In this document: piece after piece, positions 1 to 64,000 of the stretch
How the letters are laid out: every line of letters starts with the position of its first letter
Numbering within the stretch: position 1 is the stretch's first letter
From: Patescibacteria group bacterium
GTDB taxonomy: Bacteria > Patescibacteriota > Minisyncoccia > Phycocordibacterales > DATDWN01
Length of the DNA: 64,000 nucleotides
Assembly: GCA_040389125.1 (NCBI GenBank)
Contig: JAZKAN010000001.1
Location: 47,398-111,397, forward strand
Direction of reading: 5' to 3'
The notes under the pieces: model-generated
What the model was told of the DNA's origin: nothing
Seen by the model: only the letters and a program-made list of their open reading frames with translations
Database searches by the model: none
Position numbers and translations under genes: made by a program

Positions 1-1
1 C

Positions 2-82
2 ATCAAGGATGGTTTGATTGTGGGTGATGAAAAAGTTTTACATCGTACAATTGCGACCGCAGATGGAGATTTGAAAAAATAA
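2..82 (+). CDS. 3' end of an upstream gene (partial), possibly the ATPase partner of the following permeases
   Basis: The frame is open to the left edge and reads ...IKDGLIVGDEKVLHRTIATADGDLKK*. Its stop overlaps the next ATG (TAATG). Function is guessed from position only. Confidence 0.35.
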   Translation: MKDGLIVGDEKVLHRTIATADGDLKK

Positions 83-1353
83 TGGACTTTATTTCAACAA
101 TACGCATGACAATCCGAAACCTACTCGCTAGAAAAGGGCGATCGTTTTTAACTATGCTCGGTATTGTGATTGGGGTTGCAGGCGTAATTATTATTATTTC
201 ACTCGGTGCCGGCGCACAGTCACTCGTTCTCGGGCAGGTCAACAAACTTGGTTCAAATCTTCTGAGTATTCAGCCGGGTAAAAGTGATACAAACGGCCCA
301 CCAGCTGCAGCATATGGAGTTGTCATCACTACACTCATAAATGCAGATGTGGATGCACTCCGTTCTCCAGCCCAGGTTCCACATGCACAGGCAGTCAATG
401 CTGTTGTGCGTGGATCTGCGACAGTAACATGGCAGAACAAAACTGTTGATACTAATTTTGTTGGAACAGATTCTGGATATTCAGATGTTGTTAATTTCAC
501 TATGCACGAGGGCGCATTTATGAGTCAGTCGGAAAACGAAGGTTCATCAAATGTTGTTGTGCTTGGATCAACTGTTGCCGACGAACTTTTTAGTGATTCT
601 GGCGTTGATCCTGTTGGACAGGTTATTAAAGTAAGGAGTAGTTCACAAAAGGAGGCCGGCGGGATTCCACTTCGAGTGTCTGGTGTTATAAATCAACGCG
701 GAAGTGCATTTTTTCAAGACCAGGATGATCAAATATTTCTTCCGCTTGCGATTGGTCAGACTCGACTCCTTGGTATACATCACCTCCAATCAATCAATGT
801 AAAAGTTGATTCAGCAGAGAATGTTGAGGAGACGATATCAGATGTTACAAATGTACTCAAACAGCGTCATCATATTTTGACGGACGACAATATTGATTTT
901 ACTGTTCGTAACCAAGCAACTGCGGTTGATATTTTGAAAACAATTACGAGTGCCCTCAGCCTATTCCTCACCTCTATGGCGGCAATCGCACTTGTCGTGG
1001 GAGGTATTGGGATTTTAAATATCATGCTCGTAACAGTAGCCGAACGTACTCGCGAAATTGGACTTCGCAAGGCAGTTGGAGCAACAAATAAAATGATAAT
1101 GAAACAATTTCTCCTCGAGGCAGGTACACTCACATCGATTGGTGGGCTCATCGGTATTATTGTTGGAATTATTATGTCGTATCTCATGGCGGTACTCATG
1201 AAAAAACTTGGATATGATTGGGATTTTGTAATTTCTATTACATCTGTGGTCCTTGCAATCGGGGTTTCAGTATTGACAGGAGTGGTGTTTGGATTATACC
1301 CGTCATTCAAGGCGGCCAAGCTTGATCCGATTGATGCCTTACGGTACGAATAA
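82..1353 (+). CDS. MacB/FtsX-type ABC transporter permease
   Basis: N-terminal TM (RSFLTMLGIVIGVAGVIIII), a large extracytoplasmic domain, and a C-terminal FtsX-like 3-TM block (ERTREIGLRKAVGAT ... LDPIDALRYE). Confidence 0.85.
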   Translation: MDFISTIRMTIRNLLARKGRSFLTMLGIVIGVAGVIIIISLGAGAQSLVLGQVNKLGSNLLSIQPGKSDTNGPPAAAYGVVITTLINADVDALRSPAQVPHAQAVNAVVRGSATVTWQNKTVDTNFVGTDSGYSDVVNFTMHEGAFMSQSENEGSSNVVVLGSTVADELFSDSGVDPVGQVIKVRSSSQKEAGGIPLRVSGVINQRGSAFFQDQDDQIFLPLAIGQTRLLGIHHLQSINVKVDSAENVEETISDVTNVLKQRHHILTDDNIDFTVRNQATAVDILKTITSALSLFLTSMAAIALVVGGIGILNIMLVTVAERTREIGLRKAVGATNKMIMKQFLLEAGTLTSIGGLIGIIVGIIMSYLMAVLMKKLGYDWDFVISITSVVLAIGVSVLTGVVFGLYPSFKAAKLDPIDALRYE

Positions 1354-1403
1354 ATTATAAAAATTATGAAACTCGTCGAAACAAAATTTTTAAACTTACA
1401 CAC

Positions 1404-2648
1404 ATGTTAAAAGCTCTCAAACAATCATTTAAAGCACTTTCTGCAAACAAAGGCCGAACAAGCTTAACTATGCTTGGCATTGTTATTGGTATTGGTACGG
1501 TTGTACTCGTACTCACCGCAGGTGCTGGGTTTCGCAGTCTCATAGACGCACAGGTTGCAACACTCGGTAGTAACACACTGTTTGTACAGACTCGTGTTCC
1601 TCCCACAACCAAAAATCGTGCTGCAGGTGGAGGAGGTATGGACGCAGCATTTACTGGTGTTATTATTTCCAGTTTCAAACAACGAGATTTGGATGAAATA
1701 AAAAAACTTGGAAATGTAGTCGGGGATTACGGCATTGTCACTGGGCAAGCGGTTGCGAGTTATCGAGCTAACAAAAAAACTGCAATCTACTATGGTGCAT
1801 CTGCAGATCGTTTTAGTATTGATCAAGGTATATTAAGTAGTGGTAGATTTTACACTCAAGCCGAAGATACTGGTGGGGCACAGGTCGTGATTCTCGGTAG
1901 CAAAATCGCAACAGATTTATTTGGGCAGGATAATCCAGTGGGAAAACTTTTGCGGATCGGTACACTCAATTTTCAGGTCATTGGCGTGTACAAACCACAG
2001 GGAGCACTGAGTGGAAATGATGACTTGCTATTTATGCCCATCGTGACAGCACAGAGAAAAATGCTCGGGATCGACTATTTATCGGTTGGGATTGTGGCAC
2101 TCAAAGACATCAAATCAAGTGATGCAACTGCCGAAGAAATCAGACTGCTCCTTCGTAAAAATCACTCGATTACTGATCCAAACAAAGACGACTTTACGGT
2201 AAAAACGCAGGCCGATGCTCTCGCCACATTCAACACTATTTTTAGTGGAATTACATATTTACTTATTGCTATTGCGACGATTTCCCTCATCGTCGGTGGT
2301 GTGGGAATTATGAATATAATGTACGTTGTTGTTACCGAACGCACATCTGAAATTGGTCTGAAAAAAGCACTGGGGGCAAGGGAATCAGATATTTTAAACG
2401 AATTTCTACTTGAGGCAGTTCTTGTGACAGTATTTGGAGGGATAATAGGAATTATTGCGGGGTCATTTCTCGGATTTGTAGTTTCTCTCATTGCAAAATC
2501 TGCAAACCTTGCCTGGAATTTTTCAGTCCCTGTTTCTGGTATCGTGCTAGCGTTTGTAGTATCTGCTGCTATTGGAATATTTTTTGGAGTGTTTCCAGCA
2601 CGTTCTGCAGCTCGTATGGATCCAATTGAGGCACTCCGTTATGAATAA
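1404..2648 (+). CDS. MacB/FtsX-type ABC transporter permease (second paralog in tandem)
   Basis: Same architecture as the preceding gene (RTSLTMLGIVIGIGTVVLV ... ERTSEIGLKKALGAR ... MDPIEALRYE). Confidence 0.85.
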   Translation: MLKALKQSFKALSANKGRTSLTMLGIVIGIGTVVLVLTAGAGFRSLIDAQVATLGSNTLFVQTRVPPTTKNRAAGGGGMDAAFTGVIISSFKQRDLDEIKKLGNVVGDYGIVTGQAVASYRANKKTAIYYGASADRFSIDQGILSSGRFYTQAEDTGGAQVVILGSKIATDLFGQDNPVGKLLRIGTLNFQVIGVYKPQGALSGNDDLLFMPIVTAQRKMLGIDYLSVGIVALKDIKSSDATAEEIRLLLRKNHSITDPNKDDFTVKTQADALATFNTIFSGITYLLIAIATISLIVGGVGIMNIMYVVVTERTSEIGLKKALGARESDILNEFLLEAVLVTVFGGIIGIIAGSFLGFVVSLIAKSANLAWNFSVPVSGIVLAFVVSAAIGIFFGVFPARSAARMDPIEALRYE

Positions 2649-2678
2649 TTGCAAGTAGATTGCTTTTTATATATTTTG

Positions 2679-2687
2679 TGCTAAAAT
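2679..2687 (+). promoter_or_regulatory. Extended -10 box (TGcTAAAAT) 6 nt upstream of the trhO ATG; leaderless geometry
   Basis: TGc at 2679-2681, TAAAAT at 2682-2687, six T residues, then ATG at 2694. No SD. Confidence 0.5.
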
Positions 2688-2693
2688 TTTTTT

Positions 2694-3602
2694 ATGAATG
2701 AAATCTCGAATGAATCTGATACGGGTAATCCGTACACTATTATTCTTTTCTACAAATACACACACATAGAAAACCCAAATGAGTTTCGGGATGCTCAACG
2801 AAAACTGTGTGAAAAACTTGGACTTACTGGTCGTATTATTGTTGCTCACGAGGGTATAAACGCCACTCTTGAAGGAAAAACAGAAAATATTAATGCATAT
2901 CTGAATGAATTCCTGGGTGATTTGCGATTTGCTGATACTCATATTAAAAAAAGTAATGGAATTGGAACCGCATTTCCAAAATTATCAGTAAAATCTCGTC
3001 GAGAGATTGTTTCTCTGCATTTACACGAGGACTTTAGCCCGACAGAAGTGACCGGTGTGCATTTGAAGCCAGCTGATCTGAAACAATGGTTTAAAGATGG
3101 AAAAGATTTTGAAATAGTGGACATGCGAAATGACTACGAATACAGTATTGGCAGATTCAAGGGATCTGTACTACCCAAACTGCAGAATTTTCGAGACGTA
3201 CCCCGCGTTCTTTCTGAACTCGAACCACTTAAAGAAAAAACGGTAGTAGCTGTTTGCACGGGTGGTGTCAGATGTGAAAAGGCTTCTGGATTTCTCCTTA
3301 AAAATGGATTTAAAAATGTCTATCAACTCGATGGTGGAATTGTTTCGTACATGCAGGAATATCCAGGGCAGGAATTCGAGGGATCACTCTATGTTTTTGA
3401 TAAACGCATAACCATGAGTTTCGACAGTGACGAGCAACATATAGTGATCGGAACCTGTCAAAAATGCAACACCTCATCAGAGAGATACGTGAACTGCAAA
3501 TGGCCGGAATGCAATAAACATTTTATTTGTTGTGAAATTTGTTCAGAAAATGACGGAAAATCATTTTGTAGCGAAGGGTGTAAAGAAAAAATGATTATTT
3601 AA
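2694..3602 (+). CDS. trhO: Rhodanese-domain protein of the UPF0176/TrhO family (tRNA U34 hydroxylase-like)
   Basis: Rhodanese active-site loop CTGGVRCEKASGFL, and a Cys-rich C-terminal tail (CQKCN...CKWPECNKHFICCEICS...CSEGC) typical of TrhO/YceA. Confidence 0.75.
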   Translation: MNEISNESDTGNPYTIILFYKYTHIENPNEFRDAQRKLCEKLGLTGRIIVAHEGINATLEGKTENINAYLNEFLGDLRFADTHIKKSNGIGTAFPKLSVKSRREIVSLHLHEDFSPTEVTGVHLKPADLKQWFKDGKDFEIVDMRNDYEYSIGRFKGSVLPKLQNFRDVPRVLSELEPLKEKTVVAVCTGGVRCEKASGFLLKNGFKNVYQLDGGIVSYMQEYPGQEFEGSLYVFDKRITMSFDSDEQHIVIGTCQKCNTSSERYVNCKWPECNKHFICCEICSENDGKSFCSEGCKEKMII

Positions 3603-3633
3603 TATTAGTGTATTTAATTTGTTCGGCACCTTT

Positions 3634-4311
3634 ATGAAAAGAAATTTCCATTACTATTTTCCTCTTGTACTTCAGAAAATTGGTTATGTTATTTTTCTAA
3701 TATTACACGAGGTGTTTGTCAGATTAGAAATACGAGACACAGAAAATATACAAAATCTCACTTCTCCAATCATCCTTGCGACCAACCATACAAGCGAACT
3801 CGATGTAACCGCATTACCTCTCATTTTTCCAATGTTTTCAAAAATATTTCCCATTTATTTTGTCACAAACCAAACTGAAAAATATCGAACATTTGGATGG
3901 AGAAGCTATATATACGGGGGAGTTTTTTTTAACTGTCTGGGGGGATATGCAGTGTATTCCGGTCACAAGGACTATGCAATGTCGCTCGAGGATCATATAA
4001 AACTCCTAAAAAATGGCCAAACACTTTGGATTGCACCAGAAGGCAAGAGAACTCGTGATGGCAATATGAATCCCGCACGTGGTGGGCTAGGGTTTCTGGT
4101 CCATACAACTCAGGCGGTAGTTCTGCCCATTGCAATCAATACATTTTTCAATATGTCATTTTGGGATTTCATTACATTTAAAAGAAAAGTTGTTATTACT
4201 ATCGGAAAACCGATGAAACCCGGCGAAATAATAAACATAAACAACCCAACAGTTACTGATTTTCGAGAGGGAAGTCAGAGGGTATTGGATAGGATACACG
4301 GGATGATGTAA
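3634..4311 (+). CDS. 1-acyl-sn-glycerol-3-phosphate acyltransferase-like (PlsC family)
   Basis: HX4D acyltransferase motif NHTSELD, a later PEGKRTRDG block, and an N-terminal hydrophobic anchor. I chose ATG 3634 over the TTG 3619 in the track. Confidence 0.65.
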   Translation: MKRNFHYYFPLVLQKIGYVIFLILHEVFVRLEIRDTENIQNLTSPIILATNHTSELDVTALPLIFPMFSKIFPIYFVTNQTEKYRTFGWRSYIYGGVFFNCLGGYAVYSGHKDYAMSLEDHIKLLKNGQTLWIAPEGKRTRDGNMNPARGGLGFLVHTTQAVVLPIAINTFFNMSFWDFITFKRKVVITIGKPMKPGEIININNPTVTDFREGSQRVLDRIHGMM

Positions 4312-4344
4312 AAAAGTTCATGCTTTTTATTTTTGTATAAAAAA

Positions 4345-4387
4345 AGGCCGACGCGCTCCACACAATGTGAGAGACAAACGTCGGCCT
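4345..4387 (-). terminator. Hairpin terminator downstream of the 700-aa gene
   Basis: The 9-bp stem AGGCCGACG/CGTCGGCCT is followed on the minus strand by a T run (plus-strand A run at 4338-4345). The loop is long, about 25 nt. Confidence 0.55.
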
Positions 4388-4426
4388 GGCGGAGGGGTAT
4401 AGCGATATGTAATCTCCATATCCCTC

Positions 4427-6529
4427 CTAGTTTACTAACTGCTGCGACATTGTTTGAAAACGTGCTTGTTGTGAGTTATCGCTACCCACAGTACCTTCGA
4501 CACGTGTCGGTTCGGGATCGATTGCAGACGGTCCAGGAACAACAAAGTTGACCTGATACAATCCCGGAAATTCAGGAGAAAGTACGGCAACCACTTCCGT
4601 AGCCTGTCTCCCTCCAATAATGAGCGTCGGCTGAATCGTTGTGTAGCAGACCTTTCCAGGTGCCACACCAGCCTTTAACTCAGGGCAATTCGAGGTTCTG
4701 CCCAAACCAGTGACCCACAGTGTGTTATGGGTACCAAGAACGAGTGGGTTATCAGCTGTGATCAACTGATAATTTGAATCAGTCACAATTCCCAGATCGC
4801 CGTTCGGAAATACTCCGGGAGATGTGGAAAGTATCGTGACTTGTACACTATTTCCGAGAGTCCCATTGTAGACCACCTGAACCGTTGCGGTCCCAAGCGA
4901 AACATCAAAGGGAAACTGGAAGTTAATCTGTCTCGGTGACACATACAAAAGTGGCACACGGACCCCGTTCACTCGTACCTCCACACCCAGAAAACTGGTT
5001 GGGAGAGGTAGAGTTTTTACTTCGGAAGTACTTTCGCCAAGGTTCTGCCCATATATCGCAGCAAACATCCCAGGTGAAAGACTTTCGTCTCCAGAAGCAG
5101 CGTTTCGCACGCCACCTGTGAAGATCGTAGGTGCGGGAGGTAATACAACCTTTGGCGTGACCTTGACGGTTACCGTGCGGGAATCAATCCCACCGGGTCC
5201 GGTCGCGGTCAGCGTGTAGGGCGTAGTTGTAGTCGGGCAAACCGTGGTGGTTCCCGAGAGCTCAACATTGCCGACACCCTGATCGATTTGCACAGTTGTG
5301 GTGTTTAGTGTATTCCACCGAGCGATTGTGCACTCACCACTCGTAATCTCTGTTGAGTCGATGGTGAAAGAGTTAACAACCGGTGGAAATGCGATGACTG
5401 CACTATACACCTTGCTGAACTTACCAGTGGGATCCGTTTGTGAAAAATAGACCACACCTTTGTCAGACACCGTAGCAACAGCCTGACCAGCAATCTTGAA
5501 CGTGAATCCACCAGGAAGTGTCTGGCCAGTGCTCGCGAGTACCCATCTCTGTTTAGTTTCAACATCAATGAGCATTAGCTTTGCCCCGGGCGCAGACGAA
5601 GTGCTGATGAGAGCATATTTTTTTGAGAGGCCGAGAACAGATGCTGCATTTGTCCCAAACCCATCTGAGTTGTCGTAGATCTGGCTAAATGCACCAGATT
5701 TGTATACGCCAACCGAATTGGTGCCATGAAGGAGGAGTTTCTGGTCGTTAAACCAGTCAACCTCTAATCCGCAGCACTTCTCAGTCTTTCCACTGTAGAG
5801 CGTGCTCAAGACTCCATCTCGAGCAATAGCGATTTCGCTACTTACCCCATTTACAGGATCAATAGCAAGAATAACGCGAACGATGAACGATCCATCAGCC
5901 TGTTTCCAAGCCTCCGAGATCGGGACGGTCAGTTTTGCAACCTCGGTGAGGTCACATACTCCACCATTTGACTTTCCGAGCAAGTAAATGCTCGAAATAG
6001 TGCCGTCATTATCCACGAAATACTTTGTCCCGTCAGCAGAAGGATAGGCCCCGTACTGGTTTGACTTGAGGGATCCTGTAGGAAGTCTAAAACTTCCACA
6101 GACCTCGGGTACACCAGATTGAAGACTAGCTTGGACAAGAGAGTTTGTCACCCCGGTAACCTTAACTGCAGAATTGCGAGTGTAGGTGGTTGGAGAAAAA
6201 CTCGCCGTAGTGCCACTTTCTGGGTAGAACCCACCGAGTGACAGGATTGGGGTTGTTGCCCCAAAAGAAATCCCATTGAACGGAAATGCATTGTTATCTT
6301 TGAAATTTCCGTTAATGACCTGTAGCGGCGCCGTTGGCGACACTACTTGTTGTACCGTGAGCGCCCCAGAGGCATTTGTGCCTCCGAAAGCCCACAGTCG
6401 TCCATCAGACGATACCTTCAATCTGGTTATTAGCCAGGGTGAAGGAAATCCTCCAATGTCCTGAATTTGAACCTGCTGGGCAGATGCCCAGGAGGCGAAC
6501 ATGACAAGGAACATGCATAATCTGAGCAT
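4427..6529 (-). CDS. Secreted repeat protein with a TIGR03437-like (Soli_cterm) C-terminal domain; GC-rich, probably horizontally acquired
   Basis: Signal peptide MLRLCMFLVMFASWASAQQ. The C-terminal roughly 230 aa match the remembered TIGR03437 pattern (VRNAASGDESLSPGMFAAIYGQNL ... LLYVSPRQINFQFP ... SPGVFPNG ... LWVTGLG ... EFPGLYQVNFVVP). SD AGGAGGT lies 8 nt before the ATG. GC is well above the flanks. Confidence 0.8.
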   Translation of the reverse strand: MLRLCMFLVMFASWASAQQVQIQDIGGFPSPWLITRLKVSSDGRLWAFGGTNASGALTVQQVVSPTAPLQVINGNFKDNNAFPFNGISFGATTPILSLGGFYPESGTTASFSPTTYTRNSAVKVTGVTNSLVQASLQSGVPEVCGSFRLPTGSLKSNQYGAYPSADGTKYFVDNDGTISSIYLLGKSNGGVCDLTEVAKLTVPISEAWKQADGSFIVRVILAIDPVNGVSSEIAIARDGVLSTLYSGKTEKCCGLEVDWFNDQKLLLHGTNSVGVYKSGAFSQIYDNSDGFGTNAASVLGLSKKYALISTSSAPGAKLMLIDVETKQRWVLASTGQTLPGGFTFKIAGQAVATVSDKGVVYFSQTDPTGKFSKVYSAVIAFPPVVNSFTIDSTEITSGECTIARWNTLNTTTVQIDQGVGNVELSGTTTVCPTTTTPYTLTATGPGGIDSRTVTVKVTPKVVLPPAPTIFTGGVRNAASGDESLSPGMFAAIYGQNLGESTSEVKTLPLPTSFLGVEVRVNGVRVPLLYVSPRQINFQFPFDVSLGTATVQVVYNGTLGNSVQVTILSTSPGVFPNGDLGIVTDSNYQLITADNPLVLGTHNTLWVTGLGRTSNCPELKAGVAPGKVCYTTIQPTLIIGGRQATEVVAVLSPEFPGLYQVNFVVPGPSAIDPEPTRVEGTVGSDNSQQARFQTMSQQLVN

Positions 6530-6667
6530 GAAGCTAGACCTCCTGTGCCCATTATACCATAAATCATTATAAATTGGTAGTGAAGGCTAGGAACTTATAC
6601 ACACCCTCCTGGCCACATAATTTTATAATAGTATATTATATAGTAAACCTTATTCATTTTTATACAT

Positions 6668-7207
6668 ATGGAACCTATATCAACACCAACTAGACTCAAT
6701 AAAATTATTGTTTGTGTTCTTATTTTTTTTATTCTTTCATTTATAATTTTAGTTTTATATAAAAATAAAGTTACGTGGTTACAACATACAAGTGATACAG
6801 ACGTAAATTCTGAAGTTTTAGAAAAATATAGTACTTCAATCTATACGATTCCGAAGATACAAAAAGAAACTCAATTATCTCAGGATGATATTCCAAAGCA
6901 AGCAAAATTAATTTTAAATACAACCTCCTTATCAAAATCCAATGCAGTAATCTATACTAATGGAGAAACAGGTTATGAGTTTGAGTATACTATTCCTCAA
7001 AAAACTCTGGAGCAAGCTCGAGTTATTTTCTTTGATACGTTGGATAATCAAAAAGAATGGAGGCTAATACAAGCTCGTAAAACTGATGAGGTTGTTATTG
7101 TTGATATTGTAAATATATCAAACCCAAACATTAAAAGTACAACCAAAATAACAACAGATGGGAGTAGTGCAATATTTAGTACACAGATTCTTGGTAATTT
7201 AAAATAA
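6668..7207 (+). CDS. Hypothetical membrane-anchored protein
   Basis: N-terminal TM (KIIVCVLIFFILSFIILVLY). No motif recognised. Lies 5 nt upstream of the next gene. Confidence 0.55.
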   Translation: MEPISTPTRLNKIIVCVLIFFILSFIILVLYKNKVTWLQHTSDTDVNSEVLEKYSTSIYTIPKIQKETQLSQDDIPKQAKLILNTTSLSKSNAVIYTNGETGYEFEYTIPQKTLEQARVIFFDTLDNQKEWRLIQARKTDEVVIVDIVNISNPNIKSTTKITTDGSSAIFSTQILGNLK

Positions 7208-7212
7208 TCATT

Positions 7213-9528
7213 ATGAAATCAATCAGAATATTTTTTATACTTTTTGTATCACTTTTCTCTTTTTTCAGCTATGTTAATACAACATTTGCTGTGACAACAA
7301 CAGCATGGTGCGCAGTATTTACAAGTCAGGGTTGTAATACCAGTAATGGTGCATCTGGCTGTTTAAATCCTGTTTATAGTACTCAAACATGTTCATGTGA
7401 TAGTCCATATGTTGCACAATGCGGTGGTCTATCTGAAGCAAGCTTTTCTGGTAGTGGTAATTCTAGTGGGTTCTGTAGAGACGGTAATATTGATCCATCA
7501 ACGAATCTTGGCGGACTTCAAGCTTGTGGTGCTAGTGGAGGTTGTTACTGTGATTATCAAGGACCAAGTGGTCCTATATGTAGCGATCCTAATGATGCAT
7601 GTTTTGGACAATCAACATGTTGTCCTGCATCAGGAGGAGGAGGAACACCTGCTGGAACTCAGGATTCATATTTTACTGTGAATGCTAATCCATTACTAAT
7701 AACTGCGGATCCAAATTCCCCCTATGGTCCATATACAGTGACAATACAGTCGAATGACACCAATCTTACGGGTTCAATTTCGATTACAGAAAGTGGAGGA
7801 CCTGATGTTGGGACATTTGTATGTGAAAGTTTTGGCCCGGCCCCTGTGTTTTATCATTACACATACACAGGTACAAATCCTCAAGTACCGGCAAACGCAA
7901 GAACTACCTGTACGTTTGGTGGAAATTCAGGAAATATAAGTCCTTATATTTATAATATTACATTTACAGGAGTATATTTAAGTAATGGGACACATAGTTC
8001 AGAAGCTCCGGTAGTATTACAGGTGAATGCAGTAGCTCCACCAACTCCAACAGGACTTTCTGTTACTCCAAGTGTCACTCCGAGCAGTTGTGGGCAGGAT
8101 TGGATGAATATTTCTTGGAATGCATCTTCTGGTGCGACGAGCTATCAGGTGTATCGCGATGGAGGAGCAGTACCAGTCTACGATGGTGCTGGATTATCTT
8201 TTTCAGATACAGGTTTAGTTCTCGGTTCAACACATTCATACAAAGTTCGAGCAACTAATGCTGTTGGATCATCTGCGCAAAGTGGTGCTGTTTCAAACAC
8301 TGTCGCTCCAGTATGTCCTGCTATCCCATCACCAACAGCGACTTCAGTCACATGTAACAGCGCAACCAGTGCAACAATTAACTATACACTACCAGCAGGA
8401 TACACAACTGCAAATGTTCGAGTAAGTAAAAGCAATTCAACATGTTCGTGGCCATCTGATATCGCAGTCACTCAGACTGCTGGCAATCCTGGTTCATACG
8501 GTCCATTTGCCGTAGCAGCAAACCAACCAAACTGTTACTGGGTAGAGACTGTTGATTCAACCAAAACTCCATCGTGGAGTGCTGCGGAGGGGTATCATCT
8601 ATTTACTTGTCCAGCCGCAGCACCAACTGTGGAAGTCGAATCTCCAACAGTTGGCCAAACTGTCTCAGGATTACTCAATGTCAAGGGATATGCAGTTCCA
8701 TCCAATGAAACAACTATTAATAAAGTAGTATTTGAAACACAAAGTAGTCCAATTGTACGAGCGAGCTCAGATGTAAATCCTAGTTTCTATCCTATTGACA
8801 GAACAAGTGTTGCACCAAGTCTTGCGGGTATATACGGATCAGGTGGAACAACACCACGTAATGCATATCCAAATATTGGTTTCCTATATTCCAACTTTGA
8901 TACGAATTTATTATCGAACGGTGCTCATAATATTATTATTACTGCGTATGATAATGCTGGAAATAGTACTGTCAAAACTATTCCGATTACAGTCAATAAT
9001 ACTACAGCACCGACGGTCAGCCTTTCAGCTGATCCAATAGCAGGAGCTTCACCTCTGAGCACAACACTCACCTGGACTATATCAAACTCTGCTACATCAT
9101 GTACTGCATTAGGAGGAACATTCGCTGGTAGTAAATCACATGCAGACGGAACACATACAGAAACAGTTACTAACATAACTACACCTACTACATATTCGAT
9201 TACATGTTCAAATACACTCACTGGAAATACCTCATCTGTTACTGTTACACCGACCACAACAAACACACTTACTGTAATCACTACATATGGCGGTGCAGTC
9301 ACAAGTAATGATGGGTTTATCAACTGTGGTAGTACCTGTGGTCACACATACTCATCTTGTCCATCAGTCGTCCTCAGTCCTGTTGCAAATCCTCAGTTCA
9401 AATTCGTTGCATGGACAGGCGCATGTACTGGATCGGGTGCAACATGTACTGTAGACGTCTGTGCTTCTGCAAGTCAAAGTGTAACGTCATTATTCACTCT
9501 TCTACCGATACACTATAACGAGTTTTAG
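7213..9528 (+). CDS. Large secreted surface protein with a Cys-rich N-terminus and Fn3/Ig-like repeats
   Basis: Signal peptide (IFFILFVSLFSFFSYVNTTFA), about 20 Cys in the first 150 aa, an Fn3-like block (ISWNASSGATSYQVYRDGG ... YKVRATNAVGSS), and Thr/Ser-rich beta-type repeats. Confidence 0.7.
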   Translation: MKSIRIFFILFVSLFSFFSYVNTTFAVTTTAWCAVFTSQGCNTSNGASGCLNPVYSTQTCSCDSPYVAQCGGLSEASFSGSGNSSGFCRDGNIDPSTNLGGLQACGASGGCYCDYQGPSGPICSDPNDACFGQSTCCPASGGGGTPAGTQDSYFTVNANPLLITADPNSPYGPYTVTIQSNDTNLTGSISITESGGPDVGTFVCESFGPAPVFYHYTYTGTNPQVPANARTTCTFGGNSGNISPYIYNITFTGVYLSNGTHSSEAPVVLQVNAVAPPTPTGLSVTPSVTPSSCGQDWMNISWNASSGATSYQVYRDGGAVPVYDGAGLSFSDTGLVLGSTHSYKVRATNAVGSSAQSGAVSNTVAPVCPAIPSPTATSVTCNSATSATINYTLPAGYTTANVRVSKSNSTCSWPSDIAVTQTAGNPGSYGPFAVAANQPNCYWVETVDSTKTPSWSAAEGYHLFTCPAAAPTVEVESPTVGQTVSGLLNVKGYAVPSNETTINKVVFETQSSPIVRASSDVNPSFYPIDRTSVAPSLAGIYGSGGTTPRNAYPNIGFLYSNFDTNLLSNGAHNIIITAYDNAGNSTVKTIPITVNNTTAPTVSLSADPIAGASPLSTTLTWTISNSATSCTALGGTFAGSKSHADGTHTETVTNITTPTTYSITCSNTLTGNTSSVTVTPTTTNTLTVITTYGGAVTSNDGFINCGSTCGHTYSSCPSVVLSPVANPQFKFVAWTGACTGSGATCTVDVCASASQSVTSLFTLLPIHYNEF

Positions 9529-9550
9529 TATTACATTTCATATCCAAAAT

Positions 9551-9583
9551 AAAACATCTGATTAATCCAGATGTTTTATTTTG
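9551..9583 (+). terminator. Intrinsic terminator
   Basis: 10-bp stem AAAACATCTG/CAGATGTTTT with a 7-nt loop, followed by ATTTTGT. Confidence 0.75.
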
Positions 9584-9619
9584 TATCTAAGTTTTAATTA
9601 TTATATACTGGGTCTATAT

Positions 9620-10780
9620 ATGAAAAATTTTCTAAGTATTCTCAATGATTTTTTTCTAATTCAGAAAGGTAAATATAATAAAAAAAAATCTAGTGAGAAT
9701 ACATTTGCTTTTCTTGTACACTCCAGAAGCTACAAAGATATATATAGAAAATACCCAATATTTAGATATATTCCTGAATCAATTGGACATTATATTATAA
9801 ATCATCTTTGGCCTATTACACTTTCACAAGTCACTGGTGTTAAATCAGTACATACAAAACAAGAAATTAGAGGGTATGTGTTGGGTATTACCATGACCGC
9901 TGAGTATATGATGTCTCACAGAAAAAAGGCATTAAAAAAAATTCGAGATGCACTCTATCTCGCACGAGGAAAAGGAATCAATATTGTCGGTCTCGGAGGA
10001 CTTACATCGTCTTTATCGGGTGGAGGAACCAAACTTCTTGATATTCCGATTAATATTACAACTGGGCATGCATATACTGCATTTAATGTCACCCAAACTC
10101 TCCTCAAAATTCATACTATTATTGGGATTCCGAAAATAGTAACTAAAATTGCGATAGTTGGAGCAGCAGGATCAGTCGGCTCCATGTCAGCATTAATTCT
10201 TGCACGAGACCATTTTCCTGAAATTACGCTTGTTGATTTATCAAAAAAACAAGAATCACTTAATAACCTTGTAAAGCAAATAAGATGCTTTAATTCCAAT
10301 ATTATAATCAATATATCAAATTCCATTTCCGATATACAGAAATCTGACTTAATAATTACTGCGACAAATGCGGCTGAAGCTCTAATTACGCCAAATATTG
10401 TAAAAGAAGGCATGATTTTTGTGGATGATGCGCAACCATCAGATATTCATCCAGATGTTTTAAAAATGGAAAATGTATTAGTGTTAGAGGCTGGTATTGT
10501 AGACACACCTGGAATAAACAGTAATTTTAACTATGGACTTAAGAGTAGAACTGATAATTTTTGTTGTATGGCCGAACTCCTTATTCTTGCATCAAATGAA
10601 TGGAATAAACATTATGTTATCGATAGAGCAACCATTGAGCATGTGGACTCAATCTCAGCAATGGGGTACAATTTAGGTTTCCAGGTAGCATCCTTCCAAA
10701 ATTTCCTAGAATCAATATCTGAGAAAAAAATTAATCATATACGAGAGATTATCCGTAAAAAATATGCCCTTCAGTCTTGA
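9620..10780 (+). CDS. COG5322-type NAD(P)-dependent oxidoreductase, homolog of cyanobacterial acyl-ACP reductase (AAR)
   Basis: Blocks collinear with the remembered AAR sequence: GLGGLTSS (AAR ALGGFTSI), TTGHAYTAF (TTGNTHTAY), Rossmann IAIVGAAGSVGS (VAVVGATGDIGS), and FCCMAELLILASNEW (FACFAEAMLLEFEGW). I chose ATG 9620 over TTG 9581. Confidence 0.6.
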   Translation: MKNFLSILNDFFLIQKGKYNKKKSSENTFAFLVHSRSYKDIYRKYPIFRYIPESIGHYIINHLWPITLSQVTGVKSVHTKQEIRGYVLGITMTAEYMMSHRKKALKKIRDALYLARGKGINIVGLGGLTSSLSGGGTKLLDIPINITTGHAYTAFNVTQTLLKIHTIIGIPKIVTKIAIVGAAGSVGSMSALILARDHFPEITLVDLSKKQESLNNLVKQIRCFNSNIIINISNSISDIQKSDLIITATNAAEALITPNIVKEGMIFVDDAQPSDIHPDVLKMENVLVLEAGIVDTPGINSNFNYGLKSRTDNFCCMAELLILASNEWNKHYVIDRATIEHVDSISAMGYNLGFQVASFQNFLESISEKKINHIREIIRKKYALQS

Positions 10781-12377
10781 TTTGATAAACATCCTCATCC
10801 TTATTGTCATTATCCTGAATTCGTTTTTAGGTCTATTTATTTTTCTTACAAAACGCGAAAATAAAGTAAACCAATATTTTTTTATATTTTCAATTGCTGC
10901 CACTCTTTGGGGTATATGTATGTTTTTGTTTAGAAGTTACGCCGGAGATGAAATTGGAGTATTCTTTTCAAGAATACTATACGTGAGTGCTGCAATTATT
11001 CCATATTCATTTTTATATTTCATTGGAATATTTCCTGTTGAAAAATATAGTATTCCCAAAAAGGTATTGTACATACTTGCAATACCTTTTTTGTATATTT
11101 GTTACATTTCTCTTGCACCAAACTATCTTATTTACGGAATTACAATACAACAAATAGGAGAACCTGTAATAAATTTTAATCAAAGATACCACGGAATTTA
11201 CGCTGCGTATATTATAAGCTATTTCTCAGTATGTTATCTGCTTCTATTCATTAAGTATATTAAATTTTCTGGACTCGAGAGATTACAAATTAACTATGTT
11301 ATTTTTGGAACATTGATTTCAACTATGATAGGTGTAACGACTAATCTCATTATGCCGTATATTCATGATTTCAGTCTTAATTGGATGGGTCAAATTGGAA
11401 TTGTTGTGATGGTAGCATCGATTTCATATTCGATTTTACGTCATAAATTGTTTGACATGAAGGTTGTAGCTACGCAATTTATTGTATTTATATTGTGCAC
11501 TGCACTTTTTGCACGAGTACTTTTTTCAAATACTCGACCAGATCTTATCATCAACATTTCATTTTTTGTTATAACTTTAATAATAAGCTTTTTGTTACTT
11601 AAAAGTGTTATTAATGAGGTTGAACAACGAGAACGACTTGAAATTCTTTCATTTGATCTAAAGCAAACTAACGACAAACTGGCTGAGGCAAATATTCAGC
11701 AGGAAAGCCTTATTCATTTCATTACTCATCAAATTAAGGGGTTTTTGGCAAAATCGAGAGACATATATTCTATGGTACTGGAGGGCGATTATGGAGAAAT
11801 ACCAGACGTATTACGTCCTGTCATGCAGGAGGGGCTAGACTCTGAAACCAAAGGTGTTGCTGTTGTAAAAGAAATTTTGGATAGTGCGAATTTAAAAAAA
11901 GGAACAATACAATACCACAAATCCGAACTGGACTTGAAAGAACTTGTACGTGAAGTAATACAGGATCAGAAAAAAAATGCTGAAATTAAAAATCTAAGTA
12001 TAGAAGCAGAGATTGGGGAAGGGGATTTTACAATGATAGGCGACTCTGACCAACTTACACATGTCATACGAAATATAATTGATAATTCAATAAAATATAC
12101 ACTCGAGGGAGGTTTAACTATTAACTTAAAGCAACAGGACAATTCTATTATATTTACCGTAAAAGACACAGGTGTGGGCGTGACGACAGAGGACAAAGCA
12201 TCCTTGTTTACTGCGGGAGGCAAGGGCAAAAATTCAATCAAAATTAATGTGGAAAGCACGGGGTATGGGCTGTTTATTGTAAAACAAATTGTAGACGCAC
12301 ATAATGGAAAAATTAGAGTAGAATCCGAGGGACAGGGCAAGGGCACAACATTTACCATAGAGTTTCCAAAAAAGTAA
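10764..12377 (+). CDS. Sensor histidine kinase with a polytopic membrane N-terminus (no cognate regulator in the window)
   Basis: About 7 predicted TM segments, a coiled coil, H-box HFITHQIKGF, N-box IRNIIDNSIKYT, G1 VKDTGVGV and G2 GYGLFIVKQIV. Overlaps the upstream gene by 17 nt. Confidence 0.85.
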   Translation: MPFSLDLINILILIVIILNSFLGLFIFLTKRENKVNQYFFIFSIAATLWGICMFLFRSYAGDEIGVFFSRILYVSAAIIPYSFLYFIGIFPVEKYSIPKKVLYILAIPFLYICYISLAPNYLIYGITIQQIGEPVINFNQRYHGIYAAYIISYFSVCYLLLFIKYIKFSGLERLQINYVIFGTLISTMIGVTTNLIMPYIHDFSLNWMGQIGIVVMVASISYSILRHKLFDMKVVATQFIVFILCTALFARVLFSNTRPDLIINISFFVITLIISFLLLKSVINEVEQRERLEILSFDLKQTNDKLAEANIQQESLIHFITHQIKGFLAKSRDIYSMVLEGDYGEIPDVLRPVMQEGLDSETKGVAVVKEILDSANLKKGTIQYHKSELDLKELVREVIQDQKKNAEIKNLSIEAEIGEGDFTMIGDSDQLTHVIRNIIDNSIKYTLEGGLTINLKQQDNSIIFTVKDTGVGVTTEDKASLFTAGGKGKNSIKINVESTGYGLFIVKQIVDAHNGKIRVESEGQGKGTTFTIEFPKK

Positions 12378-12383
12378 AAACCA

Positions 12384-12392
12384 TGGCATTAT
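12384..12392 (+). promoter_or_regulatory. Extended -10 box (TGgCATTAT) 6 nt upstream of the ATG; leaderless geometry
   Basis: TGg at 12384-12386, CATTAT at 12387-12392, CTCTCT, then ATG at 12399. Confidence 0.45.
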
Positions 12393-12398
12393 CTCTCT

Positions 12399-13100
12399 AT
12401 GCCACAGGAATCTAGTTGGGACAGGGAATATAGGAAATCGAAACTACTGACCAAGGAAAATAAGCCTCAAGCAGATGTAGTGCGTTTTTTGACTTTTATA
12501 ACACAGAAATCACATACTAAATATATTTTACCGAAAAACACATCTGTGCTTGATCTCGGCTCGGGAACAGGACGAAATTCATTTTATTTTACACAGCTCG
12601 GCGCGCATGTAATTGGATTTGAGTTTTCCCAAACTGCTATAGATATTGCACAGAAATACGCGAGGGATGCAGGGCTGACGATCAACTATCAGAAACGAAG
12701 TATTGGAGCAAAATTTCCTCTTGATTCTGAATCGGTTGATATCGCACTTGATGTAACTAGTTCCAACTCTCTAACACAAACAGAACGTGAACTATTTCTT
12801 TCTGAAACTCACAGAGTATTAAAACACGATGGATATTTCTTTACAAAAGCACTGTGCAAAGATGGAGATGAGAATGCAAAATATCTTTTGAAACATTCTC
12901 CCGGTCCAGAAAATGATACATACATTTTACCAGATATTGGTGTGTTTGAACGAGTATGGAGTAAAAGTGATTTTATAAACACCTATGAGAAATATTTTAA
13001 GATAGTAAACCTCGAAAAGAAAACGAGCTACTCACGTATGAATGACCGTGTATACAAACGAAATTTTTGGATTGTATATATGCAAAAAAGTAGTATGTAG
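12399..13100 (+). CDS. SAM-dependent methyltransferase (class I)
   Basis: Motif I VLDLGSGTGRNS, followed by an acidic post-I residue pattern. Confidence 0.7.
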   Translation: MPQESSWDREYRKSKLLTKENKPQADVVRFLTFITQKSHTKYILPKNTSVLDLGSGTGRNSFYFTQLGAHVIGFEFSQTAIDIAQKYARDAGLTINYQKRSIGAKFPLDSESVDIALDVTSSNSLTQTERELFLSETHRVLKHDGYFFTKALCKDGDENAKYLLKHSPGPENDTYILPDIGVFERVWSKSDFINTYEKYFKIVNLEKKTSYSRMNDRVYKRNFWIVYMQKSSM

Positions 13101-13121
13101 CTAGAAAAATGTATGGGGATT

Positions 13122-13130
13122 TGCTAGTAT
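13122..13130 (+). promoter_or_regulatory. Extended -10 box (TGcTAGTAT) 6 nt upstream of the trpS ATG
   Basis: TGc at 13122-13124, TAGTAT at 13125-13130, GAAGAT, then ATG at 13137. Confidence 0.5.
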
Positions 13131-13136
13131 GAAGAT

Positions 13137-14117
13137 ATGAATAAAAAAACCTTACTTTCTGGTGTTAAACCAACTGGACGTCCGCATATTGGAAACTATT
13201 TTGGTGCCATGAAGCAGTTTGTGGATATGCAAAATGACTACAATGCTATCTATATGATTGTAGACTATCATGCACTCAATTTTATTCAGAATAAAGAGGA
13301 TATGTCGAGAAATATTCTTGACCTCGCACTAGACTATCTCGCTCTGGGACTTGACCCTCAGAAATCAATTATTTTCAAACAATCTGATGTTTCCGAGCAT
13401 GCAGAGCTTGCCTGGATTTTCGACACTATCACAACCATGCCGTACCTCATGCGAGCACATGCATACAAAGACGCTGAGGCAAAGAATAAAGAAATAAGTG
13501 TAGGAGCATTTAACTACCCAATGCTTATGGCTGCAGATATTTTGCTCTATGACACAGATATTGTTCCGGTGGGACAGGATCAAAAACAGCATGTCGAATA
13601 TGCACGTGATACCGCACAGAAATTTAATTTCACATTTAGAGCCGATACATTCAAACTGCCAGATGTGCAGATACTAGAAGAGGTAGCAGTCGTGCCTGGC
13701 ACAGACGGCCGCAAAATGTCTAAAAGCTACGGAAATACTATTCCGCTTTTCGCTACCACGGAGGAAATTACAAAAGCAGTCATGTCGATAGCTACGGATT
13801 CAAAGGGAATTAACGAATCCCGAAATCCAGAGGAGGACAACGTATTCAAACTGCACAAACTATTTTCAAATCCAGGCGAACTTGCAGAGCTACAAGAAAA
13901 ATATGAAAAAGGTGGAATCGGTCACAAGGAATCGAAAGAAATTTTGATTAAAAATATTGATGCATTTATTGCACCACTCCGTGACAAACGAGCAAAACTT
14001 GCAGATGATACCGACTATGTCCTCGATGTTTTGCGAGACGGAGGTAAACGAGCTAAATTAAAAGCAGAAAAGAAAATGGGGGCGGTACGAGAGGCGATTG
14101 GAGTGAAGTTGTATTAA
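13137..14117 (+). CDS. trpS: Tryptophanyl-tRNA synthetase
   Basis: Class I HIGH-type motif (TGRPHIGNYFGA), KMSKS present, and length typical of TrpRS. Confidence 0.93.
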   Translation: MNKKTLLSGVKPTGRPHIGNYFGAMKQFVDMQNDYNAIYMIVDYHALNFIQNKEDMSRNILDLALDYLALGLDPQKSIIFKQSDVSEHAELAWIFDTITTMPYLMRAHAYKDAEAKNKEISVGAFNYPMLMAADILLYDTDIVPVGQDQKQHVEYARDTAQKFNFTFRADTFKLPDVQILEEVAVVPGTDGRKMSKSYGNTIPLFATTEEITKAVMSIATDSKGINESRNPEEDNVFKLHKLFSNPGELAELQEKYEKGGIGHKESKEILIKNIDAFIAPLRDKRAKLADDTDYVLDVLRDGGKRAKLKAEKKMGAVREAIGVKLY

Positions 14118-14134
14118 ATCAAAATTTTTGAGAA

Positions 14135-14160
14135 GACCCGCTACCTAGCGGGTCTTTGTT
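14135..14160 (+). terminator. Intrinsic terminator of trpS
   Basis: 8-bp GC-rich stem GACCCGCT/AGCGGGTC with loop ACCT, then TTTGTTT. Confidence 0.85.
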
Positions 14161-14418
14161 TGACACCTTTTTAGAGTCTTCGCATTTTTCGCGTTACCTG
14201 TTCGAGTATTTCAACAGGTAAAACTAATTTTTGGGAAAAGAACAATCCCATACTAATATACCCGACACGTTTTCCATCGAGCATATTAATAATAGTGGTT
14301 CCACCACCCTCAAGGAATGTAAGCGTCTCTTTATTTTTATCTGGCACAGCAACCTCTTTTCTGTTGTTTAGTATATATAAAATAACGGATTGTCAAACTA
14401 GAGGAAAAAGATTATCCG

Positions 14419-14427
14419 TGCTATGAT
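14419..14427 (+). promoter_or_regulatory. Extended -10 box (TGcTATGAT) 6 nt upstream of the aspS ATG
   Basis: TGc at 14419-14421, TATGAT at 14422-14427, TTTTTT, then ATG at 14434. Confidence 0.5.
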
Positions 14428-14433
14428 TTTTTT

Positions 14434-15723
14434 ATGAAACGAATTTATACAAAAGATATTAAAGAACATGTCGGAAAGGAGATTGTAGTTGCTGGGTTTG
14501 TCCATACCTTACGCGTACAAAGTAAAATAATTTTCTTGTTAGTGAGAGATGTCATGGGCATTATCCAAACTGTAATCGAGGCCTCAAGTCCTGCATTTGA
14601 AACTGCAAAAGGACTTTCACATGAGTCAGTAGTCAAAATTACAGGTACAGTAAAATCTGCTCCGCAGGCGCCAGGTGGTTTTGAAATAAATGTCTCAAGT
14701 ATTGAAGTACTTTCCGTAGCTAATCCAGAGTTACCAATTCCTGTTATTACAAAAGGTGATGAAGAGACGGAAATGCCAACTCGTCTAGACTATCGCTGGA
14801 TAGATTTACGAAAACCTGAAAAAACAAAGGTGTTCAAGGTCTGGACTGAACTCGAAAAGGGGTTTAGAAAGTACTGGGATGAAAATAATTTTATCCAGAT
14901 TTACACCCCATCCATGATTCCGACCCAATCCGAATCTGGGTCAGAAGTTTTTACAGTAAACTATTTTGACCGTAAGGCATACCTTGCACAGTCTCCACAA
15001 TTCTACAAACAAATGGGAATTGCCTCTGGATTTGAAAAAGTGTTTATGGTTGGACCCGTATTTCGTGCTGAGCCTTCATTTACCGCACGTCATCAAACAG
15101 AGTTTACTGGATGGGATTTTGAGATGGGATATATTGACTCACATACGGACGTCATGGACAACGAGGAAGGTATGATTGTCTCCGGATTTGAACAGCTTCT
15201 TAAAACCTTCCCTGAACTCGATATCACTGTGCCCACTCGTCCATTTCCGCGATTTACAATGATAGAAGCCAAAGAAAAATTGAAAACACTTGGTGTTGAA
15301 AGTAGCGAGGATCATGACCTGTCACCAGAAGAAGAACGTGCAATTTGTGATTATGTTAAAAAGGAAATGAATCATGAATTTGTATTTATTACTGAATACC
15401 ACAAATCAAAGAGTGCTTTCTATCATATGCGACTGACACCGGATAGTGATAGATCACGCCGTGCAGACCTACTATACCGTGGAATTGAAATTACGACTCT
15501 TGCACAGCGTGAGCATCGTCCAGAAATTCTAAAAAAACAGGCTCTTGAAAAGGAAATGTCACTTGAACCACTCAAGGACTACATTAACTTCTTCACATAC
15601 GGTTGTCCTCCACACGGTGGTGCGGGTATTGGACCAGGACGCATTATTATGAAAATTCTCGGATTACAAAATATTCGAGAGGTTACATATATACCACGCG
15701 ATGTAAAAAGACTTAATCCATAG
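14434..15723 (+). CDS. aspS: Aspartyl-tRNA synthetase, short archaeal/eukaryal type (possibly non-discriminating)
   Basis: N-terminal OB anticodon-binding domain. Class II motifs FRAEPSFTARHQTEFTGWDFEM and GGAGIGPGRIIM. The 429-aa length is typical of the archaeal-type enzyme. An Asn specificity cannot be fully excluded. Confidence 0.8.
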   Translation: MKRIYTKDIKEHVGKEIVVAGFVHTLRVQSKIIFLLVRDVMGIIQTVIEASSPAFETAKGLSHESVVKITGTVKSAPQAPGGFEINVSSIEVLSVANPELPIPVITKGDEETEMPTRLDYRWIDLRKPEKTKVFKVWTELEKGFRKYWDENNFIQIYTPSMIPTQSESGSEVFTVNYFDRKAYLAQSPQFYKQMGIASGFEKVFMVGPVFRAEPSFTARHQTEFTGWDFEMGYIDSHTDVMDNEEGMIVSGFEQLLKTFPELDITVPTRPFPRFTMIEAKEKLKTLGVESSEDHDLSPEEERAICDYVKKEMNHEFVFITEYHKSKSAFYHMRLTPDSDRSRRADLLYRGIEITTLAQREHRPEILKKQALEKEMSLEPLKDYINFFTYGCPPHGGAGIGPGRIIMKILGLQNIREVTYIPRDVKRLNP

Positions 15724-15726
15724 GAA

Positions 15727-15757
15727 AACCCTGCAGAGTGAGACATTCTGCAGGGTT
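15727..15757 (+). terminator. Hairpin downstream of aspS
   Basis: 10-bp stem AACCCTGCAG/CTGCAGGGTT. No clear T tract follows. Confidence 0.45.
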
Positions 15758-15886
15758 AGGGACGGGGAGTTTTTCAGTCCCTCGCGACAGTCACACCATA
15801 ATAATCAGGGGGTTGGGACCGTTTCTAGTATCAACATTAACACCAACAAATTTCTTTGTCTGGGCTTTTTGTGTATAATAGATTTC

Positions 15887-16618
15887 ATGGACAACCCACT
15901 CCTCGCTGTCAAAACACATATTTTTGAAGGGCCACTCGACACTCTCCTGTCACTTATTGAGAAACGAAAACTGTTTATAAACGACATATCACTTGCACAG
16001 GTAGCAGACGACTACATCGCGTATATCAAAAGTCTTGATGATTTTCCAATTAGCGATTCTGCACATTTTATTCTAATCGCCTCCACGCTCGTCCTGATTA
16101 AATCCAAATCTCTTCTTCCGACACTCTCACTGACAGAGGATGAGCAACACAGCATCGAGGATTTGGAGGCACGACTGGTAGAATATCAAAAATACAAAAC
16201 ACTCAGCGTGCATCTAAAAGAGCGATTTGGAATCACAACAGAATATCTCCGCCTACCATCACGAGAAAAAACGATCGTATTTACTCCTGACACGCAGACA
16301 ACTGTTTCCAAACTACACGAAACAATATTGTCGGTCATAACTCAAATTCCAAAAAAGGAATTTGTACCTACTGCAGTGGTCAAGAAAATAATATCGCTTG
16401 AGGAGACAATCGAAAACCTGACGAAACGTATCACAGCAGGACTCAAAATGAGTTTCAAGGACTTTGCTGGAATGGGCCGGGAGGACAAAGTAACCGTGAT
16501 TGTCAGTTTTCTGGCTATGCTTGAACTTGTAAAACAGGGTATTATACTAGTACGACAGGACAAGGATTTTCATGACATCGAAATGGAAACGCATGCAGTG
16601 GGAGTACCAAGATATTGA
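15887..16618 (+). CDS. scpA: Segregation and condensation protein A
   Basis: N-terminal FEGPLDTLLSLIEKRKLFINDISLAQVADDYIAYI is the ScpA signature region. The gene is followed by scpB. TATAAT (15874-15879) lies 7 nt before ATG 15887. Confidence 0.85.
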   Translation: MDNPLLAVKTHIFEGPLDTLLSLIEKRKLFINDISLAQVADDYIAYIKSLDDFPISDSAHFILIASTLVLIKSKSLLPTLSLTEDEQHSIEDLEARLVEYQKYKTLSVHLKERFGITTEYLRLPSREKTIVFTPDTQTTVSKLHETILSVITQIPKKEFVPTAVVKKIISLEETIENLTKRITAGLKMSFKDFAGMGREDKVTVIVSFLAMLELVKQGIILVRQDKDFHDIEMETHAVGVPRY

Positions 16619-16630
16619 TTCTAATTTACT

Positions 16631-17179
16631 ATGAACGATAACCTTATTTCTAAAATTGAAGCGATACTTTTCTATACTGCAGAACCGACATCAGTCAGTT
16701 TCCTTGCCAAAACTCTTGAGGTGGGTGAAACCGAGATACTAAAAGCAATCGAAGATCTCGGAATTTCTCTTCACAATCGTGGATTACGAATTGTGATGCA
16801 TGATGATGGTGTAACTTTGGTAACTGCGCCAGAATTTTCAGATATAATTGAAAAAATAATAAAAGAGGAACGTGAGAGGGAACTTGGTCGTGCCGGGATC
16901 GAAACACTATCGATCATTGCATACAAGGGGCCGATAACAAAAAAAGAAATAGAATACATACGTGGTGTAAACTCGCAGTTTGCACTTCGCAATCTCCTTT
17001 TGCGTGGACTTGTGGAAAAAAAATCAAGTCTCCACAGTGACCGAACGATGGTGTATACTGTGACAAGCGATACTGTGAGACATCTCGGACTCAGTCAAAT
17101 TTCAGATCTACCCGAATATGAGACTACAAAAAAGCAATTAGAAGTGGCAGATGAGCCAGAAGAAGACAATGTCGAATAA
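16631..17179 (+). CDS. scpB: Segregation and condensation protein B
   Basis: Winged-helix repeats (IEAILFYTAEP..., GIETLSIIAYKGPITKKEIEYIRGVNS). Located directly after scpA. Confidence 0.85.
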   Translation: MNDNLISKIEAILFYTAEPTSVSFLAKTLEVGETEILKAIEDLGISLHNRGLRIVMHDDGVTLVTAPEFSDIIEKIIKEERERELGRAGIETLSIIAYKGPITKKEIEYIRGVNSQFALRNLLLRGLVEKKSSLHSDRTMVYTVTSDTVRHLGLSQISDLPEYETTKKQLEVADEPEEDNVE

Positions 17180-18119
17180 TCAAGACGAAAACAAAATATC
17201 AAATAAACTTTTAGCACTCAATGCACTTTTTTTGCTACTTATTATTTGTTTAGTTTTTGTAATATATGGATCATTGCATCCACAGAAAAAAGTTGATTCA
17301 ACTATACCTGGAGAACTGACGACCGCAACTCATGCATTTGATAACTTACCCCTCCAGGCAAAAGCCGTATATGTATTTGATGTTGTTAAAAATAAAGTGG
17401 TTTTTCAAAAAAACGCAGAAACTCAACTACCACTCGCATCTATTACCAAACTAATGATGGCAGTTACAGCATCTGATCTACTACCAAAAACTTCACACAT
17501 AACAATCCGTAAAGAATTCCTGACAGAGGAAGGGGACAGTGGATTACTTGCAAATGAATCATGGAGACTCAAGGATTTACTAGATTTTTCTCTGGTTGTT
17601 TCTTCCAATGACGGTGCAAGATCAATTGCATCAGTTATCGGTGCGTTTGATTTGCAGACAAGCGACTATGATCTGGGTAGAAAAGATTTTATTGAAAAAA
17701 TGAATGAAAAGGCACAAAATCTCGGATTTGAGCAAATGTATTTTGTAAACGAAAGTGGGCTTGATATTGGAAATACTAGTGGGGGATACGGAACCGCGCA
17801 AAATGTTGCTGGACTCATGGAATATATTTTGAAAAATAAACCTGACATTGTGGAGGCAACAAAAATTCCAACAAGTACGATTAGCTCGCTCACAACAAAA
17901 CACACAGCAGTGAATACCAATACTGAAATAAATAGAATTCCAGGACTCATTGCATCGAAAACAGGATTTACTGACCTTGCTGGTGGCAATCTCGTTGTGG
18001 CGTTTGATGCATCGATCGGTCGCCCTATTATTGTCGTTGTTCTCGGATCAACCCAGGATGGCCGTTTCAAAGATATCGATGCACTTGTTAATTCAAGCCT
18101 AGAATACATACGAGAATAG
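17151..18119 (+). CDS. D-alanyl-D-alanine carboxypeptidase (PBP5/S11-like)
   Basis: SxxK (ASITKLM), SxN (SSNDGA) and KTG (SKTGFT) motifs in order, plus an N-terminal membrane anchor. The start could instead be ATG 17169. Confidence 0.8.
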   Translation: MSQKKTMSNNQDENKISNKLLALNALFLLLIICLVFVIYGSLHPQKKVDSTIPGELTTATHAFDNLPLQAKAVYVFDVVKNKVVFQKNAETQLPLASITKLMMAVTASDLLPKTSHITIRKEFLTEEGDSGLLANESWRLKDLLDFSLVVSSNDGARSIASVIGAFDLQTSDYDLGRKDFIEKMNEKAQNLGFEQMYFVNESGLDIGNTSGGYGTAQNVAGLMEYILKNKPDIVEATKIPTSTISSLTTKHTAVNTNTEINRIPGLIASKTGFTDLAGGNLVVAFDASIGRPIIVVVLGSTQDGRFKDIDALVNSSLEYIRE

Positions 18120-18194
18120 TTACTTATTTGTGATGAAGAATAGATTCTCGTATCCACATCTCGCATTTGGCCGAGTATGTTGTATACTCTCATT

Positions 18195-20060
18195 ATGTGT
18201 GGAATTGCCGGAACAATCGGGTTTAGCACCGAAAATAAAGAAAAAATAATAGGGGATATGGTCTCTGCCATTATTCATCGCGGACCGGATCAGGACGGAT
18301 TTTTTGTAGACGATTTTGTAGGTCTCGGTATGCGGCGACTTTCTATTATTGATATTTCAACTGGCAAACAACCGATTACGTCTCGTGACGGCAAACGCAT
18401 GATTTTTTTCAATGGTGAAATTTATAACTACTTGGAACTACATGATGAACTCGCAAAAAAGGGGGTTGGGTTCAAAACCAAATCCGATACAGAGGTAATC
18501 CTACATATGTACGAGGAGTATGGTGAGAAAATGCTTACACGACTCCGTGGCATGTTTGCGTTTTGTATTTACGATACCGAAAAACAAACTATTTTTATTG
18601 CACGAGATTTTTTTGGAATCAAGCCACTGTACTACATGATGCATGATGAGAAAGTACTTGGATTTTCATCTGAAATAAAAAGTTTTTTGTCATATCCAGA
18701 TTTTAAACCAGTAGTAAACGACAGTGCGGTCTACAACTACTTGTCATTTCAGTACAATCCACTTACTGAAACATTTTTCCAGGGAGTCTACAAACTACTA
18801 CCCGCTCACTATATGAAAATAGATGCTGTCACTGGGGTGGCTGACATTCAAAAATACTGGCAGTTTGAATTCAATCAAAATGAAAAACTTGATAAAAAAG
18901 GAACCGAACAAAAAGTATATAAAACAGTAAAGGATTCTGTTGCACATCATATGATTGCCGATGTACCTGTTGGCTCATTTCTCTCGGGTGGAGTAGACAG
19001 TAGTATTATCGCAACCCTCATGCAAGAGATTCGTGGCGAGAAAAAAATCAAAACATTTACTGTTGGATTTGAATCGCTTTCAGAGGGAATCGAGTCAAAA
19101 GAAACATCGGAATTTTTAGGTACTGACCACACCGAAATCACCGTTAGTTCAAAACAGTATTTTAACGCATTACCCGATGCGGTTTGGCATTTTGACGAAC
19201 CCGTAGCCGATCCGTCTGCAATTGGGCTGTATTTTGTGGCCCAGGAAGCCCGTAAACACGTTACAGTAGTACTTTCAGGAGAAGGTGCTGATGAGCTCTT
19301 TGGAGGATACAATATCTACCTCGAGCCTTTTGCGAGGGCTAAAATCGTATGGATTCCGAGAATTATCCTCAGAGTTGCCTCTCGAGTTGCGGACATTCTG
19401 CCCGACAAATTTTGGGGCAAAAATTATGTCCAAAAAGCAAGCATGCAACTAGAGGAATGGTATATCGGTAATGCTTCTATTTTTAAGAAAAATGAAATTA
19501 GCAAACTCTGGAAAGAAAAATCGAAGCATCTAGAATCCCTTCATCCGTTGTATTCTCAGATTGGAAAACTGAGTGAATCGACACAGATGCAGTACATAGA
19601 TATTCACACGTGGCTTGTGGGAGATATTTTGGCAAAAGCCGACAAAATGACTATGGCACATTCACTTGAACTTCGCGTACCATTTCTAGATATTGAAATC
19701 GCTAAACTCGCAAGCACAATTCCCGATAAACTCAAATGGCCTCAGGGAAACATGGGCGCAACAAAATACATTTTGCGTGAAGCATTTAAAAAAGTAATTC
19801 CAGAGAGTACTCGAAACAGAAAAAAACTTGGATTTCCGACTCCAGTGCGTAATTGGTTTACTACCGAGCGACAGAAAGAATATGACACGATCCTTCACAA
19901 CGAATATATAAAATCGCATATGAATGTAAGTGAAATTCAAAAATTAATTGACGATCATGTATCAAAGAGGGTAGATAACTCTCGAAAAATTTACCTTCTC
20001 CTGCTGCTTGCACTATGGTACGATATCTTTATTCTAAATAAAAAACCACATCATGATTAA
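18195..20060 (+). CDS. asnB: Asparagine synthetase B-type glutamine amidotransferase
   Basis: Begins MCGIAG (Ntn Cys2) and has the PP-loop SGGVDSS. TATACT lies 6 nt before ATG 18195. The 3' end overlaps mraY by 8 nt. Confidence 0.88.
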   Translation: MCGIAGTIGFSTENKEKIIGDMVSAIIHRGPDQDGFFVDDFVGLGMRRLSIIDISTGKQPITSRDGKRMIFFNGEIYNYLELHDELAKKGVGFKTKSDTEVILHMYEEYGEKMLTRLRGMFAFCIYDTEKQTIFIARDFFGIKPLYYMMHDEKVLGFSSEIKSFLSYPDFKPVVNDSAVYNYLSFQYNPLTETFFQGVYKLLPAHYMKIDAVTGVADIQKYWQFEFNQNEKLDKKGTEQKVYKTVKDSVAHHMIADVPVGSFLSGGVDSSIIATLMQEIRGEKKIKTFTVGFESLSEGIESKETSEFLGTDHTEITVSSKQYFNALPDAVWHFDEPVADPSAIGLYFVAQEARKHVTVVLSGEGADELFGGYNIYLEPFARAKIVWIPRIILRVASRVADILPDKFWGKNYVQKASMQLEEWYIGNASIFKKNEISKLWKEKSKHLESLHPLYSQIGKLSESTQMQYIDIHTWLVGDILAKADKMTMAHSLELRVPFLDIEIAKLASTIPDKLKWPQGNMGATKYILREAFKKVIPESTRNRKKLGFPTPVRNWFTTERQKEYDTILHNEYIKSHMNVSEIQKLIDDHVSKRVDNSRKIYLLLLLALWYDIFILNKKPHHD

Positions 20061-21108
20061 TGTCCTCAAAGTCGTCATACCATCTGTCCTCACCTTTTTT
20101 ATTGGAATTGGTATTACGCCATTTTTCACCCACTACTTTTTCAAATATAAAATGTGGAAGAAAAATCCTCGCACCGAAGCTGGGGATATCACTACTCCTG
20201 ATTTTGCAAAAGTCCACAACACTGCAGGCGAGCTTTCAACTCCGCGCGTAGGAGGAGTAATCATTTGGGTATCTGTAATTCTAACTGTCACAGTTATCTA
20301 TCTAGTTTCTCTTGTATTTCCAACTGACCTCATGACAAAACTGAACTTTTTCAGCAGAAGTCAGACACTCATCCCACTCGGAGCACTTATTCTCGCATCG
20401 CTCATTGGTCTCATTGATGACATACTACAAATAATAGGAAAGGGAAGTTACGCGCGAGATAGTATTGTATATAGACGTGTCAAAATCGCTGCAATCAGTG
20501 TGATAGGTTTTGGGATTGCATATTGGTTTTATTTCAAGCTAGCAATGACTACGATTCATGTGCCGTTTTGGTACAGTATTGATCTTGGCTGGATGTTCAT
20601 TCCATTTTTTATCATCATTATGATTAGTGTGTTTTCAACCAGCGTTATTGATGGTATCGACGGTCTGTCAGGCGGGGTAATGGCCACAATTTTTACTGCA
20701 TACTCTGTGATTGCATTTGTCCACAACCAGATCGATATTTCTGCTTTCTGTGCTGTGATCGCCGGTGGTACATTGGCATTCCTCTGGTTCAATGTTCCTC
20801 CCGCACGGTTCTATATGGGTGAAACGGGAATCCTCGGTCTGACCGTAACGCTTTCGGTTATTGCATTCCTAACAGACACCGTATTTGTCCTTCCGATTAT
20901 TGCGTTTCCACTTGTTATCACATCACTTTCGGTTGTTATCCAAATGATTTCATACAAACGCTTCAACAAACACCGCGTATTTCGAGTCGCTCCACTACAT
21001 CATCACTTCGAGGCAATCGGCTGGTCACGCGAAAAAGTCGTCATGCGATACTGGATTGTCAGTGTTGTATTCGCGATTATTGGCGTTATCATTGCACTTG
21101 TGAGTTAA
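20053..21108 (+). CDS. mraY: Phospho-N-acetylmuramoyl-pentapeptide transferase
   Basis: About 10 TM segments. Contains the DDxxQ-like IGLIDDILQI, NVIDGIDGL-like VIDGIDGLSGG, and APLHHHFE. Confidence 0.9.
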   Translation: MINVLKVVIPSVLTFFIGIGITPFFTHYFFKYKMWKKNPRTEAGDITTPDFAKVHNTAGELSTPRVGGVIIWVSVILTVTVIYLVSLVFPTDLMTKLNFFSRSQTLIPLGALILASLIGLIDDILQIIGKGSYARDSIVYRRVKIAAISVIGFGIAYWFYFKLAMTTIHVPFWYSIDLGWMFIPFFIIIMISVFSTSVIDGIDGLSGGVMATIFTAYSVIAFVHNQIDISAFCAVIAGGTLAFLWFNVPPARFYMGETGILGLTVTLSVIAFLTDTVFVLPIIAFPLVITSLSVVIQMISYKRFNKHRVFRVAPLHHHFEAIGWSREKVVMRYWIVSVVFAIIGVIIALVS

Positions 21109-21110
21109 TA

Positions 21111-21893
21111 ATGTTAATTATGTATCAACAAATTATTGACAAAATAATTAAGCTTGGTGATTCTCTTCCATCACTCGCTGGTGATATTGCTGATATTGGA
21201 AAAAATAAGCAGTGGCTAACGAAAAAGGATATTGAAATAGAAACTGAATTGAAGAAATTAATATCTACATTTTCAGGAAATCATTCTGTGTATGCAGAGG
21301 AGCTGAACGATGTATTTGTTAAAAATGAAAACGTTTGGATCATTGATCCGATTAGCAACACGATTAATTTCATACATGGTTTGCCTCATTACTCAGTTGT
21401 ATTAAGTCATCTCTATCAGGGAGAAGTGTTGTTTTCGGTCGTCTATGACCCAAGTAACAAGGAATTGTTTACTGCAGAAAAAGGTAAGGGCACATTTCTA
21501 AATGGTAATTCAGTAAAAGTTTCCAATAGAACTAAGGATTTTATCTTCTTGGGTCCGGGTCTCATGCTTCCAGAGCCCTTAAACGAACGTGCACTCAAAA
21601 TACTCTCTCTAATATCGACTCAGGGTAGCGTGAGAATTCTGGGCTCTCTTGGTGTGCATTATGCATACGTTGCATGCGGAAGGGCAGATGTTGCAATCTC
21701 ATTTAACAAGGATACATTTCCAGAATTTGCGGGAAAACTACTCGTAGAAGAAGCGGGTGGAAAATTTACAGATTTCCACGATAAACCACTAACACCAACT
21801 ACATATGGAGTAATTGCAACTAGTGGAACTACGGTACACAATGAAATGAGAAATTTACTCTCTGATTACTTAATATCTTCTAGAATTGAGTAA
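21111..21893 (+). CDS. Inositol monophosphatase family protein (host-like GC)
   Basis: AEE, WIIDPISNT (DPxD-like) and EEAGG motifs of the IMPase/FBPase superfamily. Confidence 0.75.
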   Translation: MLIMYQQIIDKIIKLGDSLPSLAGDIADIGKNKQWLTKKDIEIETELKKLISTFSGNHSVYAEELNDVFVKNENVWIIDPISNTINFIHGLPHYSVVLSHLYQGEVLFSVVYDPSNKELFTAEKGKGTFLNGNSVKVSNRTKDFIFLGPGLMLPEPLNERALKILSLISTQGSVRILGSLGVHYAYVACGRADVAISFNKDTFPEFAGKLLVEEAGGKFTDFHDKPLTPTTYGVIATSGTTVHNEMRNLLSDYLISSRIE

Positions 21894-21920
21894 AAAAATA
21901 AAGTTTTAAATACTGTATCT

Positions 21921-22703
21921 ATGGAATTTATAAAAGATTTTATATCATTTGTAAAAAAAGAAATCCGAGTTGCTCTTTTTGCAGGCTCTTTTTTACTTTT
22001 GCTATTTGTATCTGCATATATCCATATTCCTGGTTTATATAGGTACGATTTTCTTTTTATAGCAGCAATTCTCATTCAAATTTTGATGATTGTTTTCAAA
22101 CTAGAAACAAAAGATGAGGCCAAAACTATTTTCTTATTTCACATTATTGGTCTAGTACTCGAAATATACAAAACAAATCCGCATATCGGTTCGTGGTCAT
22201 ATCCAGAAATGGGATATCTAAAGGTATTCAATGTACCTCTGTATAGTGGCTTCATGTACGCATCCATCGGAAGCTATATCGCTGGTGCCTGGAAGGGTTT
22301 GAAATTGAAGCTTGTACACTATCCCAAACAAATCTATAGCGTAATTCTGTGTGTATTAATATATTTAAATTTTTTTACAAACCATTTTATATATGACTAC
22401 AGAATATTCTTACTCATTGCAATTTTTATTCTATATTTTAAAGTGAAAATAGAGTTTACTCCAAGAATTCGGACATATAGCATGCCACTTGTTCTTGGTT
22501 TTACTCTCACTGCCTTTTTTGTGTGGGTTGCAGAAAATGTAGGCACATTTTATGGTGCGTGGCTGTATCCATACCAGGTGCACGTCTGGCATGTGGTCTC
22601 ATTTCAAAAAATTACATCATGGTTTCTGATGGTAATCATCTGTTTTATCATCGTGACTTACTTAAAACACATAAAGGAACAAAGATTGATTCCAGAAAAC
22701 TAG
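21921..22703 (+). CDS. Polytopic integral membrane protein (possibly DUF817-like)
   Basis: About 7 hydrophobic segments. The family guess is from size and shape only. Confidence 0.5.
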   Translation: MEFIKDFISFVKKEIRVALFAGSFLLLLFVSAYIHIPGLYRYDFLFIAAILIQILMIVFKLETKDEAKTIFLFHIIGLVLEIYKTNPHIGSWSYPEMGYLKVFNVPLYSGFMYASIGSYIAGAWKGLKLKLVHYPKQIYSVILCVLIYLNFFTNHFIYDYRIFLLIAIFILYFKVKIEFTPRIRTYSMPLVLGFTLTAFFVWVAENVGTFYGAWLYPYQVHVWHVVSFQKITSWFLMVIICFIIVTYLKHIKEQRLIPEN

Positions 22704-22767
22704 AGTTCTAGTATCTAAAGTGGTAGAATAATAAAGAATTACGTGTTCTGCGTGAGGCATTTTTAAT

Positions 22768-23871
22768 ATGAAAAAAATCAAAGTTGACATACCTTTTCTG
22801 ATAGCAACCGGCATACTTGTTGTCGCGGGTTTTTTGATTTTTTATTCTGCATCATTTGGGCTACTTTCAACCCAAAGTGCCAAATATAGTAGTGTGCGAT
22901 TCAATCAAATAGTGTTTGGGCTCATACTAGGGCTCATTGCGTGTTATACGACAGCACATATTGACTACAGAATTTATAAAAAATATGCATTTATTTTTTA
23001 CATACTGTCAGCCATAGCCACACTCCTTGTTTTTGCACCAGTTATAGGCGTTGCACATGGTGGTGCGCACCGCTGGATTTATATTGGACCCTTGTCATTT
23101 CAACCATCCGAACTTTTGAAAATCGGATTTATTATGTACTTTTCAGCATGGATTGCGAGTGTCAAAGATAAAGTACAAACATTTAAATACGGATTTCTTC
23201 CGTTTTTGATTTTGACTGCAATTACGAGCATAATTCTCCTTGCACAGCCAGATACGGATACATTACTTATTACAATTTTTGCCGGTCTCGCAATATTTAT
23301 AGCGGGAGGTGGAAGATGGAAATACGTATTCTTGCTCGGTGTAGTAGGTATTGTTGGCCTTGCGATTATTGCCTTTACACGTCCCTATGTTATGAGTCGC
23401 ATCATGACATTTGCACATCCAAACAATAACGCGCTTGGAAGTGGGTACCAGATTCAGCAATCACTCATTGCGATAGGATCGGGTGGGTTTGCGGGTAGGG
23501 GATTTGGGCAAAGTATACAAAAATTTAACTATTTACCTGAGCCAATAGGAGATTCTATATTTGCTGTGGCTGGAGAGGAATTTGGTTTTATCGGAGGTGC
23601 TTCAATTATATTTTTGTTTGTATTTTTTGCTTTTCGTGGACTGAAAATTTCAAATAGAGTACCTGATACATTTGGTAGACTTATGGTCGTTGGAATTGTT
23701 ATACTTATTGTATCGCAAGCATTTGTAAATATGGGTGCAATGGTGGGAGTGTTGCCACTATCAGGTATTACACTGCCCTTTGTAAGTCATGGAGGAACTG
23801 CACTGTTTATGACCTTGGCCGAGGTAGGTATTATTCTCAATATTTCCAAATTTAGAAAGAAAACAACATGA
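22768..23871 (+). CDS. ftsW: SEDS-family peptidoglycan glycosyltransferase FtsW/RodA
   Basis: 10-TM profile, a conserved C-terminal GITLPFVSHGGTALF block, and a 4-nt overlap with murG. Confidence 0.88.
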   Translation: MKKIKVDIPFLIATGILVVAGFLIFYSASFGLLSTQSAKYSSVRFNQIVFGLILGLIACYTTAHIDYRIYKKYAFIFYILSAIATLLVFAPVIGVAHGGAHRWIYIGPLSFQPSELLKIGFIMYFSAWIASVKDKVQTFKYGFLPFLILTAITSIILLAQPDTDTLLITIFAGLAIFIAGGGRWKYVFLLGVVGIVGLAIIAFTRPYVMSRIMTFAHPNNNALGSGYQIQQSLIAIGSGGFAGRGFGQSIQKFNYLPEPIGDSIFAVAGEEFGFIGGASIIFLFVFFAFRGLKISNRVPDTFGRLMVVGIVILIVSQAFVNMGAMVGVLPLSGITLPFVSHGGTALFMTLAEVGIILNISKFRKKTT

Positions 23872-25007
23872 AAATACTTTTTACAGGTGGCGGAACAGGG
23901 GGGCATTTTTACCCAATTATTGCTATTGCAGAAGAAATCAATCTAATGGTCAAAGAAAACCACCTCCTGCGACCGGAACTCTACTATATGTCTAATGATC
24001 CATACAATGATGGATTATTATTTCAAAACAATATTGAATTTAAAAAAGTGGGTAGTGGTAAAATTCGAAAACAAAAATCTATAGAAAATTTAGTCAAAAA
24101 TTTTTTTGATTTATTTAAAATATTTTTCGGATCACTTCACGCACTATGGACGCTTTTTATTATGTATCCAGATGTAGTGTTCGGCAAGGGTGGGTATGCT
24201 AGTTTTCCGGCATTGTTTGCAGCACGAATTCTTGGGATTCCAGTTATAATACATGAGTCAGATAGCAAACCAGGCAAAGTAAGCAGTTGGGCAGGGAAAT
24301 TTGCACAACGCATAGCTCTTTCATATCCAGATGCAGGCCAGTATTTTCCAAAAGATAGAATTGCATATACTGGAAATCCAATCAGACATGATGTTCGTGA
24401 AAGTCTGTCAGTAGGTGCACATGAATATTTAAACCTAGATCCAACAATTCCAACTATTTTAATCCTAGGTGGATCACAGGGCGCACAGACAATCAACGAA
24501 ATTATTATGGATATACTTCCAGATCTCGTTTCTAAATACCAGGTAATTCATCAGACCGGCAAGAAAAATATAAAAGTGATAACCGAAACTAGAGAGGTAG
24601 TTCTCCTGGGTAATTCAAATAAAAAAAGATATAGACCATATGAGTATCTAAATGTTTTAGAATTACGTATGTCTGCAGGTGTCGCTGATGTTATTATTTC
24701 TCGTGCGGGTTCAACAATATTTGAGATTGCAAGCTGGGGCAAAGCTTCTATTATTATTCCGATTCCAGAGCCAACATCACACGACCAGCGTAGCAATGCA
24801 TATGCATACGCTCGTTCTGGTGGAGCAGTGGTTATAGAAGAAAAAAATCTTTCTCCGCACGTGCTTTTGGCAGAGATTAACCGAATTGTTGACAATCCAG
24901 CAGAAAAGGAGAAAATGGAAAAATCAGCCAAGGCATTTGCTCGTACGGACTCTGCGCGACTCATTGCCGAGCAACTGCTTGCGATTGGACTTGAACACGA
25001 AAAATAA
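23868..25007 (+). CDS. murG: UDP-GlcNAc:lipid I N-acetylglucosaminyltransferase
   Basis: N-terminal GGGTGGHFYPIIAIA, C-terminal SRAGSTIFEIA, and context after ftsW. Confidence 0.9.
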   Translation: MKILFTGGGTGGHFYPIIAIAEEINLMVKENHLLRPELYYMSNDPYNDGLLFQNNIEFKKVGSGKIRKQKSIENLVKNFFDLFKIFFGSLHALWTLFIMYPDVVFGKGGYASFPALFAARILGIPVIIHESDSKPGKVSSWAGKFAQRIALSYPDAGQYFPKDRIAYTGNPIRHDVRESLSVGAHEYLNLDPTIPTILILGGSQGAQTINEIIMDILPDLVSKYQVIHQTGKKNIKVITETREVVLLGNSNKKRYRPYEYLNVLELRMSAGVADVIISRAGSTIFEIASWGKASIIIPIPEPTSHDQRSNAYAYARSGGAVVIEEKNLSPHVLLAEINRIVDNPAEKEKMEKSAKAFARTDSARLIAEQLLAIGLEHEK

Positions 25008-25008
25008 C

Positions 25009-26496
25009 ATGGTAGACACCGCTCATGACAAAAAAATAGTCACGCGTTTTGCACCGTCACCCACGGGCTTTATGCATGTTGGTAACCTGCGTACGGGACT
25101 TTTTGCATGGCTGTGGGCACGAAAAAATAATGGAACTTTTATACTACGTATTGAAGACACCGATAAAAAAAGAGAAGTGGAAGGATCACTGGAACATATA
25201 AAAAAATCATTACGCTGGATTGGTATGAATTGGGATGAGGGCCCGGATATAGATGGTCCACATGCACCATATATTCAGTCTGAAAGAATATCAAAACTTC
25301 ACATCTACCAAAAATATGCAGAAAAACTAATAGAAAAAGGTTTTGCCTATGCCGATCCAAGCACGGAAGAGGAAATCGACAAATTACGAAAACTGGCAGA
25401 GGCAGAGAAACGTCCTTTTTTGTACCGTGAACATCGTCCGGAAAATCCTATCGCATGGCAAGAAGGAATTCCACTCCGTTTTAAAATCTCTGAACTGAAA
25501 CGTACTGTCTGGCACGATGCCGTACGAGGTGAGTTGTCCGCAGGTCCCGAAGCCCTCGATGATTTTATTTTGATAAAAAGTGACGGATATCCAACGTACA
25601 ATTTTGCACATATTGTTGATGATATTGAAATGAATGTGACACACGTTGTACGTGGACAGGAATTTATTTCTTCAACTCCTAATTATATTGCTGTATATGA
25701 AGCACTAGGAGCAACACAGCCACTATATGTTACAGCCCCGCCGATTATGGGGGAGGAGGGGAATAAAAAAATGGGAAAACGAGACGGTGCAAAAGATGTA
25801 CTCGAGTACGAAAAGGAAGGATATTTACCAGAAACGATGCTTAATTTTCTTGCATTTCTCGGGTGGAATCCGGGTGGTGAAAAAGAAGTGTTTACCGTCG
25901 AGGAACTTATCCACGCTTTTGATATTTCCAAAATTCAGAAATCTGGAGCGCAATTCAACGAGGAAAAATTGGACTGGCTCAATAAAGAGCATATGAAACG
26001 TATGCCAGAAAGCAAACGAAACGAGGAAATCACCCTGCGTTTAAAAATGAATTATGAAAATCAATATTCTGACAAATTTACTGATACACAGTTTTTGGTA
26101 CGACTCCTCCCAACTATTTTTGACCGAATATCCAAATGGGGTGACATTGATACATTAGTTGCTGAAAAGGAACTAGACTATTTCTTTGCACAGCCAGATT
26201 GCAGAGCGGAAAAACTAATTTGGAAGGATTCCAACCAGGAAGATGCCGCCAAACATCTTGCATATGTTTCTACTATCTTAGAAAATGCACCAGAAGATGC
26301 ATTTGAGAGCGTAGAGAAAATAAAACCCCTCATTTTTGACTATGCTACAGAACACGGGAGAGGTAATGTCCTATGGCCTCTTCGCGTCTCATTATCAGGT
26401 AGGGACAAAAGTCCTGACCCGTTTACACTTATATATATTCTCGGCAAGGATGAGACGCTCGGACGGATTGCTGGCGCGATTCAAAAGCTTTCATAA
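25009..26496 (+). CDS. gltX: Glutamyl-tRNA synthetase
   Basis: RFAPSPTGFMHVGNLRT (HIGH region) and KMGKRDG (KMSKS variant). The ATG at 25009 directly follows the murG stop. The upstream 41 codons of the track ORF overlap murG and were discarded. Confidence 0.9.
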   Translation: MVDTAHDKKIVTRFAPSPTGFMHVGNLRTGLFAWLWARKNNGTFILRIEDTDKKREVEGSLEHIKKSLRWIGMNWDEGPDIDGPHAPYIQSERISKLHIYQKYAEKLIEKGFAYADPSTEEEIDKLRKLAEAEKRPFLYREHRPENPIAWQEGIPLRFKISELKRTVWHDAVRGELSAGPEALDDFILIKSDGYPTYNFAHIVDDIEMNVTHVVRGQEFISSTPNYIAVYEALGATQPLYVTAPPIMGEEGNKKMGKRDGAKDVLEYEKEGYLPETMLNFLAFLGWNPGGEKEVFTVEELIHAFDISKIQKSGAQFNEEKLDWLNKEHMKRMPESKRNEEITLRLKMNYENQYSDKFTDTQFLVRLLPTIFDRISKWGDIDTLVAEKELDYFFAQPDCRAEKLIWKDSNQEDAAKHLAYVSTILENAPEDAFESVEKIKPLIFDYATEHGRGNVLWPLRVSLSGRDKSPDPFTLIYILGKDETLGRIAGAIQKLS

Positions 26497-26512
26497 AAAC
26501 TTTACAATACTA

Positions 26513-27787
26513 ATGCGATCAAAAATTTTATATTTATTTTTGGTATCTCTGCTTGTTTTACCTAGTACAATTTCAATTGTTTTTGCTGATACTGCATCTG
26601 AACTTCAACAGAAAATTGACGACCGAAATGCCAAGATTAAACAACTTGAGCAGGAAATAACACAGTACAACCAAAAAGTAACCGAGGTCGGTACGCAAGC
26701 AAAAACACTTCAGAGTACGATCAAGGTTCTCGATCTGACACAGAAAAAAATCTCTTCTGATATTTCGTTGACCCAGCAGAAAATTACAAAAACCGATCTG
26801 ACCATCGAACAACTTGGTGATCAAATAGACGATACCGCACAAAAAATACAGGATAATAAAGATGCTATTGCACATATCCTCCGAAGCACACAGGTTGCAG
26901 AAGATACAAATCCAGTTGCACTTATTCTCGCGGCTCATACCGTGAGCGAAATGTGGGATAATGTCGAAACCATGCGTCAGGTGCAATCCAAAGTCAAAGC
27001 AAAATCTGACGAACTGCGTGGACTTAAAATTGATCTGGAGGACAAACAATCAAAAGTTAGTGATCAGAAAAACCAGCTTGTTGATTTAAAACAGGATTTA
27101 TCGGGCAAAAAAAGTGCTGTTGAATCAACAAAACAGGAGCAGGCAAATCTGCTCGCTCAAACCAAAAAAAGTGAGGCTGCATACAAAACTTTGATTAAAA
27201 CAACAGAGGCACAGAAGGCACAATTTGAAAAAGAAGTGTTTGATTATGAGTCTCAACTCCACTTGAGTATTGATAAAAATGGATACCCAACAGGCGCACA
27301 CGGCATTTTATCTTGGCCGCTAGACAAAGTTATCATCACACAAAAGTTTGGTAAAACAGTAGGTGCAGAGAAACTCTACACATCAGGCTCGCACAATGGT
27401 GTGGATTTTGGCGCCTCCATTGGTACACGTGTTAAAAATGTTCTCTCTGGTGTTGTTGTCGGTACAGGAAATACCGATCAATACCCCGGTTGCTATTCGT
27501 TTGGTAAATGGGTCATGGTCAAACACGAAAACGGCCTCTCTACGATTTACGGACACTTGTCTGTGATAAGCACCACAGTTGGACAGAAACTCGATACCGG
27601 CGATTTAATTGGGTTTAGTGGCAATACAGGCTATTCTACGGGCCCACACTTACACATCAGCGTATATGCGACTCAGGGTGTACGTATCGAACAATTTGTA
27701 AACAGCAAAGGCTGTAAACAAGCAACTATTCCACTTGCCGATGTCAAAGCGTATCTTGATCCACTTGCATATTTCCCCAGTTTATAA
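26513..27787 (+). CDS. Secreted coiled-coil M23 (LytM) peptidase, EnvC-like
   Basis: Signal peptide MRSKILYLFLVSLLVLPSTISIVFA, a long heptad-rich region, and M23 motifs HNGVDFGA and GPHLHISV. Confidence 0.85.
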   Translation: MRSKILYLFLVSLLVLPSTISIVFADTASELQQKIDDRNAKIKQLEQEITQYNQKVTEVGTQAKTLQSTIKVLDLTQKKISSDISLTQQKITKTDLTIEQLGDQIDDTAQKIQDNKDAIAHILRSTQVAEDTNPVALILAAHTVSEMWDNVETMRQVQSKVKAKSDELRGLKIDLEDKQSKVSDQKNQLVDLKQDLSGKKSAVESTKQEQANLLAQTKKSEAAYKTLIKTTEAQKAQFEKEVFDYESQLHLSIDKNGYPTGAHGILSWPLDKVIITQKFGKTVGAEKLYTSGSHNGVDFGASIGTRVKNVLSGVVVGTGNTDQYPGCYSFGKWVMVKHENGLSTIYGHLSVISTTVGQKLDTGDLIGFSGNTGYSTGPHLHISVYATQGVRIEQFVNSKGCKQATIPLADVKAYLDPLAYFPSL

Positions 27788-27833
27788 AACATTTAGTTTC
27801 CTATTTGTAATAGTTAGACTATAATATATCTAC

Positions 27834-28331
27834 ATGTTTTCCCATTTTCTCACATCACTTAAAACAAATGGATCGCTCACAACAGATCTCATCGTACTTG
27901 GTATTATTCTCCTCATTTTCTTTTTTTACGGAATTTATTTTGGCAAAAATAGACTAATTTCACTCATTGTATCGTTTTATCCCGCAATGTTTTTATACGG
28001 AATATTTCCATTTGCGACAAAATTAATGATTCTGCATGGTGGAAATCTCATACTTCTGAACAAAATCCTCATCTTCCTGATTTTCCTCATTCCACTTGAT
28101 ATTATTATTGCTCGTTTTGTTTCTGTGGATTCTGGCTATGGAGGAGCCGAACATTATCTTCGGATTGGAGTTTCTGCACTTATTCTCGTAGCACTCACTC
28201 TCATTTTTACATATTCAGTTATTAGTTTTGATTCACTGTACAATTTTTCATCGCACATAGACGCATTATTTACCTCGACACGGATATTCTGGTGGTATAT
28301 TGCACCATTTGCAATCCTATTTTTCCTATAA
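27834..28331 (+). CDS. Small polytopic membrane protein (CvpA-like by shape only)
   Basis: Four to five hydrophobic segments. TAATAT lies 6 nt (or TATAAT 8 nt) before the ATG. Confidence 0.5.
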   Translation: MFSHFLTSLKTNGSLTTDLIVLGIILLIFFFYGIYFGKNRLISLIVSFYPAMFLYGIFPFATKLMILHGGNLILLNKILIFLIFLIPLDIIIARFVSVDSGYGGAEHYLRIGVSALILVALTLIFTYSVISFDSLYNFSSHIDALFTSTRIFWWYIAPFAILFFL

Positions 28332-28401
28332 ACTTCAGATGTTGTAATGTACGTTTTATAGTATAATAAATGACATCATTTATTCATAATTTATTGTAAC
28401 A

Positions 28402-29133
28402 ATGCATAACGAAACAGAACACGAGAAACCGACCCATTATTCAGTTAATGGAAAAAATCTACAGTCATTCGCATACCTTATTAGTGCGAGTGTACTCATA
28501 AGTGCATTATTAATTTCAGGTACACTTTTTTACACCTTGAAATCTGGTGTAGGTACTGCTTCAGCCGGAACTGCAGGTGCAGCCGCAGCAAAACCAGTAG
28601 CTCTCGCTGTAAAACCAAATACGCCATTTATTGGAGGTGCGGATGCCAAAGTCACAGTAGTTGAATACGCAGACTACCGATGTCCATTCTGTGAACGCTG
28701 GTATACATCTGTGATGCCTGAACTCAAAACCAAATACATCGACTCTGGCAAAATCAAGTTTATATACCAGGACTTTGCATTCCTCGGGCCGGATTCGAAC
28801 TCTGCCGCAGAGGCAAGTCACTGTGCAGCTGATCAGAATATGTTCTGGCAGTACCACGACTATCTCTTTGGTCATCAGGGTGACGAGAGTGGTCACTGGG
28901 CATCAGTACCGAACCTGAAACAGTTTGCAAGTACACTTGGACTCAACACTACACAGTTCAATACCTGCCTGGATAGCGGTAAATACAAGCAAGAAGTACT
29001 CGATGAGACCGCTGCTGGCAAGAAATATGGTGTTACAGGCACTCCAACAGTATTTGTGAACGGCGTACCGATAGTCGGCGCTCAACCACTACAGACATTT
29101 GTAGATGCAATCGACGCTGCACTCAAAAAGTAG
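28402..29133 (+). CDS. DsbA-family thiol:disulfide oxidoreductase, membrane anchored
   Basis: N-terminal TM, thioredoxin-fold CPFC active site, and a GTPTVFVNG cis-Pro loop region. Confidence 0.8.
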   Translation: MHNETEHEKPTHYSVNGKNLQSFAYLISASVLISALLISGTLFYTLKSGVGTASAGTAGAAAAKPVALAVKPNTPFIGGADAKVTVVEYADYRCPFCERWYTSVMPELKTKYIDSGKIKFIYQDFAFLGPDSNSAAEASHCAADQNMFWQYHDYLFGHQGDESGHWASVPNLKQFASTLGLNTTQFNTCLDSGKYKQEVLDETAAGKKYGVTGTPTVFVNGVPIVGAQPLQTFVDAIDAALKK

Positions 29134-29251
29134 GAGTTACGAGAATTTGATTGATTAAACCTCAATTTTACTGTCTGGTAAATTTTGGAATTTAACCGCT
29201 CAGTATAGCCACTTTTTACCCTTTTCAGACCCCAATTTTCGTGGTATTGTC

Positions 29252-29281
29252 TTGACAGGGGATAGGGGAGTATGCTATAGT
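29252..29281 (+). promoter_or_regulatory. Sigma70-type promoter TTGACA-18-TGcTATAGT
   Basis: TTGACA at 29252-29257, TGc at 29273-29275, TATAGT at 29276-29281. Confidence 0.55.
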
Positions 29282-29292
29282 GTAGGAACTCA

Positions 29293-29862
29293 GTGAATGC
29301 TGAGTTTTTGCATTTTACACCGCATTCAATCCAGAATTACAATCCTAATCAACACAGTATTTTAAATTTTACAGCTATTAGTTTGTTCATGGTTATGTCA
29401 GCCGCAGTTGGAATGACAAATCCAGTACGAGTTACAGAAGTTCCTAAAATTGAGACAAATCTAGTCAAAGAAACTACGAAAAAGGAGGTTGAGAACATGA
29501 TGAGTACTGAAAAGTATGTACGACAATATTTCTCTGACATCCCAATCATGATTCAGGTGGCTCGATGTGAATCTCACTTTAGACAGCTCGACAAGGATGG
29601 AAACGTCCACCGAGGAGTAGTGAACGACCGAGATGTAGGTGTAATGCAGATTAACGAGTATTACCACCTCGACGAGGCAGAGACACTCAACTACAACTTG
29701 TATACACTTGATGGAAACATGGCATACGCCCGCAAGCTCTACGAGCGAGAGGGAACAGAGCCTTGGGTCTCGTCAAAGGCATGTTGGGGTAAGTATGAAA
29801 ATACGATTGCTACGACGCCAAAGGTTGCGACAACTACTGCTCTCGCAATGAATGTAAAATAA
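29293..29862 (+). CDS. Lysozyme-like (SLT/transglycosylase-type) domain protein; start uncertain
   Basis: VARCESHFRQ ... DVGVMQINEYYH resembles the catalytic ES ... GxMQI pattern. A hydrophobic anchor ILNFTAISLFMVMSAAVGM is included only if the GTG 29293 or TTG 29308 start is used. An alternative ATG at 29497 has SD AAGGAGG. Confidence 0.55.
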   Translation: MNAEFLHFTPHSIQNYNPNQHSILNFTAISLFMVMSAAVGMTNPVRVTEVPKIETNLVKETTKKEVENMMSTEKYVRQYFSDIPIMIQVARCESHFRQLDKDGNVHRGVVNDRDVGVMQINEYYHLDEAETLNYNLYTLDGNMAYARKLYEREGTEPWVSSKACWGKYENTIATTPKVATTTALAMNVK

Positions 29863-29914
29863 GCCATTCACAAAACTACTACAAAAGCCCCGCAAGGGGC
29901 TTTTGTTGTAACTT

Positions 29915-30928
29915 CTATTTTATTTTAATCTTCGCAAAATATTCTCGTATAAATGCATGGAATCTCGTGGCCGCCTCATTCTTTTCCGAATCAGTTCTTT
30001 GAAGGATATAGAGATATACCACCATGATAGATGAGGCATACATAACATAGAGATCATCGAGCTTTCGATTCACTGTGTAGCCACTTCCTTCCTCGTAGCC
30101 CACAAGAAAAGACTCGAACAAACTCTTGTTGTTAGTTAATGCCCATATATCCGTTCCCAATCGATACATCGGAATGAGACGATGATCTATGAGCCATTCT
30201 TCTTTTGGTGCATAGGTATCGATAAGATACAAAATTCCATCAGAAAAAATGGCGTTATGACTATGCAAGTCTCCACCCGTCACCATCTCGTCACTTAATC
30301 CGTTCTCAAACCACTCACGGTTTTCATGCCTAAATTTTTCTAGGAAATCGCAATACTCTTTAAATTCAGTTTCATCTACATACTCAGATACTCCAGATAC
30401 CCAATTTTGCAAATCAGTGATTCTTGCTTCAAATTTATTATAAAAATTTTGTTTTTCTGAAGGTTTTTTCTGGGCATTTTTGAGTGTTTCTCCAAGCTGT
30501 TTTCCTAGACTGAAACTTTCATCCTCCGAGAGTTTTCCTTTCAGTAATTTCTCAAATAATAAATCCTCTGTCTTAGCTTTGTTCATGACGATTACCACCT
30601 CATCGGCTTCATTCGTTGGTTCTGTAATCTTAATCTCACCATTATTAATATTGATTCCAATAACTTTTGCATAAATACTTGGACTTAATGTATGATTCCA
30701 CTCAAAATCGCTTTTGGTAAAATTCATTCGGTCTTTCTTCGGTGCGAGATCACGAAATGCTTTGTTGAAAAAATCATTGTCGTTTTTATAAAGTTTGTAG
30801 ACAGTCTTGTCAAAAATAAACACATTCGACATGACAGTTTCAATATGTTTCGGAATAGAAGTTTCATCGGCAATTTTGCCAGCTTTCATCAGTTCAACAA
30901 AGGGTTTTTGAGAATAATCCATGAACAT
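29915..30928 (-). CDS. Kinase-like phosphotransferase (APH/ChoK fold)
   Basis: Brenner-type GGDLHSHNAIF followed by LYLIDTY (catalytic loop plus metal-binding D). Start trimmed to ATG 30928 to avoid overlap with the upstream gene. Confidence 0.6.
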   Translation of the reverse strand: MFMDYSQKPFVELMKAGKIADETSIPKHIETVMSNVFIFDKTVYKLYKNDNDFFNKAFRDLAPKKDRMNFTKSDFEWNHTLSPSIYAKVIGININNGEIKITEPTNEADEVVIVMNKAKTEDLLFEKLLKGKLSEDESFSLGKQLGETLKNAQKKPSEKQNFYNKFEARITDLQNWVSGVSEYVDETEFKEYCDFLEKFRHENREWFENGLSDEMVTGGDLHSHNAIFSDGILYLIDTYAPKEEWLIDHRLIPMYRLGTDIWALTNNKSLFESFLVGYEEGSGYTVNRKLDDLYVMYASSIMVVYLYILQRTDSEKNEAATRFHAFIREYFAKIKIK

Positions 30929-30983
30929 ACTATACGCAAAAAGGGACCCGATGACAACATAGTCAAAGGGCCCCGCGAATGTA

Positions 30984-31721
30984 CTACTGACAGTCTGCAA
31001 TGAGCTCGACAAGATCGCTGTGGATCAAGCCGTTGCTGATGATGTGACCTTCCACGACGTCCTCTCCTTTATACCTGAGAGGGAAGCCGTGAATGTCTGT
31101 CGCCGTACCACCCGCCTCTTCGACGATGACTTGCATTGCCGAGGTCTCCCATGGCTTCTGGCCAGGGAAAACTGTAGCATCGAACTCGCCCGAAGCGACC
31201 AGCCCACCAAAGTACGCGATGGAAAGCGGATTCATCCACTTTCCGCCGACATCCATCAGCTTCTGGGAGAATGTATGCAGGTTGTACGGAGCATTTCTCC
31301 ACCAGAGCAAACAGACGTTAGAACTTTTCAGGCTCGAGCGCTGGGATACCTTAACTGCGGTATCTCCGTAGCTTCGCCGGATGAAAGCTCCGCGACCAGT
31401 CTCTGCGTGCCACGTCCGTTTCTGAAACGGATCATGGATCAGTCCACTGATCGCACATCCATTCCAAACCACTGAGATACAGAATGCCGATATCGGCATT
31501 CCAAGCGAAAATGGAATGGTGCCATCGACTGGATCGCAGTAGATGGTGTACTCCGCTTCACGAATGTCACCACAGCCTTCTTCGCCGATTACGCAGATGT
31601 GAGGGAAATCGCGGCGAAGCGAATCGATCACGAGTTGGTTGATTGCCGTGTCAGCTTGGGTGAGCGGGGTGTCATCTTCCTTGAACTCCCGTGCCATACC
31701 TAACTGAAATTTGTCTGTCAT
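30984..31721 (-). CDS. Inositol monophosphatase-family protein, GC-rich xenolog
   Basis: GEE, CDPVDGT and WETSAMQVIVEEAGG motifs. GGAGA lies 5 nt before ATG 31721. This is the second IMPase-family gene in the window and has a very different composition from 21111-21893. Confidence 0.75.
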   Translation of the reverse strand: MTDKFQLGMAREFKEDDTPLTQADTAINQLVIDSLRRDFPHICVIGEEGCGDIREAEYTIYCDPVDGTIPFSLGMPISAFCISVVWNGCAISGLIHDPFQKRTWHAETGRGAFIRRSYGDTAVKVSQRSSLKSSNVCLLWWRNAPYNLHTFSQKLMDVGGKWMNPLSIAYFGGLVASGEFDATVFPGQKPWETSAMQVIVEEAGGTATDIHGFPLRYKGEDVVEGHIISNGLIHSDLVELIADCQ

Positions 31722-31828
31722 AATATCTCCGGCCTTTAATGCAAGACCAAAAAGATATTGGGAATTCGGAAAATGTCGTCTGTTCAAGGTGCTACCTCCT
31801 AAGCTTTTCTGTAATTACCATACATTAC

Positions 31829-31856
31829 TTGCATATATTTGTCAATGTGATATAAT
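31829..31856 (+). promoter_or_regulatory. Promoter TTGCAT-16-TGaTATAAT for the radical SAM gene
   Basis: TTGCAT at 31829-31834 and TATAAT at 31851-31856, followed by SD AAAGGAG (31874-31880) and TTG 31888. Confidence 0.55.
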
Positions 31857-31887
31857 GTATCCAGAAACTCTTGAAAGGAGTAGCACA

Positions 31888-34098
31888 TTGAAACACAACA
31901 AGTTTACGGTGTTTCTATCGATTGTCTGTATTCTAAGTCTCTGCAATGTAGAGGCAAAAAGTACAGTCACTGTCGACTGGGATCACCATTCTCGATACAC
32001 ACCAAGAGATGGCTACATTGAACACAAGCCAGCTCTTTACTGCTACCAAAGCGAAGCACGTCGTGGAGTAGCGACATACGCTGATGGTCACACCGAGGAA
32101 TATTTCGTTTGTGAAGAATATCACGAGATACCGGTCCACGGATCTCAAGTGTTCGATCAACCGCTTATTGTAATCGAACAACCGTTCGATACACACAATG
32201 AAAGTATTCCGCTTCAACCGAAGTCACACTTTATTGTGTCGCTTCGGAAAATCACAGCAACGAAACCGGAGCCTATGCTTGGCATGTTGCTTCTCGGTCA
32301 GCGTCGCAGAACGAGAGTGATCGTCGTCGAGCCGCCGGCATTCAACCCGGTTCACATTCCATCTGCTGTATCGCTGCTTTCAGCAGTTCTCGCAGAGGAC
32401 GGACACGATGTGGAACCGCAGTGGGGTCACATTCTTGGGCTGGAACATTTGTTCCTGTCTCAGGGTAACCAATCCGACAAGGAGCGGGTAAAGTGGGCAC
32501 TGCACATCGTCAGGTCAGCTGACGCCAGCGTCCACGATCAATACCTCGCGCGCAAAATCTTCGAGAAAACATCGGAGGCGATCGCGACCAAAGACAAGTT
32601 TCGCTACGAGCGGAACAACGTCATCTACGCATCGCAATACCAAGACGGCACCATCGCTGGTGTCCTTCGGGGGATTGCAGATCGCGAGAACCACTTGTGG
32701 TACTCGTACTTCTCTGAAGTGGAGGTGCCGCACGCGAAGTTGTTCTGGCCTCACATGTATTGCATTTCAGTCGGAGACGAACGGCAGCTTTTCCCGGGAA
32801 TGATCCTGGCCTCGATGGTCAAGGATGCGCTTCCGGGTTGCAAGGTAATCGTGGGCGGAAACTTCTTCGGAAGAATTCCTGACCCGCGAAAATATCCTGA
32901 CTTCGAAAAGCTGTTCGATCACGTCGACGGCATCTGCTACGCCGAAGGCTTTCAACCCATCGTTCAGATGGCACGGAGACTCGATGTCGCCACGACATCC
33001 GGGATGATTTGGAGAAAGGGTAGTGAAGTGGTTGTAAATCCACGGACTAACTATCCGACGAAATTCACGACACTTCCCACACCCGATATGTATGGCAGTG
33101 CGGCACCATGGTCACCTGACTGGACCCCATCACTGTATACAAAGTCACATTGCCCGCTCGCTTGCAATTTCTGTGCGATTGAAGCTCAATCGGACGACTT
33201 TGCAGCTGGCCGGCTTGATGACCGTCCGAAAATCGCACCTCGCTCAATGACACCAATGCAGATTGCTAAACAAATGCAATCAATGTGTGCTCACAAATTT
33301 GATATCGTGGATGCACTCATGTCGATTTCAGAACAACTGGAACTCGGCAAGGCGCTTCGCACAATCGGCTACGAGGCAACATGGCAATGCTATCTGACAG
33401 TGACAGACAATTGTCTGAAACCTCAGGTGGCACAATCGCTTTACGACGCAGGGTGTCGCTCAGTCCAACTTGGACTGGAGACGCTACGGCCGGAGACCTG
33501 TTTCCAAATCCAGAAGCAATGGAATCATCCTTCGGGATACCACAAAATACTGGAGAATTTCAGGAATGCAGGAATCCACACACACGTGTTTCTGATTATC
33601 GGTCTACCGACGGAACCTCTATCTGAGGGACTGCGGTGGGTTGGTTTTCTCGAAAGGTACGGTCGTAACATTCTGACGATCAAGTCAGGACGCTGGCGGC
33701 CCGCTCGGTATGCACCCGAGGTGGAGAAGGGTCTGCTCGATGCACATGTCGAGTTGTATCCCGACACCAAACCGTTCCAGACCAACCGCTCGTTCCGCTA
33801 TCGCGATCCGATTCACTCGAATCAGAAAGTGAATGCGATGCGCGACATTGTGGAACAGGCGTGTCGTCGCCACTGGGCGTACAACGTGACGTCCACCATT
33901 CCGTGGTGGATCAATCGCAGTCGCTACACGTGGGAGGAGCTCGAGGAGATGGCCAAGCAATTACAGCCAGAACCCGACATTCGAGACCTCGATGAACAGA
34001 TCACGCAGATGCGAACCCTTGTTCGAAAAGAGTTGGGAAGAGAAGTCAACTTCCAGACCTGGGACGAACTGGCAGCATTCGCAGTAACCTTGTTGTAA
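31888..34098 (+). CDS. Radical SAM protein with a B12-binding-like N-terminal domain and an unusual signal-anchor extension; GC-rich
   Basis: CX3CX2C cluster SHCPLACNFCAIE. An upstream Rossmann-like segment RVIVVEPPAFNPVHIPSAVSLLSAVLAEDGHDV and a SVQLGLETL block. I propose TTG 31888 as the start (SD 7 nt upstream), giving MKHNKFTVFLSIVCILSLCNVEA. The track ORF start at 31711 overlaps the divergent gene and lies upstream of the promoter. Confidence 0.75.
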   Translation: MKHNKFTVFLSIVCILSLCNVEAKSTVTVDWDHHSRYTPRDGYIEHKPALYCYQSEARRGVATYADGHTEEYFVCEEYHEIPVHGSQVFDQPLIVIEQPFDTHNESIPLQPKSHFIVSLRKITATKPEPMLGMLLLGQRRRTRVIVVEPPAFNPVHIPSAVSLLSAVLAEDGHDVEPQWGHILGLEHLFLSQGNQSDKERVKWALHIVRSADASVHDQYLARKIFEKTSEAIATKDKFRYERNNVIYASQYQDGTIAGVLRGIADRENHLWYSYFSEVEVPHAKLFWPHMYCISVGDERQLFPGMILASMVKDALPGCKVIVGGNFFGRIPDPRKYPDFEKLFDHVDGICYAEGFQPIVQMARRLDVATTSGMIWRKGSEVVVNPRTNYPTKFTTLPTPDMYGSAAPWSPDWTPSLYTKSHCPLACNFCAIEAQSDDFAAGRLDDRPKIAPRSMTPMQIAKQMQSMCAHKFDIVDALMSISEQLELGKALRTIGYEATWQCYLTVTDNCLKPQVAQSLYDAGCRSVQLGLETLRPETCFQIQKQWNHPSGYHKILENFRNAGIHTHVFLIIGLPTEPLSEGLRWVGFLERYGRNILTIKSGRWRPARYAPEVEKGLLDAHVELYPDTKPFQTNRSFRYRDPIHSNQKVNAMRDIVEQACRRHWAYNVTSTIPWWINRSRYTWEELEEMAKQLQPEPDIRDLDEQITQMRTLVRKELGREVNFQTWDELAAFAVTLL

Positions 34099-34173
34099 AA
34101 CTTCGAACATAACCGATTTGTTATGTAGGCCCGCCGTTTTGGTTGGGTCTTTTCTTTTATAAATTTTCTTAAT

Positions 34174-35190
34174 TTAATCCTTCAGGGGATGAAATTTCTT
34201 ATGTGTACTTTCTGCATATTTATCCGATGCATGCACATAACGAGTAGTGGTGTCGAGTGACTCGTGACCAAGGAGGATTTGGATGGCAGCTGGGTTTGCA
34301 CCAGACTCTGCCAGGTACGTTGCGAAACCGTGTCGTAAAGAGTGGGCACTTGTCGGAACATTCATATCGAGTAGCTCTCGATATTTTTTTATTTTCATTT
34401 GCAGGTAGTTCGGAGAAATATGTTTGGAAAGGTCAGCTGCATTTAACCCCCTATTCGGAATGAAGAGGTAAGGGGAGTCATCCGCACGTTTTGCCAGGTA
34501 TGCGTCAATATGCTTTTTGGCACGGTCAGTCAGGTAGATGAATCGCTGTTTACGACCCTTGCCTCGAATAAATATTTTGCCACTTTTATCCAGCTGAACT
34601 TTCTTTAGACTAATGAGTTCTGAAATACGCATTCCACTTGCAAACAAAGTTTCGAGCGCTGCACGGTTTCGAAGTGCAACGAGTGTATTTTTTTCAAATT
34701 TGGTTGGGGATTCAATGAGTCGAACCAGATCCTTGAATTCAGATATCTGCGGATGCTTTTTGTCACCTCGCAGGAGTTTGATTGATCCTGGAACAATCGG
34801 TGTTGAAATATCCATATCGATCAGAAATGACAAGTACCGCCTGAGTGATACTAGAATTCTATTTATTGAATCCGGTTGTAAATACATTTCCGACTGCTGA
34901 CCACACGCAGTTTTCCTGTCTGGTGAGTTCAGTTCTGCCTTGAACTGTTCTATCGTTTTTTTGGATGCCTCACTAAAGGGGATATGAAGTGCACTGTGCA
35001 AAAAGGTATCAAATGTCATCAGATCACGTTCATAGTTGTACAGAGTTTCAGGAGAATAATTATTGGCACGAATGTGTAGTAGAAAATCATCAATAGATGG
35101 AAGTATCCATGCATATTCTTTTCTTTCTTTTTTTACCCTGACCTTCTGTGGGGGAGGGAGCGGTTTTTCTTTTTCTATCTTTTTATTCAT
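34174..35190 (-). CDS. Tyrosine recombinase (XerC/XerD/integrase family)
   Basis: C-terminal catalytic region HSLRHGFATYLAESGANPAAIQILLGHESLDTTTRYVH (R..HxxR..Y) and an N-terminal SAM-like core-binding domain. Confidence 0.85.
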   Translation of the reverse strand: MNKKIEKEKPLPPPQKVRVKKERKEYAWILPSIDDFLLHIRANNYSPETLYNYERDLMTFDTFLHSALHIPFSEASKKTIEQFKAELNSPDRKTACGQQSEMYLQPDSINRILVSLRRYLSFLIDMDISTPIVPGSIKLLRGDKKHPQISEFKDLVRLIESPTKFEKNTLVALRNRAALETLFASGMRISELISLKKVQLDKSGKIFIRGKGRKQRFIYLTDRAKKHIDAYLAKRADDSPYLFIPNRGLNAADLSKHISPNYLQMKIKKYRELLDMNVPTSAHSLRHGFATYLAESGANPAAIQILLGHESLDTTTRYVHASDKYAESTHKKFHPLKD

Positions 35191-35224
35191 TTTTATAGTT
35201 TTAATGTGTAGGGAAGGGATAGTA

Positions 35225-35258
35225 GTAACTGAGTATAATATCTCTAATACTCAGTTAC
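35225..35258. repeat. Perfect 12-bp inverted repeat with a 10-nt spacer upstream of the recombinase gene
   Basis: GTAACTGAGTAT (35225-35236), AATATCTCTA, then ATACTCAGTTAC (35247-35258). Confidence 0.8.
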
Positions 35259-35368
35259 AGTATAGTATACAGGAGGATTTCTCACAAGAGTCCTATCCCC
35301 AACCATAATGCAAAAAAACGACTCCCAATGAATCCAGTGAATCGGTTTCTTTTGAGTTGTCTAGCTAC

Positions 35369-35776
35369 TTACTCTTCCTCGGTTACTCCACCATCAAATT
35401 CCTCGTCACTATCCATCGCAATCTCTTTTGTTTCGTGGATAGTACCATCCTCGTGATGTGCTGGAGAATAAATTGTATACATTCGCAGATTCTCTGAATC
35501 CGATGTATTGATTACATTATGCTCTGCACCAGCAGGAATGATGACCACATCACCGTCTGCTACATCGTATTCAGTGTCATTTACTATGACCTTGCCTTCC
35601 CCGCTTTCAAATCTAAAAAATTGATCGTTGTCTGGGTGAGTCTCGAGTCCAATTTCCTCATTGGGCTGTAGAGTCATGAGCACGAGTTGCATGTGTTCAC
35701 CTGTGTACAAAACGCGTCGAAAGTCCTCATTTTCAAGTGTCAAATCTTCTATATTTGCAAAATATCCTGTTTTCAT
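35369..35776 (-). CDS. Cupin-domain protein
   Basis: Cupin motifs GLETHPDNDQ and IIPAGAEHNVINT, with an acidic C-terminal tail. Confidence 0.75.
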   Translation of the reverse strand: MKTGYFANIEDLTLENEDFRRVLYTGEHMQLVLMTLQPNEEIGLETHPDNDQFFRFESGEGKVIVNDTEYDVADGDVVIIPAGAEHNVINTSDSENLRMYTIYSPAHHEDGTIHETKEIAMDSDEEFDGGVTEEE

Positions 35777-35930
35777 AAATTTTGTTTATTTAATGATAAA
35801 TTCTGTAATACATTTAAAGGCAGTATATCTACCTAACTTTTGTCTCATCATTATCCACTACTCAAATAAAGAGTATATGAATGCTATTTAGTTTCAACAT
35901 ATCGCAACTAATCTAATATAGTTTAATATA

Positions 35931-36221
35931 TTATTCTAAAATTTCAAAAACTTTCTGTTTTGATGTCTGTCCAGAAATAAGTGTCACACATGACGGTGCA
36001 ACTTTAAAATACGTTGCAAGTGCACGTACAATCGCATCATTTGCCTTGCCCTGCACCGGAGCTTCCTTAACCGATACTTTATATGTAATCATTTCTGTTT
36101 TTTTTCCAGTTTCCGATAGGGTAGTCTCCCCTCTCAAACTGTTAAAATCCATAGCTGGTTGACCTACTCTTTCTACCATTTCCCCTTTTGCACGTGTCTT
36201 TGCTTTAACAATAATTCTCAT
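35931..36221 (-). CDS. DUF167/YggU-family protein
   Basis: VSVKEAPVQGKANDAIVRALATYFKV...VTLISGQTSKQKVFEI is collinear with the remembered E. coli YggU core (APPVDGQAN ... G..R.K). Confidence 0.7.
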   Translation of the reverse strand: MRIIVKAKTRAKGEMVERVGQPAMDFNSLRGETTLSETGKKTEMITYKVSVKEAPVQGKANDAIVRALATYFKVAPSCVTLISGQTSKQKVFEILE

Positions 36222-36293
36222 ATATATATAAATTATACACCAAAAAACAGGAAGTGATTTCCTGTTTTCTTCTACGAATTATACCTACGCTTA

Positions 36294-36518
36294 TTACGCT
36301 GCTGGTCCGTCTGGAGCATTCCGTCCATCTGTAGCAACATAACTCACACAATCCCCTTGATTTTTGAATTTCCCATTGAAATCCATCCATCCACCCTTTT
36401 TACACTGATCCTTTGAGGTTGGATACTGTGGTCCTGGATTGATAACTGTTGCGGAAACTACCCCACTAAACATAAAAAGTGCACTGAGAACTACTGCTGA
36501 AAATACAAATTTATTCAT
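36294..36518 (-). CDS. Small secreted Cys-containing protein
   Basis: Signal peptide MNKFVFSAVVLSALFMFSGVVSA. The mature part has a CKKGGW...FKNQGDCVSYV motif. Confidence 0.5.
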   Translation of the reverse strand: MNKFVFSAVVLSALFMFSGVVSATVINPGPQYPTSKDQCKKGGWMDFNGKFKNQGDCVSYVATDGRNAPDGPAA

Positions 36519-36565
36519 GTGATAAAATAAATTAAATTTAATAATACATATAGTATATATCATTG

Positions 36566-37831
36566 CTACAAAAACAATAAATCTCTATCTAAATCATCTG
36601 CATCTGTTCCTATACTTTTACGTTTCAATGCATTGTGTGTTGTGCCAAGATGCACTATATGTCGGCCAAACTTTTTTTCGAGCAGATCAATTTGTTTGTG
36701 AATTGTTTCAAATGTATGTGTAATTTCTGTACCACCAAACAAATCAAGCTGTGATGCTCGCTCTGGTACAAGACCGTGTAGCCCTATGCCAGTTGTGCGA
36801 TACAGTACACCCGGCTTATACATTTTTTTAAAATTCCCATGAGCAAGCGAAATAGGAATTTCTGGTGCATTTGTCGGAGAATCCAGCCTGACTGAACAGC
36901 TTGCATATCGAAACTCTTTTGTCTTGAGAAAAAACGAAATTTCTCTGGGTACAAGTTTATAATGCCGTGCCTTGCTACACGCATCCTCGATATTTTTCGA
37001 CAGTTGCGACAGGAGAAATATTTTGTCGTTTGTTGCGGGATGAAATGACCTCGTTTTCTGAATTGACCCGTATTCTGTTTTTGGTTCTGGATTAACACAC
37101 ATGACACTGACAGATGATAGTTCGAACCAGATTACCTCGTATGGTTTTGACATATGACTAGTGACCCACTCGCGTCCCTTGTGTAGAAAATCAAGTGCAG
37201 TGTCGACACCCTGCATACGTAGAAAATCCCGAGTAGCCCCACCAATACCCCAGATTTTTCCAATAGGAATCTGTGAGAGAAATTTGGGTGCAGTATCCAG
37301 CTCAATCACAGTCAATCCATTTGGCTTGACCCACTTGGATGCGACTTTAGCGAGGCATTTTGTCGGTCCGAGACCAATAGAAACAGAGAGGTTCATTTCT
37401 GTATTTACCTCGTGTTTTATCCGCTCTGCGATCTGCCTGTACGACATGTATAGTGGCTTATCGAGACCAGTCAGGTCTGCAAAACATTCATCGATACTGT
37501 ACTCCTCGACATCGTCCGCATATCTCCGCACAATATCAAACATCATACTCGAGTAGTGTGCATATGATGCATAGTCACCGGGCAATACGAGTACCTGTGG
37601 AAATTCTTTTTTGACACGAAATATCGGCATTCCCCGCACAATCCCGAGTGCTTTTGCCTCGTACGAAAGTGCAGAAACAATCCCGCGTTCCTCACCAGTT
37701 ACGACCGGCAGTCCGCGTAGTTTCGGATTTTTAGCCACTTCCACACCCACGAAAAAGGCATCTCCATCCATATGGAATATGACTTTTTGCTTTCTCCCCT
37801 TCTTTTGCTCGTTCTGTTCTCTCTCCCCCAT
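36566..37831 (-). CDS. dinB: Y-family DNA polymerase (DinB/UmuC-like)
   Basis: IFHMDGDAFFVGVE and SIDECFADLTG catalytic motifs. TATAAT (37838-37843) lies 6 nt before ATG 37831, so I prefer this start over 37867. Confidence 0.83.
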   Translation of the reverse strand: MGEREQNEQKKGRKQKVIFHMDGDAFFVGVEVAKNPKLRGLPVVTGEERGIVSALSYEAKALGIVRGMPIFRVKKEFPQVLVLPGDYASYAHYSSMMFDIVRRYADDVEEYSIDECFADLTGLDKPLYMSYRQIAERIKHEVNTEMNLSVSIGLGPTKCLAKVASKWVKPNGLTVIELDTAPKFLSQIPIGKIWGIGGATRDFLRMQGVDTALDFLHKGREWVTSHMSKPYEVIWFELSSVSVMCVNPEPKTEYGSIQKTRSFHPATNDKIFLLSQLSKNIEDACSKARHYKLVPREISFFLKTKEFRYASCSVRLDSPTNAPEIPISLAHGNFKKMYKPGVLYRTTGIGLHGLVPERASQLDLFGGTEITHTFETIHKQIDLLEKKFGRHIVHLGTTHNALKRKSIGTDADDLDRDLLFL

Positions 37832-37900
37832 TCCCCTATTATAGGTGAACATCCGTTCACCACGCAAGTGGATAAGAAAGTACTGAGCAGAGTGTTGTTC

Positions 37901-38194
37901 CTACCAAACTTTATAAAATTCTCGACTTCCCGCAGTATACATTTCGTGCATGTCCGCAAACGCTTCATTCATCTTTTTCATCTCTGGAGTCGGATTCGCC
38001 CATTTTTCAAACTGTTTTTCGTACTCAGTCAGATTTTCAAATTGACTTACCATAATCACCCGGTGATACTGGCCAGTCATATCTGTTAAAATGTTTACTG
38101 TTTCTGGAAACGTTCCCATATGTTCTTTGCACAACTTTGCTATTTTTGATGCATTCCCCGGCTTACAAATAAACGTGTCATGTACTTGAATCAT
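37901..38194 (-). CDS. Hypothetical protein (possibly a small alpha+beta barrel fold)
   Basis: A 97-aa ORF directly upstream of dinB with no motif recognised. Confidence 0.45.
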   Translation of the reverse strand: MIQVHDTFICKPGNASKIAKLCKEHMGTFPETVNILTDMTGQYHRVIMVSQFENLTEYEKQFEKWANPTPEMKKMNEAFADMHEMYTAGSREFYKVW

Positions 38195-38350
38195 ATTTTT
38201 ATTTATTTAAATTTTAATAGATTGTATTATCTCATATTTTTCCTCAAAATTCGATGAGGAAGTTAAAATTTATTTAGGATTTCACCTTTATTGACAAATA
38301 ATATATAGTATGTATTATATTACTTAGATTAAGTATGAAGGAGAACAGTA

Positions 38351-38998
38351 ATGGCAGAAAACGAGAAACAAAAACTGCCTTTTTCCATTCAGGAAAAGGA
38401 TGTTGCGGCTTGGACGGGGTGCTGGAACGCAAATCGAAAGATAATGATCAGTGGTGAATTAAACTATGAATCACTGAGAAAAGTGTCTCTCGAACTCATG
38501 AAATTGGACTATATCAATAATGAGCCGATCACTCTCATGATTGATAGTGGTGGAGGAAATGTTGTGGCGACACACCAACTCGAGGACATAATCTCGATGA
38601 TCAACTCCCCAGTGGACGGACTAATCATGGGCGATAGCGCATCCATGGCCATTGACCTCTTGCAGATGTGTAGGTATCGCAGGATTCTACCCTCTGCACG
38701 AATCCTGGTCCATTATATTAGAGTCGACCAGCGATGGGTATGTGATGATCTTGAACGGCTCGAAATTGACGTGGAATATTTTCTGAGTCGACAACGAGAG
38801 GCTGGTAATCGCAGGCTTGCACTCTATGTAAAACGGACTGGGTATCCGGAGGAAAGAATCAAAGAGCTCTTTCGACACGGCGAAGTTCATCGATCGTATT
38901 TTTCGGCACAGCAGGCACTCGAGCTAAAGCTAGTTGATGAGATCGCAGTTGGCTTTAAATTCTTTCCTCCCCGATCCTCCTCGGCAGAAGAAAAATAG
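38351..38998 (+). CDS. Divergent orphan ClpP/S14-family protease-like protein
   Basis: Collinear with ClpP: MIDSGGG (INSPGG), IMGDSASMAIDLL (catalytic Ser block GQAASMG), RILVHYI (His block VMIHQP), and YFSAQQALELKLVDEI (FLSAPEAVEYGLVDSI). The aligned catalytic Asp position reads R. SD AAGGAG lies 7 nt before the ATG and TTGACA sits at 38291. Confidence 0.65.
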   Translation: MAENEKQKLPFSIQEKDVAAWTGCWNANRKIMISGELNYESLRKVSLELMKLDYINNEPITLMIDSGGGNVVATHQLEDIISMINSPVDGLIMGDSASMAIDLLQMCRYRRILPSARILVHYIRVDQRWVCDDLERLEIDVEYFLSRQREAGNRRLALYVKRTGYPEERIKELFRHGEVHRSYFSAQQALELKLVDEIAVGFKFFPPRSSSAEEK

Positions 38999-39084
38999 AA
39001 TATTCCCTTATCTTGCCACAAGGCGCTCTGCATGGGGCGCCTTTTTGCTACATAAATAATTACCACCAAATTTCGATGAAGAAA

Positions 39085-39633
39085 CTAGAGTTTGATTGTG
39101 AGATTTGGCCATTTTTCTAACCACTTTTTCTTTTGTATTCTGGTTTTTATTCTTTCTATTCCATCCATATATTTTGGACTAGGTCGGACAATGAAACTAA
39201 CAATATCATCAATCCCATACGGAGCAATGAGTTTTAAAACACCATTTTCAATTCTTACTCCAACAGCGGTAACTGTCTCTGGCCAGGCCGCTATCACATC
39301 ATATGCAGAAACGTAGATTGATCGTGTATCAGATTTATAATTATACGCATTATTTCGCAACTCCCAATCCAAACCTGTTTCAGCATGTAGTGTCTGCATT
39401 AACTGTTCATCACGTTCCTGATCATTTTCAATAGTTGGATCAAAATACACTAAATCTATATCTGTTGCATCAAGATATTCTGTTTTTCGTCCAGACATAT
39501 GATTCCACACTTTATTTCTCACAAATCCCGCACCAATAAGCCAATCAGACAAGTTTAATTTCTCTGCACGTTTCAAAACGTCCATCATCCATTTGTCATT
39601 TTCTATAAGTTCAAGAATTTCTTTTTCTGTCAT
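39085..39633 (-). CDS. Pol-beta-superfamily nucleotidyltransferase-fold protein (NTP_transf_6-like by recollection)
   Basis: IGAGFVRN (hG[GS]) followed by DIDLVYFD (DxD). TATAAT (39640-39645) lies 6 nt before ATG 39633. Confidence 0.6.
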   Translation of the reverse strand: MTEKEILELIENDKWMMDVLKRAEKLNLSDWLIGAGFVRNKVWNHMSGRKTEYLDATDIDLVYFDPTIENDQERDEQLMQTLHAETGLDWELRNNAYNYKSDTRSIYVSAYDVIAAWPETVTAVGVRIENGVLKLIAPYGIDDIVSFIVRPSPKYMDGIERIKTRIQKKKWLEKWPNLTIKL

Positions 39634-39650
39634 AAGGCGATTATATTAAA

Positions 39651-40136
39651 CTAAAGCATCTTAACTATCCTAAATCCCTCATAACTTTTGTCTCCAGTAA
39701 CGTCGGTGAGTCTATATGGAAATGTATTTGGATTAAACAAATTTCTCTCTTCCGAATTTTCAGAATCTACTTCGAGTATACGAATTTTTTCACTAGCAAA
39801 TTCATCATATTTTAAAGAAAATGAAATACTATTTTGTATAAAATTAAATTCATGTCGTTTCTTTTCCAGATGTAGGATTGAAGTATCTAATAGATTTTTG
39901 TATTCATCTTCGCTGATCTTCTTTTTATCTGAAATTCTATTACCATTAGTTATTATTTTTGATACAAAGAAAATCTGAGTCTCTCCAGTCTCAAATGTTT
40001 TAAATACCACCTTCTTTTCTTTATCCTCTGCTGTTTCAATCCAATCAATAATTAGGTTAAAAGAGATTGAATTATTCTGAATCAAGAATTTTTGATCAAT
40101 TTTTTCAACTATGAATTTTCGAGCATTATCATCCAT
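39651..40136 (-). CDS. Divergent CYTH (triphosphate tunnel) domain protein
   Basis: Collinear with the remembered CYTH/TTM pattern: ARKFIV (EIERKFLV), LEKKRHEF (VEKTRY), IRILEVDSENSEE (LVEVEFLSEDAA), and LTDVTGDKSYEGFRI (VTEDKRYKNKAL). Canonical ExExK reads DNARK, so activity is uncertain. Confidence 0.5.
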   Translation of the reverse strand: MDDNARKFIVEKIDQKFLIQNNSISFNLIIDWIETAEDKEKKVVFKTFETGETQIFFVSKIITNGNRISDKKKISEDEYKNLLDTSILHLEKKRHEFNFIQNSISFSLKYDEFASEKIRILEVDSENSEERNLFNPNTFPYRLTDVTGDKSYEGFRIVKML

Positions 40137-40195
40137 TGATTACTGTATTTACTTTACATTAACATGTCAATTTTAGTGTGAACATCAGCAGAATT

Positions 40196-40417
40196 TTATT
40201 TTATCTTTTCTACTATATATTTAATGACATCTTTTAGCTGACCATACAGATCAACTACTGCTGATTTGAGAGTTCCCAGAAACTTTTGCATTTCCGGAGA
40301 TTTGAAAAATGCGAGGATATCAAAATTGTATTTGTAATGGAGAAAAATAAGAGCAATTATTACAATGATAATGAGGGAAATAAAACCTTGTTGATTGTCA
40401 GTATTTTTGTTTTTCAT
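40196..40417 (-). CDS. Small single-pass membrane protein
   Basis: A 73-aa ORF with one TM (FISLIIIVIIALIFL), upstream of and codirectional with the CYTH gene. Confidence 0.4.
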   Translation of the reverse strand: MKNKNTDNQQGFISLIIIVIIALIFLHYKYNFDILAFFKSPEMQKFLGTLKSAVVDLYGQLKDVIKYIVEKIK

Positions 40418-40522
40418 TGAATTATAATTTGGTTTGAATCATATAAATGGTACCACAGGCACTACTAATACAAAAGCGATTGTTTGATTATGGCTCACAT
40501 GATAAAATACATGTTATAAAAC

Positions 40523-41518
40523 ATGCCTAAAAACGCTATCAAAAAATTGAAATTTATGGACTTTTGTGCCGGTATCGGAGCTGGCCGTCTTGGTCTTGAA
40601 AAAAATGGCTTAAAATGTGTTGGTTTTTCTGAAATTGATCCTGAAGCTGAAAAAACTTATAGACTTTTCTTCGGAGAAAGTGAAAAAAATTATGGTGATC
40701 TGACTAAAATTGATCCTAAATCACTCCCCGATTTTGACATGATGATTGCAGGTTTCCCTTGCCAATCTTTTTCTATTATTGGAGAAAGAAAAGGTATGGA
40801 CGATGAACGAGGGCAAATTATTTTTAGTCTCATTAATATAATGCTAGCTAAAAATGTAAAATACTTTATTCTTGAAAATGTAAAAGGACTTACAAACCAT
40901 GAAGGCGGAAATACTCTTAGGGTTATTTTAGATCAACTGGATAAAGCCGGTTATCAAGTTGAGTATGATGTTTTGAATAGCCTCAATTATGGTGTTCCTC
41001 AAATGAGAGAGAGAATTTATTTTGTTGGAGTAAGAAAAGACCTTGTAGACAAAGATTTTTACTATCAATTTCCAGAGTCTCAATCAAGAGTAAGTGTTAC
41101 TGATTACTTGATTGATGATAGTGAACTTGAACTCAATGAGAGACATGATACCTACGAGACTTTTTTAAAGTATCTACAGAATAAATATAATCGTGGAGAA
41201 TATTCTGTCGATCAGTTATTGGAAAAAAATTATAACGTTATAGATACAAGACAATCAGATATAAGAATATACGACAACAAAGTCCCTACCCTACGAACAG
41301 GTAGGCACGGAATTTTATATGTAAAAGATAACAAATTTAGGAAGCTATCTGGTTTTGAATCTCTGTTACTACAAGGTTTTCCAAAAGAAATCGCTACAAA
41401 GGCTAAGAATAAAATTGAAGAGTTGCATTTGTTAAAACAAACTGGAAATGCTATGACTGTGAGTGTAATTGAGGCGGTAGGTAGACAACTATTCAATAAT
41501 TTACAAACTTCTGCATGA
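40523..41518 (+). CDS. DNA (cytosine-5)-methyltransferase
   Basis: Motif I FCAGIGAGRLG, motif IV GFPCQSFS, motif VI ENVKGL, motif VIII QMRERIYFVG, and motif X QTGNAMTV. Confidence 0.92.
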   Translation: MPKNAIKKLKFMDFCAGIGAGRLGLEKNGLKCVGFSEIDPEAEKTYRLFFGESEKNYGDLTKIDPKSLPDFDMMIAGFPCQSFSIIGERKGMDDERGQIIFSLINIMLAKNVKYFILENVKGLTNHEGGNTLRVILDQLDKAGYQVEYDVLNSLNYGVPQMRERIYFVGVRKDLVDKDFYYQFPESQSRVSVTDYLIDDSELELNERHDTYETFLKYLQNKYNRGEYSVDQLLEKNYNVIDTRQSDIRIYDNKVPTLRTGRHGILYVKDNKFRKLSGFESLLLQGFPKEIATKAKNKIEELHLLKQTGNAMTVSVIEAVGRQLFNNLQTSA

Positions 41519-42294
41519 AAATAAACAAAAAGACTGTTTTGGAAGCCATAGCCCGAGGATCAAAAACTGCAAAAGCAGGTTTTAGTAATGAGCAAGATGT
41601 TATAAACATCTTTAATAATTGGAAAACTGATAAGGTCGCTAAAGAATGGTTGGGTGCGATGAATTACAATGTATCTGATATTGAATTTGTAAAAGCAACT
41701 AAAGTTAGAGGTCATTATAAAGCAGATATTCAAGTGAGAATAATGATTATTATTAAGTTGAAATCTCAAGAGGATGTCCAGAACTTACAAGTAAAACTAG
41801 TGAGTAATCCTCAAGGTTTTAATCAAATTGATAAAAGATGGGTAGATAAGTATGTGGAACTTTGGAATATTCCCTCTGATCTGACTGCCATACTAAAACT
41901 TTTTACTGGAGAAACCATACCAACACAAAGTAATTTAGAAGACCCTCGCAGAATGTTTTTATTTGAGATGAGCCAATCTGACCAAGATAAACTGATACAA
42001 TTCTTTACTAAAAATAAAATCCTAATTGTTTCAGATTTATTGAAAGGTAGAGGTGAATTTTCTGCCGACTGGACACTTGTTATTCTAAAGGTTGGTGCGG
42101 AAGAAAGCCGTTGGATGTTAAAGTCAATCAATGAAGTCATGAATGTCTTTGGTAAGGGCGAAGTGAGAATTACTAATCAAGGTGGTCTAAAAATCGGCAA
42201 GATTGGTATGCAAAGAAAGGGTGGAGATGGTGGTAGAAAGACTGCAAGTATGTTGCAATTCAAAATTAATCCTGTTGAACTTTTTACAGAGTAA
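41515..42294 (+). CDS. Type II restriction endonuclease, HinP1I/MspI-like
   Basis: ATGA overlap with the methyltransferase gene. The blocks QVKLVSNPQGFNQIDKRW and QRKGGDGGRKTASMLQFKINPVELF match my recollection of R.HinP1I/R.MspI. Specificity is not determinable here. Confidence 0.6.
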   Translation: MKINKKTVLEAIARGSKTAKAGFSNEQDVINIFNNWKTDKVAKEWLGAMNYNVSDIEFVKATKVRGHYKADIQVRIMIIIKLKSQEDVQNLQVKLVSNPQGFNQIDKRWVDKYVELWNIPSDLTAILKLFTGETIPTQSNLEDPRRMFLFEMSQSDQDKLIQFFTKNKILIVSDLLKGRGEFSADWTLVILKVGAEESRWMLKSINEVMNVFGKGEVRITNQGGLKIGKIGMQRKGGDGGRKTASMLQFKINPVELFTE

Positions 42295-42300
42295 AAATCA

Positions 42301-42328
42301 TTGACTTTTTGGTGTAGAAGTTCATAAT
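42301..42328 (+). promoter_or_regulatory. Promoter TTGACT-16-CATAAT, with the -10 box 6 nt before the TIR gene ATG
   Basis: TTGACT at 42301-42306, CATAAT at 42323-42328, AGCTTC, then ATG at 42335. Confidence 0.6.
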
Positions 42329-42334
42329 AGCTTC

Positions 42335-42916
42335 ATGTCATCGCTCTATTCTCAACCAAATCAACCTGAAAAAAGAAAAGTTTTTATTAGTTTTCACCAT
42401 GCAGATGAATGGTATCGTAACGAATTTATTCGACGATGGGGAGATCAATTTATCGGTACAGACGTTAAACTTGGAGATATAGATACTGAAAACAGCGATG
42501 ATTACACCAAACGATTGATACAAGTTGACCACATTGTTAATTCAAGTGTGGTTGTTGCTATTTATGGAACTCACACAAGAAAACGTAAACATGTAGACTG
42601 GGAAATATCTGCAGGTTTAAATGAAAAAGTGGGCGGTCATAAGGGATTAGTAGTCTTAATTGTTCCCGGTTTCCCCGGCCACCCTTTTGACCAAAATGGT
42701 GTTTATGATAAAGCTCTTTTGTATCCACATCTTCACCCTAGAACAGCAGAAAATGTGAAAACGGAGTATGCAGATGTTTATTTTTGGCCGGATATGTACA
42801 CTAATCTAAATCCTGTTGAAGTCAAAGACCTTGTAGAACTTGCCTCAAAAAAGCGAGAGAGTCACAGTCATTTGATAGAGAATTCTCATCCTCAATATGT
42901 CAATAACTTGCCATGA
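42335..42916 (+). CDS. ThsB-like TIR domain protein (DUF1863/TIR-like)
   Basis: RKVFISFHHADE (ThsB KRVFFSFHYQD), TKRLIQ...SSVVVAIYGTHT (LKRLI...TSVTCVLIGSQT), and HVDWEISAGL (WVRYEIMKSI, which contains the conserved Glu). Confidence 0.7.
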   Translation: MSSLYSQPNQPEKRKVFISFHHADEWYRNEFIRRWGDQFIGTDVKLGDIDTENSDDYTKRLIQVDHIVNSSVVVAIYGTHTRKRKHVDWEISAGLNEKVGGHKGLVVLIVPGFPGHPFDQNGVYDKALLYPHLHPRTAENVKTEYADVYFWPDMYTNLNPVEVKDLVELASKKRESHSHLIENSHPQYVNNLP

Positions 42917-43602
42917 CAGCCACAAGCTCACTCGCAACTTTATTTTCTTTATCTCTTAATCGGGATTTATCTCTTGCAATAATACTCAACCCTATAGCAA
43001 TTCTAATCGTAGTTTTAATATGCGTAATTTTTTTCACAATACGCTGGTACTTTTGGAGAGGCAATAATTTTGTAATAGATACCGCAGAAATGGGTATCGG
43101 CTCACATAAAATTTCTTTTAAACCAAACATAAGAGACCAAGAAATAGCATATAAAATATGGGTTGAGTTAAGCACAAGAAAAATCGGACTACCCATTGAT
43201 TTAGAACACGATGTTATATCAGAAATTTACGACTCATGGTTCAACTTCTTTTCCATTACAAGGGAATTAATTAAAGACATACCCGTAAACAAAGTAAAAA
43301 ACCAAAGCACAAGAAAAATAATAACTCTATCTATAAGCGTATTGAACGAGGGACTTCGACCACACCTAACAACATGGCAAGCACGCTTTCGTCGGTGGTA
43401 TGATAGACAACTTGCAAATGCAACAGATGACGCTGACCCACAAGCAATTCAAGAAAAATACCCTAAATTTAGCGAACTAAAAACAGATTTAATTGCTGTT
43501 AATAAAAGGCTAATTAAGTATAGGGAGAAAATGCGGGAAGTTGTTTTAGGTATTCCCGAGGTTGAAAATAAAGTCCCCCCTCTCTCTGAACCCGTTTTGT
43601 AG
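42913..43602 (+). CDS. Uncharacterised single-pass membrane protein coupled to the TIR gene
   Basis: The start ATG overlaps the TIR stop (ATGA). One TM (LAIILNPIAILIVVLICVIFFTI) is followed by about 170 aa of helical-looking sequence with no motif I recognise. Confidence 0.6.
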   Translation: MTATSSLATLFSLSLNRDLSLAIILNPIAILIVVLICVIFFTIRWYFWRGNNFVIDTAEMGIGSHKISFKPNIRDQEIAYKIWVELSTRKIGLPIDLEHDVISEIYDSWFNFFSITRELIKDIPVNKVKNQSTRKIITLSISVLNEGLRPHLTTWQARFRRWYDRQLANATDDADPQAIQEKYPKFSELKTDLIAVNKRLIKYREKMREVVLGIPEVENKVPPLSEPVL

Positions 43603-43672
43603 TCTCTATATAGCTCTCCATACTAATGCTTCTATTCGTGCATTTTTTTAAACTAACTAATAAATTAATACT

Positions 43673-44764
43673 TTAGAGCCCTTCTTTTTTCAGCATCTCA
43701 ACTGCCTTTTTAGCATCCTTTGAAAGTTTTTTTGGAATGAGAATGTGGAGTTTGATCAGGAGGTCACCGCGTTTGTTTTTGTCATACGGCACACCCTTGC
43801 CTTTGATACGCAGAATCTCCCCTATTGCGACTCCCTCGGGAATTTTGACTTTGATCTCGCCGTCGAGAGTGGTCACCGGCTGGTCTGCGCCGAGAAGTGC
43901 GTCGGAAAGTTTGACGTTTAAATCCATGACCAGATTGCTACCATCCTTTTTAAAGAGCGGATGTTTCTTGACGTAAATTTTGATATACAGATCGCCAGAC
44001 TGTCCGCCGGACATTGCTTCGCCACCACCGGTCAGTCGGATCATTTCACCATTGTCGATACCAGCTGGAATTTGGACTTTGATTTCGCTTTCTTTTTTGT
44101 ATACACCTGCACCGTGACATGTGTGGCATTTTACTTTTGGAATTTTGCCGGTGCCATGACAGTGTTCACATGTTGCTGTGGTTTCAAACTGTCCAAAAAA
44201 TGTTTTCTTGACTTCACGAATCTGTCCACGACCGTTACAAATTTCACACGTCATCATCTCACTACCTTTTTCGCCTCCTGTTCCACCACACGTATCACAT
44301 TTTGAAATTTTATTCAGAAGTATTGTACGCTCAACACCGAAAATAGATTCCTCGAACGACAGCTCGATATCAATCGAAATATCACGTCCACGTTTTGCCT
44401 GTGTGCGACGTCCACCACCGAACACATCACCAAAGATGTCACCGAGGTCAAACTCCATGCCGTTCCCACTGCCACCCTGTGTAAACTGAGAAAAGTCGAA
44501 ATCCCCGAACCCGCCGAAACCACCTCCCTGGGCTCCAGAAGCCCCGCCGCTACCCGTAAATGCCCTGCCATACGTATCATACTCCGCACGTTTTTTGTCG
44601 TCAGAGAGCACAGAATACGCCTCATTTATTTCCTTGAATTTCGCATCATCACCGCCCTTTTTGTCAGGATGGTATTTGTGCGCGAGGGTACGAAAGGCCT
44701 TTTTTATCTCCTCCTTACTCGCCTTTTTATCTACGCCCAATGATTCATAATAGTCTTTTGCCAT
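43673..44764 (-). CDS. dnaJ: Chaperone DnaJ
   Basis: J domain with HPD (KYHPDKK), a G/F region, and four CxxCxGxG zinc motifs. TATAAT (44772-44777) lies 7 nt before ATG 44764. Confidence 0.93.
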
Positions 44765-44849
44765 ATGCAATATTATACTTTTTTTTGACCGTGTGGGTAC
44801 TTGACTATACTTTTAATATTATGTATTGTGATGAATAGGAGACAGTAGA

Positions 44850-45059
44850 ATGTACACGATTGAACTTCAAGAATCCGAAAGGTGCTACGGTCAATTCAAC
44901 TCAATTGACAGTACAGAAGAGACCCTGAAAAGATTTGGCTACACACAGGTTGTAAAATTCCTGTGGATCCTAAAGGATGAGCAAGAAACTGTAATTGCTG
45001 CGGTGAGAATCATTCCATTAATTCTCCCCGAGCAAATCATGGATCTGCTGATGAAGTAG
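44850..45059 (+). CDS. Hypothetical small protein
   Basis: A 69-aa ORF with SD AGGAG 8 nt upstream, antisense to the dnaK-dnaJ direction, followed by a shared terminator. Confidence 0.4.
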   Translation: MYTIELQESERCYGQFNSIDSTEETLKRFGYTQVVKFLWILKDEQETVIAAVRIIPLILPEQIMDLLMK

Positions 45060-45073
45060 TGATCTCAACCAAA

Positions 45074-45106
45074 AACGCCCCGGGCTAGTCCCCGAGGCGT
45101 TTTCTA
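45074..45106. terminator. Bidirectional hairpin terminator between the 69-aa ORF and dnaK
   Basis: AACGCCCCGG ... CCGAGGCGTT (one mismatch) is flanked by an A run 5' and TTTCT 3'. Confidence 0.55.
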
Positions 45107-45110
45107 TTAT

Positions 45111-47039
45111 CTATTTATTATCTTCTGGTTTCTGTTCTGTGAACTCTGCATCTTTGACCGGCCCCTCACTCGCACCCGCACCTGCATCCCCTGCTGGTGG
45201 AGTCTGCTGAGACGATTCCTGCGACGCCTTATTCATCATCTCCCCTATCTTGGAAACCTCTGACGAAAGTGCAACAGTAGCTGACTTTATTTTCTCCAAA
45301 TCATCACCTTCTTTTTCTTTTTTAAGATCTGCAACTTTTTCTTCAATCGAAGTCTTGAGATCCGCCGGCACTTTGTCACCCGCATCTCGCAGTGACTTCT
45401 CGGCAGTATAGATCAATTGTTCACCGAGATTTTTTGCTTCAACAACATCTTTTTTCTTGAGATCGTCTGCTGCATGTGCCTCGGCATCTTTTTGCATTTT
45501 CTCAATCTCCTCTTTTGAAAGTCCTGATCGTGCCTCGATACGGATTGACTGTTCCTTGCCACTCGCTTTATCCTTTGCTTTTACGGACAAAATTCCGTTT
45601 GCATCTACATCAAACATTACTTCTACCTGTGGCATACCGCGAGGTGCTGGTGGAATACCGTCGAGAATAAATCGTCCGAGAGATTTGTTGTCTCCTGCCA
45701 TTGCACGCTCACCTTGCACAATATGTATTTCAACCGATGTCTGATTGTCTGCAGCAGTTGAGAAAACCTGTGATCGCGATGCAGGGATGGTTGTGTTTCG
45801 CTCTACTAGTTTCGTTGCAACCCCTCCCATAGTTTCAATACCAAGTGATAGTGGAATCACATCGAGTAGCAAAACATCCTTTACATCCCCACCGAGAATT
45901 CCTCCTTGGATTGCAGCTCCGAGAGCTACAACTTCATCTGGGTTAATTGATTTGTTTGGTTCTTTGCCGAAATACTCTTTCACTTTTTCTGCCATTTTTG
46001 GCATACGAGTCTGACCTCCGACGAGAATTACTTCGTTGATCTGAGCTGTCGTAAATCCAGATGCTTCCATTGCTCGTTTTGTGATTGCCATTGCACGATC
46101 AATGAATTCCATAGTGAGCTCCTCAAGTTTTGCACGAGTCATTTTGATGAGCAAGTGTCGTGGGCCAGAACTATCTGACGTAATAAACGGAATGTTTACT
46201 TCTGATTCCATCGCAGTCGAGAGTTCGATTTTTGCCTTTTCTGCTGCCTCATCAAGTCGCTGAAGTGCGAGTGTGTCTGCACGCAAATCAATGCCAGACT
46301 CCTTTTTAAACTCATCCGCGAGAAATCCTATGATTTTCTGATCAATATCCTTGCCTCCGAGATGTGAGTCACCATCTGTTGCCTTTACTTTTATATCTCC
46401 TCCCACTTCATCCACATCCACTTCGAGAACTGAAATATCAAATGTTCCACCTCCAAAGTCGAATACAACTATTTTTTCATCCTTTCGATTTTTATCAAAT
46501 CCGTACGCGAGAGCGGCTGCAGTCGGCTCGTTGATAATACGTAGCACCTCAAGTCCAGCAATCTGTCCCGCGTCTTTGGTAGCCTGACGCTGTGCATCGT
46601 TGAAATACGCTGGTACGGTGATGACCGCCTGAGTTATTTTCTCACCTACTTTTGCTTCAGCATCTGCCTTTAGCTTTGAGAGTATCATTGCAGAGATTTC
46701 TTCTGGCGTGTAATCCTTACCATTCATTTTGACCAAAACTCCGTTTGTTGGAGATTTCAAAACCTCAAATGGCACGACTGCTTTGTCTTTCTGTACTGCT
46801 GCGTCATCAAACGTGTGACCAATGAAACGCTTGATACCGAAAATGGTATTTTTTGGATTTGTCACCGCCTGGCGTTTTGCAAGGAGTCCCACAAGTCGCT
46901 CGCCAGTTTTGGACACTGCAATAATAGAAGGAGTGGTACGCGCACCCTCCGCATTTTCAAGTATCTTCGGCTGTCCTGCCTCCATGACAGCAACAGCACT
47001 GTTTGTTGTTCCTAAGTCGATTCCAATAATTTTACTCAT
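45111..47039 (-). CDS. dnaK: Chaperone DnaK (Hsp70)
   Basis: [22 protein letters not shown] and [11 protein letters not shown] signatures over the full length. Confidence 0.97.
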
Positions 47040-47089
47040 AACATTATAATGTTAAAATTTTTAATAAGTCACTAAAAAGTAAATTTAAG

Positions 47090-47187
47090 AAACTCGTTCT
47101 GACACATACGATTATGGCGCATCTCGGAGTCCGTGAAGAGACGAGAGCGAAGAAATTTTTCAACAGAAAAATATTCTGGCGACAGAA
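47090..47187. repeat. Copy 1 of a duplicated, structured roughly 100-nt element (upstream of dnaK)
   Basis: Shares with copy 2 an identical 28-nt core CTCGGAGTCCGTGAAGAGACGAGAGCGA (47123-47150), flanking TGGCGCATCT, and a 37-nt tail with a conserved hairpin. Confidence 0.8.
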
Positions 47188-47224
47188 TCGTATGTGGCAT
47201 GAATGAGTTTCGCCACAATACTAC

Positions 47225-47530
47225 TTAAATAGTTGGTGCTCTGGGTTTAGAACCTGATGAGTATAAAACATTTAAATCAAAATATGGTGAAGCTGTTTTA
47301 CCTTCGAATACAATCTTTTCTGAATATGTATTTTTCTGAACAGAACCACAAAGTACAGGAGTAGAATTCTGAGTTAATACCTCACTTTCAATAACAACCG
47401 AACTCACCAGTCGAGCTTTGATACGACCACTGTTTTCATACACGCAAAACGTCGCACGAACGAGTTGTCCGTCTGCGTTTCGGATGATTTTCTCTATGAA
47501 TTTACCTCTTGGAGTAGTTAGTTGTCGCAT
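47225..47530 (-). CDS. Hypothetical protein
   Basis: A 101-aa ORF inside the segment bracketed by the duplicated element. No motif recognised. Confidence 0.4.
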   Translation of the reverse strand: MRQLTTPRGKFIEKIIRNADGQLVRATFCVYENSGRIKARLVSSVVIESEVLTQNSTPVLCGSVQKNTYSEKIVFEGKTASPYFDLNVLYSSGSKPRAPTI

Positions 47531-47572
47531 AGTATTTCAGAGAATTATACAATATTTCTGTTTCAAAAAGTA

Positions 47573-47600
47573 TTGACAATTTATATATCTATTATATTAT
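47573..47600 (+). promoter_or_regulatory. Promoter TTGACA-16-TATTAT for the zinc-ribbon gene
   Basis: TTGACA at 47573-47578 and TATTAT at 47595-47600. SD AAAGGAG (47622-47628) lies 7 nt before ATG 47636. Confidence 0.55.
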
Positions 47601-47635
47601 CTAATCTAGATAAGCCTGTAGAAAGGAGATAAAAA

Positions 47636-47848
47636 ATGAGTCAGGCATACCCTGCCAAGCAGATAATTCACTGTCCCCTCTGCAATGACCCAGGACGACC
47701 CCAACACATTGGTCAAGGAGTTATGTTCTGCGAATGTTGCGGAAACAGATTCCGAGTAGTACACTCAAATCCCGGAAAAACTGGCAAAAAACTCGATCGG
47801 TTTATCAAAGATCGGATGCAATTTGCCTCGGGACCAAACACAAACTGA
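47636..47848 (+). CDS. Small zinc-ribbon protein
   Basis: CPLC...(17 aa)...CECC four-Cys pattern, a strong SD, its own promoter and its own terminator. Confidence 0.55.
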   Translation: MSQAYPAKQIIHCPLCNDPGRPQHIGQGVMFCECCGNRFRVVHSNPGKTGKKLDRFIKDRMQFASGPNTN

Positions 47849-47860
47849 CAATCTTGTCCT

Positions 47861-47892
47861 GCCGAGACCGCCATGCTGTCTCGGCGTTTCTC
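47861..47892 (+). terminator. Intrinsic terminator of the zinc-ribbon gene
   Basis: 8-bp stem GCCGAGAC/GTCTCGGC with a 9-nt loop, then GTTTCTCGT. Confidence 0.6.
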
Positions 47893-47905
47893 GTATATAA
47901 ACAAC

Positions 47906-48026
47906 AGAATCTCGTTGAGTAAAAACTTTTCTGGCGCATCTAAGGGTACACTTATGCAAGGCTCGGAGTCCGTGAAGAGACGAGAGCGAGGAAAATTTTC
48001 AGTAGAAAATTATTCCGGCAACAGAA
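47906..48026. repeat. Copy 2 of the duplicated structured element (immediately downstream of grpE)
   Basis: Identical 28-nt core at 47962-47989. Carries about 20 extra nt (AAGGGTACACTTATGCAAGG) after TGGCGCATCT. The tail hairpin is preserved by a compensatory change. Confidence 0.8.
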
Positions 48027-48058
48027 AAGATTTTGTGAAAAAGAGATTAGTGTGTACT

Positions 48059-48664
48059 TTACTTCTCAATATGCGTAACACGTACTTTCGGCGCCCGTAT
48101 TTCTTTTCCATTTAGCTCATACCCGAGCTGGACTACCTCCTGTATCTTTCCATCCTCTGACTCGTCTGTTGTTGGTATATTTTCAATCGCATCATCCCTC
48201 ACTGCATTATACAACTCACCTACTGGATTTATTACCTTGAGTCCGTGGTTTCCGAGTATTGTCATGAGTTGTGAATGTATGTACTCGACACCCACTCGCC
48301 AGTTTTTATCTACTTTTTCCCATGCTTCTTTATTTTTAAACGCAGATTCAAATGAATCGAGAATAGGCAAAAGTTCCGTGATCGTATCCTCTTTTGCAAA
48401 TTTCAAAAATTCTTTTCTCTCGCTCTCATCCTTTTTTCGAAGGTTTATGAAATCCGCTTTGTCTCTCTGCCACGAGTCGAGAAGCTCTGTATTTTTCTTC
48501 TCAAGCTCCTTGATCCGAGCCTTAAGTTTTTCCACCTTTGCTTTGTAATCCCCTCCTGTCACCTCTGTATTATCCTCCAACACAAAATCATCCCCAGCAT
48601 CGGTATCCACCTCGGGTTCTGGTGCCTGGTTTTCTATTTTCTCATCTTCATTAGTATCATTCAT
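48059..48664 (-). CDS. grpE: Nucleotide exchange factor GrpE
   Basis: Acidic N-terminus, a long coiled coil, and a C-terminal beta domain (GKIQEVVQLGYELNGKEIRAPKVRV). TATAAT (48672-48677) lies 7 nt before ATG 48664. Confidence 0.9.
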   Translation of the reverse strand: MNDTNEDEKIENQAPEPEVDTDAGDDFVLEDNTEVTGGDYKAKVEKLKARIKELEKKNTELLDSWQRDKADFINLRKKDESERKEFLKFAKEDTITELLPILDSFESAFKNKEAWEKVDKNWRVGVEYIHSQLMTILGNHGLKVINPVGELYNAVRDDAIENIPTTDESEDGKIQEVVQLGYELNGKEIRAPKVRVTHIEK

Positions 48665-48746
48665 GCGCAAAATTATACATTATTTTTAACTTTTCTAAAA
48701 TTGACAAAAATATAATTAATGAGATATTGTAGTATAGGAGGGAAAA

Positions 48747-48920
48747 ATGCTGAAGGAAATACTAACTTTGCTTTTTCTGGGGATGTGTTGTAGTATGCTT
48801 GCAATAGTAATTCCCAGAGCGTCAGGTGATCCTCGACGCAGACTGAGACCCTATGAGATTTACCGGGGTCTTGTATGCGGTGCGATATCAATTCCGTTCT
48901 TTTATTACACTCTGTATTAA
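48747..48920 (+). CDS. Small hydrophobic protein (57 aa, below the ORF-track cutoff)
   Basis: Hand translation gives MLKEILTLLFLGMCCSMLAIVIPRASGDPRRRLRPYEIYRGLVCGAISIPFFYYTLY*. SD AGGAGG lies 5 nt upstream and a terminator hairpin follows. I prefer it over the antisense track ORF 48673-48891. Confidence 0.4.
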   Translation: MLKEILTLLFLGMCCSMLAIVIPRASGDPRRRLRPYEIYRGLVCGAISIPFFYYTLY

Positions 48921-48945
48921 GAAGTATTAAGAATTTTTCGCACTA

Positions 48946-48980
48946 CCGCCGAGAGCCGCCAACGCGCTCCGGCGGTTTCT
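48946..48980 (+). terminator. Hairpin terminator
   Basis: CCGCCG ... CGGCGG stem followed by TTTCT. Confidence 0.5.
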
Positions 48981-49018
48981 CATATCCAAAAAATACTGTA
49001 TTTTTTGGATATGAGAAA
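48976..49018. repeat. 43-nt perfect palindrome between convergent genes
   Basis: The arm TTTCTCATATCCAAAAAATAC (48976-48996), a central T, then the exact reverse complement (48998-49018). Confidence 0.85.
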
Positions 49019-49028
49019 CTATAGAGGG

Positions 49029-49478
49029 TTAATTCTTATTTTTTAATTGCGTTGAATTATTTTTAATCCACTCTGAAGTCAAGACAACAATTGTTTCTAC
49101 ACGATCATTTGTTTGAGCAATTTCGAGCGCTTTGTCTCGCATTTCTTTTTGACTTACCGTTAAAATCAAATCATTGATATATAAGAAAACAATTAAAACT
49201 GCAACTGAAAGCCGTTTATTTCCATTTCCAAAGGCGTGATTTCTATTGATCGCATAGAATAAAATAGCTGCTTTTTTGTATATATCAGGATATAATTCAG
49301 TACCATACACTGCTTGTCTAGGTAAACTTAGACTTGCGTCTAGTTTTGCCTGATCATGATCTTTATACAAACCCATAGGTTCCTCATCCTGAAAAAGTTC
49401 ACATGCCAAGCTGTGGCAGATATTCTCCAAAATTTCCTCGGAAATATAATTAATGGATGAGTTTTTCTCCTCTGTCAT
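49029..49478 (-). CDS. doc: Doc-family (Fic-fold) toxin
   Basis: The motif HAFGNGNKRLS matches the Doc-type HxFx[DN]GNKR variant of the Fic motif. Confidence 0.78.
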   Translation of the reverse strand: MTEEKNSSINYISEEILENICHSLACELFQDEEPMGLYKDHDQAKLDASLSLPRQAVYGTELYPDIYKKAAILFYAINRNHAFGNGNKRLSVAVLIVFLYINDLILTVSQKEMRDKALEIAQTNDRVETIVVLTSEWIKNNSTQLKNKN

Positions 49479-49623
49479 ATCGTGCCAAGTCTTTTAACGT
49501 ACCACCGTATTTTTCAATAGCAAAATTAATACCATTCTCGACTTTAGTGTCCAGTTCTTCTTTTTTATCATGCTCTCTTTTTTTATTATTATCAGAGAAC
49601 CAACTTTGGATTAATTTTTTCAT
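49450..49623 (-). CDS. Putative antitoxin (57 aa, not in the ORF track)
   Basis: Hand translation gives MKKLIQSWFSDNNKKREHDKKEELDTKVENGINFAIEKYGGTLKDLARYDRGEKLIH*. It overlaps the doc start by 29 nt and is preceded by a TTGTCA-17-TAGAAT-7-ATG promoter. Confidence 0.5.
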   Translation of the reverse strand: MKKLIQSWFSDNNKKREHDKKEELDTKVENGINFAIEKYGGTLKDLARYDRGEKLIH

Positions 49624-49630
49624 CCCTTAC

Positions 49631-49659
49631 ATTCTACACAAATTTACATGATTTGACAA
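49631..49659 (-). promoter_or_regulatory. Promoter TTGTCA-17-TAGAAT, with the -10 box 7 nt before the antitoxin ATG
   Basis: Read on the minus strand: TTGTCA (49659-49654), a 17-nt spacer, TAGAAT (49636-49631), GTAAGGG, then ATG at 49623. Confidence 0.6.
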
Positions 49660-49682
49660 TGAAATTTACAACGTGTGATTAC

Positions 49683-49710
49683 AATAAAACTCTCTTTCGA
49701 GAGTTTTATT
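49683..49710 (-). terminator. Hairpin downstream of rpsI
   Basis: 12-bp stem AATAAAACTCTC/GAGAGTTTTATT with a 4-nt loop. It is symmetric and may act in both directions. Confidence 0.55.
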
Positions 49711-49742
49711 GTTTTTAACGTTTTGACCATTGCAGGTCTTGT

Positions 49743-50150
49743 TTATCGCTTACTCCATTGTGGTGCCTTTCGTGCTTTCTTGAGTCCGAATTTTCGGCGC
49801 TCTTTTGATCGAGGATCACGTTTGAGGTGTCCCGCTTTTTTCAAATCCTTTCGGAGTTCCTGGTTGTTTAAAACGAGTGCTCGTGCAATACCGTGGCGAA
49901 GTGCCTCTGACTGTGAGTGGATTCCACCGCCTTTTATATGTGCAGTAACTTTAAATTTCTCTGTAGTTTCTGCAAATGGCTGTTTTGCGAGGAGTTGCAT
50001 TTCTGCTGTAGGGAAATACTCGTGCAAGTCCTTGTCGTTTACAACAAAAGTAGTTTTGGATGCTGGGGTAATGCGAACACGAGCGACAGATGTCTTTCGT
50101 CGTCCTACCGCTCCTATATATCGCTCAGCATTTTTCTCTTTTGTTTCCAT
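49743..50150 (-). CDS. rpsI: 30S ribosomal protein S9
   Basis: GGGIHSQSEALRHGIARAL and a C-terminal ...KAPQWSKR. Confidence 0.93.
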   Translation of the reverse strand: METKEKNAERYIGAVGRRKTSVARVRITPASKTTFVVNDKDLHEYFPTAEMQLLAKQPFAETTEKFKVTAHIKGGGIHSQSEALRHGIARALVLNNQELRKDLKKAGHLKRDPRSKERRKFGLKKARKAPQWSKR

Positions 50151-50155
50151 GTGTT

Positions 50156-50500
50156 TTATTCTGTAATAATTAAATTGTTCATCATTTTCTGTCGCAACTT
50201 GTTTTTAGGTAGCATACCTGAAACTGCCTCTTTAAACAACTCACTGTATCCTTTTTTCTCGATAACCTGCTCCATAGTTGGTTGTTTGAGTCCTCCTGGG
50301 TATCCTGAATATCTGCTGTATGTTTTTACAGAAAGTTTCTTTTCATCAATATCCGCCTTTGATGTATTTTTGATTTCAACAGTTACATCTGGAATATTGT
50401 TACGAGCAAAACCTGGAGTATTTTTACCCATGAGATATACAGCTGCATCTGATGCAACTCGTCCGATTTTTTTGTTTTCTGCGTCTAGTACGTATTTCAT
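50156..50500 (-). CDS. rplM: 50S ribosomal protein L13 (short form)
   Basis: MKYVLDAENKKIGRVASDAAVYLMGK... and YSGYPGGLK. Start set at ATG 50500, because the upstream part of the track ORF overlaps rplQ. Confidence 0.88.
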   Translation of the reverse strand: MKYVLDAENKKIGRVASDAAVYLMGKNTPGFARNNIPDVTVEIKNTSKADIDEKKLSVKTYSRYSGYPGGLKQPTMEQVIEKKGYSELFKEAVSGMLPKNKLRQKMMNNLIITE

Positions 50501-50510
50501 AATATTTAAA

Positions 50511-50858
50511 TTATACAAACTCAATAACAGCCATGAGACTTCCGTCTGAAATTCTGCGAGGCAATTTCGTAATGCGAGTATAACCTCCCTTTCGGTCCAT
50601 GTATTTTGGAGCAACTTCTTTTACGATTTTCTCTGCAGCGATCGCTCCCACCTCTGCGATGAGTTTGCGTCGTGCTGCTACAGTTCCTGCGCGACCCGTA
50701 GTCACCATTTTCTCGATCATTGGACGGAGTTCACGTGCCTTGGCATCTGTAGTCTGGATTTTGCCAGATACGACAAGTGCGAGTGCGAGGGATTTCATAA
50801 GTCCATCTCGTACTTTCTTTACTCGTCCAAATTTTCTTGTTGTTTTGTGGTGATTCAT
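50511..50858 (-). CDS. rplQ: 50S ribosomal protein L17
   Basis: RKFGRVKKVRDGLMKSLALALV...TTDAKARELRPMIEKMVT, in its position after rpoA. Confidence 0.9.
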   Translation of the reverse strand: MNHHKTTRKFGRVKKVRDGLMKSLALALVVSGKIQTTDAKARELRPMIEKMVTTGRAGTVAARRKLIAEVGAIAAEKIVKEVAPKYMDRKGGYTRITKLPRRISDGSLMAVIEFV

Positions 50859-50887
50859 GGTAGTTGCGTTGGTGTGTTACGTTCTGA

Positions 50888-51841
50888 CTATTTTAGGGTA
50901 ATTCCAAAGTTCTCAAGAACCTCCTTGATTTCTGTCAGACCTTTTGAACCCAGACCCTCGATCTCTAGGATATCCTTTTCTTTCTTTCGTGCAAGTCCTC
51001 CGACTGTTCGAATGTTTGCATTTGAAAGTGCATTCTGTGTTCGCGCTGAAAGGTTGAGTGAGTCAATGCGAGTTTTGAGTGAATCTTCATCAACAGCAAC
51101 TTTTGCAACAGAGTCATCTTTTGAGGAAGATGGCATGAGAATATCCTCTTCTTTAAATCCAATAATCGCCTTGAGCTGACTGATCATAGTTTCGATTGAT
51201 TTCTCGAGAGCTTCTTTTGGAGTGATTGTTCCGTCTGTCTCAATAAAAATTTTCAAACGATTGAAATCTGTTCGATCACCCACGCGCATGTTTTCTACTT
51301 CGTAGCTAACACGTCGGATCGGTGTGAAAATAGCATCGAGAGTTATTTGTCCGATATCAACACGACTTTTCTGTAAAACGTCTTTCGTTACAAAACCGAG
51401 GCCTTTTTCTGCTGTGATTTCCATATCCAGATCAGCGGATTTGTCTGTAAGTGTTGCGATGACAAGTTCTGGATTTAGGATCTCAACTCCACCTGGAACT
51501 TTAATATCACCTGCCGTAACTTCCTTTACGCCTTTTACTTTGAGAGTAAGTGTCTGTGGTTCATCACTGACCATTCGAATTCGAACTTTTTTCAAATTGA
51601 GGAGAATTGTGATTGCATCCTCTTTGACACCTGGGATAACTGAAAATTCATGATCGATACCAGCAATTTTAACAGCAATAATAGCAGCACCTGGAAGCGA
51701 TGACAAAATAATACGTCGTAGCGAGTTACCTAGGGTATGGCCGTAACCAGGATATAGTCCATCGATCTCGTATGATCCGGTGAAATCTACCTCTGATACA
51801 ATTTTTGGCTTTGATGGTAATACAATTGTATAGTCAGACAT
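50888..51841 (-). CDS. rpoA: DNA-directed RNA polymerase alpha subunit
   Basis: N-terminal GYGHTLGNSLRRILLSS-type block and a C-terminal domain (LNLSARTQNALSNANIRTVGGL). Confidence 0.95.
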   Translation of the reverse strand: MSDYTIVLPSKPKIVSEVDFTGSYEIDGLYPGYGHTLGNSLRRIILSSLPGAAIIAVKIAGIDHEFSVIPGVKEDAITILLNLKKVRIRMVSDEPQTLTLKVKGVKEVTAGDIKVPGGVEILNPELVIATLTDKSADLDMEITAEKGLGFVTKDVLQKSRVDIGQITLDAIFTPIRRVSYEVENMRVGDRTDFNRLKIFIETDGTITPKEALEKSIETMISQLKAIIGFKEEDILMPSSSKDDSVAKVAVDEDSLKTRIDSLNLSARTQNALSNANIRTVGGLARKKEKDILEIEGLGSKGLTEIKEVLENFGITLK

Positions 51842-51986
51842 GATAATTTGTTATAAAATCTCTTAAAATCTATTAAAATAATTATGAAAATGAATCAATT
51901 TATTCTACACTAGTTCTTGAAAAATATCAAGAAGATTGTCATAAGTTATAAAAACTCTTTCTCTCCAAAGTTTTTACAACTCCAGA

Positions 51987-52595
51987 TTATCTACTGTAGA
52001 ACTCAATTACCGCGTTCAAATCAAACATATTTTCTGTCGTTACAAGCTGTGGCATACCCTGAATTTCTGCGACTTTCTTAATGCTATCTAGTTTGATCCA
52101 CGATGGCACTGTTGCATTTTTGATTTTTTCGTCAACTCCTGCAAACAACGGCTTTTTCTGTGATGCTGCACGAATCTCGATTTTATCTCCAATGTTTACA
52201 CGAAGTGATGGAACATTGATTCGTTTGCCGTTTACTGTGATATGACCGTGTGACACCATCTGGCGGCTACCTGATCGAGTTGTCGCAAATCCCATACGAT
52301 ACACTGTGTTGTCGAGACGTCGCTCGAGGAATTCAAAAATAGTCTGAGTAGTTTTAGGAGTTTTCTTTTCGAGAGCTTCTTTCACATAGTTTGAGAACTG
52401 GCGTTCTGAGAGTCCGTATGTAAATCGTGCCTTCTGTTTCTCATTGAGCTGAATAGCAAACTCTGATTTAGGTTTTGAAAATCCACGCTTTTTACCCTTG
52501 CGCTCGAGTCGCATAGCATATTTTTGAGTCTGAGTTTTCTCAAATATTGGTGCCCCGAGGCGTCGTGCTATTTTGTATTTTGGTCCAGTAATCAT
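51987..52595 (-). CDS. rpsD: 30S ribosomal protein S4
   Basis: GPKYKIARRLG..., an S4 RNA-binding domain (RLDNTVYRMGFATTRSGSRQMVSHGHITVNG). Confidence 0.95.
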   Translation of the reverse strand: MITGPKYKIARRLGAPIFEKTQTQKYAMRLERKGKKRGFSKPKSEFAIQLNEKQKARFTYGLSERQFSNYVKEALEKKTPKTTQTIFEFLERRLDNTVYRMGFATTRSGSRQMVSHGHITVNGKRINVPSLRVNIGDKIEIRAASQKKPLFAGVDEKIKNATVPSWIKLDSIKKVAEIQGMPQLVTTENMFDLNAVIEFYSR

Positions 52596-52625
52596 AATAT
52601 ATTTAAAAAATTATTCGGGTTAGTT

Positions 52626-53054
52626 TTATACTCGTCGTGGTTTTTTGGGCTTAGGTCCGTTAAATGGAACTGGAGTAACATCCTTGATTCCGGTTATATT
52701 GATACCCTTTGAAATGAATCCTCGGATACCTGACTCACGTCCAGAACCCACGCCTTTGACCACCACAGCGGCCTCTTTCATACCCATAGTAGCTGCTTTT
52801 GCACCTACGATTTCACCCACCTTTGCTGCTGCAAATGGTGTGCCTTTTTTAGCACCCTTGAAACCAATTGATCCAGATGAAGATGTAGCGAGCACATTGC
52901 CTTTAGCATCCGTAAGAACGATTTTTGTGTTATTGAAAGTAGACTGAACATACAGTGTTCCTACGTCTACTTTCTTTTTGGATACAGAAGGGACTTGTGA
53001 TCCCTTTGATTCTGCACTTGTTCCTTCTGTTTTTACGATGCGTTTTTTGCCCAT
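52626..53054 (-). CDS. rpsK: 30S ribosomal protein S11
   Basis: VQSTFNNTKIVLTDAKGN...GFKGAKKGTPFAA...TPVPFNGPKPKKPRRV. Confidence 0.95.
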   Translation of the reverse strand: MGKKRIVKTEGTSAESKGSQVPSVSKKKVDVGTLYVQSTFNNTKIVLTDAKGNVLATSSSGSIGFKGAKKGTPFAAAKVGEIVGAKAATMGMKEAAVVVKGVGSGRESGIRGFISKGINITGIKDVTPVPFNGPKPKKPRRV

Positions 53055-53083
53055 GTGATTATATTAGTTTCAGTTATTTCTGT

Positions 53084-53464
53084 TTATTTCTTATCCGCTA
53101 TTTTTCGCCCAGTTCCCATCGTCTTTCGAACGTTTCCTCGGCGTGTACGAGAATTAGTCTTTGTACGCTGACCTCGTGACGGCAAGCCCTTTGCATGGCG
53201 ACTACCACGATATGCCTTGATATCTTTGAGTCGCTTGATATTTCCCGCTACTTCACGTTTCAAATCTCCTTCGATTTTGATTCCCTCGATAATTTTTCGA
53301 ATAGCGTTTTCCTGATCAACAGTGATATCTTTTGGTTTAAGTCCATACGGCACTTTTGCTGCGTCGAGTACTGTGTGTGCACGTGATCGTCCAACACCAT
53401 ACAGAACTGTTAATCCAATCTCGATTCGCTTTTCTTCCGGCAATGTGATTCCAAGTATTCTCAT
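53084..53464 (-). CDS. rpsM: 30S ribosomal protein S13
   Basis: MRILGITLPEEKRIEIGLTVLYGVGRSRA...YRGSRHAKGLPSRGQRTKTN. Confidence 0.95.
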   Translation of the reverse strand: MRILGITLPEEKRIEIGLTVLYGVGRSRAHTVLDAAKVPYGLKPKDITVDQENAIRKIIEGIKIEGDLKREVAGNIKRLKDIKAYRGSRHAKGLPSRGQRTKTNSRTRRGNVRKTMGTGRKIADKK

Positions 53465-53476
53465 AGTATATAAATA

Positions 53477-53593
53477 TTAACCCTGTCGTTGTTTATGTCT
53501 CGCGTTATTTTTGCACACAACATACACGTAGCCCTTTCTTCGGACCACCTGGCAATGCGCACATATTTTTTTGACTGAAGATTTTACTTTCAT
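53477..53593 (-). CDS. rpmJ: 50S ribosomal protein L36 (38 aa, below the ORF-track cutoff)
   Basis: Hand translation gives [38 protein letters not shown], lying between infA and rpsM. Confidence 0.9.
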
Positions 53594-53610
53594 TTTGAAA
53601 TTGTATCGAT

Positions 53611-53832
53611 TTACATTCGTTTGGTTATTCTGCCCTTTCCTCCATACGGCTCTATTTCGACGACAACACGGTCGCCAATAAGTACTCGTATCCTATGTAA
53701 TCTCATTTTTCCAGAAAGATATGTCAACATTTCCTCACCCGTATCATCACGTTTTACCCGAAAAAGTGTGTTTGGCAATGCTTCGGTTACTACAGCTCCA
53801 ATACTTGTGTCTTTTTTATTCTGGTCTTGCAT
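53611..53832 (-). CDS. infA: Translation initiation factor IF-1
   Basis: S1-like fold sequence [19 protein letters not shown]...[23 protein letters not shown]. Confidence 0.93.
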
Positions 53833-53906
53833 TACAATAATTATTCAATGTGTAATATCCTAGCAGAAGAGGGGGTGTTACGTCAACCCCTCTCCCGGCT
53901 ATTGTG

Positions 53907-55433
53907 TTACTTTAGATCAAGGGTATTTATAAATGTCACCTTATTGGGATCAGACGGAATGGTAGAATTCCAAAATGGACGAGTTACAATCCAGGATTCC
54001 TTAATAGCAGGGTTGGCCATAATAATCTCCCGCGCATGACCTTTAGAAATCCCCAGCAGGTCAGATTTTAGCTTATTTTCGTCAAAAACCCATACTAAAT
54101 TTGCATCTCCCTTGAGATTGAATGTAATCGTTGTTGCTGTCGCTGGATCTGAAGTGGCATTTTCTGGGTATGTAAACGTGAGTAAATCAAGATTTGGAAT
54201 TTTGATTATATCGGGGGTAGATGACGCTAACACTTTTTCAATAATAGCATGTGAAAGTGCTGCACGATCAAAAATAACTGCATTAACAGTGCCTTTTTTA
54301 TGTAGGATTGCGGTGCTTGTTGTTGCACCAGAATCAGCAGTCTGACCACTCGCCTGGGTCAGAGCATCAAATGAATACGATACGTCGTTGGTATACATAA
54401 CAAAGTTTGCTGGAATTTGAGACATAATATCCTTTGCAAGGCTTGCCTTGAGTGTTGTTTCCAATTCAGTATTACTGGTGCCTAGAACATCCCCTGAAAC
54501 AATTTTTTGCATCCCCGAAAATCCGCCCGACATTGCAGTTTTTGAACGCGCATATATTCCCACGTATTTTGGATCACCTTTAAAGCCTGGAATTACAAAA
54601 TCCTTGAGGCCAATATTGTATTTAGGACCAACCGCATCTGCGATTACAGTTACTTCTATTTGTCCAGGTGTAGCACCTTGTTTACCTGGTATAGTTACAC
54701 CCTGAATCAGTCTATATATGAGACCTTCTGGTGTTTGAAGACGTGTATTTATTACTAGTTTTTGTGATTGTGAGCTAAAATTATTGTAAAGAATGACATT
54801 GCCTTGTGCTTTTTTCTGTACGTTTTGTTCTCCTGTTGCCGTCACAGTTTTTTCTACATCTTTTGTAATTGTGACTAATTGGAAACCAAGATTCATACCA
54901 GTTGCATCTTTTTTGGCAATAAATGTAGTGTCTAGTGGCTCTATTTGATTTCGTGGAGTAATACGAATTTCTGCACTTTTAAATAATGCTGAAATTCCAA
55001 ATGCAAGTGCAATAAAAAATAGAACAAAGGTTATGTAGAGTGCTTTTCTTGAGGACTTGTGCGGCTCATCGTATTCGTATGAATACGAGGGTGTAGATAT
55101 AACAGGTGGAGTCGGTGGAACAGGCGCAGATGGCGGTGCATTTTGAGCCCCTTGATCTGGCGGTGTGATAGTAATCATTGGTGCAACGCGCTGTATGGAT
55201 ACGGGTCGTGAAAATGGCTCTCGAGCAGGTATTTCCTTTTTTATCTCTGGAATTTCAGTTTTTTTCACTGCGCTTTCCATTTTTTTTCTACGTTCTACCT
55301 CCGTCTGAATCTCACTTTGTTCTATTTGTTCAGTGCGTTTTAATCGTGATGGCAGTGCGACATTACGAATAGATCTCGGAGATGGCACCACATCCTGCAC
55401 TATCTTTTTTTTGTGTACGATTTCTTTTTTCAT
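53907..55433 (-). CDS. Hypothetical membrane-anchored, Pro-rich protein; start uncertain
   Basis: A basic or proline-rich N-terminal part, one TM (ALYITFVLFFIALAFGISALF), and a large extracytoplasmic region. ATG 55433 is one possible start. The in-frame TTG 55517 (GGAG 9 nt upstream) is the other. Confidence 0.55.
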   Translation of the reverse strand: MKKEIVHKKKIVQDVVPSPRSIRNVALPSRLKRTEQIEQSEIQTEVERRKKMESAVKKTEIPEIKKEIPAREPFSRPVSIQRVAPMITITPPDQGAQNAPPSAPVPPTPPVISTPSYSYEYDEPHKSSRKALYITFVLFFIALAFGISALFKSAEIRITPRNQIEPLDTTFIAKKDATGMNLGFQLVTITKDVEKTVTATGEQNVQKKAQGNVILYNNFSSQSQKLVINTRLQTPEGLIYRLIQGVTIPGKQGATPGQIEVTVIADAVGPKYNIGLKDFVIPGFKGDPKYVGIYARSKTAMSGGFSGMQKIVSGDVLGTSNTELETTLKASLAKDIMSQIPANFVMYTNDVSYSFDALTQASGQTADSGATTSTAILHKKGTVNAVIFDRAALSHAIIEKVLASSTPDIIKIPNLDLLTFTYPENATSDPATATTITFNLKGDANLVWVFDENKLKSDLLGISKGHAREIIMANPAIKESWIVTRPFWNSTIPSDPNKVTFINTLDLK

Positions 55434-55534
55434 GAGTAGATTACTACGTATATTGTAACGCACAAACATACATTTGCAAATAAATGGGTGTGAACAAATG
55501 GAACCCCAGCTCCACAAAACTTCTTTCTCCTCAT
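55430..55534 (-). CDS. Possible 34-codon upstream ORF coupled by ATGA to the next gene
   Basis: Hand translation gives MRRKKFCGAGVPFVHTHLFANVCLCVTIYVVIYS*. Its ATG lies inside one arm of the 17-bp stem and its TGA overlaps ATG 55433. Confidence 0.25.
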   Translation of the reverse strand: MRRKKFCGAGVPFVHTHLFANVCLCVTIYVVIYS

Positions 55535-55618
55535 TTCTTTTTTAGGGCACGCGATAAATTCTGCTGAATTTTCGCTCAATCTCCCGCCAGCGGTCCGAAG
55601 TCCCTAAAAAAGAAATGA
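55531..55618. repeat. 88-nt element closed by a perfect 17-bp inverted repeat (candidate structured RNA or regulatory element)
   Basis: TCATTTCTTTTTTAGGG (55531-55547) pairs with CCCTAAAAAAGAAATGA (55602-55618). An internal hairpin reads GCGATAAATTC-TGCT-GAATTTTCGC. An adjacent 6-bp hairpin sits at 55619-55638. Confidence 0.75.
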
Positions 55619-55672
55619 CTCAACGAAGTTTTGTTGAGTGGTTATGTAAAAATTTATTTCAGATACAACAAA

Positions 55673-55701
55673 GGCCGGGGGTGCAAAACGCACACCCGGC
55701 C
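55673..55701 (-). terminator. Intrinsic terminator of the 122-aa gene
   Basis: 12-bp GC-rich stem (GGCCGGGGGTGC/GCACACCCGGCC, one mismatch), followed on the minus strand by TTTGTTGT. Confidence 0.75.
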
Positions 55702-55711
55702 GAGCTTATTT

Positions 55712-56080
55712 CTAACGGAACCTGTACCAGAGGAGACCGTCTCCGTGGTTGGTCATCGCCTTCAGAAGCTTGAAATGAACACCGACCTTCTGAGCGATAT
55801 TACTCAGAACCTTGCAAATCTCTTCCTTCTCTCGATCGGTCAGAGTCAGATAAACCACACTACCATTATTTGGGAGTCCGTGGTCGAAAATCATCGGACC
55901 CGCAGTAACAGTTGGACGAGTAGAGTCTTCCTTCGGAAATATTCCGACACAAACTCGTGGAGTGGCGGGTGCCACACCCCGAAAGAATGAGTTGTCCGTT
56001 TCCATTGAAACGAAATAATGCTCTTTCTTGGCCAAACTAATCAGCTCGCCAAGAAGTGCTTCTCGCTTTTCACCGTTCAT
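55712..56080 (-). CDS. Hypothetical protein (GC-rich orphan)
   Basis: A 122-aa ORF with SD GGAGA 4 nt upstream and its own strong terminator. No motif recognised. Confidence 0.5.
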   Translation of the reverse strand: MNGEKREALLGELISLAKKEHYFVSMETDNSFFRGVAPATPRVCVGIFPKEDSTRPTVTAGPMIFDHGLPNNGSVVYLTLTDREKEEICKVLSNIAQKVGVHFKLLKAMTNHGDGLLWYRFR

Positions 56081-56145
56081 ATTTTCTCCAGTCTCTTCAT
56101 ATTATACACCTTATGAGACTGAAAGTCAATAGCTAGAAAATGGCT

Positions 56146-57366
56146 TTATTGCTTCCTAATTTTGTTGTAAAACACAGCGAGGATTCCTATGAATTCGTCG
56201 GATTGCACACGGGGGTTGTTTTTGAACATTTGCGAGAGCATTTCTGTGTTCAGGTGCATGATGTTTGCGTGATATCGAAACAGCGAGGTGGTATCGTTTT
56301 TTGGAAATTTGAGAAACTCAGTGTAGAGCTGTGCCACATCATCATCGGCAGTAATGTACACTTTGGATGGTAGGGACATTTTAGGAGACAGTTCGAGCAG
56401 AGCATTTTCGAGATAAATAGCCCATTCCCTCTCTATATCATCCAAAATTTTCTGCATATCCTGCTCCACTTCATCATCCCCTTTTCGTGATGACCATAGA
56501 TGAAACATGGACTCCGCGATTTCAGGAGAAACTCCGAGCGCTTTTGCAATCTGACGAATGACAAAATTTCGGCCCGATGGAAATGTTGCAGTTTGAACTA
56601 TTACATCATTTTGAACAAGAGTAATATCTGTTGCCTCTCCAGCCACATCCATAATCAGAAAATCTGTTTCATTTACAAAAATTTCTTTGATCGTTCCAAA
56701 TGAAACTACAGGAAATGTATGAACAATCATGTGATCCTTTGGAATATGTGAATTCGAAAAAATAATATCAGTTATTTTGTCTGATATTACTTTTGCAACC
56801 ACTGACAAACAAACATACGCATCAAATACTTTTGTTTTCTTTCCAATCACGTCACGAATTGCATATCCATTTATTTTGCTGTGCACAATCGCTTTTTCTA
56901 CAACCTCTAGTTGTCCATTAAACGCACCTCCATATTCAGTTGCCCTCATTTCTTGCTGAAACATTTTTGACTCTTCTTCAATCACATCTACTATAAATTT
57001 CTCTGTGATGATAAATGCGTTTTCCTGTGTCAAATGAATATGTTTTGTTTTCGACACATACCATGGTGATGAAAATGCGAGAAGTGCATTTCGCAAATGT
57101 TTTTTCTTTCCCTTCCAATATGGATCTTCAAATCCTCGAAGCATAGCCTCTTTAAGTAAATCAGTAAGTAGTGTACACGTACCCGATAGGAGTTGTGCCT
57201 CATCCAGTTTTTCTGACATGACAAACGGCAATCGGTTGGTATAGAGGACATACGGATTTGATTCAGGTCTAAATAGGACAAATGCGAGAGCAATGCTTCC
57301 ATTGCCAATATCTATCATGAGCGAGACTTCTTCGTGTGTGTCATCAAAAATCGAGAAAAGTGACAT
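56146..57366 (-). CDS. Actin-like ATPase of the FtsA/PilM type
   Basis: Phosphate-1-like MIDIGNGSIALAF and a later LIMDVAGEATDITLV (phosphate-2/adenosine-like). TGaTATTAT lies 6 nt before ATG 57366. Confidence 0.55.
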   Translation of the reverse strand: MSLFSIFDDTHEEVSLMIDIGNGSIALAFVLFRPESNPYVLYTNRLPFVMSEKLDEAQLLSGTCTLLTDLLKEAMLRGFEDPYWKGKKKHLRNALLAFSSPWYVSKTKHIHLTQENAFIITEKFIVDVIEEESKMFQQEMRATEYGGAFNGQLEVVEKAIVHSKINGYAIRDVIGKKTKVFDAYVCLSVVAKVISDKITDIIFSNSHIPKDHMIVHTFPVVSFGTIKEIFVNETDFLIMDVAGEATDITLVQNDVIVQTATFPSGRNFVIRQIAKALGVSPEIAESMFHLWSSRKGDDEVEQDMQKILDDIEREWAIYLENALLELSPKMSLPSKVYITADDDVAQLYTEFLKFPKNDTTSLFRYHANIMHLNTEMLSQMFKNNPRVQSDEFIGILAVFYNKIRKQ

Positions 57367-57403
57367 GTAAATATAATATCACAAAATTATATTTACATAC
57401 GAA

Positions 57404-57430
57404 TCGACCCCAGCGGTAGCGCGGGGTCGA
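57404..57430 (-). terminator. GC-rich hairpin downstream of the 110-aa gene
   Basis: 8-bp stem TCGACCCC/GGGGTCGA with an 11-nt loop. No clear T tract. Confidence 0.45.
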
Positions 57431-57438
57431 GGGTCGAA

Positions 57439-57771
57439 TCATTGGGTATGTCTTTTACAATCGGGACTTTTGCCAGTAAAGATTGTGCAGATGAACGGAC
57501 CCGGAGCGTGAATGTACTGTGCAATGACTACTTGATCACCGAGTAGCAGATTGCCCTGGCTAATTTGAGATCCGTCATTCTTGCGGCATGCGAGACGGAA
57601 TAGTATCCGATCCTCATATGCCACAAATATTTCTGTACGAACGCAAGTTACATCTTGAGCCACTACTACTTTGGCATTTTGGGTTTTATTGTTCAGACCT
57701 GCTACAGCAAATCCCACAGCCAACACCACATACACACTAAGAGTGAGTGCTACTTTATCATACGCAGTCAT
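57439..57771 (-). CDS. Hypothetical membrane-anchored protein (GC-rich orphan)
   Basis: N-terminal TM (VALTLSVYVVLAVGFAVAGL) and SD GAGGTG 4 nt upstream. Confidence 0.45.
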   Translation of the reverse strand: MTAYDKVALTLSVYVVLAVGFAVAGLNNKTQNAKVVVAQDVTCVRTEIFVAYEDRILFRLACRKNDGSQISQGNLLLGDQVVIAQYIHAPGPFICTIFTGKSPDCKRHTQ

Positions 57772-57813
57772 TGTACACCTCTACTTGTAACAATAATCCG
57801 GGGTGGAAAAATG

Positions 57814-59628
57814 TCAATCCAACACAGCTTTGATCCTGCGAACCCCAGCAGAAACCGCTTCCTCTTTTATAATTTTGAAATGTCCCAACACTTCCGTATT
57901 TGCAACATGCGGTCCGCCACAAAATTCTTTTGAAAATGCATTTTCCATGGTATCCCCAATAAAATAAATACTCACCTCCTCCCCATATTTATCTCCAAAG
58001 AAATGTCGTGCACCAGTTTTCATTGCGTCATCTTTTTTCATAATAACCATTTGCACGGGCAGTCTCTCATGAATTTTTTCATTTATAATATCTTCCACTT
58101 TTTTCTTTTCTTCGTCGGTCATTTTCATATCATGTGCAAAATCAAATCGAAGTCGCTCCGATGTTATGTTACTTCCCTTTTGTGATACATGCTCACCGAG
58201 TACATCATGTAATGCCTGATGTAACAAATGCGTTGCAGTGTGATATTTTGTTTCCATTTCGCCTGTACTTCCAAGTCCTCCTTTAAATTTCTGCTCGCTA
58301 CCAGCACGTGAGAGTTCCTGATGTTTTGTCAGTTCCTCGTGGAATCCATGCTCATCCACTGCATACCCCTTTTCCTGTGCAAGCTCGCGAGTCAGTTCAA
58401 ATGGAAAACCGTATGTTGAAAATAGCAAAAATGCGTCTGGTCCAGATATTTTCTTGCTTTTATATGCAAATGTTCCACCATGAGTCATTTTTTCGAATTC
58501 TCGCATTCCGCTATCGAGTGTTTTTCGGAATTTTCTCTCCTCATCCTCGAGCACCACAGAAATATTATTTTTCTTTATACGAATATCATCATACACACCT
58601 GCATATGTTTCAATAATGTACGGAATAAATGATGTCAGGAATTCAGGGTGGAGTCCCATGTTGTCTGCATGACGGACAGCACGACGAATGAGTCGTCGCA
58701 ATATATACCCGCGATCAGTGTTCGACGGCATGACACCATCTGCAATCATAAACACCGATGTGCGTACGTGGTCTGCCACAATACGTTCAGAACGAATATT
58801 TTCCCGTGTTGCATGTTCACGAATATGCCCAATGAGTGGTGCGAATAAATCTGTATCAAATATGTTTGTCTTGCCTTGGACTGCCATGACAACACGTTCA
58901 AGTCCCGAACCGGTGTCAACATTTTTAGAATCCAGTTTTCCTACGACCTGACCATCCGATTTGAGATATTCCATGAACACGTCATTCCAAATCTCGACGA
59001 TTTTCTGTTCATCATCAGCTTGCATGTATTCAGTTAAATTCATTCCATTACGAAGTTCACCAGTAATATCGTAAAACATTTCTGTATCGGGACCGCATGG
59101 GCCATTGTCACCCACACTCCACCAGTTTTTTGATGCTGGCCTAAAATAGATTCTCTCCCCTGCCACATTATTTTTCTCAAATATCTCTCTCCAAATTCCA
59201 GATGACTCCTCGTCTCGTGGAGCATTTTCGTCACCAGCAAAACAGGTTACGTAGAGTCGTTGTGGGTTGAGTCCAAGCCCCTCTGTCGGCGATGTTAGGA
59301 ATTCGTAACTCCATTCGATTGCCTCTCGTTTGAAATAGTCGCCGAGTGACCAGTTACCGAGCATTTCAAAAAACGTGTCATGTGTATTGTCGCCCACTTC
59401 ATCAATATCCACTGTTCGAACGCATTTCTGAGAGTTTGCGAGGCGTGTTCCCTGTGGATGCTTTTCTCCTAGGAGGTACGGCACGAGCGGCTGCATGCCG
59501 GCTGTATTGAACAGCACAGATGGATCATTTTCTGGCACAAGTGGTGCAGATGGAATAATAGCGTGCCCACGCTTTTCAAAAAAAGCGAGGAATCGTCTAC
59601 GAATTTCCTGAGATGTCATTGGGTTCAT
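57814..59628 (-). CDS. alaS: Alanyl-tRNA synthetase, C-terminally short form
   Basis: N-terminal FLAFFEKRGHAIIPSAPLVPENDPSVLFNTAGMQ and editing-domain HxxxH (TATHLLHQALH) with CGGPHV. It ends at about 604 aa, without the usual C-Ala/DHHA1-like extension. Confidence 0.9.
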   Translation of the reverse strand: MNPMTSQEIRRRFLAFFEKRGHAIIPSAPLVPENDPSVLFNTAGMQPLVPYLLGEKHPQGTRLANSQKCVRTVDIDEVGDNTHDTFFEMLGNWSLGDYFKREAIEWSYEFLTSPTEGLGLNPQRLYVTCFAGDENAPRDEESSGIWREIFEKNNVAGERIYFRPASKNWWSVGDNGPCGPDTEMFYDITGELRNGMNLTEYMQADDEQKIVEIWNDVFMEYLKSDGQVVGKLDSKNVDTGSGLERVVMAVQGKTNIFDTDLFAPLIGHIREHATRENIRSERIVADHVRTSVFMIADGVMPSNTDRGYILRRLIRRAVRHADNMGLHPEFLTSFIPYIIETYAGVYDDIRIKKNNISVVLEDEERKFRKTLDSGMREFEKMTHGGTFAYKSKKISGPDAFLLFSTYGFPFELTRELAQEKGYAVDEHGFHEELTKHQELSRAGSEQKFKGGLGSTGEMETKYHTATHLLHQALHDVLGEHVSQKGSNITSERLRFDFAHDMKMTDEEKKKVEDIINEKIHERLPVQMVIMKKDDAMKTGARHFFGDKYGEEVSIYFIGDTMENAFSKEFCGGPHVANTEVLGHFKIIKEEAVSAGVRRIKAVLD

Positions 59629-59664
59629 ATTATATATACTGCCACAAAATGAAGAAAACGAAAA

Positions 59665-59696
59665 CCCCTCCTACCCGGCGATCGGAGTAGGAGGGG
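59665..59696 (-). terminator. Intrinsic terminator overlapping the 3' end of the 112-aa gene
   Basis: 10-bp stem CCCCTCCTAC/GTAGGAGGGG, followed on the minus strand by TTTTCGTTTTCTTCATTTT. Confidence 0.7.
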
Positions 59697-60009
59697 TCTG
59701 AATTCGTCTGCATAGTGCATGAGTTAGCACCCAGTAGTGCCTTGGATTTCTCCTCCAATCCTCTCGAGTGCTTTTCTGCAGTTGATCCAGAAGTTCTTCA
59801 TGAGAAAATCTGTCTTGAAGCCACTTGACCATCATTTCCCGACAATAATTCAATTTTTGTCGGGAAATTTTTTGCTCATTCAGATACTTTCGTACCTCAA
59901 CGATCTTACTCTCCTTGAACTTCGCATCTTGAATGCTTGTTCCAGGAAAATTTCCTTTCACTAAAATCGGCTTTGCAGAACGAATGCACACCACCTCGCA
60001 TTTACCCAT
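59671..60009 (-). CDS. Hypothetical protein (GC-rich orphan)
   Basis: A 112-aa ORF with SD GGGAGG about 8 nt upstream and its own terminator. No motif recognised. Confidence 0.4.
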   Translation of the reverse strand: MGKCEVVCIRSAKPILVKGNFPGTSIQDAKFKESKIVEVRKYLNEQKISRQKLNYCREMMVKWLQDRFSHEELLDQLQKSTREDWRRNPRHYWVLTHALCRRIQTPPTPIAG

Positions 60010-60072
60010 CCCGAGAACCTCCCGTCTAAAATTCTATACCCTTAATTTTAAATTGTCGAATGTGTGAGTCGG

Positions 60073-60684
60073 TTACGAAATATATTTCTTTAGTACCTGA
60101 AAATCCTGAAGGAGTGTCTGTTTCGTTCCACCATTATATAGTGCAACTGCAGGGTGGTAGAGTGGTACGATATCCACCTTTCCGTAGCTCGCCTGTGCTG
60201 TAAATTCCTTGCCGTGCATTTCTCCAATCGGTCCGAGCTTATCATCAATACCCATTTGCGTCATGATGTACTCCATCGCAAACCGTCCGAGAGTCGCAAT
60301 AACTTTCGGTTGTATTATCTCAATCTGCCTATCGAGAAATGGTGTATATAACTTTATTTCAGCTGGTGTAGGATCGCGGTTCTCAGGTGGACGATCCTTT
60401 ACTACGTTTGTGATATACACGTCCTTGCGATCGAGACCAATAGAAGCGATCATTTCATCCAAAAGTTTCCCAGAGCGTCCACAAAACGGCCGTGCAGTTT
60501 CTGCCTCTGTTTTTCCCGGTGCCTCGCCAATGAACATGATCTGTGCAGTATGACTCCCCTCACCCACCACAGGAAAATACTTATTTTCCAATCGGTATTT
60601 ATACAAAGGAGATTTTTTAAACTCGAGCAATTCATCTCGAATTTCTTTCATTTTTTCATAACGCTGCTCCGGTGAAAGTGACAT
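60073..60684 (-). CDS. Uracil-DNA glycosylase, family 4
   Basis: IMFIGEAPGKTEAETARPFCGRSGKLL (GEAPG motif) and a C-terminal HPA-type block (LYHPAVALY). Confidence 0.87.
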   Translation of the reverse strand: MSLSPEQRYEKMKEIRDELLEFKKSPLYKYRLENKYFPVVGEGSHTAQIMFIGEAPGKTEAETARPFCGRSGKLLDEMIASIGLDRKDVYITNVVKDRPPENRDPTPAEIKLYTPFLDRQIEIIQPKVIATLGRFAMEYIMTQMGIDDKLGPIGEMHGKEFTAQASYGKVDIVPLYHPAVALYNGGTKQTLLQDFQVLKKYIS

Positions 60685-60749
60685 ACTTAAAATAAAATTA
60701 TTTCTTATTCTTCTCCTTTTTAGCTTGTGATTTTTTCATAATGCAATAC

Positions 60750-61598
60750 TTACAATGTTGCGATTTCGTCAATAACTCTTTTTGATGTTTCATCATCCAC
60801 TCCTATTGATGCAAGTAGGTCAGGATTTTCTGTGATTGTTTTACAGAGAACAACACCCTTATCCAAAAGTAGTTTTTTGTGAATACCATCGAGTGCAGTC
60901 AGACATGTCAGCGGATGTAGTTTTGCCTCAAGTATCATGTCGTGCAAGTTGCCATGCGGTGGATAGTTCCAGCCAATCATGACGAGTCCACCCTGGCACG
61001 ATCCGTATTCAATCGCCGTACTCGTAAATTTAGTGTTTGTTACGAGCCATCCTTCGTCGAGATCGCGTTCTGCACCACCTTGCTTTGCACCATACTTAAA
61101 TTTCATTTGTCGTAAATCATCAAACCGAGCCTTAACATACAATGCGATTTTCAAATCCGATCGAATACCGAGCTGGTTGTGAAATTTGGCCTCCACCATG
61201 ATCAGTTTCTTTTCATTCCACGCGACAACATCCACTTCATGCTCAACACAAAACCCTCGCACAATCTGCCCTGTGATCGCCTCATAGCCTTTGTATTTAA
61301 AAATTTCTGCAATGAAATCCTCAAACGGAAATCCCGATGGACCCAAATCCATCACTGCGCGTTTGATGGAGTATTTGATTGCAGTAGGACGATTATCCCG
61401 ATGAAGTAATGCAAACGCATGCGTGTATATTTCATGTGTGGTGATTCCATCTTTCATGGTTTCGCTCAGCGTGGACAATATCTCCTCGACCTCTTTTGTA
61501 CTCGCACCTGCACGTTTGAGCGAAAACTCTAATTTTTTTGTATCAAAAAATTCTTTCTTCCCGTCCGATTTTGTAACATATATTGGTTCTGTATTCAT
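60750..61598 (-). CDS. ATP-cone domain fused to an Mrr/PD-(D/E)xK-type restriction endonuclease-like domain
   Basis: N-terminal VTKSDGKKEFFDTKKLEFSLKRAG (ATP-cone start). The centre has FEDFIAEIFKYKGY...HEVDVVAW...LIMVEAKF (D...ExK nuclease core). TGcGATAAT lies 6 nt before ATG 61598. Confidence 0.65.
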   Translation of the reverse strand: MNTEPIYVTKSDGKKEFFDTKKLEFSLKRAGASTKEVEEILSTLSETMKDGITTHEIYTHAFALLHRDNRPTAIKYSIKRAVMDLGPSGFPFEDFIAEIFKYKGYEAITGQIVRGFCVEHEVDVVAWNEKKLIMVEAKFHNQLGIRSDLKIALYVKARFDDLRQMKFKYGAKQGGAERDLDEGWLVTNTKFTSTAIEYGSCQGGLVMIGWNYPPHGNLHDMILEAKLHPLTCLTALDGIHKKLLLDKGVVLCKTITENPDLLASIGVDDETSKRVIDEIATL

Positions 61599-61638
61599 AG
61601 GAGAATTATCGCATAAACATGTAGCCCAAACAACACAC

Positions 61639-61668
61639 CTTGACTTTTTAGTATAAAGTGTGATATAA
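61639..61668 (+). promoter_or_regulatory. Promoter TTGACT-18-TGaTATAAT for the ABC exporter gene
   Basis: TTGACT at 61639-61644 and TATAAT at 61663-61668, about 21 nt before the TTG 61690 start. Confidence 0.55.
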
Positions 61669-61689
61669 TGCGGACGGAAAGGATTAAAA

Positions 61690-63510
61690 TTGTCAGAACA
61701 AAAAAAGCAGAGTTTCAGTTCTCAGACGCTTCTCATCTATTGGCGTCACATTAAAGCCTATTGGCCACTGCTCATACTCTGCGCAGTTGGTATTTTCACT
61801 CACATCGGGTCCGATTTACTCGCACCCTTGATGTACAAGAAGCTTTTAGATTTACTCGCCATTGATCCATTTCATCCCGCACAACGCGGTACGATGGATC
61901 AGATCTACTTCACCATCAGATTGATTGTACTCGCAGCTTTTGGAACATGGATCGGATCGCGTATACAAATGTATGCCGTCCAAAAATTCGAGAGCAGCTG
62001 TATGGCTGATCTGAGTAACACATGCTTCAGGTATCTACACAATCACTCCTACAAGTTCTTTTCAGACAATTATGCTGGATCGCTTATCAAAAGAGTTAAT
62101 CGTTTTCCCGTCTGCTTTGAGATGGTAGCTGATCAATTCTTTCTTCAATTTGGACCAATCACCATACGGATTGTGTTGTTGCTTGGCATCATGTTTTCAC
62201 GCAACAAGCAGCTCGGATACGCTCTCCTCACCTGGACCATCGTATTCGTGTGTTACAACATACTCTTCTCTCGGTACAGATTAAAATATGATCTGAGGCG
62301 TGCAGAATTGGATTCTAAAGTGACTGGACGACTTTCAGATACGATCAGCAACAATATCAACCTAAAGTTGTTCGCGGGTATTGAACGAGAGAATTCCAGT
62401 TTCAAAAATCTCACCGATGAACATCGTCACGCACGCTATTTCTCTTGGAATCTGTACGAGCGATCAAATTGGTTTCAAGGACTTTCGATCATAATACTTG
62501 AAGCTATAATGATCACTATGGCAGTAACATACTGGAGCCGTGGAATTTTGACTCTCGGTGATTTTATACTACTGAGGTTTTATTTCAGGGATTTGGTAAA
62601 TAAAGTTCAAGAAATTAGTGGCAGTGTTCGTAAGTTGTACGAGGCAATGGCGGATGCAAACGAGATGACAGAAATCTTACTCACCAAGCATGAAATCTGT
62701 GATATCGAAGATGCACTCCCCCTTGTCGTCCAGGCTGGAGAAATAGAGTTTCATAACGTGCAGTTCCGATATACTGGCAACGCAAATTTAGTCCTCAAAG
62801 ATTTCAACTTGCGGACAAAAGCTGGTGAACGGATCGGCATCGTGGGCTCTTCAGGTGGTGGCAAGTCTACTATTCTCAAACTGCTCGTCCGACTACACGA
62901 CGTCACTGACGGTATGATCCTGATCGACAATCAGGATATCACCCAAGTGACTCAGAGTAGTCTCCATCGCAGTATTGCTTATGTCCCGCAGGACCCGATT
63001 CTTTTCCATCGCACGCTCATGGAGAACATTCGGTACTCGCGACCGGAAGCAACAGACGAAGAAGTAGTTCACGCTGCAAAACTGGCACACTGTCATGAGT
63101 TTATTTCTAGTTTTCCTCAAGGGTATGAAACTCTTGTTGGTGAGCGAGGAATCAAACTGTCAGGCGGTGAACGTCAGCGAGTGGCAATCGCACGAGCGAT
63201 CCTCATGAACGCTCCAATTATCGTACTGGATGAGGCAACATCAAGTCTCGATTCAGAATCGGAAGTGCTCATCCAAGATGCTCTATCAAAGTTGGTTGCG
63301 GGACGAACGGTTTTTGCAGTCGCACATCGTCTCTCGACAATCCGCAAAATGGATCGCATCTTTGTAGTCACGAATGGTCAGATCGTCGAAGAAGGCAACC
63401 ACGACCTTCTCCTCAAAATTAAGGATGGAACCTATCAGAAACTCTGGGAACTCCAGACTATGGATTCATCTGAGGATAAGAATGATCAGACTCAAGGATA
63501 TCTACAGTAG
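61690..63510 (+). CDS. ABC exporter, fused permease-ATPase (MsbA/type I exporter-like)
   Basis: Six-TM N-terminal domain, Walker A GSSGGGKST, signature LSGGERQRVAIARA, and Walker B IIVLDEATS. Confidence 0.88.
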   Translation: MSEQKKQSFSSQTLLIYWRHIKAYWPLLILCAVGIFTHIGSDLLAPLMYKKLLDLLAIDPFHPAQRGTMDQIYFTIRLIVLAAFGTWIGSRIQMYAVQKFESSCMADLSNTCFRYLHNHSYKFFSDNYAGSLIKRVNRFPVCFEMVADQFFLQFGPITIRIVLLLGIMFSRNKQLGYALLTWTIVFVCYNILFSRYRLKYDLRRAELDSKVTGRLSDTISNNINLKLFAGIERENSSFKNLTDEHRHARYFSWNLYERSNWFQGLSIIILEAIMITMAVTYWSRGILTLGDFILLRFYFRDLVNKVQEISGSVRKLYEAMADANEMTEILLTKHEICDIEDALPLVVQAGEIEFHNVQFRYTGNANLVLKDFNLRTKAGERIGIVGSSGGGKSTILKLLVRLHDVTDGMILIDNQDITQVTQSSLHRSIAYVPQDPILFHRTLMENIRYSRPEATDEEVVHAAKLAHCHEFISSFPQGYETLVGERGIKLSGGERQRVAIARAILMNAPIIVLDEATSSLDSESEVLIQDALSKLVAGRTVFAVAHRLSTIRKMDRIFVVTNGQIVEEGNHDLLLKIKDGTYQKLWELQTMDSSEDKNDQTQGYLQ

Positions 63511-63528
63511 TTCTTTCGTTTTAAATGT

Positions 63529-63560
63529 AGAGCACGGCTTAACAGTCGTGCTCTTTTCTT
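63529..63560 (+). terminator. Intrinsic terminator between convergent ABC exporter genes
   Basis: 8-bp stem AGAGCACG/CGTGCTCT with a 10-nt loop, then TTTCTTAT. Confidence 0.7.
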
Positions 63561-63568
63561 ATACAAAT

Positions 63569-64000
63569 TTATTTCTTAAATCTCTTTGCTTGCAAGTTAT
63601 ACAACTCTGAATACACCCCTTTTAATTTCATAAGTTCCTTGTGACTTCCCTCTTCGATTAGTTTTCCTTTTTCCATTACAAAAATTTGATTGCATTGCAA
63701 AATAGTTGAGAAATCATGGGAAATGAGAAGTGCGGTGGTAGAACTTGAAAGTTTTTCGAGAGAATCAAATATTTTTGCCTCGGACTCCGCATCCACTGAG
63801 GCTGTTGGCTCGTCGAGGATCATGACAAATGCGTTGCGATACATGATTTTAGCAATTGAGAGTTTCTGACGTTGACCCTTGCTTGGTTCCTTGCCACCAA
63901 ACTCAACACCGAGTTGCTGGTTGTACCCGTCTTTCCATTCATCAATAAATGTATGTGCCTGACTGAGTTCAGCTGCTTCTTTCACCTTTTCCATTGAAAT
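63569..64000 (-). CDS. ABC exporter ATPase domain (3' part; the gene continues beyond the window)
   Basis: Signature-like PSKGQRQKLSIAKIM, Walker B MILDEPTASVD, and an H-loop LISHD. The frame is open to the right edge. Confidence 0.8.
   Translation of the reverse strand: MSMEKVKEAAELSQAHTFIDEWKDGYNQQLGVEFGGKEPSKGQRQKLSIAKIMYRNAFVMILDEPTASVDAESEAKIFDSLEKLSSSTTALLISHDFSTILQCNQIFVMEKGKLIEEGSHKELMKLKGVYSELYNLQAKRFKK

What the first reader, a model, noticed from the sequence alone, without database searches (positions are those of the whole stretch)
29915..43602. A 13.7-kb accessory region between housekeeping blocks, with a recombinase and several defence-type modules
Orphan or accessory genes fill the stretch between the DsbA/lysozyme-like genes and dnaJ. 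In order they are:
- an APH-like kinase
- a GC-rich IMPase-like/radical SAM islet
- a tyrosine recombinase
- a cupin and a DUF167 protein
- a small secreted protein
- a Y-family polymerase
- a ClpP-like protein
- a CYTH-like protein, an NTase and a small TM protein
- a C5-MTase with its REase
- the TIR protein and its TM partner

Composition changes abruptly several times, by hand counts on sampled 60-nt lines. This looks like a hotspot or defence island that grew by multiple insertions rather than one element.
Basis: partly seen in the sequence, partly recalled or inferred. Interest (0 to 1): 0.55.

Follow-up and report, generated by a model that had tools for sequence, protein, structure and literature searches.

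The report
Gene-insertion hotspot around a Xer/dif module
In this tiny-genome (CPR/Paceibacteria) bacterium, the 13.7-kb stretch is a real patchwork of separately acquired genes, but its "recombinase" is a conserved housekeeping Xer enzyme sitting beside a nearly invariant 28-bp dif-like site, and the DNA on both sides of that pair is where this lineage repeatedly gains and loses genes.

Summary
The region is real and accessory relative to relatives. In about 15 Zambryskibacteria-like MAGs, dnaJ, g27834 and the lysozyme-like gene are adjacent, and only 0.5-4.8 kb separates them from the M23-peptidase/GluRS block.

It is not one element and mostly not a defence island. PADLOC recognises only the HinP1I-type R-M pair and, weakly, the TIR protein.

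The tyrosine recombinase is Xer-like. It is 69-77% identical across 80 metagenome loci. In about 35 long contigs it lies in this same slot between the M23 peptidase and the lysozyme-like gene. It is preceded by a 28-bp 11-6-11 palindrome (window 35228-35255), unique in the window and present once upstream of the gene in 74 of the 80 loci. I read this as a dif site beside its recombinase, as in XerS/difSL and XerH/difH.

The two gaps flanking the module are far more variable than neighbouring gene junctions (medians 1.2 and 1.8 kb against 8-243 bp).

Segment 27.8-40.45 kb is inverted relative to relatives.

Composition shows two real discontinuities:
- a GC-rich IMPase/radical-SAM islet;
- an AT-rich patch at 39-43 kb.

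Gene strands converge here, suggesting the replication terminus; that inference is weaker.

The parts
27810..40450 (.). Segment inverted relative to relatives. It runs from g27834 through DsbA, the lysozyme-like gene, cargo, xer/dif and more cargo to the 73-aa TM gene.
   Evidence: About 15 MAGs have dnaJ>g27834>lyso>[slot]<tm73<M23<GluRS. About 35 contigs have M23>xer><lyso. The window has M23>g27834>DsbA>lyso>...<xer...<tm73...<dnaJ. One inversion reconciles all of these. Both junctions are present in independent Logan contigs L083 and L001.
28402..29133 (+). DsbA-like thioredoxin-fold protein, just outside the finding. It is itself variably present.
   Evidence: Pfam Thioredoxin_4/DSBA. No tblastn hit in the 80 dnaJ loci. 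Present between dnaJ and the lysozyme-like gene in the P0008 contig.
29293..29862 (+). Lysozyme-like (SLT_3, weak) conserved flank gene. It marks one edge of the variable slot.
   Evidence: 54-71% identical in 16 dnaJ loci and 38-58% in 38 xer loci. Pfam SLT_3 E=0.03.
29881..29906 (.). Terminator-like hairpin between the convergent lysozyme-like and APH-like genes.
   Evidence: 11-bp stem with 6 GC pairs, followed by a T run.
29915..30889 (-). 324-aa orphan. A kinase-like fold is possible but unproven.
   Evidence: Sub-threshold Kinase-PolyVal and APH hits over the HxDxxxxN-like stretch GDLHSHN. Gene call of 324 aa in L082. Absent from all relatives' loci.
30984..31721 (-). IMPase-family phosphatase, part of the GC-rich islet.
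   Evidence: Pfam Inositol_P 1.4e-36. GC 0.52 and GC3 0.58, robust z 4.1. A second paralogue lies at 21111-21893.
31855..34098 (+). 747-aa radical SAM protein, part of the GC-rich islet. It looks like an itinerant single gene.
   Evidence: Pfam Radical_SAM. Only 68 homologues, and every one that carries a source name is Patescibacteria or Uhrbacteria. It is GC-richer than its host in four different contexts. It lies between the lysozyme-like gene and an integrase gene, downstream of dnaJ and DsbA, in the P0008 contig.
34174..35190 (-). Xer-type tyrosine recombinase, a conserved resident of this locus.
   Evidence: NCBIfam XerC 181, XerD 174 and XerA 157 bits, all below the equivalog cut-offs. 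Nearest PDB chains are P. abyssi XerA, E. coli XerD and XerH. The R..K..HxxR..H..Y residues are visible in the sequence. 80 loci at 69-77% identity, in the same slot in about 35 long contigs.
35228..35255 (-). Putative dif site, ACTGAGTATTA-GAGATA-TTATACTCAGT (11-6-11), 37 bp upstream of the xer ATG and overlapping its promoter-like region.
   Evidence: Unique in the window, with 0 expected by chance. Found once, upstream of xer, in 74 of 80 loci. It forms an island of 66-100% column identity (97-100% at 23 of 28 positions) while the flanks sit at 30-50%. The right arm is invariant apart from position 27. 16/28 identical to E. coli and B. subtilis dif. The -10 element of a promoter-like site ends at 35259.
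35369..38194 (-). Cargo block with host-like composition: cupin, DUF167, an 89-aa secreted-looking protein, a Y-family polymerase (36566-37831) and a 97-aa orphan.
   Evidence: Pfam. NCBIfam DinB-like, below cut-offs. Tetranucleotide z about -1. Only the polymerase recurs at this locus, in L028 (64%) and L087 (43%).
38351..38998 (+). Divergent ClpP-like serine protease.
   Evidence: Pfam CLP_protease 64 bits. All NCBIfam hits are far below their cut-offs. No PADLOC hit and no viral relative.
39085..40136 (-). NTP_transf_6 nucleotidyltransferase (39085-39633) and a 161-aa orphan (39651-40136). This is not a conserved pair.
   Evidence: Pfam 9.6e-44 for the nucleotidyltransferase and nothing for the orphan. 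The orphan has only 23 homologues, and in the one context examined it is not next to an NTase. No PADLOC hits.
40196..40417 (-). 73-aa single-TM protein, a conserved neighbour of the M23 peptidase gene in relatives.
   Evidence: tblastn hits in 9 loci, always next to M23. Homologous ORFs are visible in L003 and L005.
40523..42294 (+). Complete Type II R-M operon: C5-cytosine methylase plus an R.HinP1I-family endonuclease, with a 4-bp overlap.
   Evidence: Pfam 4.8e-76 and 2.6e-85. PADLOC MTase_II 9e-108 and REase_II 7e-92. GCGC is the most depleted 4-nt palindrome in the window, O/E 0.68. GC 0.33-0.34.
42335..43602 (+). ThsB-like TIR protein (42335-42916) plus a 229-aa TM/helical partner (42913-43602), with a 4-bp overlap. 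This is a portable two-gene module.
   Evidence: Pfam ThsB_TIR 7e-14. PADLOC PDC-M50B and ThsB at about 1e-7. The partner has more than 1,796 homologues. The pair recurs with the same overlap in other contexts, beside large serine recombinases. The partner's model is all-helical with no PDB fold match.
43673..44764 (-). dnaJ, the right-hand housekeeping flank (grpE-dnaK-dnaJ).
   Evidence: Pfam. In relatives it is followed directly by g27834.

Best explanation
The interval is the flexible zone on both sides of a conserved xer-dif module, at the point where two oppositely oriented housekeeping gene blocks converge. That point is probably the replication terminus of a Zambryskibacteria-like CPR chromosome.

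Shown here:
- The Xer-type recombinase and a sharply delimited 28-bp 11-6-11 palindrome just upstream of it are conserved together at this chromosomal position across many Paceibacteria.
- The two gaps flanking the module (M23 to dif, and the xer 3' end to the lysozyme-like gene) vary from under 0.1 kb to 4.6 and 6.9 kb between genomes, while neighbouring junctions stay tight.
- In this genome the gaps hold 5.2 kb and 4.3 kb of cargo, and a further 3.1 kb (R-M plus TIR/TM) lies next to dnaJ.
- The cargo has at least five distinguishable origins: the APH-like orphan; the GC-rich IMPase/rSAM islet; a host-like cupin-to-ClpP block; the AT-rich NTase/orphan pair; and the AT-rich R-M and TIR/TM operons.
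- A 12.6-kb inversion, roughly centred on xer/dif, has flipped the whole middle of the locus.

Inferred:
- The palindrome is the chromosome-dimer resolution site (dif), and the recombinase acts on it.
- The locus tolerates insertions because it is a convergent, terminus-proximal, non-operonic junction.
- Cargo arrived by separate insertion and recombination events, not through the recombinase.
- Only the R-M pair (probable GCGC specificity) and the TIR/TM pair are defence functions.
For: - Synteny with relatives.
- Conserved xer position and identity.
- Conserved unique site.
- Junction-variability control.
- Variable and mostly non-defence cargo in relatives' slots.
- Per-gene and tetranucleotide composition.
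- Different contexts for the rSAM, TIR/TM and orphan homologues.
- Xer family assignment.
- No flanking repeats and no tRNA.
- Independent contigs spanning the junctions.
- Strand convergence: 26 of 27 genes on + to the left and 15 of 16 on - to the right.
- GC skew of +0.03 on the left and -0.08 on the right.
- Published precedent that a dif site next to the xer gene marks the single-recombinase systems XerS/difSL and XerH/difH (PMC5357621), and the 11-6-11 definition of dif (PMC2958812).
Against: - The closest relatives by DnaJ (L002-L028) have neither xer nor the site within 10 kb of dnaJ. The module is therefore not fixed at this locus in every lineage.
- The GC skew is weak and follows gene strand. 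In relatives' 21-kb loci the cumulative-skew maximum is often far from the site. The terminus assignment is therefore not secure.
- No whole-genome data were available on site copy number, a second xer paralogue or FtsK.
- The site overlaps the xer promoter-like region, so an operator role is possible. The position 2/27 co-variation would also fit a hairpin.
- The relatives are only 58-76% identical in DnaJ, so no insertion can be dated or shown to be strain-variable.
Confidence: 0.68

Rival explanations
1. The whole interval is one integrated mobile element (genomic island, ICE or prophage remnant) delivered by its own tyrosine integrase.
For: A tyrosine recombinase lies inside a block of accessory genes. 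A ClpP-like protein gives a faint hit to prohead proteases, 35 bits against a cut-off of 120.
Against: - The recombinase and its site are conserved at this locus in dozens of genomes whose surrounding cargo differs.
- There are no att-like direct repeats and no tRNA.
- No phage or conjugation genes were found. TM229, ClpP-like and rSAM have no relatives in IMG/VR.
- The interval contains three compositional classes.
Confidence: 0.03
2. The region is a defence island: most modules, including NTase plus partner, ClpP-like, APH-like and rSAM, are undescribed anti-phage systems clustered with the R-M and TIR systems.
For: Two defence-type operons lie side by side at 40.5-43.6 kb. Guilt by association would extend to their neighbours. 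The TIR/TM pair sits beside R-M systems and serine recombinases elsewhere.
Against: - PADLOC finds nothing in the other eight cargo proteins tested.
- The NTase and its neighbour are not a conserved pair in the one other context examined.
- The same slots in relatives hold mostly metabolic or transport genes.
- The 34-39 kb block is compositionally native.
Confidence: 0.12
3. The conserved 28-bp palindrome is not a recombination site. It is an autoregulatory operator or a 5'-UTR hairpin of the recombinase gene. The locus is variable simply because convergent gene ends tolerate insertions.
For: The site overlaps the promoter-like -10/+1 region of xer. Arm positions 2 and 27 co-vary, and a 9-12 bp stem can form.
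Against: - The 11-6-11 geometry fits dif, and the sequence is 16/28 identical to E. coli and B. subtilis dif, including the ATATTAT core.
- The 'loop' is almost invariant.
- Uncompensated left-arm changes occur (C.A mismatch in 3 of 18 variants, and a conserved T.T), with a right arm invariant except at position 27. This is the asymmetry typical of dif arms.
- The orientation is reversed relative to the gene in L121 and L144, which is awkward for a promoter-embedded operator.
- An operator role and a dif role are not mutually exclusive.
Confidence: 0.2
4. The region is an assembly or binning chimera, with GC-rich foreign DNA wrongly joined into the contig.
For: GC jumps abruptly from 0.37 to 0.52 at about 31 kb.
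Against: - An independently assembled Logan contig (L082) runs continuously from lyso through APH-like, IMPase and rSAM to xer and the dif-like site. L083 and L001 cover the other junctions.
- rSAM homologues are GC-rich singletons in three other ~40% GC host contigs.
Confidence: 0.02

Closest known systems
Single-recombinase Xer modules with the dif site next to the gene (XerS/difSL of streptococci and lactococci; XerH/difH of Helicobacter and Campylobacter)
   Same: The recombinase gene and its conserved palindromic site form one compact module (site 37 bp from the ATG). The site is single-copy in every stretch examined. It lies where gene strands converge (PMC5357621).
   Different: By sequence the protein is closer to XerC, XerD and XerA than to XerS or XerH. 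The site has the canonical 11-6-11 layout, whereas difSL is 31 bp with an 11-bp centre. Whether the genome has only one Xer, and whether FtsK is involved, was not testable.
Canonical XerCD/dif and archaeal XerA/dif
   Same: 28 bp with 11-bp arms and a 6-bp spacer. 16/28 identical to E. coli and B. subtilis dif, within the 14-18/28 range reported for archaeal dif (PMC2958812). One arm is more conserved than the other.
   Different: In those systems dif is not next to the xer genes. Here it lies in the gene's own upstream region.
Terminus-proximal flexible regions and integration hotspots, including IMEX elements at dif and Acinetobacter dif modules
   Same: Accessory genes accumulate immediately beside dif, and the junction is variable in many genomes.
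   Different: No second dif-like or pseudo-dif copy flanks any cargo, at up to 9 mismatches in the window and up to 6 in 80 loci. The full site does not occur in IMG/VR, GenBank phages or PLSDB plasmids. Xer-mediated capture therefore has no support here.
Defence islands
   Same: A Type II R-M operon and a TIR-based pair are adjacent.
   Different: Only 3.1 of 13.7 kb is defence-like. The remaining cargo has no defence-family match.
Thoeris (ThsB TIR plus ThsA effector)
   Same: The TIR protein matches ThsB_TIR and PADLOC ThsB/PDC-M50B. It keeps the W-E motif (VDWEIS). It is translationally coupled to a membrane protein.
   Different: The partner has no SIR2, SLOG or Macro domain, no PADLOC ThsA match and no PDB fold match.

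Membership tests
Integrative element carried by a tyrosine integrase (genomic island, ICE or prophage) | The integrase travels with the cargo and is absent from empty sites | tested here: not met
   The recombinase is present at this locus with different or almost no cargo in about 35 contigs. In L104, for example, the gaps are 437 bp upstream and 42 bp downstream.
Integrative element carried by a tyrosine integrase (genomic island, ICE or prophage) | Direct att repeats at both ends, often at a tRNA gene | tested here: not met
   No tRNA or tmRNA in the window. Only short, chance-level repeats across 26-46 kb.
Xer/dif chromosome-dimer resolution system | Tyrosine recombinase of the Xer clade with the full catalytic set | tested here: met
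   Best NCBIfam hits are XerC, XerD and XerA, all below the equivalog cut-offs. Best PDB hits are XerA, XerD and XerH. R (MRISE), K (GKGRK), HxxR (HSLRH), H (LGH) and Y (RYVH) are visible in the translation.
Xer/dif chromosome-dimer resolution system | About 28-bp site with two 11-bp imperfect inverted arms and a 6-8 bp centre, conserved among relatives | tested here: met
   ACTGAGTATTA-GAGATA-TTATACTCAGT. 62 distinct site-plus-flank sequences give 18 site variants, with a sharply bounded conservation island.
Xer/dif chromosome-dimer resolution system | Single copy per chromosome | tested here: inconclusive
   One copy in the 64-kb window and one per locus in 74 loci. Whole genomes could not be scanned.
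Xer/dif chromosome-dimer resolution system | Location at the replication terminus (GC-skew switch) | tested here: inconclusive
   Gene strands converge here and skew changes from +0.03 to -0.08. The skew is weak, it follows gene strand, and it is noisy in relatives.
Xer/dif chromosome-dimer resolution system | Recombinase binds and recombines the site; FtsK dependence | not testable with these tools
   Needs biochemistry or genetics.
Type II restriction-modification (HinP1I type, GCGC) | Cognate methylase and endonuclease genes adjacent and intact | tested here: met
   DNA_methylase 257 bits over its full length. R-HINP1I 286 bits over profile positions 1-208 of 208. The two genes overlap by 4 bp.
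Type II restriction-modification (HinP1I type, GCGC) | Recognition specificity GCGC | tested here: inconclusive
   Inferred from family membership. GCGC is the most depleted 4-nt palindrome, 62 observed against 91 expected.
Thoeris | ThsB-type TIR protein | tested here: met
   PF08937 7e-14 and PADLOC ThsB about 1e-7.
Thoeris | ThsA effector (SIR2-SLOG, or TM plus Macro) | tested here: not met
   The partner has no PADLOC or Pfam match, and its helical model has no PDB match at E<0.3.
Defence island | Several recognised defence systems clustered together | tested here: inconclusive
   One certain system (R-M) and one candidate (TIR/TM) are adjacent. The other eight cargo proteins have no PADLOC match.
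IMEX / dif-module (Xer-captured cargo) | Cargo bounded by dif and a second dif-like site | tested here: not met
   No second site at up to 9 mismatches in the window or up to 6 in the loci. No full site in the viral or plasmid collections.

The most novel reading that the evidence does not exclude
Paceibacteria (CPR) resolve chromosome dimers with a single Xer recombinase whose canonical-format 28-bp dif lies in the promoter region of its own gene. This xer-dif module is also the lineage's main gene-acquisition site, with the recombinase itself taking part in capturing cargo (IMEX-like, without leaving a second site) and in the local inversions seen here and in L121 and L144.
Probability: 0.1. 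Interest if true: 0.75.

Novelty: new member of a known kind. Interest (0 to 1): 0.5.

Why it matters
CPR/Patescibacteria have tiny genomes and no genetic tools. Where their chromosomes end replication, how they resolve dimers and where they take up foreign genes are all largely uncharted.

The full-text searches of the held library found no paper describing a dif site for this group. An almost invariant 28-bp site that is easy to search for, paired with its recombinase, would have three uses:
- It gives a practical terminus marker for checking CPR genome assemblies.
- It gives a directly testable recombinase and site pair.
- It identifies a defined locus at which to look for strain-variable genes, including defence genes.

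For the original finding, the result corrects a common misreading. A tyrosine recombinase inside a block of accessory genes is not necessarily the integrase of an island.

Tried and rejected
- Canonical dif consensus scans of the window gave only a promoter-like AT-rich hit at 38291-38318. I rejected it.
- A repeat search for att sites or inversion-junction repeats over 26-46 kb found only short, chance-level pairs.
- tRNA and Rfam scans of the window found nothing.
- IMG/VR scans with TM229, ClpP-like and rSAM found no relatives.
- An IMG/VR scan with the 17-nt core of the site gave 19 hits. None has the arms or a xer gene, so they are chance matches or an unrelated repeat.
- blastn of the site against GenBank phages and PLSDB plasmids gave no match.
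- GC skew in relatives' 21-kb loci was too noisy to place a terminus.
- Sequence searches for a CYTH fold in ORF 39651-40136 and for an APH fold in 29915-30889 found nothing usable.
- A structure prediction and PDB fold search of the TIR partner gave a helical bundle with no informative match.
- The NTase plus orphan as a conserved module was rejected.
- IMPase plus rSAM as a conserved pair was rejected. Every rSAM homologue whose context was examined lacks an adjacent IMPase.

Full report
**What is there.** The window comes from a Zambryskibacteria-like member of the Paceibacteria (CPR). Its DnaJ is 72-76% identical to the best MAGs in GTDB. An identical rSAM protein is on record from an NCBI 'Patescibacteria group bacterium' MAG whose contig is 263,509 bp long.

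- IMPase family
- radical SAM
- tyrosine recombinase
- cupin
- DUF167
- Y-family polymerase
- a divergent ClpP-like protein
- an NTP_transf_6 nucleotidyltransferase
- a C5-methylase with an R.HinP1I-family endonuclease
- a ThsB-type TIR protein followed by a membrane protein

Two labels do not hold up. 'CYTH-like' (39651-40136) has no support from any library or from PDB sequences. 'APH-like' rests on sub-threshold kinase hits only.

The flanks are housekeeping genes. On the left are mraY, ftsW, murG, GluRS and an M23 peptidase. On the right are grpE, dnaK, dnaJ, ribosomal proteins, rpoA and AlaRS.

Three independently assembled Logan contigs from one sample span the unusual junctions. The arrangement is therefore not an assembly chimera.

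**Is it accessory?** I ran tblastn with all window proteins against 80 dnaJ loci from GTDB genomes. About 15 related MAGs share a conserved order: dnaK, dnaJ, g27834, lysozyme-like gene, a variable gap, then (on the other strand) a 73-aa TM gene, the M23 peptidase and GluRS.

The distance from the lysozyme-like gene to M23 is 0.5-4.8 kb in these MAGs, and its content differs from genome to genome. Examples are a four-gene block (ORFs of 348, 356, 226 and 290 aa) that I read from their translations, without a family search, as pyrimidine-synthesis genes; what looks like a flavoprotein; and secreted-looking proteins.

None of the window's cargo is present in these loci, apart from a Y-family polymerase in L028 and a DUF167 in L069. 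The accessory character of the region is therefore confirmed.

**The recombinase is not an island integrase.** By NCBIfam it is Xer-like (XerC 181, XerD 174 and XerA 157 bits), although every hit falls below its equivalog cut-off. The nearest solved structures are P. abyssi XerA, E. coli XerD and XerH.

A metagenome scan returned 80 loci whose product is 69-77% identical. That is far more conserved than the neighbouring MraY, FtsW, MurG, GluRS and M23 proteins in the same contigs, which are 36-66% identical. In about 35 long contigs the order is mraY, ftsW, murG, GluRS, M23, xer, then the lysozyme-like gene on the opposite strand. The gene is thus a conserved resident of this very slot.

**A dif-like site.** A palindrome, ACTGAGTATTA-GAGATA-TTATACTCAGT, lies at window 35228-35255, 37 bp upstream of the xer start codon.
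- It is unique in the 64-kb window, with none expected by chance.
- It occurs once, upstream of the gene, in 74 of the 80 loci. In all but two of these (L121, L144) it has the same orientation.
- Across 62 distinct site-plus-flank sequences, 23 of its 28 columns are 97-100% identical and the other five are 66-84%. The flanks drop at once to 30-50%.
- The right arm is invariant apart from position 27. The left arm varies at positions 2, 7 and 8. Positions 2 and 27 co-vary through three base-pair types. Other left-arm changes are uncompensated.
- The 11-6-11 layout matches the published definition of dif (PMC2958812).
- The site shares 16 of 28 positions with both E. coli and B. subtilis dif, including the ATATTAT core (the reference sequences are from my own knowledge).
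- A dif site beside the xer gene is described as a hallmark of the single-recombinase systems XerS/difSL and XerH/difH (PMC5357621).

My full-text searches of the held library returned no paper describing a dif site for CPR bacteria.

The site overlaps a promoter-like element of xer, so an operator role is possible as well. I put that rival reading at 0.2.

**Hotspot test with a control.** I measured the gaps between consecutive conserved genes across the non-redundant xer loci.

| Junction | Median gap | Share above 1 kb | Maximum |
|---|---|---|---|
| Seven ordinary junctions | 8-243 bp | 0-11% | - |
| M23 to xer | 1.16 kb | 60% | 4.6 kb |
| xer to lysozyme-like gene | 1.84 kb | 56% | 6.9 kb |

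The equivalent gaps in the window are 5.2 kb and 4.3 kb.

The 112 ORFs that fill these gaps in relatives are mostly not defence genes. They include EVE domains, Asp/Glu racemases, MFS transporters, DoxX, T4SS pilins, S24 peptidases, HAD hydrolases and oxidative pentose-phosphate genes. Only one is a DNA methylase.

**Inversion.** In relatives, dnaJ is followed by g27834 and the lysozyme-like gene, and M23 is followed by the 73-aa TM gene and xer. In the window, M23 is followed by g27834, DsbA and the lysozyme-like gene, while the TM gene and xer point the other way.

A single inversion of about 27.8-40.45 kb restores both ancestral adjacencies. It also reproduces the order dnaJ, DsbA, lysozyme-like gene, rSAM, integrase seen in the contig of rSAM homologue P0008. 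In that contig the integrase gene points the opposite way.

The inverted segment is roughly centred on xer/dif: its midpoint is 34.1 kb and the site is at 35.2 kb. Symmetric inversions of this kind are typical around replication termini. I treat this as suggestive only.

**Several origins.** Per-gene GC and a tetranucleotide scan both show two anomalous patches.
- The IMPase/rSAM islet has GC 0.50-0.52 and GC3 0.54-0.58, against a core median GC3 of 0.33. Its tetranucleotide z reaches 8.2, the highest value in the window.
- An AT-rich patch at 39-43 kb has z of 4-5.
- The Xer, cupin, DUF167, polymerase and ClpP-like genes are compositionally native (z about -1).

The cargo genes also differ in how they are distributed elsewhere.
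- The rSAM family has only 68 members. It is a GC-rich singleton in three other ~40% GC host contigs, each in a different context.
- The TM partner of the TIR protein has more than 1,796 homologues at 57-78% identity. The pair keeps its 4-bp overlap in unrelated contexts, beside large serine recombinases and Type I R-M genes.
- The 161-aa orphan has 23 homologues and no conserved NTase neighbour.

No att-like repeats, tRNA genes or viral relatives were found. No second dif-like site bounds any cargo. Neither a single element nor Xer-mediated (IMEX-type) capture is therefore supported.

**Defence content.** The R-M operon is complete. GCGC, the recognition site expected for this family, is the most under-represented 4-nt palindrome in the window, with 62 observed against 91 expected.

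The TIR protein keeps the W-E motif. Its partner lacks every ThsA hallmark, and its AlphaFold model (pLDDT 75) is a helical bundle with no PDB match. The pair is Thoeris-like in logic but is not a Thoeris member. The remaining cargo has no PADLOC match.

**Terminus.** The evidence has three parts.
- On the left, 26 of 27 genes are on the + strand. On the right, 15 of 16 are on the - strand.
- Plus-strand GC skew changes from +0.03 to -0.08.
- The one counter-oriented gene on the right has negative coding-strand GC3 skew, as a replication-driven bias would predict.

The skew is weak, it is confounded with gene strand, and it is noisy in relatives. I put the terminus reading at about 0.55.

**Verdict.** The 'defence island' label fits only the 3.1 kb next to dnaJ. 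The recombinase is best read as the housekeeping Xer of a xer-dif module around which the variable DNA accumulates.

One caveat stands. The closest DnaJ relatives (L002-L028) lack xer and the site at this locus. The module has therefore moved or been lost there.

Noticed in passing
window 4427-6529 (-): A 700-aa ORF with no Pfam match. Its GC is 0.495, and it is the only counter-oriented gene in the left block. Tetranucleotide z is 5.8, making it a second compositional island in the window.
   Followed up: partly
window 7213-9528 (+): A 771-aa ORF with very high second-position GC (0.59) and low GC3 (0.22). Tetranucleotide z is 6.3. It is probably a low-complexity surface protein.
   Followed up: no
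window 31855-34098; L165 5909-8053; L190 1719-3887; L191 200-2317: The 68-member radical SAM family is a GC-rich singleton (GC 0.47-0.54, GC3 0.44-0.63) in four different ~40% GC hosts. It sits in a different genomic context in each and has no conserved partner or recombinase. It behaves like an itinerant single gene.
   Followed up: partly
window 42335-43602; L166 3672-4942; L168 7417-8693: The TIR protein (193-195 aa) and its TM/helical partner (229-230 aa) keep a 4-bp overlap. The partner is very widespread in Patescibacteria, with more than 1,796 homologues. The pair often lies beside large serine recombinases. The partner's fold has no PDB match.
   Followed up: partly
L121 416-443; L144 about 594-621: In two metagenome contigs the dif-like site is in the opposite orientation relative to the xer gene.
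   Followed up: no
whole window: GCGC is the most depleted 4-nt palindrome (O/E 0.68). This matches the expected specificity of the resident HinP1I-type R-M.
   Followed up: yes
window 49029-49478 (-): A Fic/DOC-domain gene lies between grpE and the ribosomal protein L13 gene.
   Followed up: no
window 21111-21893 (+): A second Inositol_P-family paralogue lies inside the mraY-ftsW cell-wall cluster. It is compositionally native, unlike the GC-rich copy at 30984-31721.
   Followed up: no
contig of P0008 (ERZ1426846, no DNA held): The order dnaJ, DsbA, 155-aa gene, rSAM, Phage_integrase resembles the un-inverted window, although the integrase gene there points the opposite way. A 562-aa serine recombinase lies upstream of dnaJ.
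   Followed up: partly
L174, L179, L186 (IMGVR_UViG_3300021963_000042): One 127-kb viral contig carries three copies of a repeat, ttttcgactaacTTAGAGTTATTATACTCcaaacc, that shares only the 17-nt core with the dif-like site. It is probably unrelated.
   Followed up: partly

Follow-up and report, generated by a model that had tools for sequence, protein, structure and literature searches.

A divergent CYTH-like protein and a stand-alone PF06042 nucleotidyltransferase encoded side by side in a variable slot of a Patescibacteria genome

Introduction

Among described enzymes, the inorganic triphosphatases of the NeuTTM (NE1496; PDB 2fbl and 3typ) and CthTTM type, which are built on an eight-stranded tunnel fold, are the nearest counterparts of one of the proteins studied here, a divergent CYTH-like protein that has this fold as well. 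The ExExK signature, a hallmark of such proteins, serves in metal coordination and substrate binding, and in the acidic ExE motif of strand 8 the first glutamate serves metal 1 and the second metal 2. In SaTTM, the second glutamate of ExExK takes part in metal coordination alongside E5 and E137 (PMC8233210). There are precedents for a CYTH fold that functions despite an altered metal site: AtTTM1/2 retain pyrophosphatase activity although both ExExK and ExE are lacking, and class IV adenylate cyclases (AC-IV) work with ExA on strand 8 (PMC8233210).

A second protein studied here is a nucleotidyltransferase (NTase) folded like the head domain of poly(A) polymerases, A-adding enzymes, and class II CCA-adding enzymes, with which it also has motif A, GxGxVR(D/N)...DxD, in common. 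In these enzymes, tRNA binding and nucleotide selection are tasks of the neck, body, and tail domains. The Pfam family PF06042 (NTP_transf_6; formerly DUF925, COG3575) is represented in the PDB by 2la3 from Streptococcus pneumoniae, labeled ‘CCA-adding enzyme head domain’, and corresponds to group XX in a classification of the NTase fold (PMC2794190). Its function was called unknown even in the 2024 SPLASH preprint (10.1101/2024.01.18.576133), and our search of the literature found no function for the family and no described activity for any member. Elsewhere, PF06042 is found as a solitary gene and in single-gene cassettes on plasmids and in Vibrio integron arrays (also 10.1101/2024.01.18.576133).

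NTases of the Pol-beta superfamily are also part of defence systems, namely CBASS, in which a CD-NTase is joined with an effector, and the MNT-HEPN/AbiE toxin–antitoxin pairs. We found no described system in the literature that consists of a CYTH protein and an NTase. Here, we analyzed three neighboring genes in a 64,000-nucleotide stretch of Patescibacteria DNA (the window), encoding a small membrane protein, a CYTH-like protein, and an NTase, which a preliminary description had proposed to form a nucleotide-signal or nucleotide-modification module beside restriction–modification (R-M) and TIR genes.

Results

The trio lies partly in a variable slot

The three open reading frames (ORFs) are all present on the minus strand as described: the gene of the 73-aa protein with one hydrophobic segment at 40196-40417, the gene of the 161-aa CYTH-like protein at 39651-40136, and the gene of the 182-aa NTase at 39085-39633. 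The genes are real, as judged from many conserved homologs and confident models for the 161-aa and 182-aa proteins and from one 70%-identical homolog for the 73-aa protein. Gaps of 59 nt (between the 73-aa and 161-aa genes) and 17 nt (between the 161-aa and 182-aa genes) separate them, which is ordinary spacing for this genome: the median co-directional gap within the window is 42 nt long, and 16 of the 49 do not exceed 20 nt. On the opposite strand, the trio is adjoined by genes for a C5 DNA methyltransferase, an endonuclease of the R.HinP1I family, and a ThsB-like TIR protein.

Synteny by tblastn and blastn delimited a variable cargo slot at 38214..40198 (no strand assigned) that holds the genes of a ClpP-like protein, the NTase, and the CYTH-like protein, and is bounded by conserved backbone, on one side by the 73-aa gene and on the other by a 97-aa gene at 37901-38194. 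Locus L130, which is syntenic, has in its slot genes for a GNAT acetyltransferase and for proteins of 162 aa and 85 aa instead, and lacks the R-M and TIR genes as well. The hot spot upstream of the 97-aa gene carries only the NTase in L008, only the CYTH-like gene in L007, neither in L130, and both in the window, so that the two genes assort independently at one hot spot. A low-GC trough extends from about 39.0 to 42.5 kb of the window. GC content varies from gene to gene: with a gene median of 40.9%, the ClpP-like gene reaches 46%, whereas the NTase gene has 35.3% and the CYTH-like gene 28.2%, the lowest value of any gene in the window. Scans of the window for tRNAs and Rfam families were empty, and therefore no tRNA-linked island boundary is present.

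The 73-aa protein has a single hydrophobic segment at residues 10-28 (Kyte-Doolittle 19-residue maximum 2.38), in agreement with its earlier description as a single-TM protein. Its sole homolog, P0262, is encoded in L130 in a non-defence context, where its gene overlaps that of a different membrane protein. The 73-aa gene is thus lineage-specific and part of the conserved flank rather than of the variable cargo, and would be a backbone gene unrelated to the NTase and CYTH-like genes.

Putative promoters

A TATAAT at 39640..39645 (minus strand), 6 nt upstream of the NTase ATG (39633) and inside the 17-nt gap, had been pointed out earlier and is present. Genome-wide, TATAAT occurs 3-10 nt before 14 of 66 ATGs that open long ORFs, as compared with 69 of 1508 for permuted hexamers, a 4.6-fold enrichment; because of this enrichment, the NTase TATAAT is probably a true -10 box, presumably of a leaderless or near-leaderless transcript. 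Another TATAAT (40421..40426, minus strand) precedes the ATG of the 73-aa gene by 3 nt. For the CYTH-like gene, TTGACA-17 nt-TACAGT at 40142..40170 (minus strand), which ends 5 nt before the ATG and fits the consensus at 10 of 12 positions, is suggestive only of a promoter, the regional count of such sites being not above chance. Each gene may thus be transcribed independently, from a -10 box of its own that lies at a distance fit for a leaderless transcript. Read-through transcription is possible as well, since no terminator lies between the trio genes, and the 17-nt gap between the NTase and CYTH-like genes, which also contains none, permits co-transcription in the source genome.

The 161-aa protein belongs to a divergent CYTH subfamily

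The 161-aa protein had no match in direct scans of Pfam, NCBIfam, and PADLOC, and such scans of all 15 members of its family gave no CYTH match either. An AlphaFold2 model of the protein was confident and dominated by strands (pLDDT 90.9, pTM 0.84), and supports a CYTH fold. With this model, Foldseek returned NeuTTM (2fbl/3typ) as the top match (E 3.5e-6, TM 0.65-0.74), then AtTTM3, SaTTM, and CyaB, and the first 22 PDB matches were all CYTH/TTM structures. At the sequence level, the family profile matched canonical CYTH with 98.4% probability (E 8.5e-15) in hhalign, and the distant tail of the family-profile search consisted of proteins above the PF01928 cut-off. Conversely, an HMM built from four PF01928-level proteins hit every family member with E values of 1e-7 to 1e-17 (7e-6 for one fragmentary ORF). 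A mixed profile of family, bridging, and canonical CYTH sequences matched NeuTTM with E 9e-15, a link that was visible only once the bridging and canonical sequences had joined the profile. Matches to uL13 and SAC3 in the PDB sequences, obtained by phmmer with the protein and by hmmsearch with the family-only profile, were spurious. By Foldseek, hhalign, and the motif alignment described below, the preliminary description was right to place the protein among the CYTH/triphosphate-tunnel enzymes with a degraded ExExK; it represents a divergent CYTH subfamily that Pfam, NCBIfam, and PADLOC miss.

Among 1.84 billion representatives, the family comprises 95 clusters at 50% identity (E<=1e-10). Its named sources are metagenome-assembled genomes of Patescibacteria, the others being metagenome assemblies. 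NUDIX genes adjoin in a few loci and one member is fused to a NUDIX domain; the fusions of the CYTH-like family that were tested against Pfam involve NUDIX or DUF1801.

The protein is collinear with NeuTTM over its full length, and in the alignment its DNARK takes the place of the E-I-E-R-K found in NeuTTM and canonical CYTH proteins. It starts with MDDNARKF, and a longer N-terminus is ruled out because an in-frame TAA lies seven codons upstream. Relative to NeuTTM, it has kept the first-strand R-K, the K-x-R on the LEKKRHEF strand, a lysine aligned with that of MTLKSEGG, the D-E-F motif, the first glutamate of strand 8, and the C-terminal plug motif EVTGDxxY. Unlike NeuTTM, it has D-N-A-R-K (D3-N4-A5-R6-K7) for ExExK, with D3, A5, and K7 invariant in 15 of 15 family members, and E-V-D for ExE on strand 8 (I-L-E122-V-D124), where the first glutamate stands unchanged and an invariant aspartate, with its shorter side chain, replaces the second. 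In the family, an invariant tryptophan also stands where the tyrosine of LRQGYL aligns. Set against the NeuTTM/CthTTM type, the protein falls below the Pfam threshold of PF01928.

Eight basic residues are invariant in the 15 family members (K7, K42, K46, K60, R67, K92, R94, and K109), and at five of these positions (K7, K60, R67, K92, and R94), NeuTTM and canonical CYTH proteins have Lys/Arg too. Judged from this alignment, the basic tunnel residues that bind triphosphate appear to be retained. Compared with AtTTM1/2 and AC-IV, the protein loses the second glutamate of strand 1 and keeps the second acid of strand 8 as aspartate; it has neither the HF motif of AC-IV nor the kinase fusion of AtTTM1/2.

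The 182-aa protein is a full-length member of PF06042

The 182-aa protein matched PF06042 over model positions 2-159 of 159 in the Pfam scan (E 9.6e-44; 149.5 bits against a cut-off of 25) and PDB 2la3 in phmmer (E 3.2e-31). Its AlphaFold2 model (pLDDT 94.1) agreed with 2la3 in Foldseek (E 2.5e-16, TM 0.83/0.79), and the next matches were CCA-adding and A-adding enzymes (TMq about 0.5-0.59). In the motifs IGAGFVRN (G34-A-G36-F-V-R-N) and DIDLVYFD (D58-I-D60), residues G34, G36, D58, and D60 are invariant among 35 homologs, and hG[GS] and DxD are intact. The earlier assignment as an NTase, and the suggestion of PF06042 among the families to be searched, were thus borne out.

The protein is a stand-alone head domain of the CCA-adding-enzyme type, and no feature distinguishes it from the rest of PF06042. 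Unlike the class II CCA-adding enzymes, A-adding enzymes, and poly(A) polymerases, it has no neck, body, or tail domains, and the target-normalized TM is 0.2-0.3; therefore, a role at the tRNA 3′ end cannot be assumed. As its motifs predict, the enzyme would be catalytically intact and, acting alone, may transfer NMP from an NTP to a hydroxyl of an acceptor.

The genes are separate in other genomes

The trio was not co-localized in other genomes. A PF06042 gene was absent from all 43 further loci that carry the CYTH-like gene, of which 31 extend for >700 bp upstream and 33 for >700 bp downstream, many contigs being short. Reciprocally, the CYTH-like family of the window was found in 0 of 80 non-redundant NTase loci, a subset of at least 437 PF06042 loci in GTDB species genomes. 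The 56 immediate neighbors of the CYTH-like gene included no PF06042 protein and no family more than three times, and BLAST clustering of the neighbors revealed no conserved partner for either gene, with at most 3 of the 43 CYTH-like loci and at most 5 of 83 NTase loci having anything in common. No NTase-CYTH fusion was present among the 120 NTase homologs listed or the 125 CYTH-like matches. With the genes separate elsewhere, the module proposed for the trio is not supported.

Other CYTH genes were found near the NTase. In 3 of the 80 loci, a CYTH gene lies directly beside the NTase gene and is co-directional with it: L088 (9-nt gap, PF01928 85 bits), L086 (ORFs as called overlap, PF01928 48.5 bits), and L068 (TTM-like gene, hhalign 99.9%). 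In L030 and L046, CYTH genes are within three genes of the NTase. These genes belong to at least two subfamilies other than that of the window; CyaB-like neighbors were missed by our custom HMMs and by hhalign with the TTM profile, and were found by a Pfam scan of candidate neighbors.

Discussion

Our results suggest, with moderate confidence, that the trio comprises three separate accessory genes that came to lie side by side by chance in a low-GC variable slot of a Patescibacteria genome, probably one related to Saccharibacteria, rather than a dedicated multi-gene system. The genes are separate in relatives, and therefore look like independent accessory genes and not like a signaling or defence system. 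The alternative nearest to the earlier proposal is an anti-phage or abortive-infection module, in which the NTase makes a signal or modifies a target, the CYTH-like protein senses or degrades a triphosphate, and the 73-aa protein is the effector. A low-GC variable region with a HinP1I-type R-M pair and a ThsB-like TIR gene next to the trio fits such a module, as does a weak match of the 73-aa protein to the PADLOC 2TM effector model (E 0.004, 14.7 bits), but the R-M and TIR genes run opposite to the trio and are missing from the syntenic relative too, the 73-aa homolog is in a non-defence context, and the three genes are never together elsewhere. The PADLOC search gave no significant match, with AbiEii (E 0.024) as the best for the NTase and none for the CYTH-like protein; in phage genomes, tblastn found no match for the NTase or the CYTH-like protein, and PHROGs yielded nothing relevant. 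What the locus has in common with CBASS and MNT-HEPN/AbiE is limited to an NTase of the Pol-beta superfamily that is encoded close to defence genes and to a small membrane protein. Unlike in those systems, the NTase has no HEPN or effector partner and no conserved pairing, and it belongs to another NTase subfamily: it is a CCA/PAP-type head domain rather than a relative of the CD-NTase or MNT folds. We rejected the CD-NTase/CBASS and MNT-HEPN/AbiE readings on these grounds (wrong NTase subfamily, no partner, no conservation), and the anti-phage or abortive-infection module, already largely refuted by the absent co-localization, seems extremely unlikely.

The NTase and a CYTH phosphohydrolase could also be a loose two-enzyme pair with a common substrate or pathway, the CYTH role being filled by different subfamilies in different lineages and the window being its D-x-A-x-K instance. 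The NTase might, for instance, add a nucleotide, with the tunnel enzyme trimming or binding a triphosphate end or removing PPPi/PPi. At a naive rate of 1-3 CYTH genes per 800 genes, 0.19-0.58 adjacent cases would be expected against the three observed (P = 0.001-0.02), and genes of nucleotide metabolism abound in the neighborhoods: NUDIX (7 of 131 neighbors), adenosine deaminase, NADAR, PRTase, and AAA_28-CYTH kinases. However, a CYTH gene is adjacent in <4% of the NTase loci, the loci of the window's own CYTH-like family contain no NTase, and tests within the data were non-significant (Fisher, adjacent versus rest, p = 0.07; within-locus permutation, p = 0.10). The NTases of L086 and L088 are mutually the closest of the four compared (56% identity), and these two loci may therefore be one event. 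NUDIX is at least as frequent as CYTH among the immediate neighbors, as would be expected if small accessory genes for nucleotide handling cluster in general; the absence of fusions among the homologs listed and the solitary occurrence of PF06042 in plasmids and integron cassettes also speak against a pair. Taken together, the recurrence of CYTH beside PF06042 is suggestive and non-significant; it makes a loose functional link possible and can indicate non-orthologous replacement, and we regard the pair as unlikely. Its broader form, in which PF06042 and CYTH of interchangeable subfamilies are a recurrent, loosely linked Patescibacteria unit acting on a common substrate that bears a triphosphate (an RNA end, for instance, or an unusual nucleotide), is quite doubtful in our view.

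In the CYTH-like protein itself, the beta-barrel tunnel and the basic residues that would hold a triphosphate are kept while the metal site has changed from four glutamates to Asp, Ala, Glu, and Asp. Such a protein may still bind a triphosphate- or polyphosphate-type ligand and is most likely a house-cleaning enzyme for nucleotides or polyphosphate that hydrolyses its ligand with a changed use of metal. It could instead be a non-catalytic, ligand-binding pseudoenzyme, a reading that rests on a metal-ligand glutamate of ExExK being fixed as alanine and on two other glutamates being shortened to aspartate. Mutagenesis of Cet1 and CthTTM in the Shuman laboratory reportedly showed that these glutamates do not tolerate alanine. 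A5 replaces the second ExExK glutamate, metal-coordinating in SaTTM (PMC8233210), throughout the family (15/15). On the other side, D3, E122, D124, and all basic tunnel residues are invariant across the family, which argues for a metal-and-phosphate site that is preserved and not decaying, and AtTTM1/2 and AC-IV are active without ExExK and with ExA, respectively (PMC8233210). Loss of catalysis is accordingly a serious alternative, though a somewhat unlikely one, to a house-cleaning hydrolase.

The trio as a system is of little weight, and the absence of a novel nucleotide-signaling or defence module in it removes a false lead. What is new here is the divergent CYTH subfamily, while the NTase belongs to the known family PF06042. 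The weak recurrence of CYTH genes beside PF06042 offers a cheaply testable hypothesis for a family with a solved structure, and a recurrent PF06042-CYTH unit, if true, would be the first functional handle on this nucleotidyltransferase family. The D-x-A-x-K subfamily, with its invariant tunnel residues, is a natural experiment in how far a tunnel enzyme depends on an intact two-metal site.

Gene arrangement and transcription signals

The preliminary description suggested that three minus-strand genes beside restriction–modification (R-M) and TIR genes form a nucleotide-signal or nucleotide-modification module within a defence neighbourhood; the genes and their fold names are real, but we found no support for the module. 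The three ORFs, which encode a 73-aa protein (40417-40196), a 161-aa CYTH-like protein (40136-39651) and a 182-aa nucleotidyltransferase, or NTase (39633-39085), were recovered exactly as described in this Patescibacteria metagenome-assembled genome (identical protein records V4473_00450 and V4473_00455; 263.5-kb contig). A single hydrophobic segment (residues 10-28) is present in the 73-aa protein, and the 161-aa ORF allows no longer N-terminus, with a TAA in frame seven codons before it. The gaps between the genes are 59 and 17 nt, and this tight spacing is not special, since co-directional gaps in the window have a median of 42 nt and 16 of 49 are 20 nt or shorter.

The R-M and TIR genes do lie next door, on the plus strand. 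A C5 DNA methyltransferase gene (40523-41518) overlaps that of an R.HinP1I-family endonuclease (41515-42294; PF11463, E 2.6e-85) as a HinP1I-type R-M pair, followed by genes for a ThsB-like TIR protein (42335-42916) and a 229-aa protein (42913-43602) that matches no family and has one TM segment at its N-terminus, the last gene overlapping the TIR gene by 4 nt. There was no ThsA match among the proteins scanned. The TIR gene and its membrane-protein neighbour could constitute a two-gene defence unit.

The TATAAT noted 6 nt before the NTase ATG is present at 39645-39640 (minus strand). At 14 of the window's 66 exact TATAAT copies (21%), an ATG that begins an ORF of 60 aa or more follows after 3-10 nt; for hexamers that permute the same letters, the share is 69/1508 (4.6%). 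Examples are the ATGs at 15887, 27834 and 62518 on the plus strand and at 36221, 37831, 39633, 40417, 44764, 48664 and 50500 on the minus strand, of which 37831 (DNA polymerase IV, a homology-supported start) and 44764 (DnaJ) are internal to the longest-ORF calls. The distance to the ATG is 6 nt for the NTase, 3 nt for the 73-aa gene, 6 nt for polymerase IV and 7 nt for DnaJ, and several of these sites carry an extended -10 TG; upstream of the CYTH-like gene, TTGACA-17-TACAGT stops 5 nt short of the ATG. Leaderless-type promoters thus seem common in this genome, and each of the three genes, having such a motif near its ATG, seems to possess its own. The TATAAT before the NTase is probably no accident, yet what it points to is independence of the genes. 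Read-through transcription is possible, as no terminator separates them.

A divergent CYTH protein with an altered metal site

No Pfam, NCBIfam or PADLOC model matched the 161-aa protein or any of 14 close homologues. Its AlphaFold model (pLDDT 90.9, pTM 0.84) retrieved triphosphate-tunnel proteins as every one of its top 22 Foldseek PDB matches, led by NeuTTM (2fbl/3typ; E 3.5e-6, TM 0.65-0.74) and followed by AtTTM3, SaTTM and class IV adenylate cyclases. A family profile run exhaustively over 1.84 billion representatives delimited, at E<=1e-10, a compact family made up of 95 clusters, with a distant tail of proteins above the gathering score of the canonical CYTH model PF01928 (P0235, at 29.5 bits, P0243, P0249 and P0248). 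In reverse, an HMM from four canonical CYTH proteins found all family members at E 1e-7 to 1e-17, except for one fragmentary ORF at E 7e-6. The CYTH-like and canonical alignments matched each other in hhalign (98.4% probability, E 8.5e-15, 151 columns), and a mixed profile matched NeuTTM over its full length (E 9e-15). The CYTH assignment therefore holds by fold, by transitive sequence links and by a direct match to NeuTTM.

In SaTTM, the ExExK motif and the strand-8 ExE coordinate two metals, the first strand-8 Glu binding metal 1 and the second metal 2 (PMC8233210). In the 161-aa protein, D3-N4-A5-R6-K7 aligns on canonical E-I-E-R-K, bearing out the degraded motif (DNARK) reported previously, and I-L-E122-V-D124 aligns on L-V-E-V-E of strand 8. 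D3, A5, K7, E122 and D124 are invariant across the family, as are basic K42, K46, K60, R67, K92, R94 and K109 and a D111-E112-F113 motif. Read against the metal roles in SaTTM, these alignments and invariant residues suggest that the phosphate-binding tunnel is kept and the metal site remodelled to three carboxylates. That the replacement residues themselves never vary speaks for a site that may be altered yet functional rather than decayed. Class IV cyclases have Ala in place of the second strand-8 Glu (PMC8233210), where the 161-aa protein has Asp (D124), and AtTTM1/2 show pyrophosphatase activity despite missing motifs (PMC8233210).

Two homologues carry the domain in fusions, with an N-terminal NUDIX domain in P0136 (332 aa) and with DUF1801 in P0147 (304 aa), and a NUDIX gene lies directly downstream of the CYTH-like gene in two loci (L005 and L006). 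The NUDIX associations hint at a nucleotide house-cleaning theme, while the fusions could alternatively be assembly or gene-calling read-throughs.

A stand-alone PF06042 nucleotidyltransferase

The 182-aa protein is a full-length member of PF06042/NTP_transf_6 (E 9.6e-44; 149.5 bits, cut-off 25), which bears out its NTase assignment. It matches 2la3, the sole solved PF06042 structure, in sequence (E 3e-31), and its AlphaFold model (pLDDT 94.1) superposes on it with a TM of 0.83. The hG[GS] and DxD residues (G34, G36, D58 and D60) are invariant in 35 homologues. The next-best structures are head domains of class II CCA-adding and A-adding enzymes (TMq ~0.5-0.59), which share the fold, whereas their neck, body and tail domains are missing from the 182-aa protein.

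A 2009 study assigned PF06042 to the NTase fold, as group XX, and gave it no function (PMC2794190), and a 2024 preprint (SPLASH; 10.1101/2024.01.18.576133), in which it is still of "unknown function", lists NTP_transf_6 among the domains recurrent in assembled Vibrio integron arrays. The family occurs on 69 plasmid records from many phyla, and six plasmid contexts examined had no common partner gene. In one of the six, the Vibrio parahaemolyticus plasmid NZ_CP010886.1 (locus L134), PF06042 has GNAT genes, toxin–antitoxin pairs and DUF3265 around it, an arrangement that resembles an integron cassette array. Because integron gene cassettes usually hold a single gene, this occurrence would fit an enzyme that works alone. 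One Vibrio alginolyticus record has four PF06042 copies. The Planococcus PF06042 gene overlaps one of the GrpB family, which is represented twice among the Patescibacteria NTase neighbours as well.

Absence of a conserved gene module

Co-localisation in other genomes had been set beforehand as the test of a module, and it was found in none of the loci fetched. These comprised 7 loci around close CYTH-like homologues and 38 further ones from metagenomes, together with 4 around the closest NTase homologues (75-76% identical) and 80 NTase loci from GTDB species genomes; the CYTH-like family and the NTase occurred together in no locus. Among 43 CYTH-like loci, more than 700 bp was available upstream in 31 and downstream in 33. 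The family was absent from the 80 non-redundant NTase loci (1021 neighbour genes), and a Pfam scan of 56 immediate CYTH-like neighbours found no PF06042, the commonest families being NUDIX and Glyoxalase (three each; none higher). By BLAST clustering, any one neighbour was common to at most 3 of the 43 CYTH-like loci and to at most 5 of 83 NTase loci. Neither enzyme had a match in phage genomes or anything significant in PADLOC and PHROGs.

The first 129 loci fetched contained no homologue of the 73-aa protein, and a 5.8-billion-sequence database contained exactly one (P0262, 70% identity). The locus of P0262 (L130, GCA_040384245.1) is syntenic with the window, sharing a backbone at 34084-38213 and 40199-40417 (70-89% protein identity) that encodes a tyrosine recombinase (89%), a cupin (78%), a PF02594-family protein (74%), DNA polymerase IV (72%), a 97-aa protein (37901-38194; 89%), the 73-aa protein and one small ORF. 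Between the 97-aa and 73-aa genes, the window holds the ClpP-like, NTase and CYTH-like genes, and L130 holds a 162-aa gene, an 85-aa gene and a GNAT acetyltransferase. Past the 73-aa gene the two diverge again, L130 lacking the whole R-M/TIR/229-aa block (40523-43602).

The 97-aa gene marks a hot spot: the cargo upstream of it varies between the window, L130 and two further loci. The L008 copy of the 97-aa gene is 5 kb downstream of an NTase, and the CYTH-like gene is missing there; the L007 copy is 2 kb downstream of a CYTH-like gene, and the NTase is missing. One hot spot thus shows all four states (NTase only in L008, CYTH-like only in L007, both in the window, neither in L130), and therefore the two genes assort independently. 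GC is only 29-34% between 39.0 and 42.5 kb, where the mean of the window is 40%, and the differing values of the CYTH-like (28.2%, the window minimum), NTase (35.3%) and ClpP-like (46%) genes suggest separate origins.

The ClpP-like gene (38351-38998, plus strand; PF00574, E 1.9e-17) encodes a stand-alone ClpP-fold protease resembling phage head-maturation proteases (phrog_94, E 5e-14). It is alone in the slot, with GC above its neighbours, and is followed on the plus strand by a terminator-like GC-rich hairpin (~39021-39042) and T-run. Elsewhere, the stretch at 31000-34500 is a compositional outlier (49-53% GC) encoding a 795-aa protein whose CxxxCxxC motif suggests a radical-SAM enzyme.

Other CYTH genes near the nucleotidyltransferase

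A loose functional link between the NTase and CYTH proteins in general seems unlikely to us. CYTH genes make up 7 of 1021 NTase neighbour genes and 3 of 154 directly adjacent ones, an adjacency with P = 0.001-0.02 against an assumed background of 1-3 CYTH genes per 800 genes; however, tests internal to the data were not significant (Fisher p = 0.07; within-locus permutation p = 0.10). In L088, NUDIX, CYTH (PF01928, 85 bits) and NTase genes follow in order with a 9-nt gap; in L086, the CYTH (48.5 bits) and NTase ORFs overlap as called; and in L068, a TTM-type CYTH (hhalign 99.9%) lies directly downstream of the NTase. The NTases of L086 and L088 are mutual closest relatives among the four compared, so their adjacency may be one event. 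The remaining cases are looser: L030 has the order NTase, adenosine deaminase, CYTH, and in L046 the CYTH is three genes off. NUDIX genes are no rarer than CYTH genes among the 131 immediate NTase neighbours, with seven occurrences in a Pfam scan and two for canonical CYTH. We take these occurrences to reflect a general tendency of small accessory genes for nucleotide handling to cluster in Patescibacteria.

Farther from the NTase, AAA_28-CYTH fusions are encoded in L008 (2126-3265, minus strand) and L046 (10618-11766, plus strand). These and three further proteins (P0240, P0247 and P0250) have ~365-382 aa, an N-terminal AAA_28 P-loop kinase-like domain and a C-terminal domain missed by Pfam, which canonical-CYTH HMMs detect in L008 (E 5e-35) and L046 (E 5e-29). 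In the other three, the one profile to match it was that of the CYTH-like family. In architecture, these proteins resemble TTM1/2 of plants, which are uridine-kinase-CYTH proteins.

A probable set of unlinked accessory genes

On the best-supported account, a variable slot of low GC holds three accessory genes that are independent of one another. The 73-aa small membrane protein is unrelated to the other two and part of the conserved backbone, and the 182-aa NTase is a stand-alone protein that probably acts alone on some acceptor. The 161-aa protein is a divergent CYTH tunnel protein with a D-x-A-x-K/E-x-D metal site, probably a phosphohydrolase or a binder of a triphosphate- or polyphosphate-type ligand, and the novelty here is confined to this divergent CYTH subfamily.

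Follow-up and report, generated by a model that had tools for sequence, protein, structure and literature searches.

Repeats between grpE and dnaK belong to an old, dispersed family of structured intergenic elements in Patescibacteria

The ERIC sequences of enterobacteria are imperfect palindromes of ~127 nt that occur only in intergenic regions, can point either way and show good conservation between species. The Correia or nemis repeats of Neisseria are intergenic, measure 100-150 nt and have ends that pair in a long stem, which in their transcripts is a substrate of RNase III. Bacterial twister and hammerhead ribozymes are multi-copy and dispersed, and lie on either strand with no gene association. 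Patescibacteria account for much of bacterial diversity. Their genomes measure ~1 Mb, the spacers between genes are very short, and to our knowledge almost no regulatory RNAs have been described from them. A search of the literature accessible to us on structured RNAs, ncRNA motifs, REP sequences, MITEs and ribozymes in Patescibacteria/CPR gave no description of the element reported here. The element was encountered in a stretch of 64,000 nucleotides, analysed as a whole and referred to as the window, and it is a dispersed structured intergenic repeat of the ERIC-like kind, 100-150 nt long, intergenic, in either orientation and present in several copies per genome.

In the window, dnaK (45111-47039, from the open reading frame listing), a gene for a 101-residue protein, here gene X (47225-47530), and grpE (48059-48670; Pfam PF01025, E = 6.5e-36) all lie on the minus strand. 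A preliminary description of this DNA had noted two repeats with a common 28-nt core and tail between grpE and dnaK, and these are real. A direct repeat of 65 nt (47123-47187 versus 47962-48026) is 89% identical, its core CTCGGAGTCCGTGAAGAGACGAGAGCGA occurs exactly twice within the window and was matched in none of 100 shuffles even with three mismatches tolerated, and TGGCGCATCT stands 5' of both copies. The reported ends, at roughly 100 nt, were however too short. Both copies are longer, and each has its own closing stem of ~25-30 bp, the sequence of which is wholly different between the two. The complete copy 1 occupies 47089-47211 on the plus strand (cmsearch with covariance model R1, 117.5 bits, E = 2e-30), antisense to X and dnaK. 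Copy 2, at 47908-48048 on the plus strand (83.5 bits, E = 9e-21, supported by folding), immediately adjoins the stop codon of grpE, which is encoded on the other strand. The placement described earlier also holds: along the minus strand, copy 2 comes directly after grpE, and 50 nt separate copy 1 from the dnaK ATG downstream of it. The repeats are not limited to this pair, since a divergent copy 3 with a short P2 loop is present at 55515-55632 on the minus strand (66.7 bits, E = 5e-16, supported by folding), which brings the number in the 64-kb window to three. Copy 3 lies between two minus-strand genes and is co-oriented with them, with a hairpin resembling an intrinsic terminator directly upstream. 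A further long-hairpin candidate at 61524-61715 proved to be coding and promoter sequence and not the element.

In copy 1, an outer helix P0 (47090-47095 with 47205-47210) is followed by an internal loop, a long helix P1 and a three-way junction, and the closing arms correspond to a detected inverted repeat. Helix P2 (47123-47147, plus strand) consists of C-N-C/G-N'-G (P2a), a GGA/GA internal loop, a 3-bp P2b (GUC/GAC) and the 8-nt loop CGUGAAGA; both P2a and P2b covary. An 8-bp helix had been suggested here between CGCaTCTCG and CGAGAGCG, of which only the three base pairs of C-N-C/G-N'-G stand, with N and N' covarying as GC, CG, UA and AU. The CGC instead has its partner in a GCG on the 3' side, where the two form the top of the closing stem. 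The AU-rich hairpin described earlier on account of its compensatory pair is genuine and constitutes helix P3 (47151-47177, plus strand; loop AACA, one bulged A), in which 9 of 11 pairs are changed on both sides across the family. In copy 2, P0 is formed by AAUCUC (47908-47913) and GAGAUU (48043-48048), and the internal loop reads GUUGA opposite GAAAAA. The ~20 extra nucleotides attributed to copy 2 were also found, at 47942-47961 on the plus strand, by sequence comparison and in the cmsearch alignment. This 20-nt insertion is confined to copy 2, where it lies between ATCT and CTCGG in the P1-P2 junction strand, and it may fold into an additional small hairpin.

Homologues were gathered by a genome scan and a metagenome scan. 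Sequence scans together with model R1 gave 33 copies in Patescibacteria MAG and metagenome contigs, with scores of 47-147 bits compared with at most 18 bits for control loci, and the model recovered copies in the window as well as in other Patescibacteria contigs. Pattern scans of viral contigs found 0 copies. Family members measure ~120-140 nt and share a long closing stem topped by a three-way junction, in the order P0, internal loop, P1, and junction with P2 and P3. The internal loop, 5' GUYGA opposite 3' GAGAAA, occurs in ~70% of copies. Judged by sequence only, it could form the tandem G-A pairs of a K-turn, but its second strand has four extra nucleotides. The sequence of P1 is free and its pairing is always kept, P2 has the form C-N-C/G-N'-G, GGA/GA loop, 3 bp and loop YGUGAAGA, and P3 is an AU-rich hairpin. 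The junction and loop nucleotides are almost invariant, ~25 of the unpaired or junction positions being nearly so, whereas the helices covary. The conservation of P2 is overstated in this sample, because its collection started from exact matches to P2; copies found by the model alone vary in the P2 loop, whose place may be taken by a large insertion or by just 4 nt.

The fold is strongly supported by covariation. Standard pairs fill 94-96% of the alignment cells compared with ~70% in shuffles, and compensatory changes were found for 35-37 of 39-43 pairs; the count with 35 of 39 such pairs had 95.9% of its cells paired. The covariation score is 0.70 and falls to at most 0.11 when the partners are slid. 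All six pairs of P0 are altered on both sides among copies, and two more P1 pairs covary as AU/CG and AU/GC. The structural constraint suggested earlier for the repeats, including a covarying hairpin, is borne out. Copies 1 and 2 each belong, independently of the other, to an old family of structured elements dispersed in Patescibacteria.

No Rfam 15 family matches the element. The window gave no match at the gathering score, and at E values up to 10 the only match over the elements was a chance one to a miRNA precursor, at 20 bits against a cut-off of 83 bits; in 12 further loci no element was matched. SRP RNA, 6S RNA, retron msr/msd, bridge RNA and omega RNA were considered and rejected, for want of an Rfam match or of the associated protein gene next to the element. 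Like ERIC (IRU) sequences, the element is an imperfect palindrome that is intergenic, lies in either orientation and is conserved across species. ERIC is however a simple hairpin of unrelated sequence, whereas the element has an asymmetric three-way junction with freely covarying helices, a strand bias independent of gene orientation, and a distribution in which it was found only in Patescibacteria contigs. With Correia/nemis it shares the intergenic location, the length of 100-150 nt and the paired ends that form a long stem. Correia copies are nearly identical, have terminal inverted repeats of fixed sequence and duplicate a TA target, whereas the end helix of the element covaries, no duplication is seen by eye and its paralogues have diverged. 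The bacterial Y RNAs (YrlA, with Rsr/Ro) are comparable in their ~100-130 nt, in the long stem formed by the 5' and 3' ends and in having several paralogues. Their conserved protein-binding module is a bulged helix within the stem; in the element it is the apical junction that is conserved, and no Rfam match was obtained.

The copies are dispersed among housekeeping genes of conserved order. Their neighbours include polA, hisS, rpmE-prfA, ruvC/lepA, nusB-rnc, frr, dnaX, xth, ybeY and a tmRNA gene, the last with a copy 10 nt upstream in the same orientation. All copies are intergenic; ~16 are antisense to their neighbours, 8 are sense and 4 lie between convergent genes. At least nine are preceded, at a distance of 10-35 nt, by a canonical terminator on the same strand. 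In relatives, variant families share the same spacers.

This distribution bears on the earlier proposal of a heat-shock RNA or thermosensor, ancestral to the grpE-dnaK spacer, duplicated by an insertion and retained as copy 1 in the 5' UTR of dnaK. The corresponding regions of relatives were compared. The X-dnaK spacer holds a family member or a variant with expanded P2 in the window, L030, L009 and L003/4/6/7, and further copies were found in dnaK-dnaJ and S9-grpE spacers; in L001, L005, L008, L050 and L051, however, the X-dnaK spacer carries other sequences. Most copies adjoin unrelated genes, and those in chaperone spacers are all antisense to the chaperone genes. A -35/-10-like site for dnaK (47072-47043) lies between copy 1 and the ATG and hence downstream of copy 1, which argues against a place for copy 1 in the dnaK 5' UTR. 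At 55 °C, 42-46 of 47-50 pairs are still predicted, and in the fold of the minus strand the dnaK start lies outside the element and is left unpaired. Since the fold remains stable up to 55-65 °C and leaves out the dnaK start, neither the thermosensor nor the 5'-UTR reading can stand. With RNA thermometers (ROSE, fourU) and CIRCE/HrcA the element has only its grpE/dnaK location in common, and it differs from thermometers in lying on the wrong strand, in pairing with neither a ribosome-binding site nor a start codon and in being far too stable. No CIRCE sequence (TTAGCACTC-N9-GAGTGCTAA, up to three mismatches) was found in the window. Dispersal among unrelated genes and a favoured strand that is antisense leave an ancestral chaperone regulatory RNA hardly conceivable.

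The 101-residue protein had been taken as part of a two-gene insertion between grpE and dnaK. Gene X has 73 homologues, and each contig retrieved for one of these places it between grpE and dnaK, the order grpE-X-dnaK being found in L001, L003, L004, L006-L009 and L049-L051. It belongs, as a conserved but uncharacterised gene, to the grpE-dnaK string and is no insertion. In its predicted structure residues 10-46 alone were modelled confidently, and a comparison with the PDB gave no significant match. Within the segment, lineage specificity is limited to the part with the zinc-ribbon frame and copy 2. A unit directly upstream of copy 2 (47573-47893, plus strand) comprises a promoter-like site (47573-47600, 11 of 12 positions), a 70-residue zinc-ribbon ORF (47636-47848) for which no homologue was found, and a terminator hairpin (47861-47893), and the grpE 3' end of L001 lacks both this unit and copy 2. 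The preliminary description had offered as its second reading that the repeats are the ends of a small mobile cassette carrying the 101-residue and zinc-ribbon frames. Copies 1 and 2 are indeed direct repeats around 0.7 kb and the zinc-ribbon ORF is an orphan, but gene X occupies the same place in relatives without flanking repeats, each copy is a complete, self-contained hairpin unit with no flanking direct repeats by eye, and single copies occur at other loci. Moreover, copy 2 is 97% identical to a copy of another MAG and 89% identical to copy 1; the nearest relative of either is not its partner in the window. We regard the cassette as scarcely credible; of the earlier interpretation, the constrained structured element is what remains, and neither the chaperone regulatory RNA nor the cassette ends.

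A different question is whether the single element is itself a non-autonomous mobile element, such as a MITE or a single-stranded-DNA palindrome of the IS200/IS605 type, with a fold that serves mobilisation and not the host. The element is multi-copy, several variant families use the same spacers in relatives, and copies tend to sit just after terminators. Relatives also differ in whether a site is occupied or empty, as copy 2 is absent from L001 and the S9-grpE spacer measures 685 nt in L003 and 71 nt in L004. This latter pair yields no clean insertion ends, because the breakpoint coincides with a shift in identity from 93% to 99.7%. In Parcubacteria C7867-006 three copies have cores that are 97-100% identical, which would be consistent with a recent spread or with gene conversion there. 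General concerted evolution was rejected, since the inner identity is 78% within a genome compared with 75% between genomes, and paralogues are thus as diverged as copies from other genomes. Against mobility, no target-site duplications were seen by eye in the 5-6 nt on each side of the elements in the alignment, where the flanks continue the inverted complementarity, and the covarying end helix offers no terminal inverted repeats of fixed sequence. No transposase gene adjoins the copies, and the pattern scans of viral contigs met none of them. Orthologous copies are also kept, with an inner 70 nt that is 91-97% identical between orthologous pairs while the flanking coding DNA is 72-80% identical and the stems are 60-88% identical with compensating changes, so that the core is more conserved than the flanking genes. 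Taken together, a mobile element is improbable. As to particular classes, GTTGAGT occurs in some copies as in integron attC sites, but on the 5' side and opposite an unpaired GAGAAA, and the neighbours are housekeeping genes; attC was rejected. A branched element of 120-140 nt does not match REP/RAYT palindromes of 20-40 nt in size.

The strand on which selection acts was assessed from mismatches, G-U outnumbering A-C by 41:13 overall, by 21:7 in copies antisense to their neighbours and by 12:4 in sense copies. As the G-U excess is independent of gene direction, the selected strand at copies 1 and 2 is the one antisense to the grpE and dnaK genes. Folding also favours the element strand in each of the three window copies, copy 1 with -48.7 kcal/mol (z = -6.2) compared with -43.4 for the minus strand, and the conserved loops are purine-rich on the element strand. 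This bias is no strict proof of an RNA, because hairpins of single-stranded DNA tolerate G-T mismatches as well. Promoter-like hexamers upstream of the copies had no fixed distance, and -10-like hexamers were equally common in both orientations.

The element could alternatively act in cis as an mRNA repeat of the ERIC, Correia/nemis or BOX-like kind, co-transcribed in either orientation, with the 25-30-bp stem as 3'-end stabiliser, partial terminator or RNase III site that separates cistrons. Every copy takes up the space between genes and adjoins the 3' end of one of them, the long stem forms on both strands, both orientations occur, and the A-run/U-run helix P0 resembles the flanks of a bidirectional terminator; about one-third of the copies run in the direction of their neighbours, and these might be no more than segments of mRNAs. 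Such a repeat would nevertheless give no role to the asymmetric conserved junction and the purine loops, and the G-U bias favours the element strand even in antisense copies. A canonical terminator already stands just upstream of many copies. An intrinsic terminator was rejected for the elements themselves, as the terminator scan called none there and the stems are AU-rich. We consider the cis-acting repeat unlikely.

We also weighed whether the element is a small RNA of a new class that cleaves itself or has some other catalytic activity. As in the small ribozymes (twister, hammerhead, pistol, hatchet, twister-sister), the element is dispersed and has conserved junction nucleotides between covarying stems; its compact multi-helix junction with near-invariant positions, its many copies on either strand relative to neighbours and its lack of gene association would all suit such a function. 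On the other hand, no covariance model of these ribozymes matches, even at E values up to 10 in Rfam, no candidate cleavage site could be named, and the P2 loop can be swapped for something much larger or for 4 nt. Catalysis seems very improbable on this evidence. A search for 12-mers of the stem arms elsewhere in the window, with the variable stem considered as a guide, returned low-complexity chance matches only.

The most likely explanation, to which we give about even chances, is that the copies form an old family of structured RNAs, each transcribed from the strand of the element itself. We infer expression from that strand and a role in protein binding or processing. Each element would be a folded RNA, read in the case of copies 1 and 2 from the plus strand and antisense to grpE, X and dnaK, and it would form a self-contained module whose ends are held together and shielded by the closing stem. 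A factor, either a protein or an RNase, may recognise the conserved junction and its two G-A-rich loops. The position at the chaperone locus would reflect the use of scarce intergenic space and not heat-shock control. Because the element is fully complementary to its spacer, it could pair with the operon mRNA, and such pairing might, speculatively, trigger cleavage of the duplex. More specifically, and somewhat more tentatively, the family may be an undescribed compact small RNA restricted to Patescibacteria and maintained by the host, not mobile, made from its own strand (mostly antisense within essential operons), with many old paralogues and acting as an RNP scaffold, a cis-antisense regulator or a ribozyme.

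That an element of ~130 nt occurs several times per 64 kb, with a junction core that outconserves the neighbouring protein genes, points to a function under selection. The analysis corrects the annotation of the 101-residue gene, which belongs to a conserved grpE-dnaK gene string, and it provides a well-supported new RNA family with ~40 covarying pairs that can be used in annotating Patescibacteria genomes. If expressed, the family would open a route to a new RNA-protein partnership, antisense control or catalytic RNA in hosts that are not culturable alone.

The direct repeat that brackets the region between grpE and dnaK is present as the preliminary description had it: 65 nt at 47123-47187 and 47962-48026 are 89% identical, and the window has exactly two occurrences of the 28-nt core, which 100 shuffles failed to reproduce even when three mismatches were tolerated. 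The limits set for the two copies had to be revised, because a closing stem, about 25-30 bp long and separate for each copy, had been overlooked. These stems (inverted repeats I2 and I7) are unrelated in sequence, and with them the full units span 47089-47211 (copy 1) and 47908-48048 (copy 2), both on the plus strand, copy 2 carrying a 20-nt insertion at 47942-47961. Compared with shuffled sequences, both have much more stable folds (z = -6.2 and -3.2). Over 65 nt, copy 2 is closer to a copy in another MAG (L020, 97%) than to copy 1 (89%); thus, the two are no recent duplication of each other, and the proposal that an insertion had duplicated them is contradicted.

The element was sought elsewhere with two seed scans. 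An 18-mer from the core, run against one genome per species, matched three sites in Parcubacteria bacterium C7867-006 and three in two MAGs labelled Saccharibacteria, along with seven chance matches in GC-rich coding DNA. A degenerate pattern with P2b left free gave 18 further distinct copies and six chance matches in metagenome contigs. A covariance model (R1) was built from 24 copies (alignment A1) and recovered 33 copies at 53-147 bits in the collected Patescibacteria and metagenome loci, as against at most 18 bits at the chance-match loci. Second copies were found in L020, L025, and L029, and the chaperone region gave matches in the dnaK-dnaJ spacer of L006 and the S9-grpE spacer of L003 and L006. 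With filters off, the spacer between dnaK and the 101-aa ORF (X) of L009 also matched at 47 bits. In the window the model identified copy 3 on the minus strand at 55515-55632 (model match 55511-55636, 66.7 bits), which is divergent, has a short P2 loop, and is flanked by two minus-strand genes with a terminator hairpin directly before it. The contigs L017, L019, and L020 come from MAGs labelled Saccharibacteria, a label that is doubtful at least for L019, since its flanks share 77-80% identity with the orthologous stretch of Parcubacteria bacterium C7867-006. The Rfam search that had been suggested yielded no family in Rfam 15 matching the element, and full-text searches of the literature on structured RNAs and repeats of Patescibacteria/CPR gave no description of it.

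In the model-based alignment (A2), standard pairs fill 95.9% of cells, as against 70% for shuffled data; both partners vary in 35 of 39 pairs, and the covariation score of 0.70 drops to at most 0.11 when partners are slid. The outer helix P0 (6-8 bp, consensus AAAUCU / AGAUUU) covaries and, in about 70% of copies, is accompanied by an internal loop of 5' GUYGA opposite 3' GAGAAA. The long helix P1 has about 19 bp of free sequence; two of four pairs added at its top covary (AU/CG and AU/GC). The top of P1 opens into a three-way junction bearing the hairpins P2 (C-N-C/G-N'-G, a GGA/GA loop, 3 bp, and the loop YGUGAAGA) and P3 (AU-rich, sometimes GC-rich, with one bulged A). The nucleotides of the junction and the loops hardly vary, which is partly due to the exact-match seeds, and the P2 loop is variable among copies found by the model alone. 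A variant with the same scaffold and a P2 about 60 nt larger is found in the S9-grpE spacer and, in L003, L004, L006, and L007, between X and dnaK. Its members include L003 1127-1311 and 2716-2860 and L006 1788-1972 and 3310-3450; those in L049 (8288-8427) and L050 (about 12540-12690) were assigned solely by inspecting folds. The variant keeps P3, has a conserved GUCAAUGAC ... GGCUCUUGAC, and lies antisense in S9-grpE, X-dnaK, and dnaK-dnaJ spacers.

Counted on the element strand, there are 41 G-U pairs to 13 A-C mismatches. The ratio is 21:7 in copies antisense to their neighbours, where five of the seven A-C mismatches come from one truncated copy, and 12:4 in co-oriented copies. The conserved loops are purine-rich on this strand, and for each window copy the own-strand fold is the more stable one at every temperature tried (copy 1, -48.7 on plus versus -43.4 kcal/mol on minus; copy 2, -39.7 versus -33.6 kcal/mol). 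The selected strand of copies 1 and 2 is therefore the plus strand of the window, antisense to the chaperone genes. Upstream of the copies, -10-like hexamers keep no fixed distance and are as frequent in one orientation as in the other.

All copies occupy intergenic gaps, no more than about 30 nt from the flanking genes, and the neighbours (polA, hisS, rpmE-prfA, ruvC/lepA, nusB-rnc, frr, dnaX, xth, ybeY, comEC) share no common theme. By the author's classification, about 16 copies are antisense to their neighbours, eight are co-oriented, four lie between convergent genes, and five are unclassified. Along the S13-to-dnaJ gene string, every copy or variant seen is antisense (the window, L003, L006, L009, L030, L035, L049, L050, and L051). 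In at least nine cases a canonical terminator, frequently preceded by a small ORF, stands 10-35 nt upstream of the copy on the same strand; copy 2, L003, and L006 have this order. In L003 (1407-1649, minus) and the same spacer of L006, a small, conserved ORF for a membrane protein of about 80 aa and then a terminator stand upstream on the element's strand, mirroring the Zn-ribbon ORF, terminator, and copy 2 of the window. In L033 a copy at 167-299 is followed 10 nt downstream, in the same orientation, by a tmRNA gene (309-705; RF00023, 105.9 bits). Two other structures were seen in such spacers. One is another dispersed family, a long hairpin of about 105 nt whose pairing is almost perfect and whose apex reads GGAGCC...GGUGAC. 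It occupies L17-L13 and S4-rpoA spacers (L049 7364-7469; L051 8151-8256 and 6580-6685) and is far more stable when folded from the strand that is antisense to the genes for ribosomal proteins (e.g. -59.6 versus -49.0 kcal/mol). A palindrome of ACGAAT / ATTCGT units, which could be an operator array or a further repeat family, replaces the element in the X-dnaK spacer of L005 (761-870), L050 (10301-10436), and L051 (10313-10434).

Copies at orthologous sites (rpmE-prfA, ruvC/lepA, RNase H-comEC) share 91-97% identity over their inner 70 nt, compared with 72-80% for flanking coding DNA; for the stems the figure is 60-88%, with changes that compensate each other. Copies within one genome have a mean identity of 78% versus 75% between genomes; the exception is C7867-006, with copies 97-100% identical. 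Inspection of the element boundaries by eye revealed no flanking direct repeats, and no copies were found in viral contigs. Judged from these comparisons, an old family maintained in place fits better than a transposon in recent spread. Still, relatives differ in which copies they have, so copies are gained or lost.

The minus strand carries dnaK (45111-47039), X (47225-47530), and grpE (48059-48670). The Zn-ribbon ORF (47636-47848) is encoded on the plus strand and comes with a terminator hairpin and a strong promoter-like site. For X, 73 homologues of about 100 aa were found in Patescibacteria. Among ten looked up, the order grpE-X-dnaK was found in every contig reaching the neighbouring genes, three short contigs fitting it without showing all three; in several relatives only 4-43 nt separate grpE from X. 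Therefore X is a conserved member of the locus and does not belong to a two-gene insertion, as had been supposed; only the part with the Zn-ribbon ORF and copy 2 is lineage-specific. L001, whose X is 75% identical, has the same terminator hairpin directly after the grpE stop and lacks copy 2, and the grpE-X slot holds differing small divergent ORFs in L001, L005, L008, and L009. X represents a conserved unannotated Patescibacteria family with an invariant C-terminal G-(S-K)-P-R-A-P-T motif. Its AlphaFold model has a confident three-stranded beta meander at residues 10-46 and low confidence elsewhere; no Pfam family matches X, and comparison with PDB folds gave nothing significant. X may serve the chaperone system as an accessory protein. 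A good SD precedes the Zn-ribbon ORF, for which 5.8 billion clustered proteins yielded no homologue and Pfam only a match below threshold, to the recombinase zinc-ribbon domain PF13408. In the spacer between rpsI and grpE, likewise variable among relatives, a perfect 22-nt palindrome and a Fic/DOC-family gene lie side by side (48975-49019 and 49029-49623, minus); the gene is overlapped by a small upstream ORF, a pair resembling a toxin-antitoxin module.

The readings first proposed for the repeat fail. A regulatory RNA specific to grpE-dnaK is at odds with an element that is not specific to the locus and lies on the wrong strand; a dnaK promoter-like site between copy 1 and the ATG argues against copy 1 in the dnaK 5'-UTR; and a thermosensor does not agree with a predicted fold that persists to 55-65 °C and leaves the dnaK start free. 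No CIRCE site was found in the window.

The existence of the family, its fold, its strand bias, and its conservation at given sites are established. The element would instead act as a self-contained folded RNA expressed from its own strand, with the junction as a site recognised by a protein or RNase and the closing stem as protection; an antisense effect on the operon mRNA would be conceivable. Nearest in kind are the dispersed structured intergenic repeats ERIC and Correia and the multi-copy Y RNAs with their long closing stem. What sets it apart from all of them is that its three-way junction is asymmetric, that its end helices covary freely, and that its strand bias is independent of gene orientation. 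It is accordingly rated a new family, of unproven function, within a known general kind, and is of real interest for the RNA biology of Patescibacteria.
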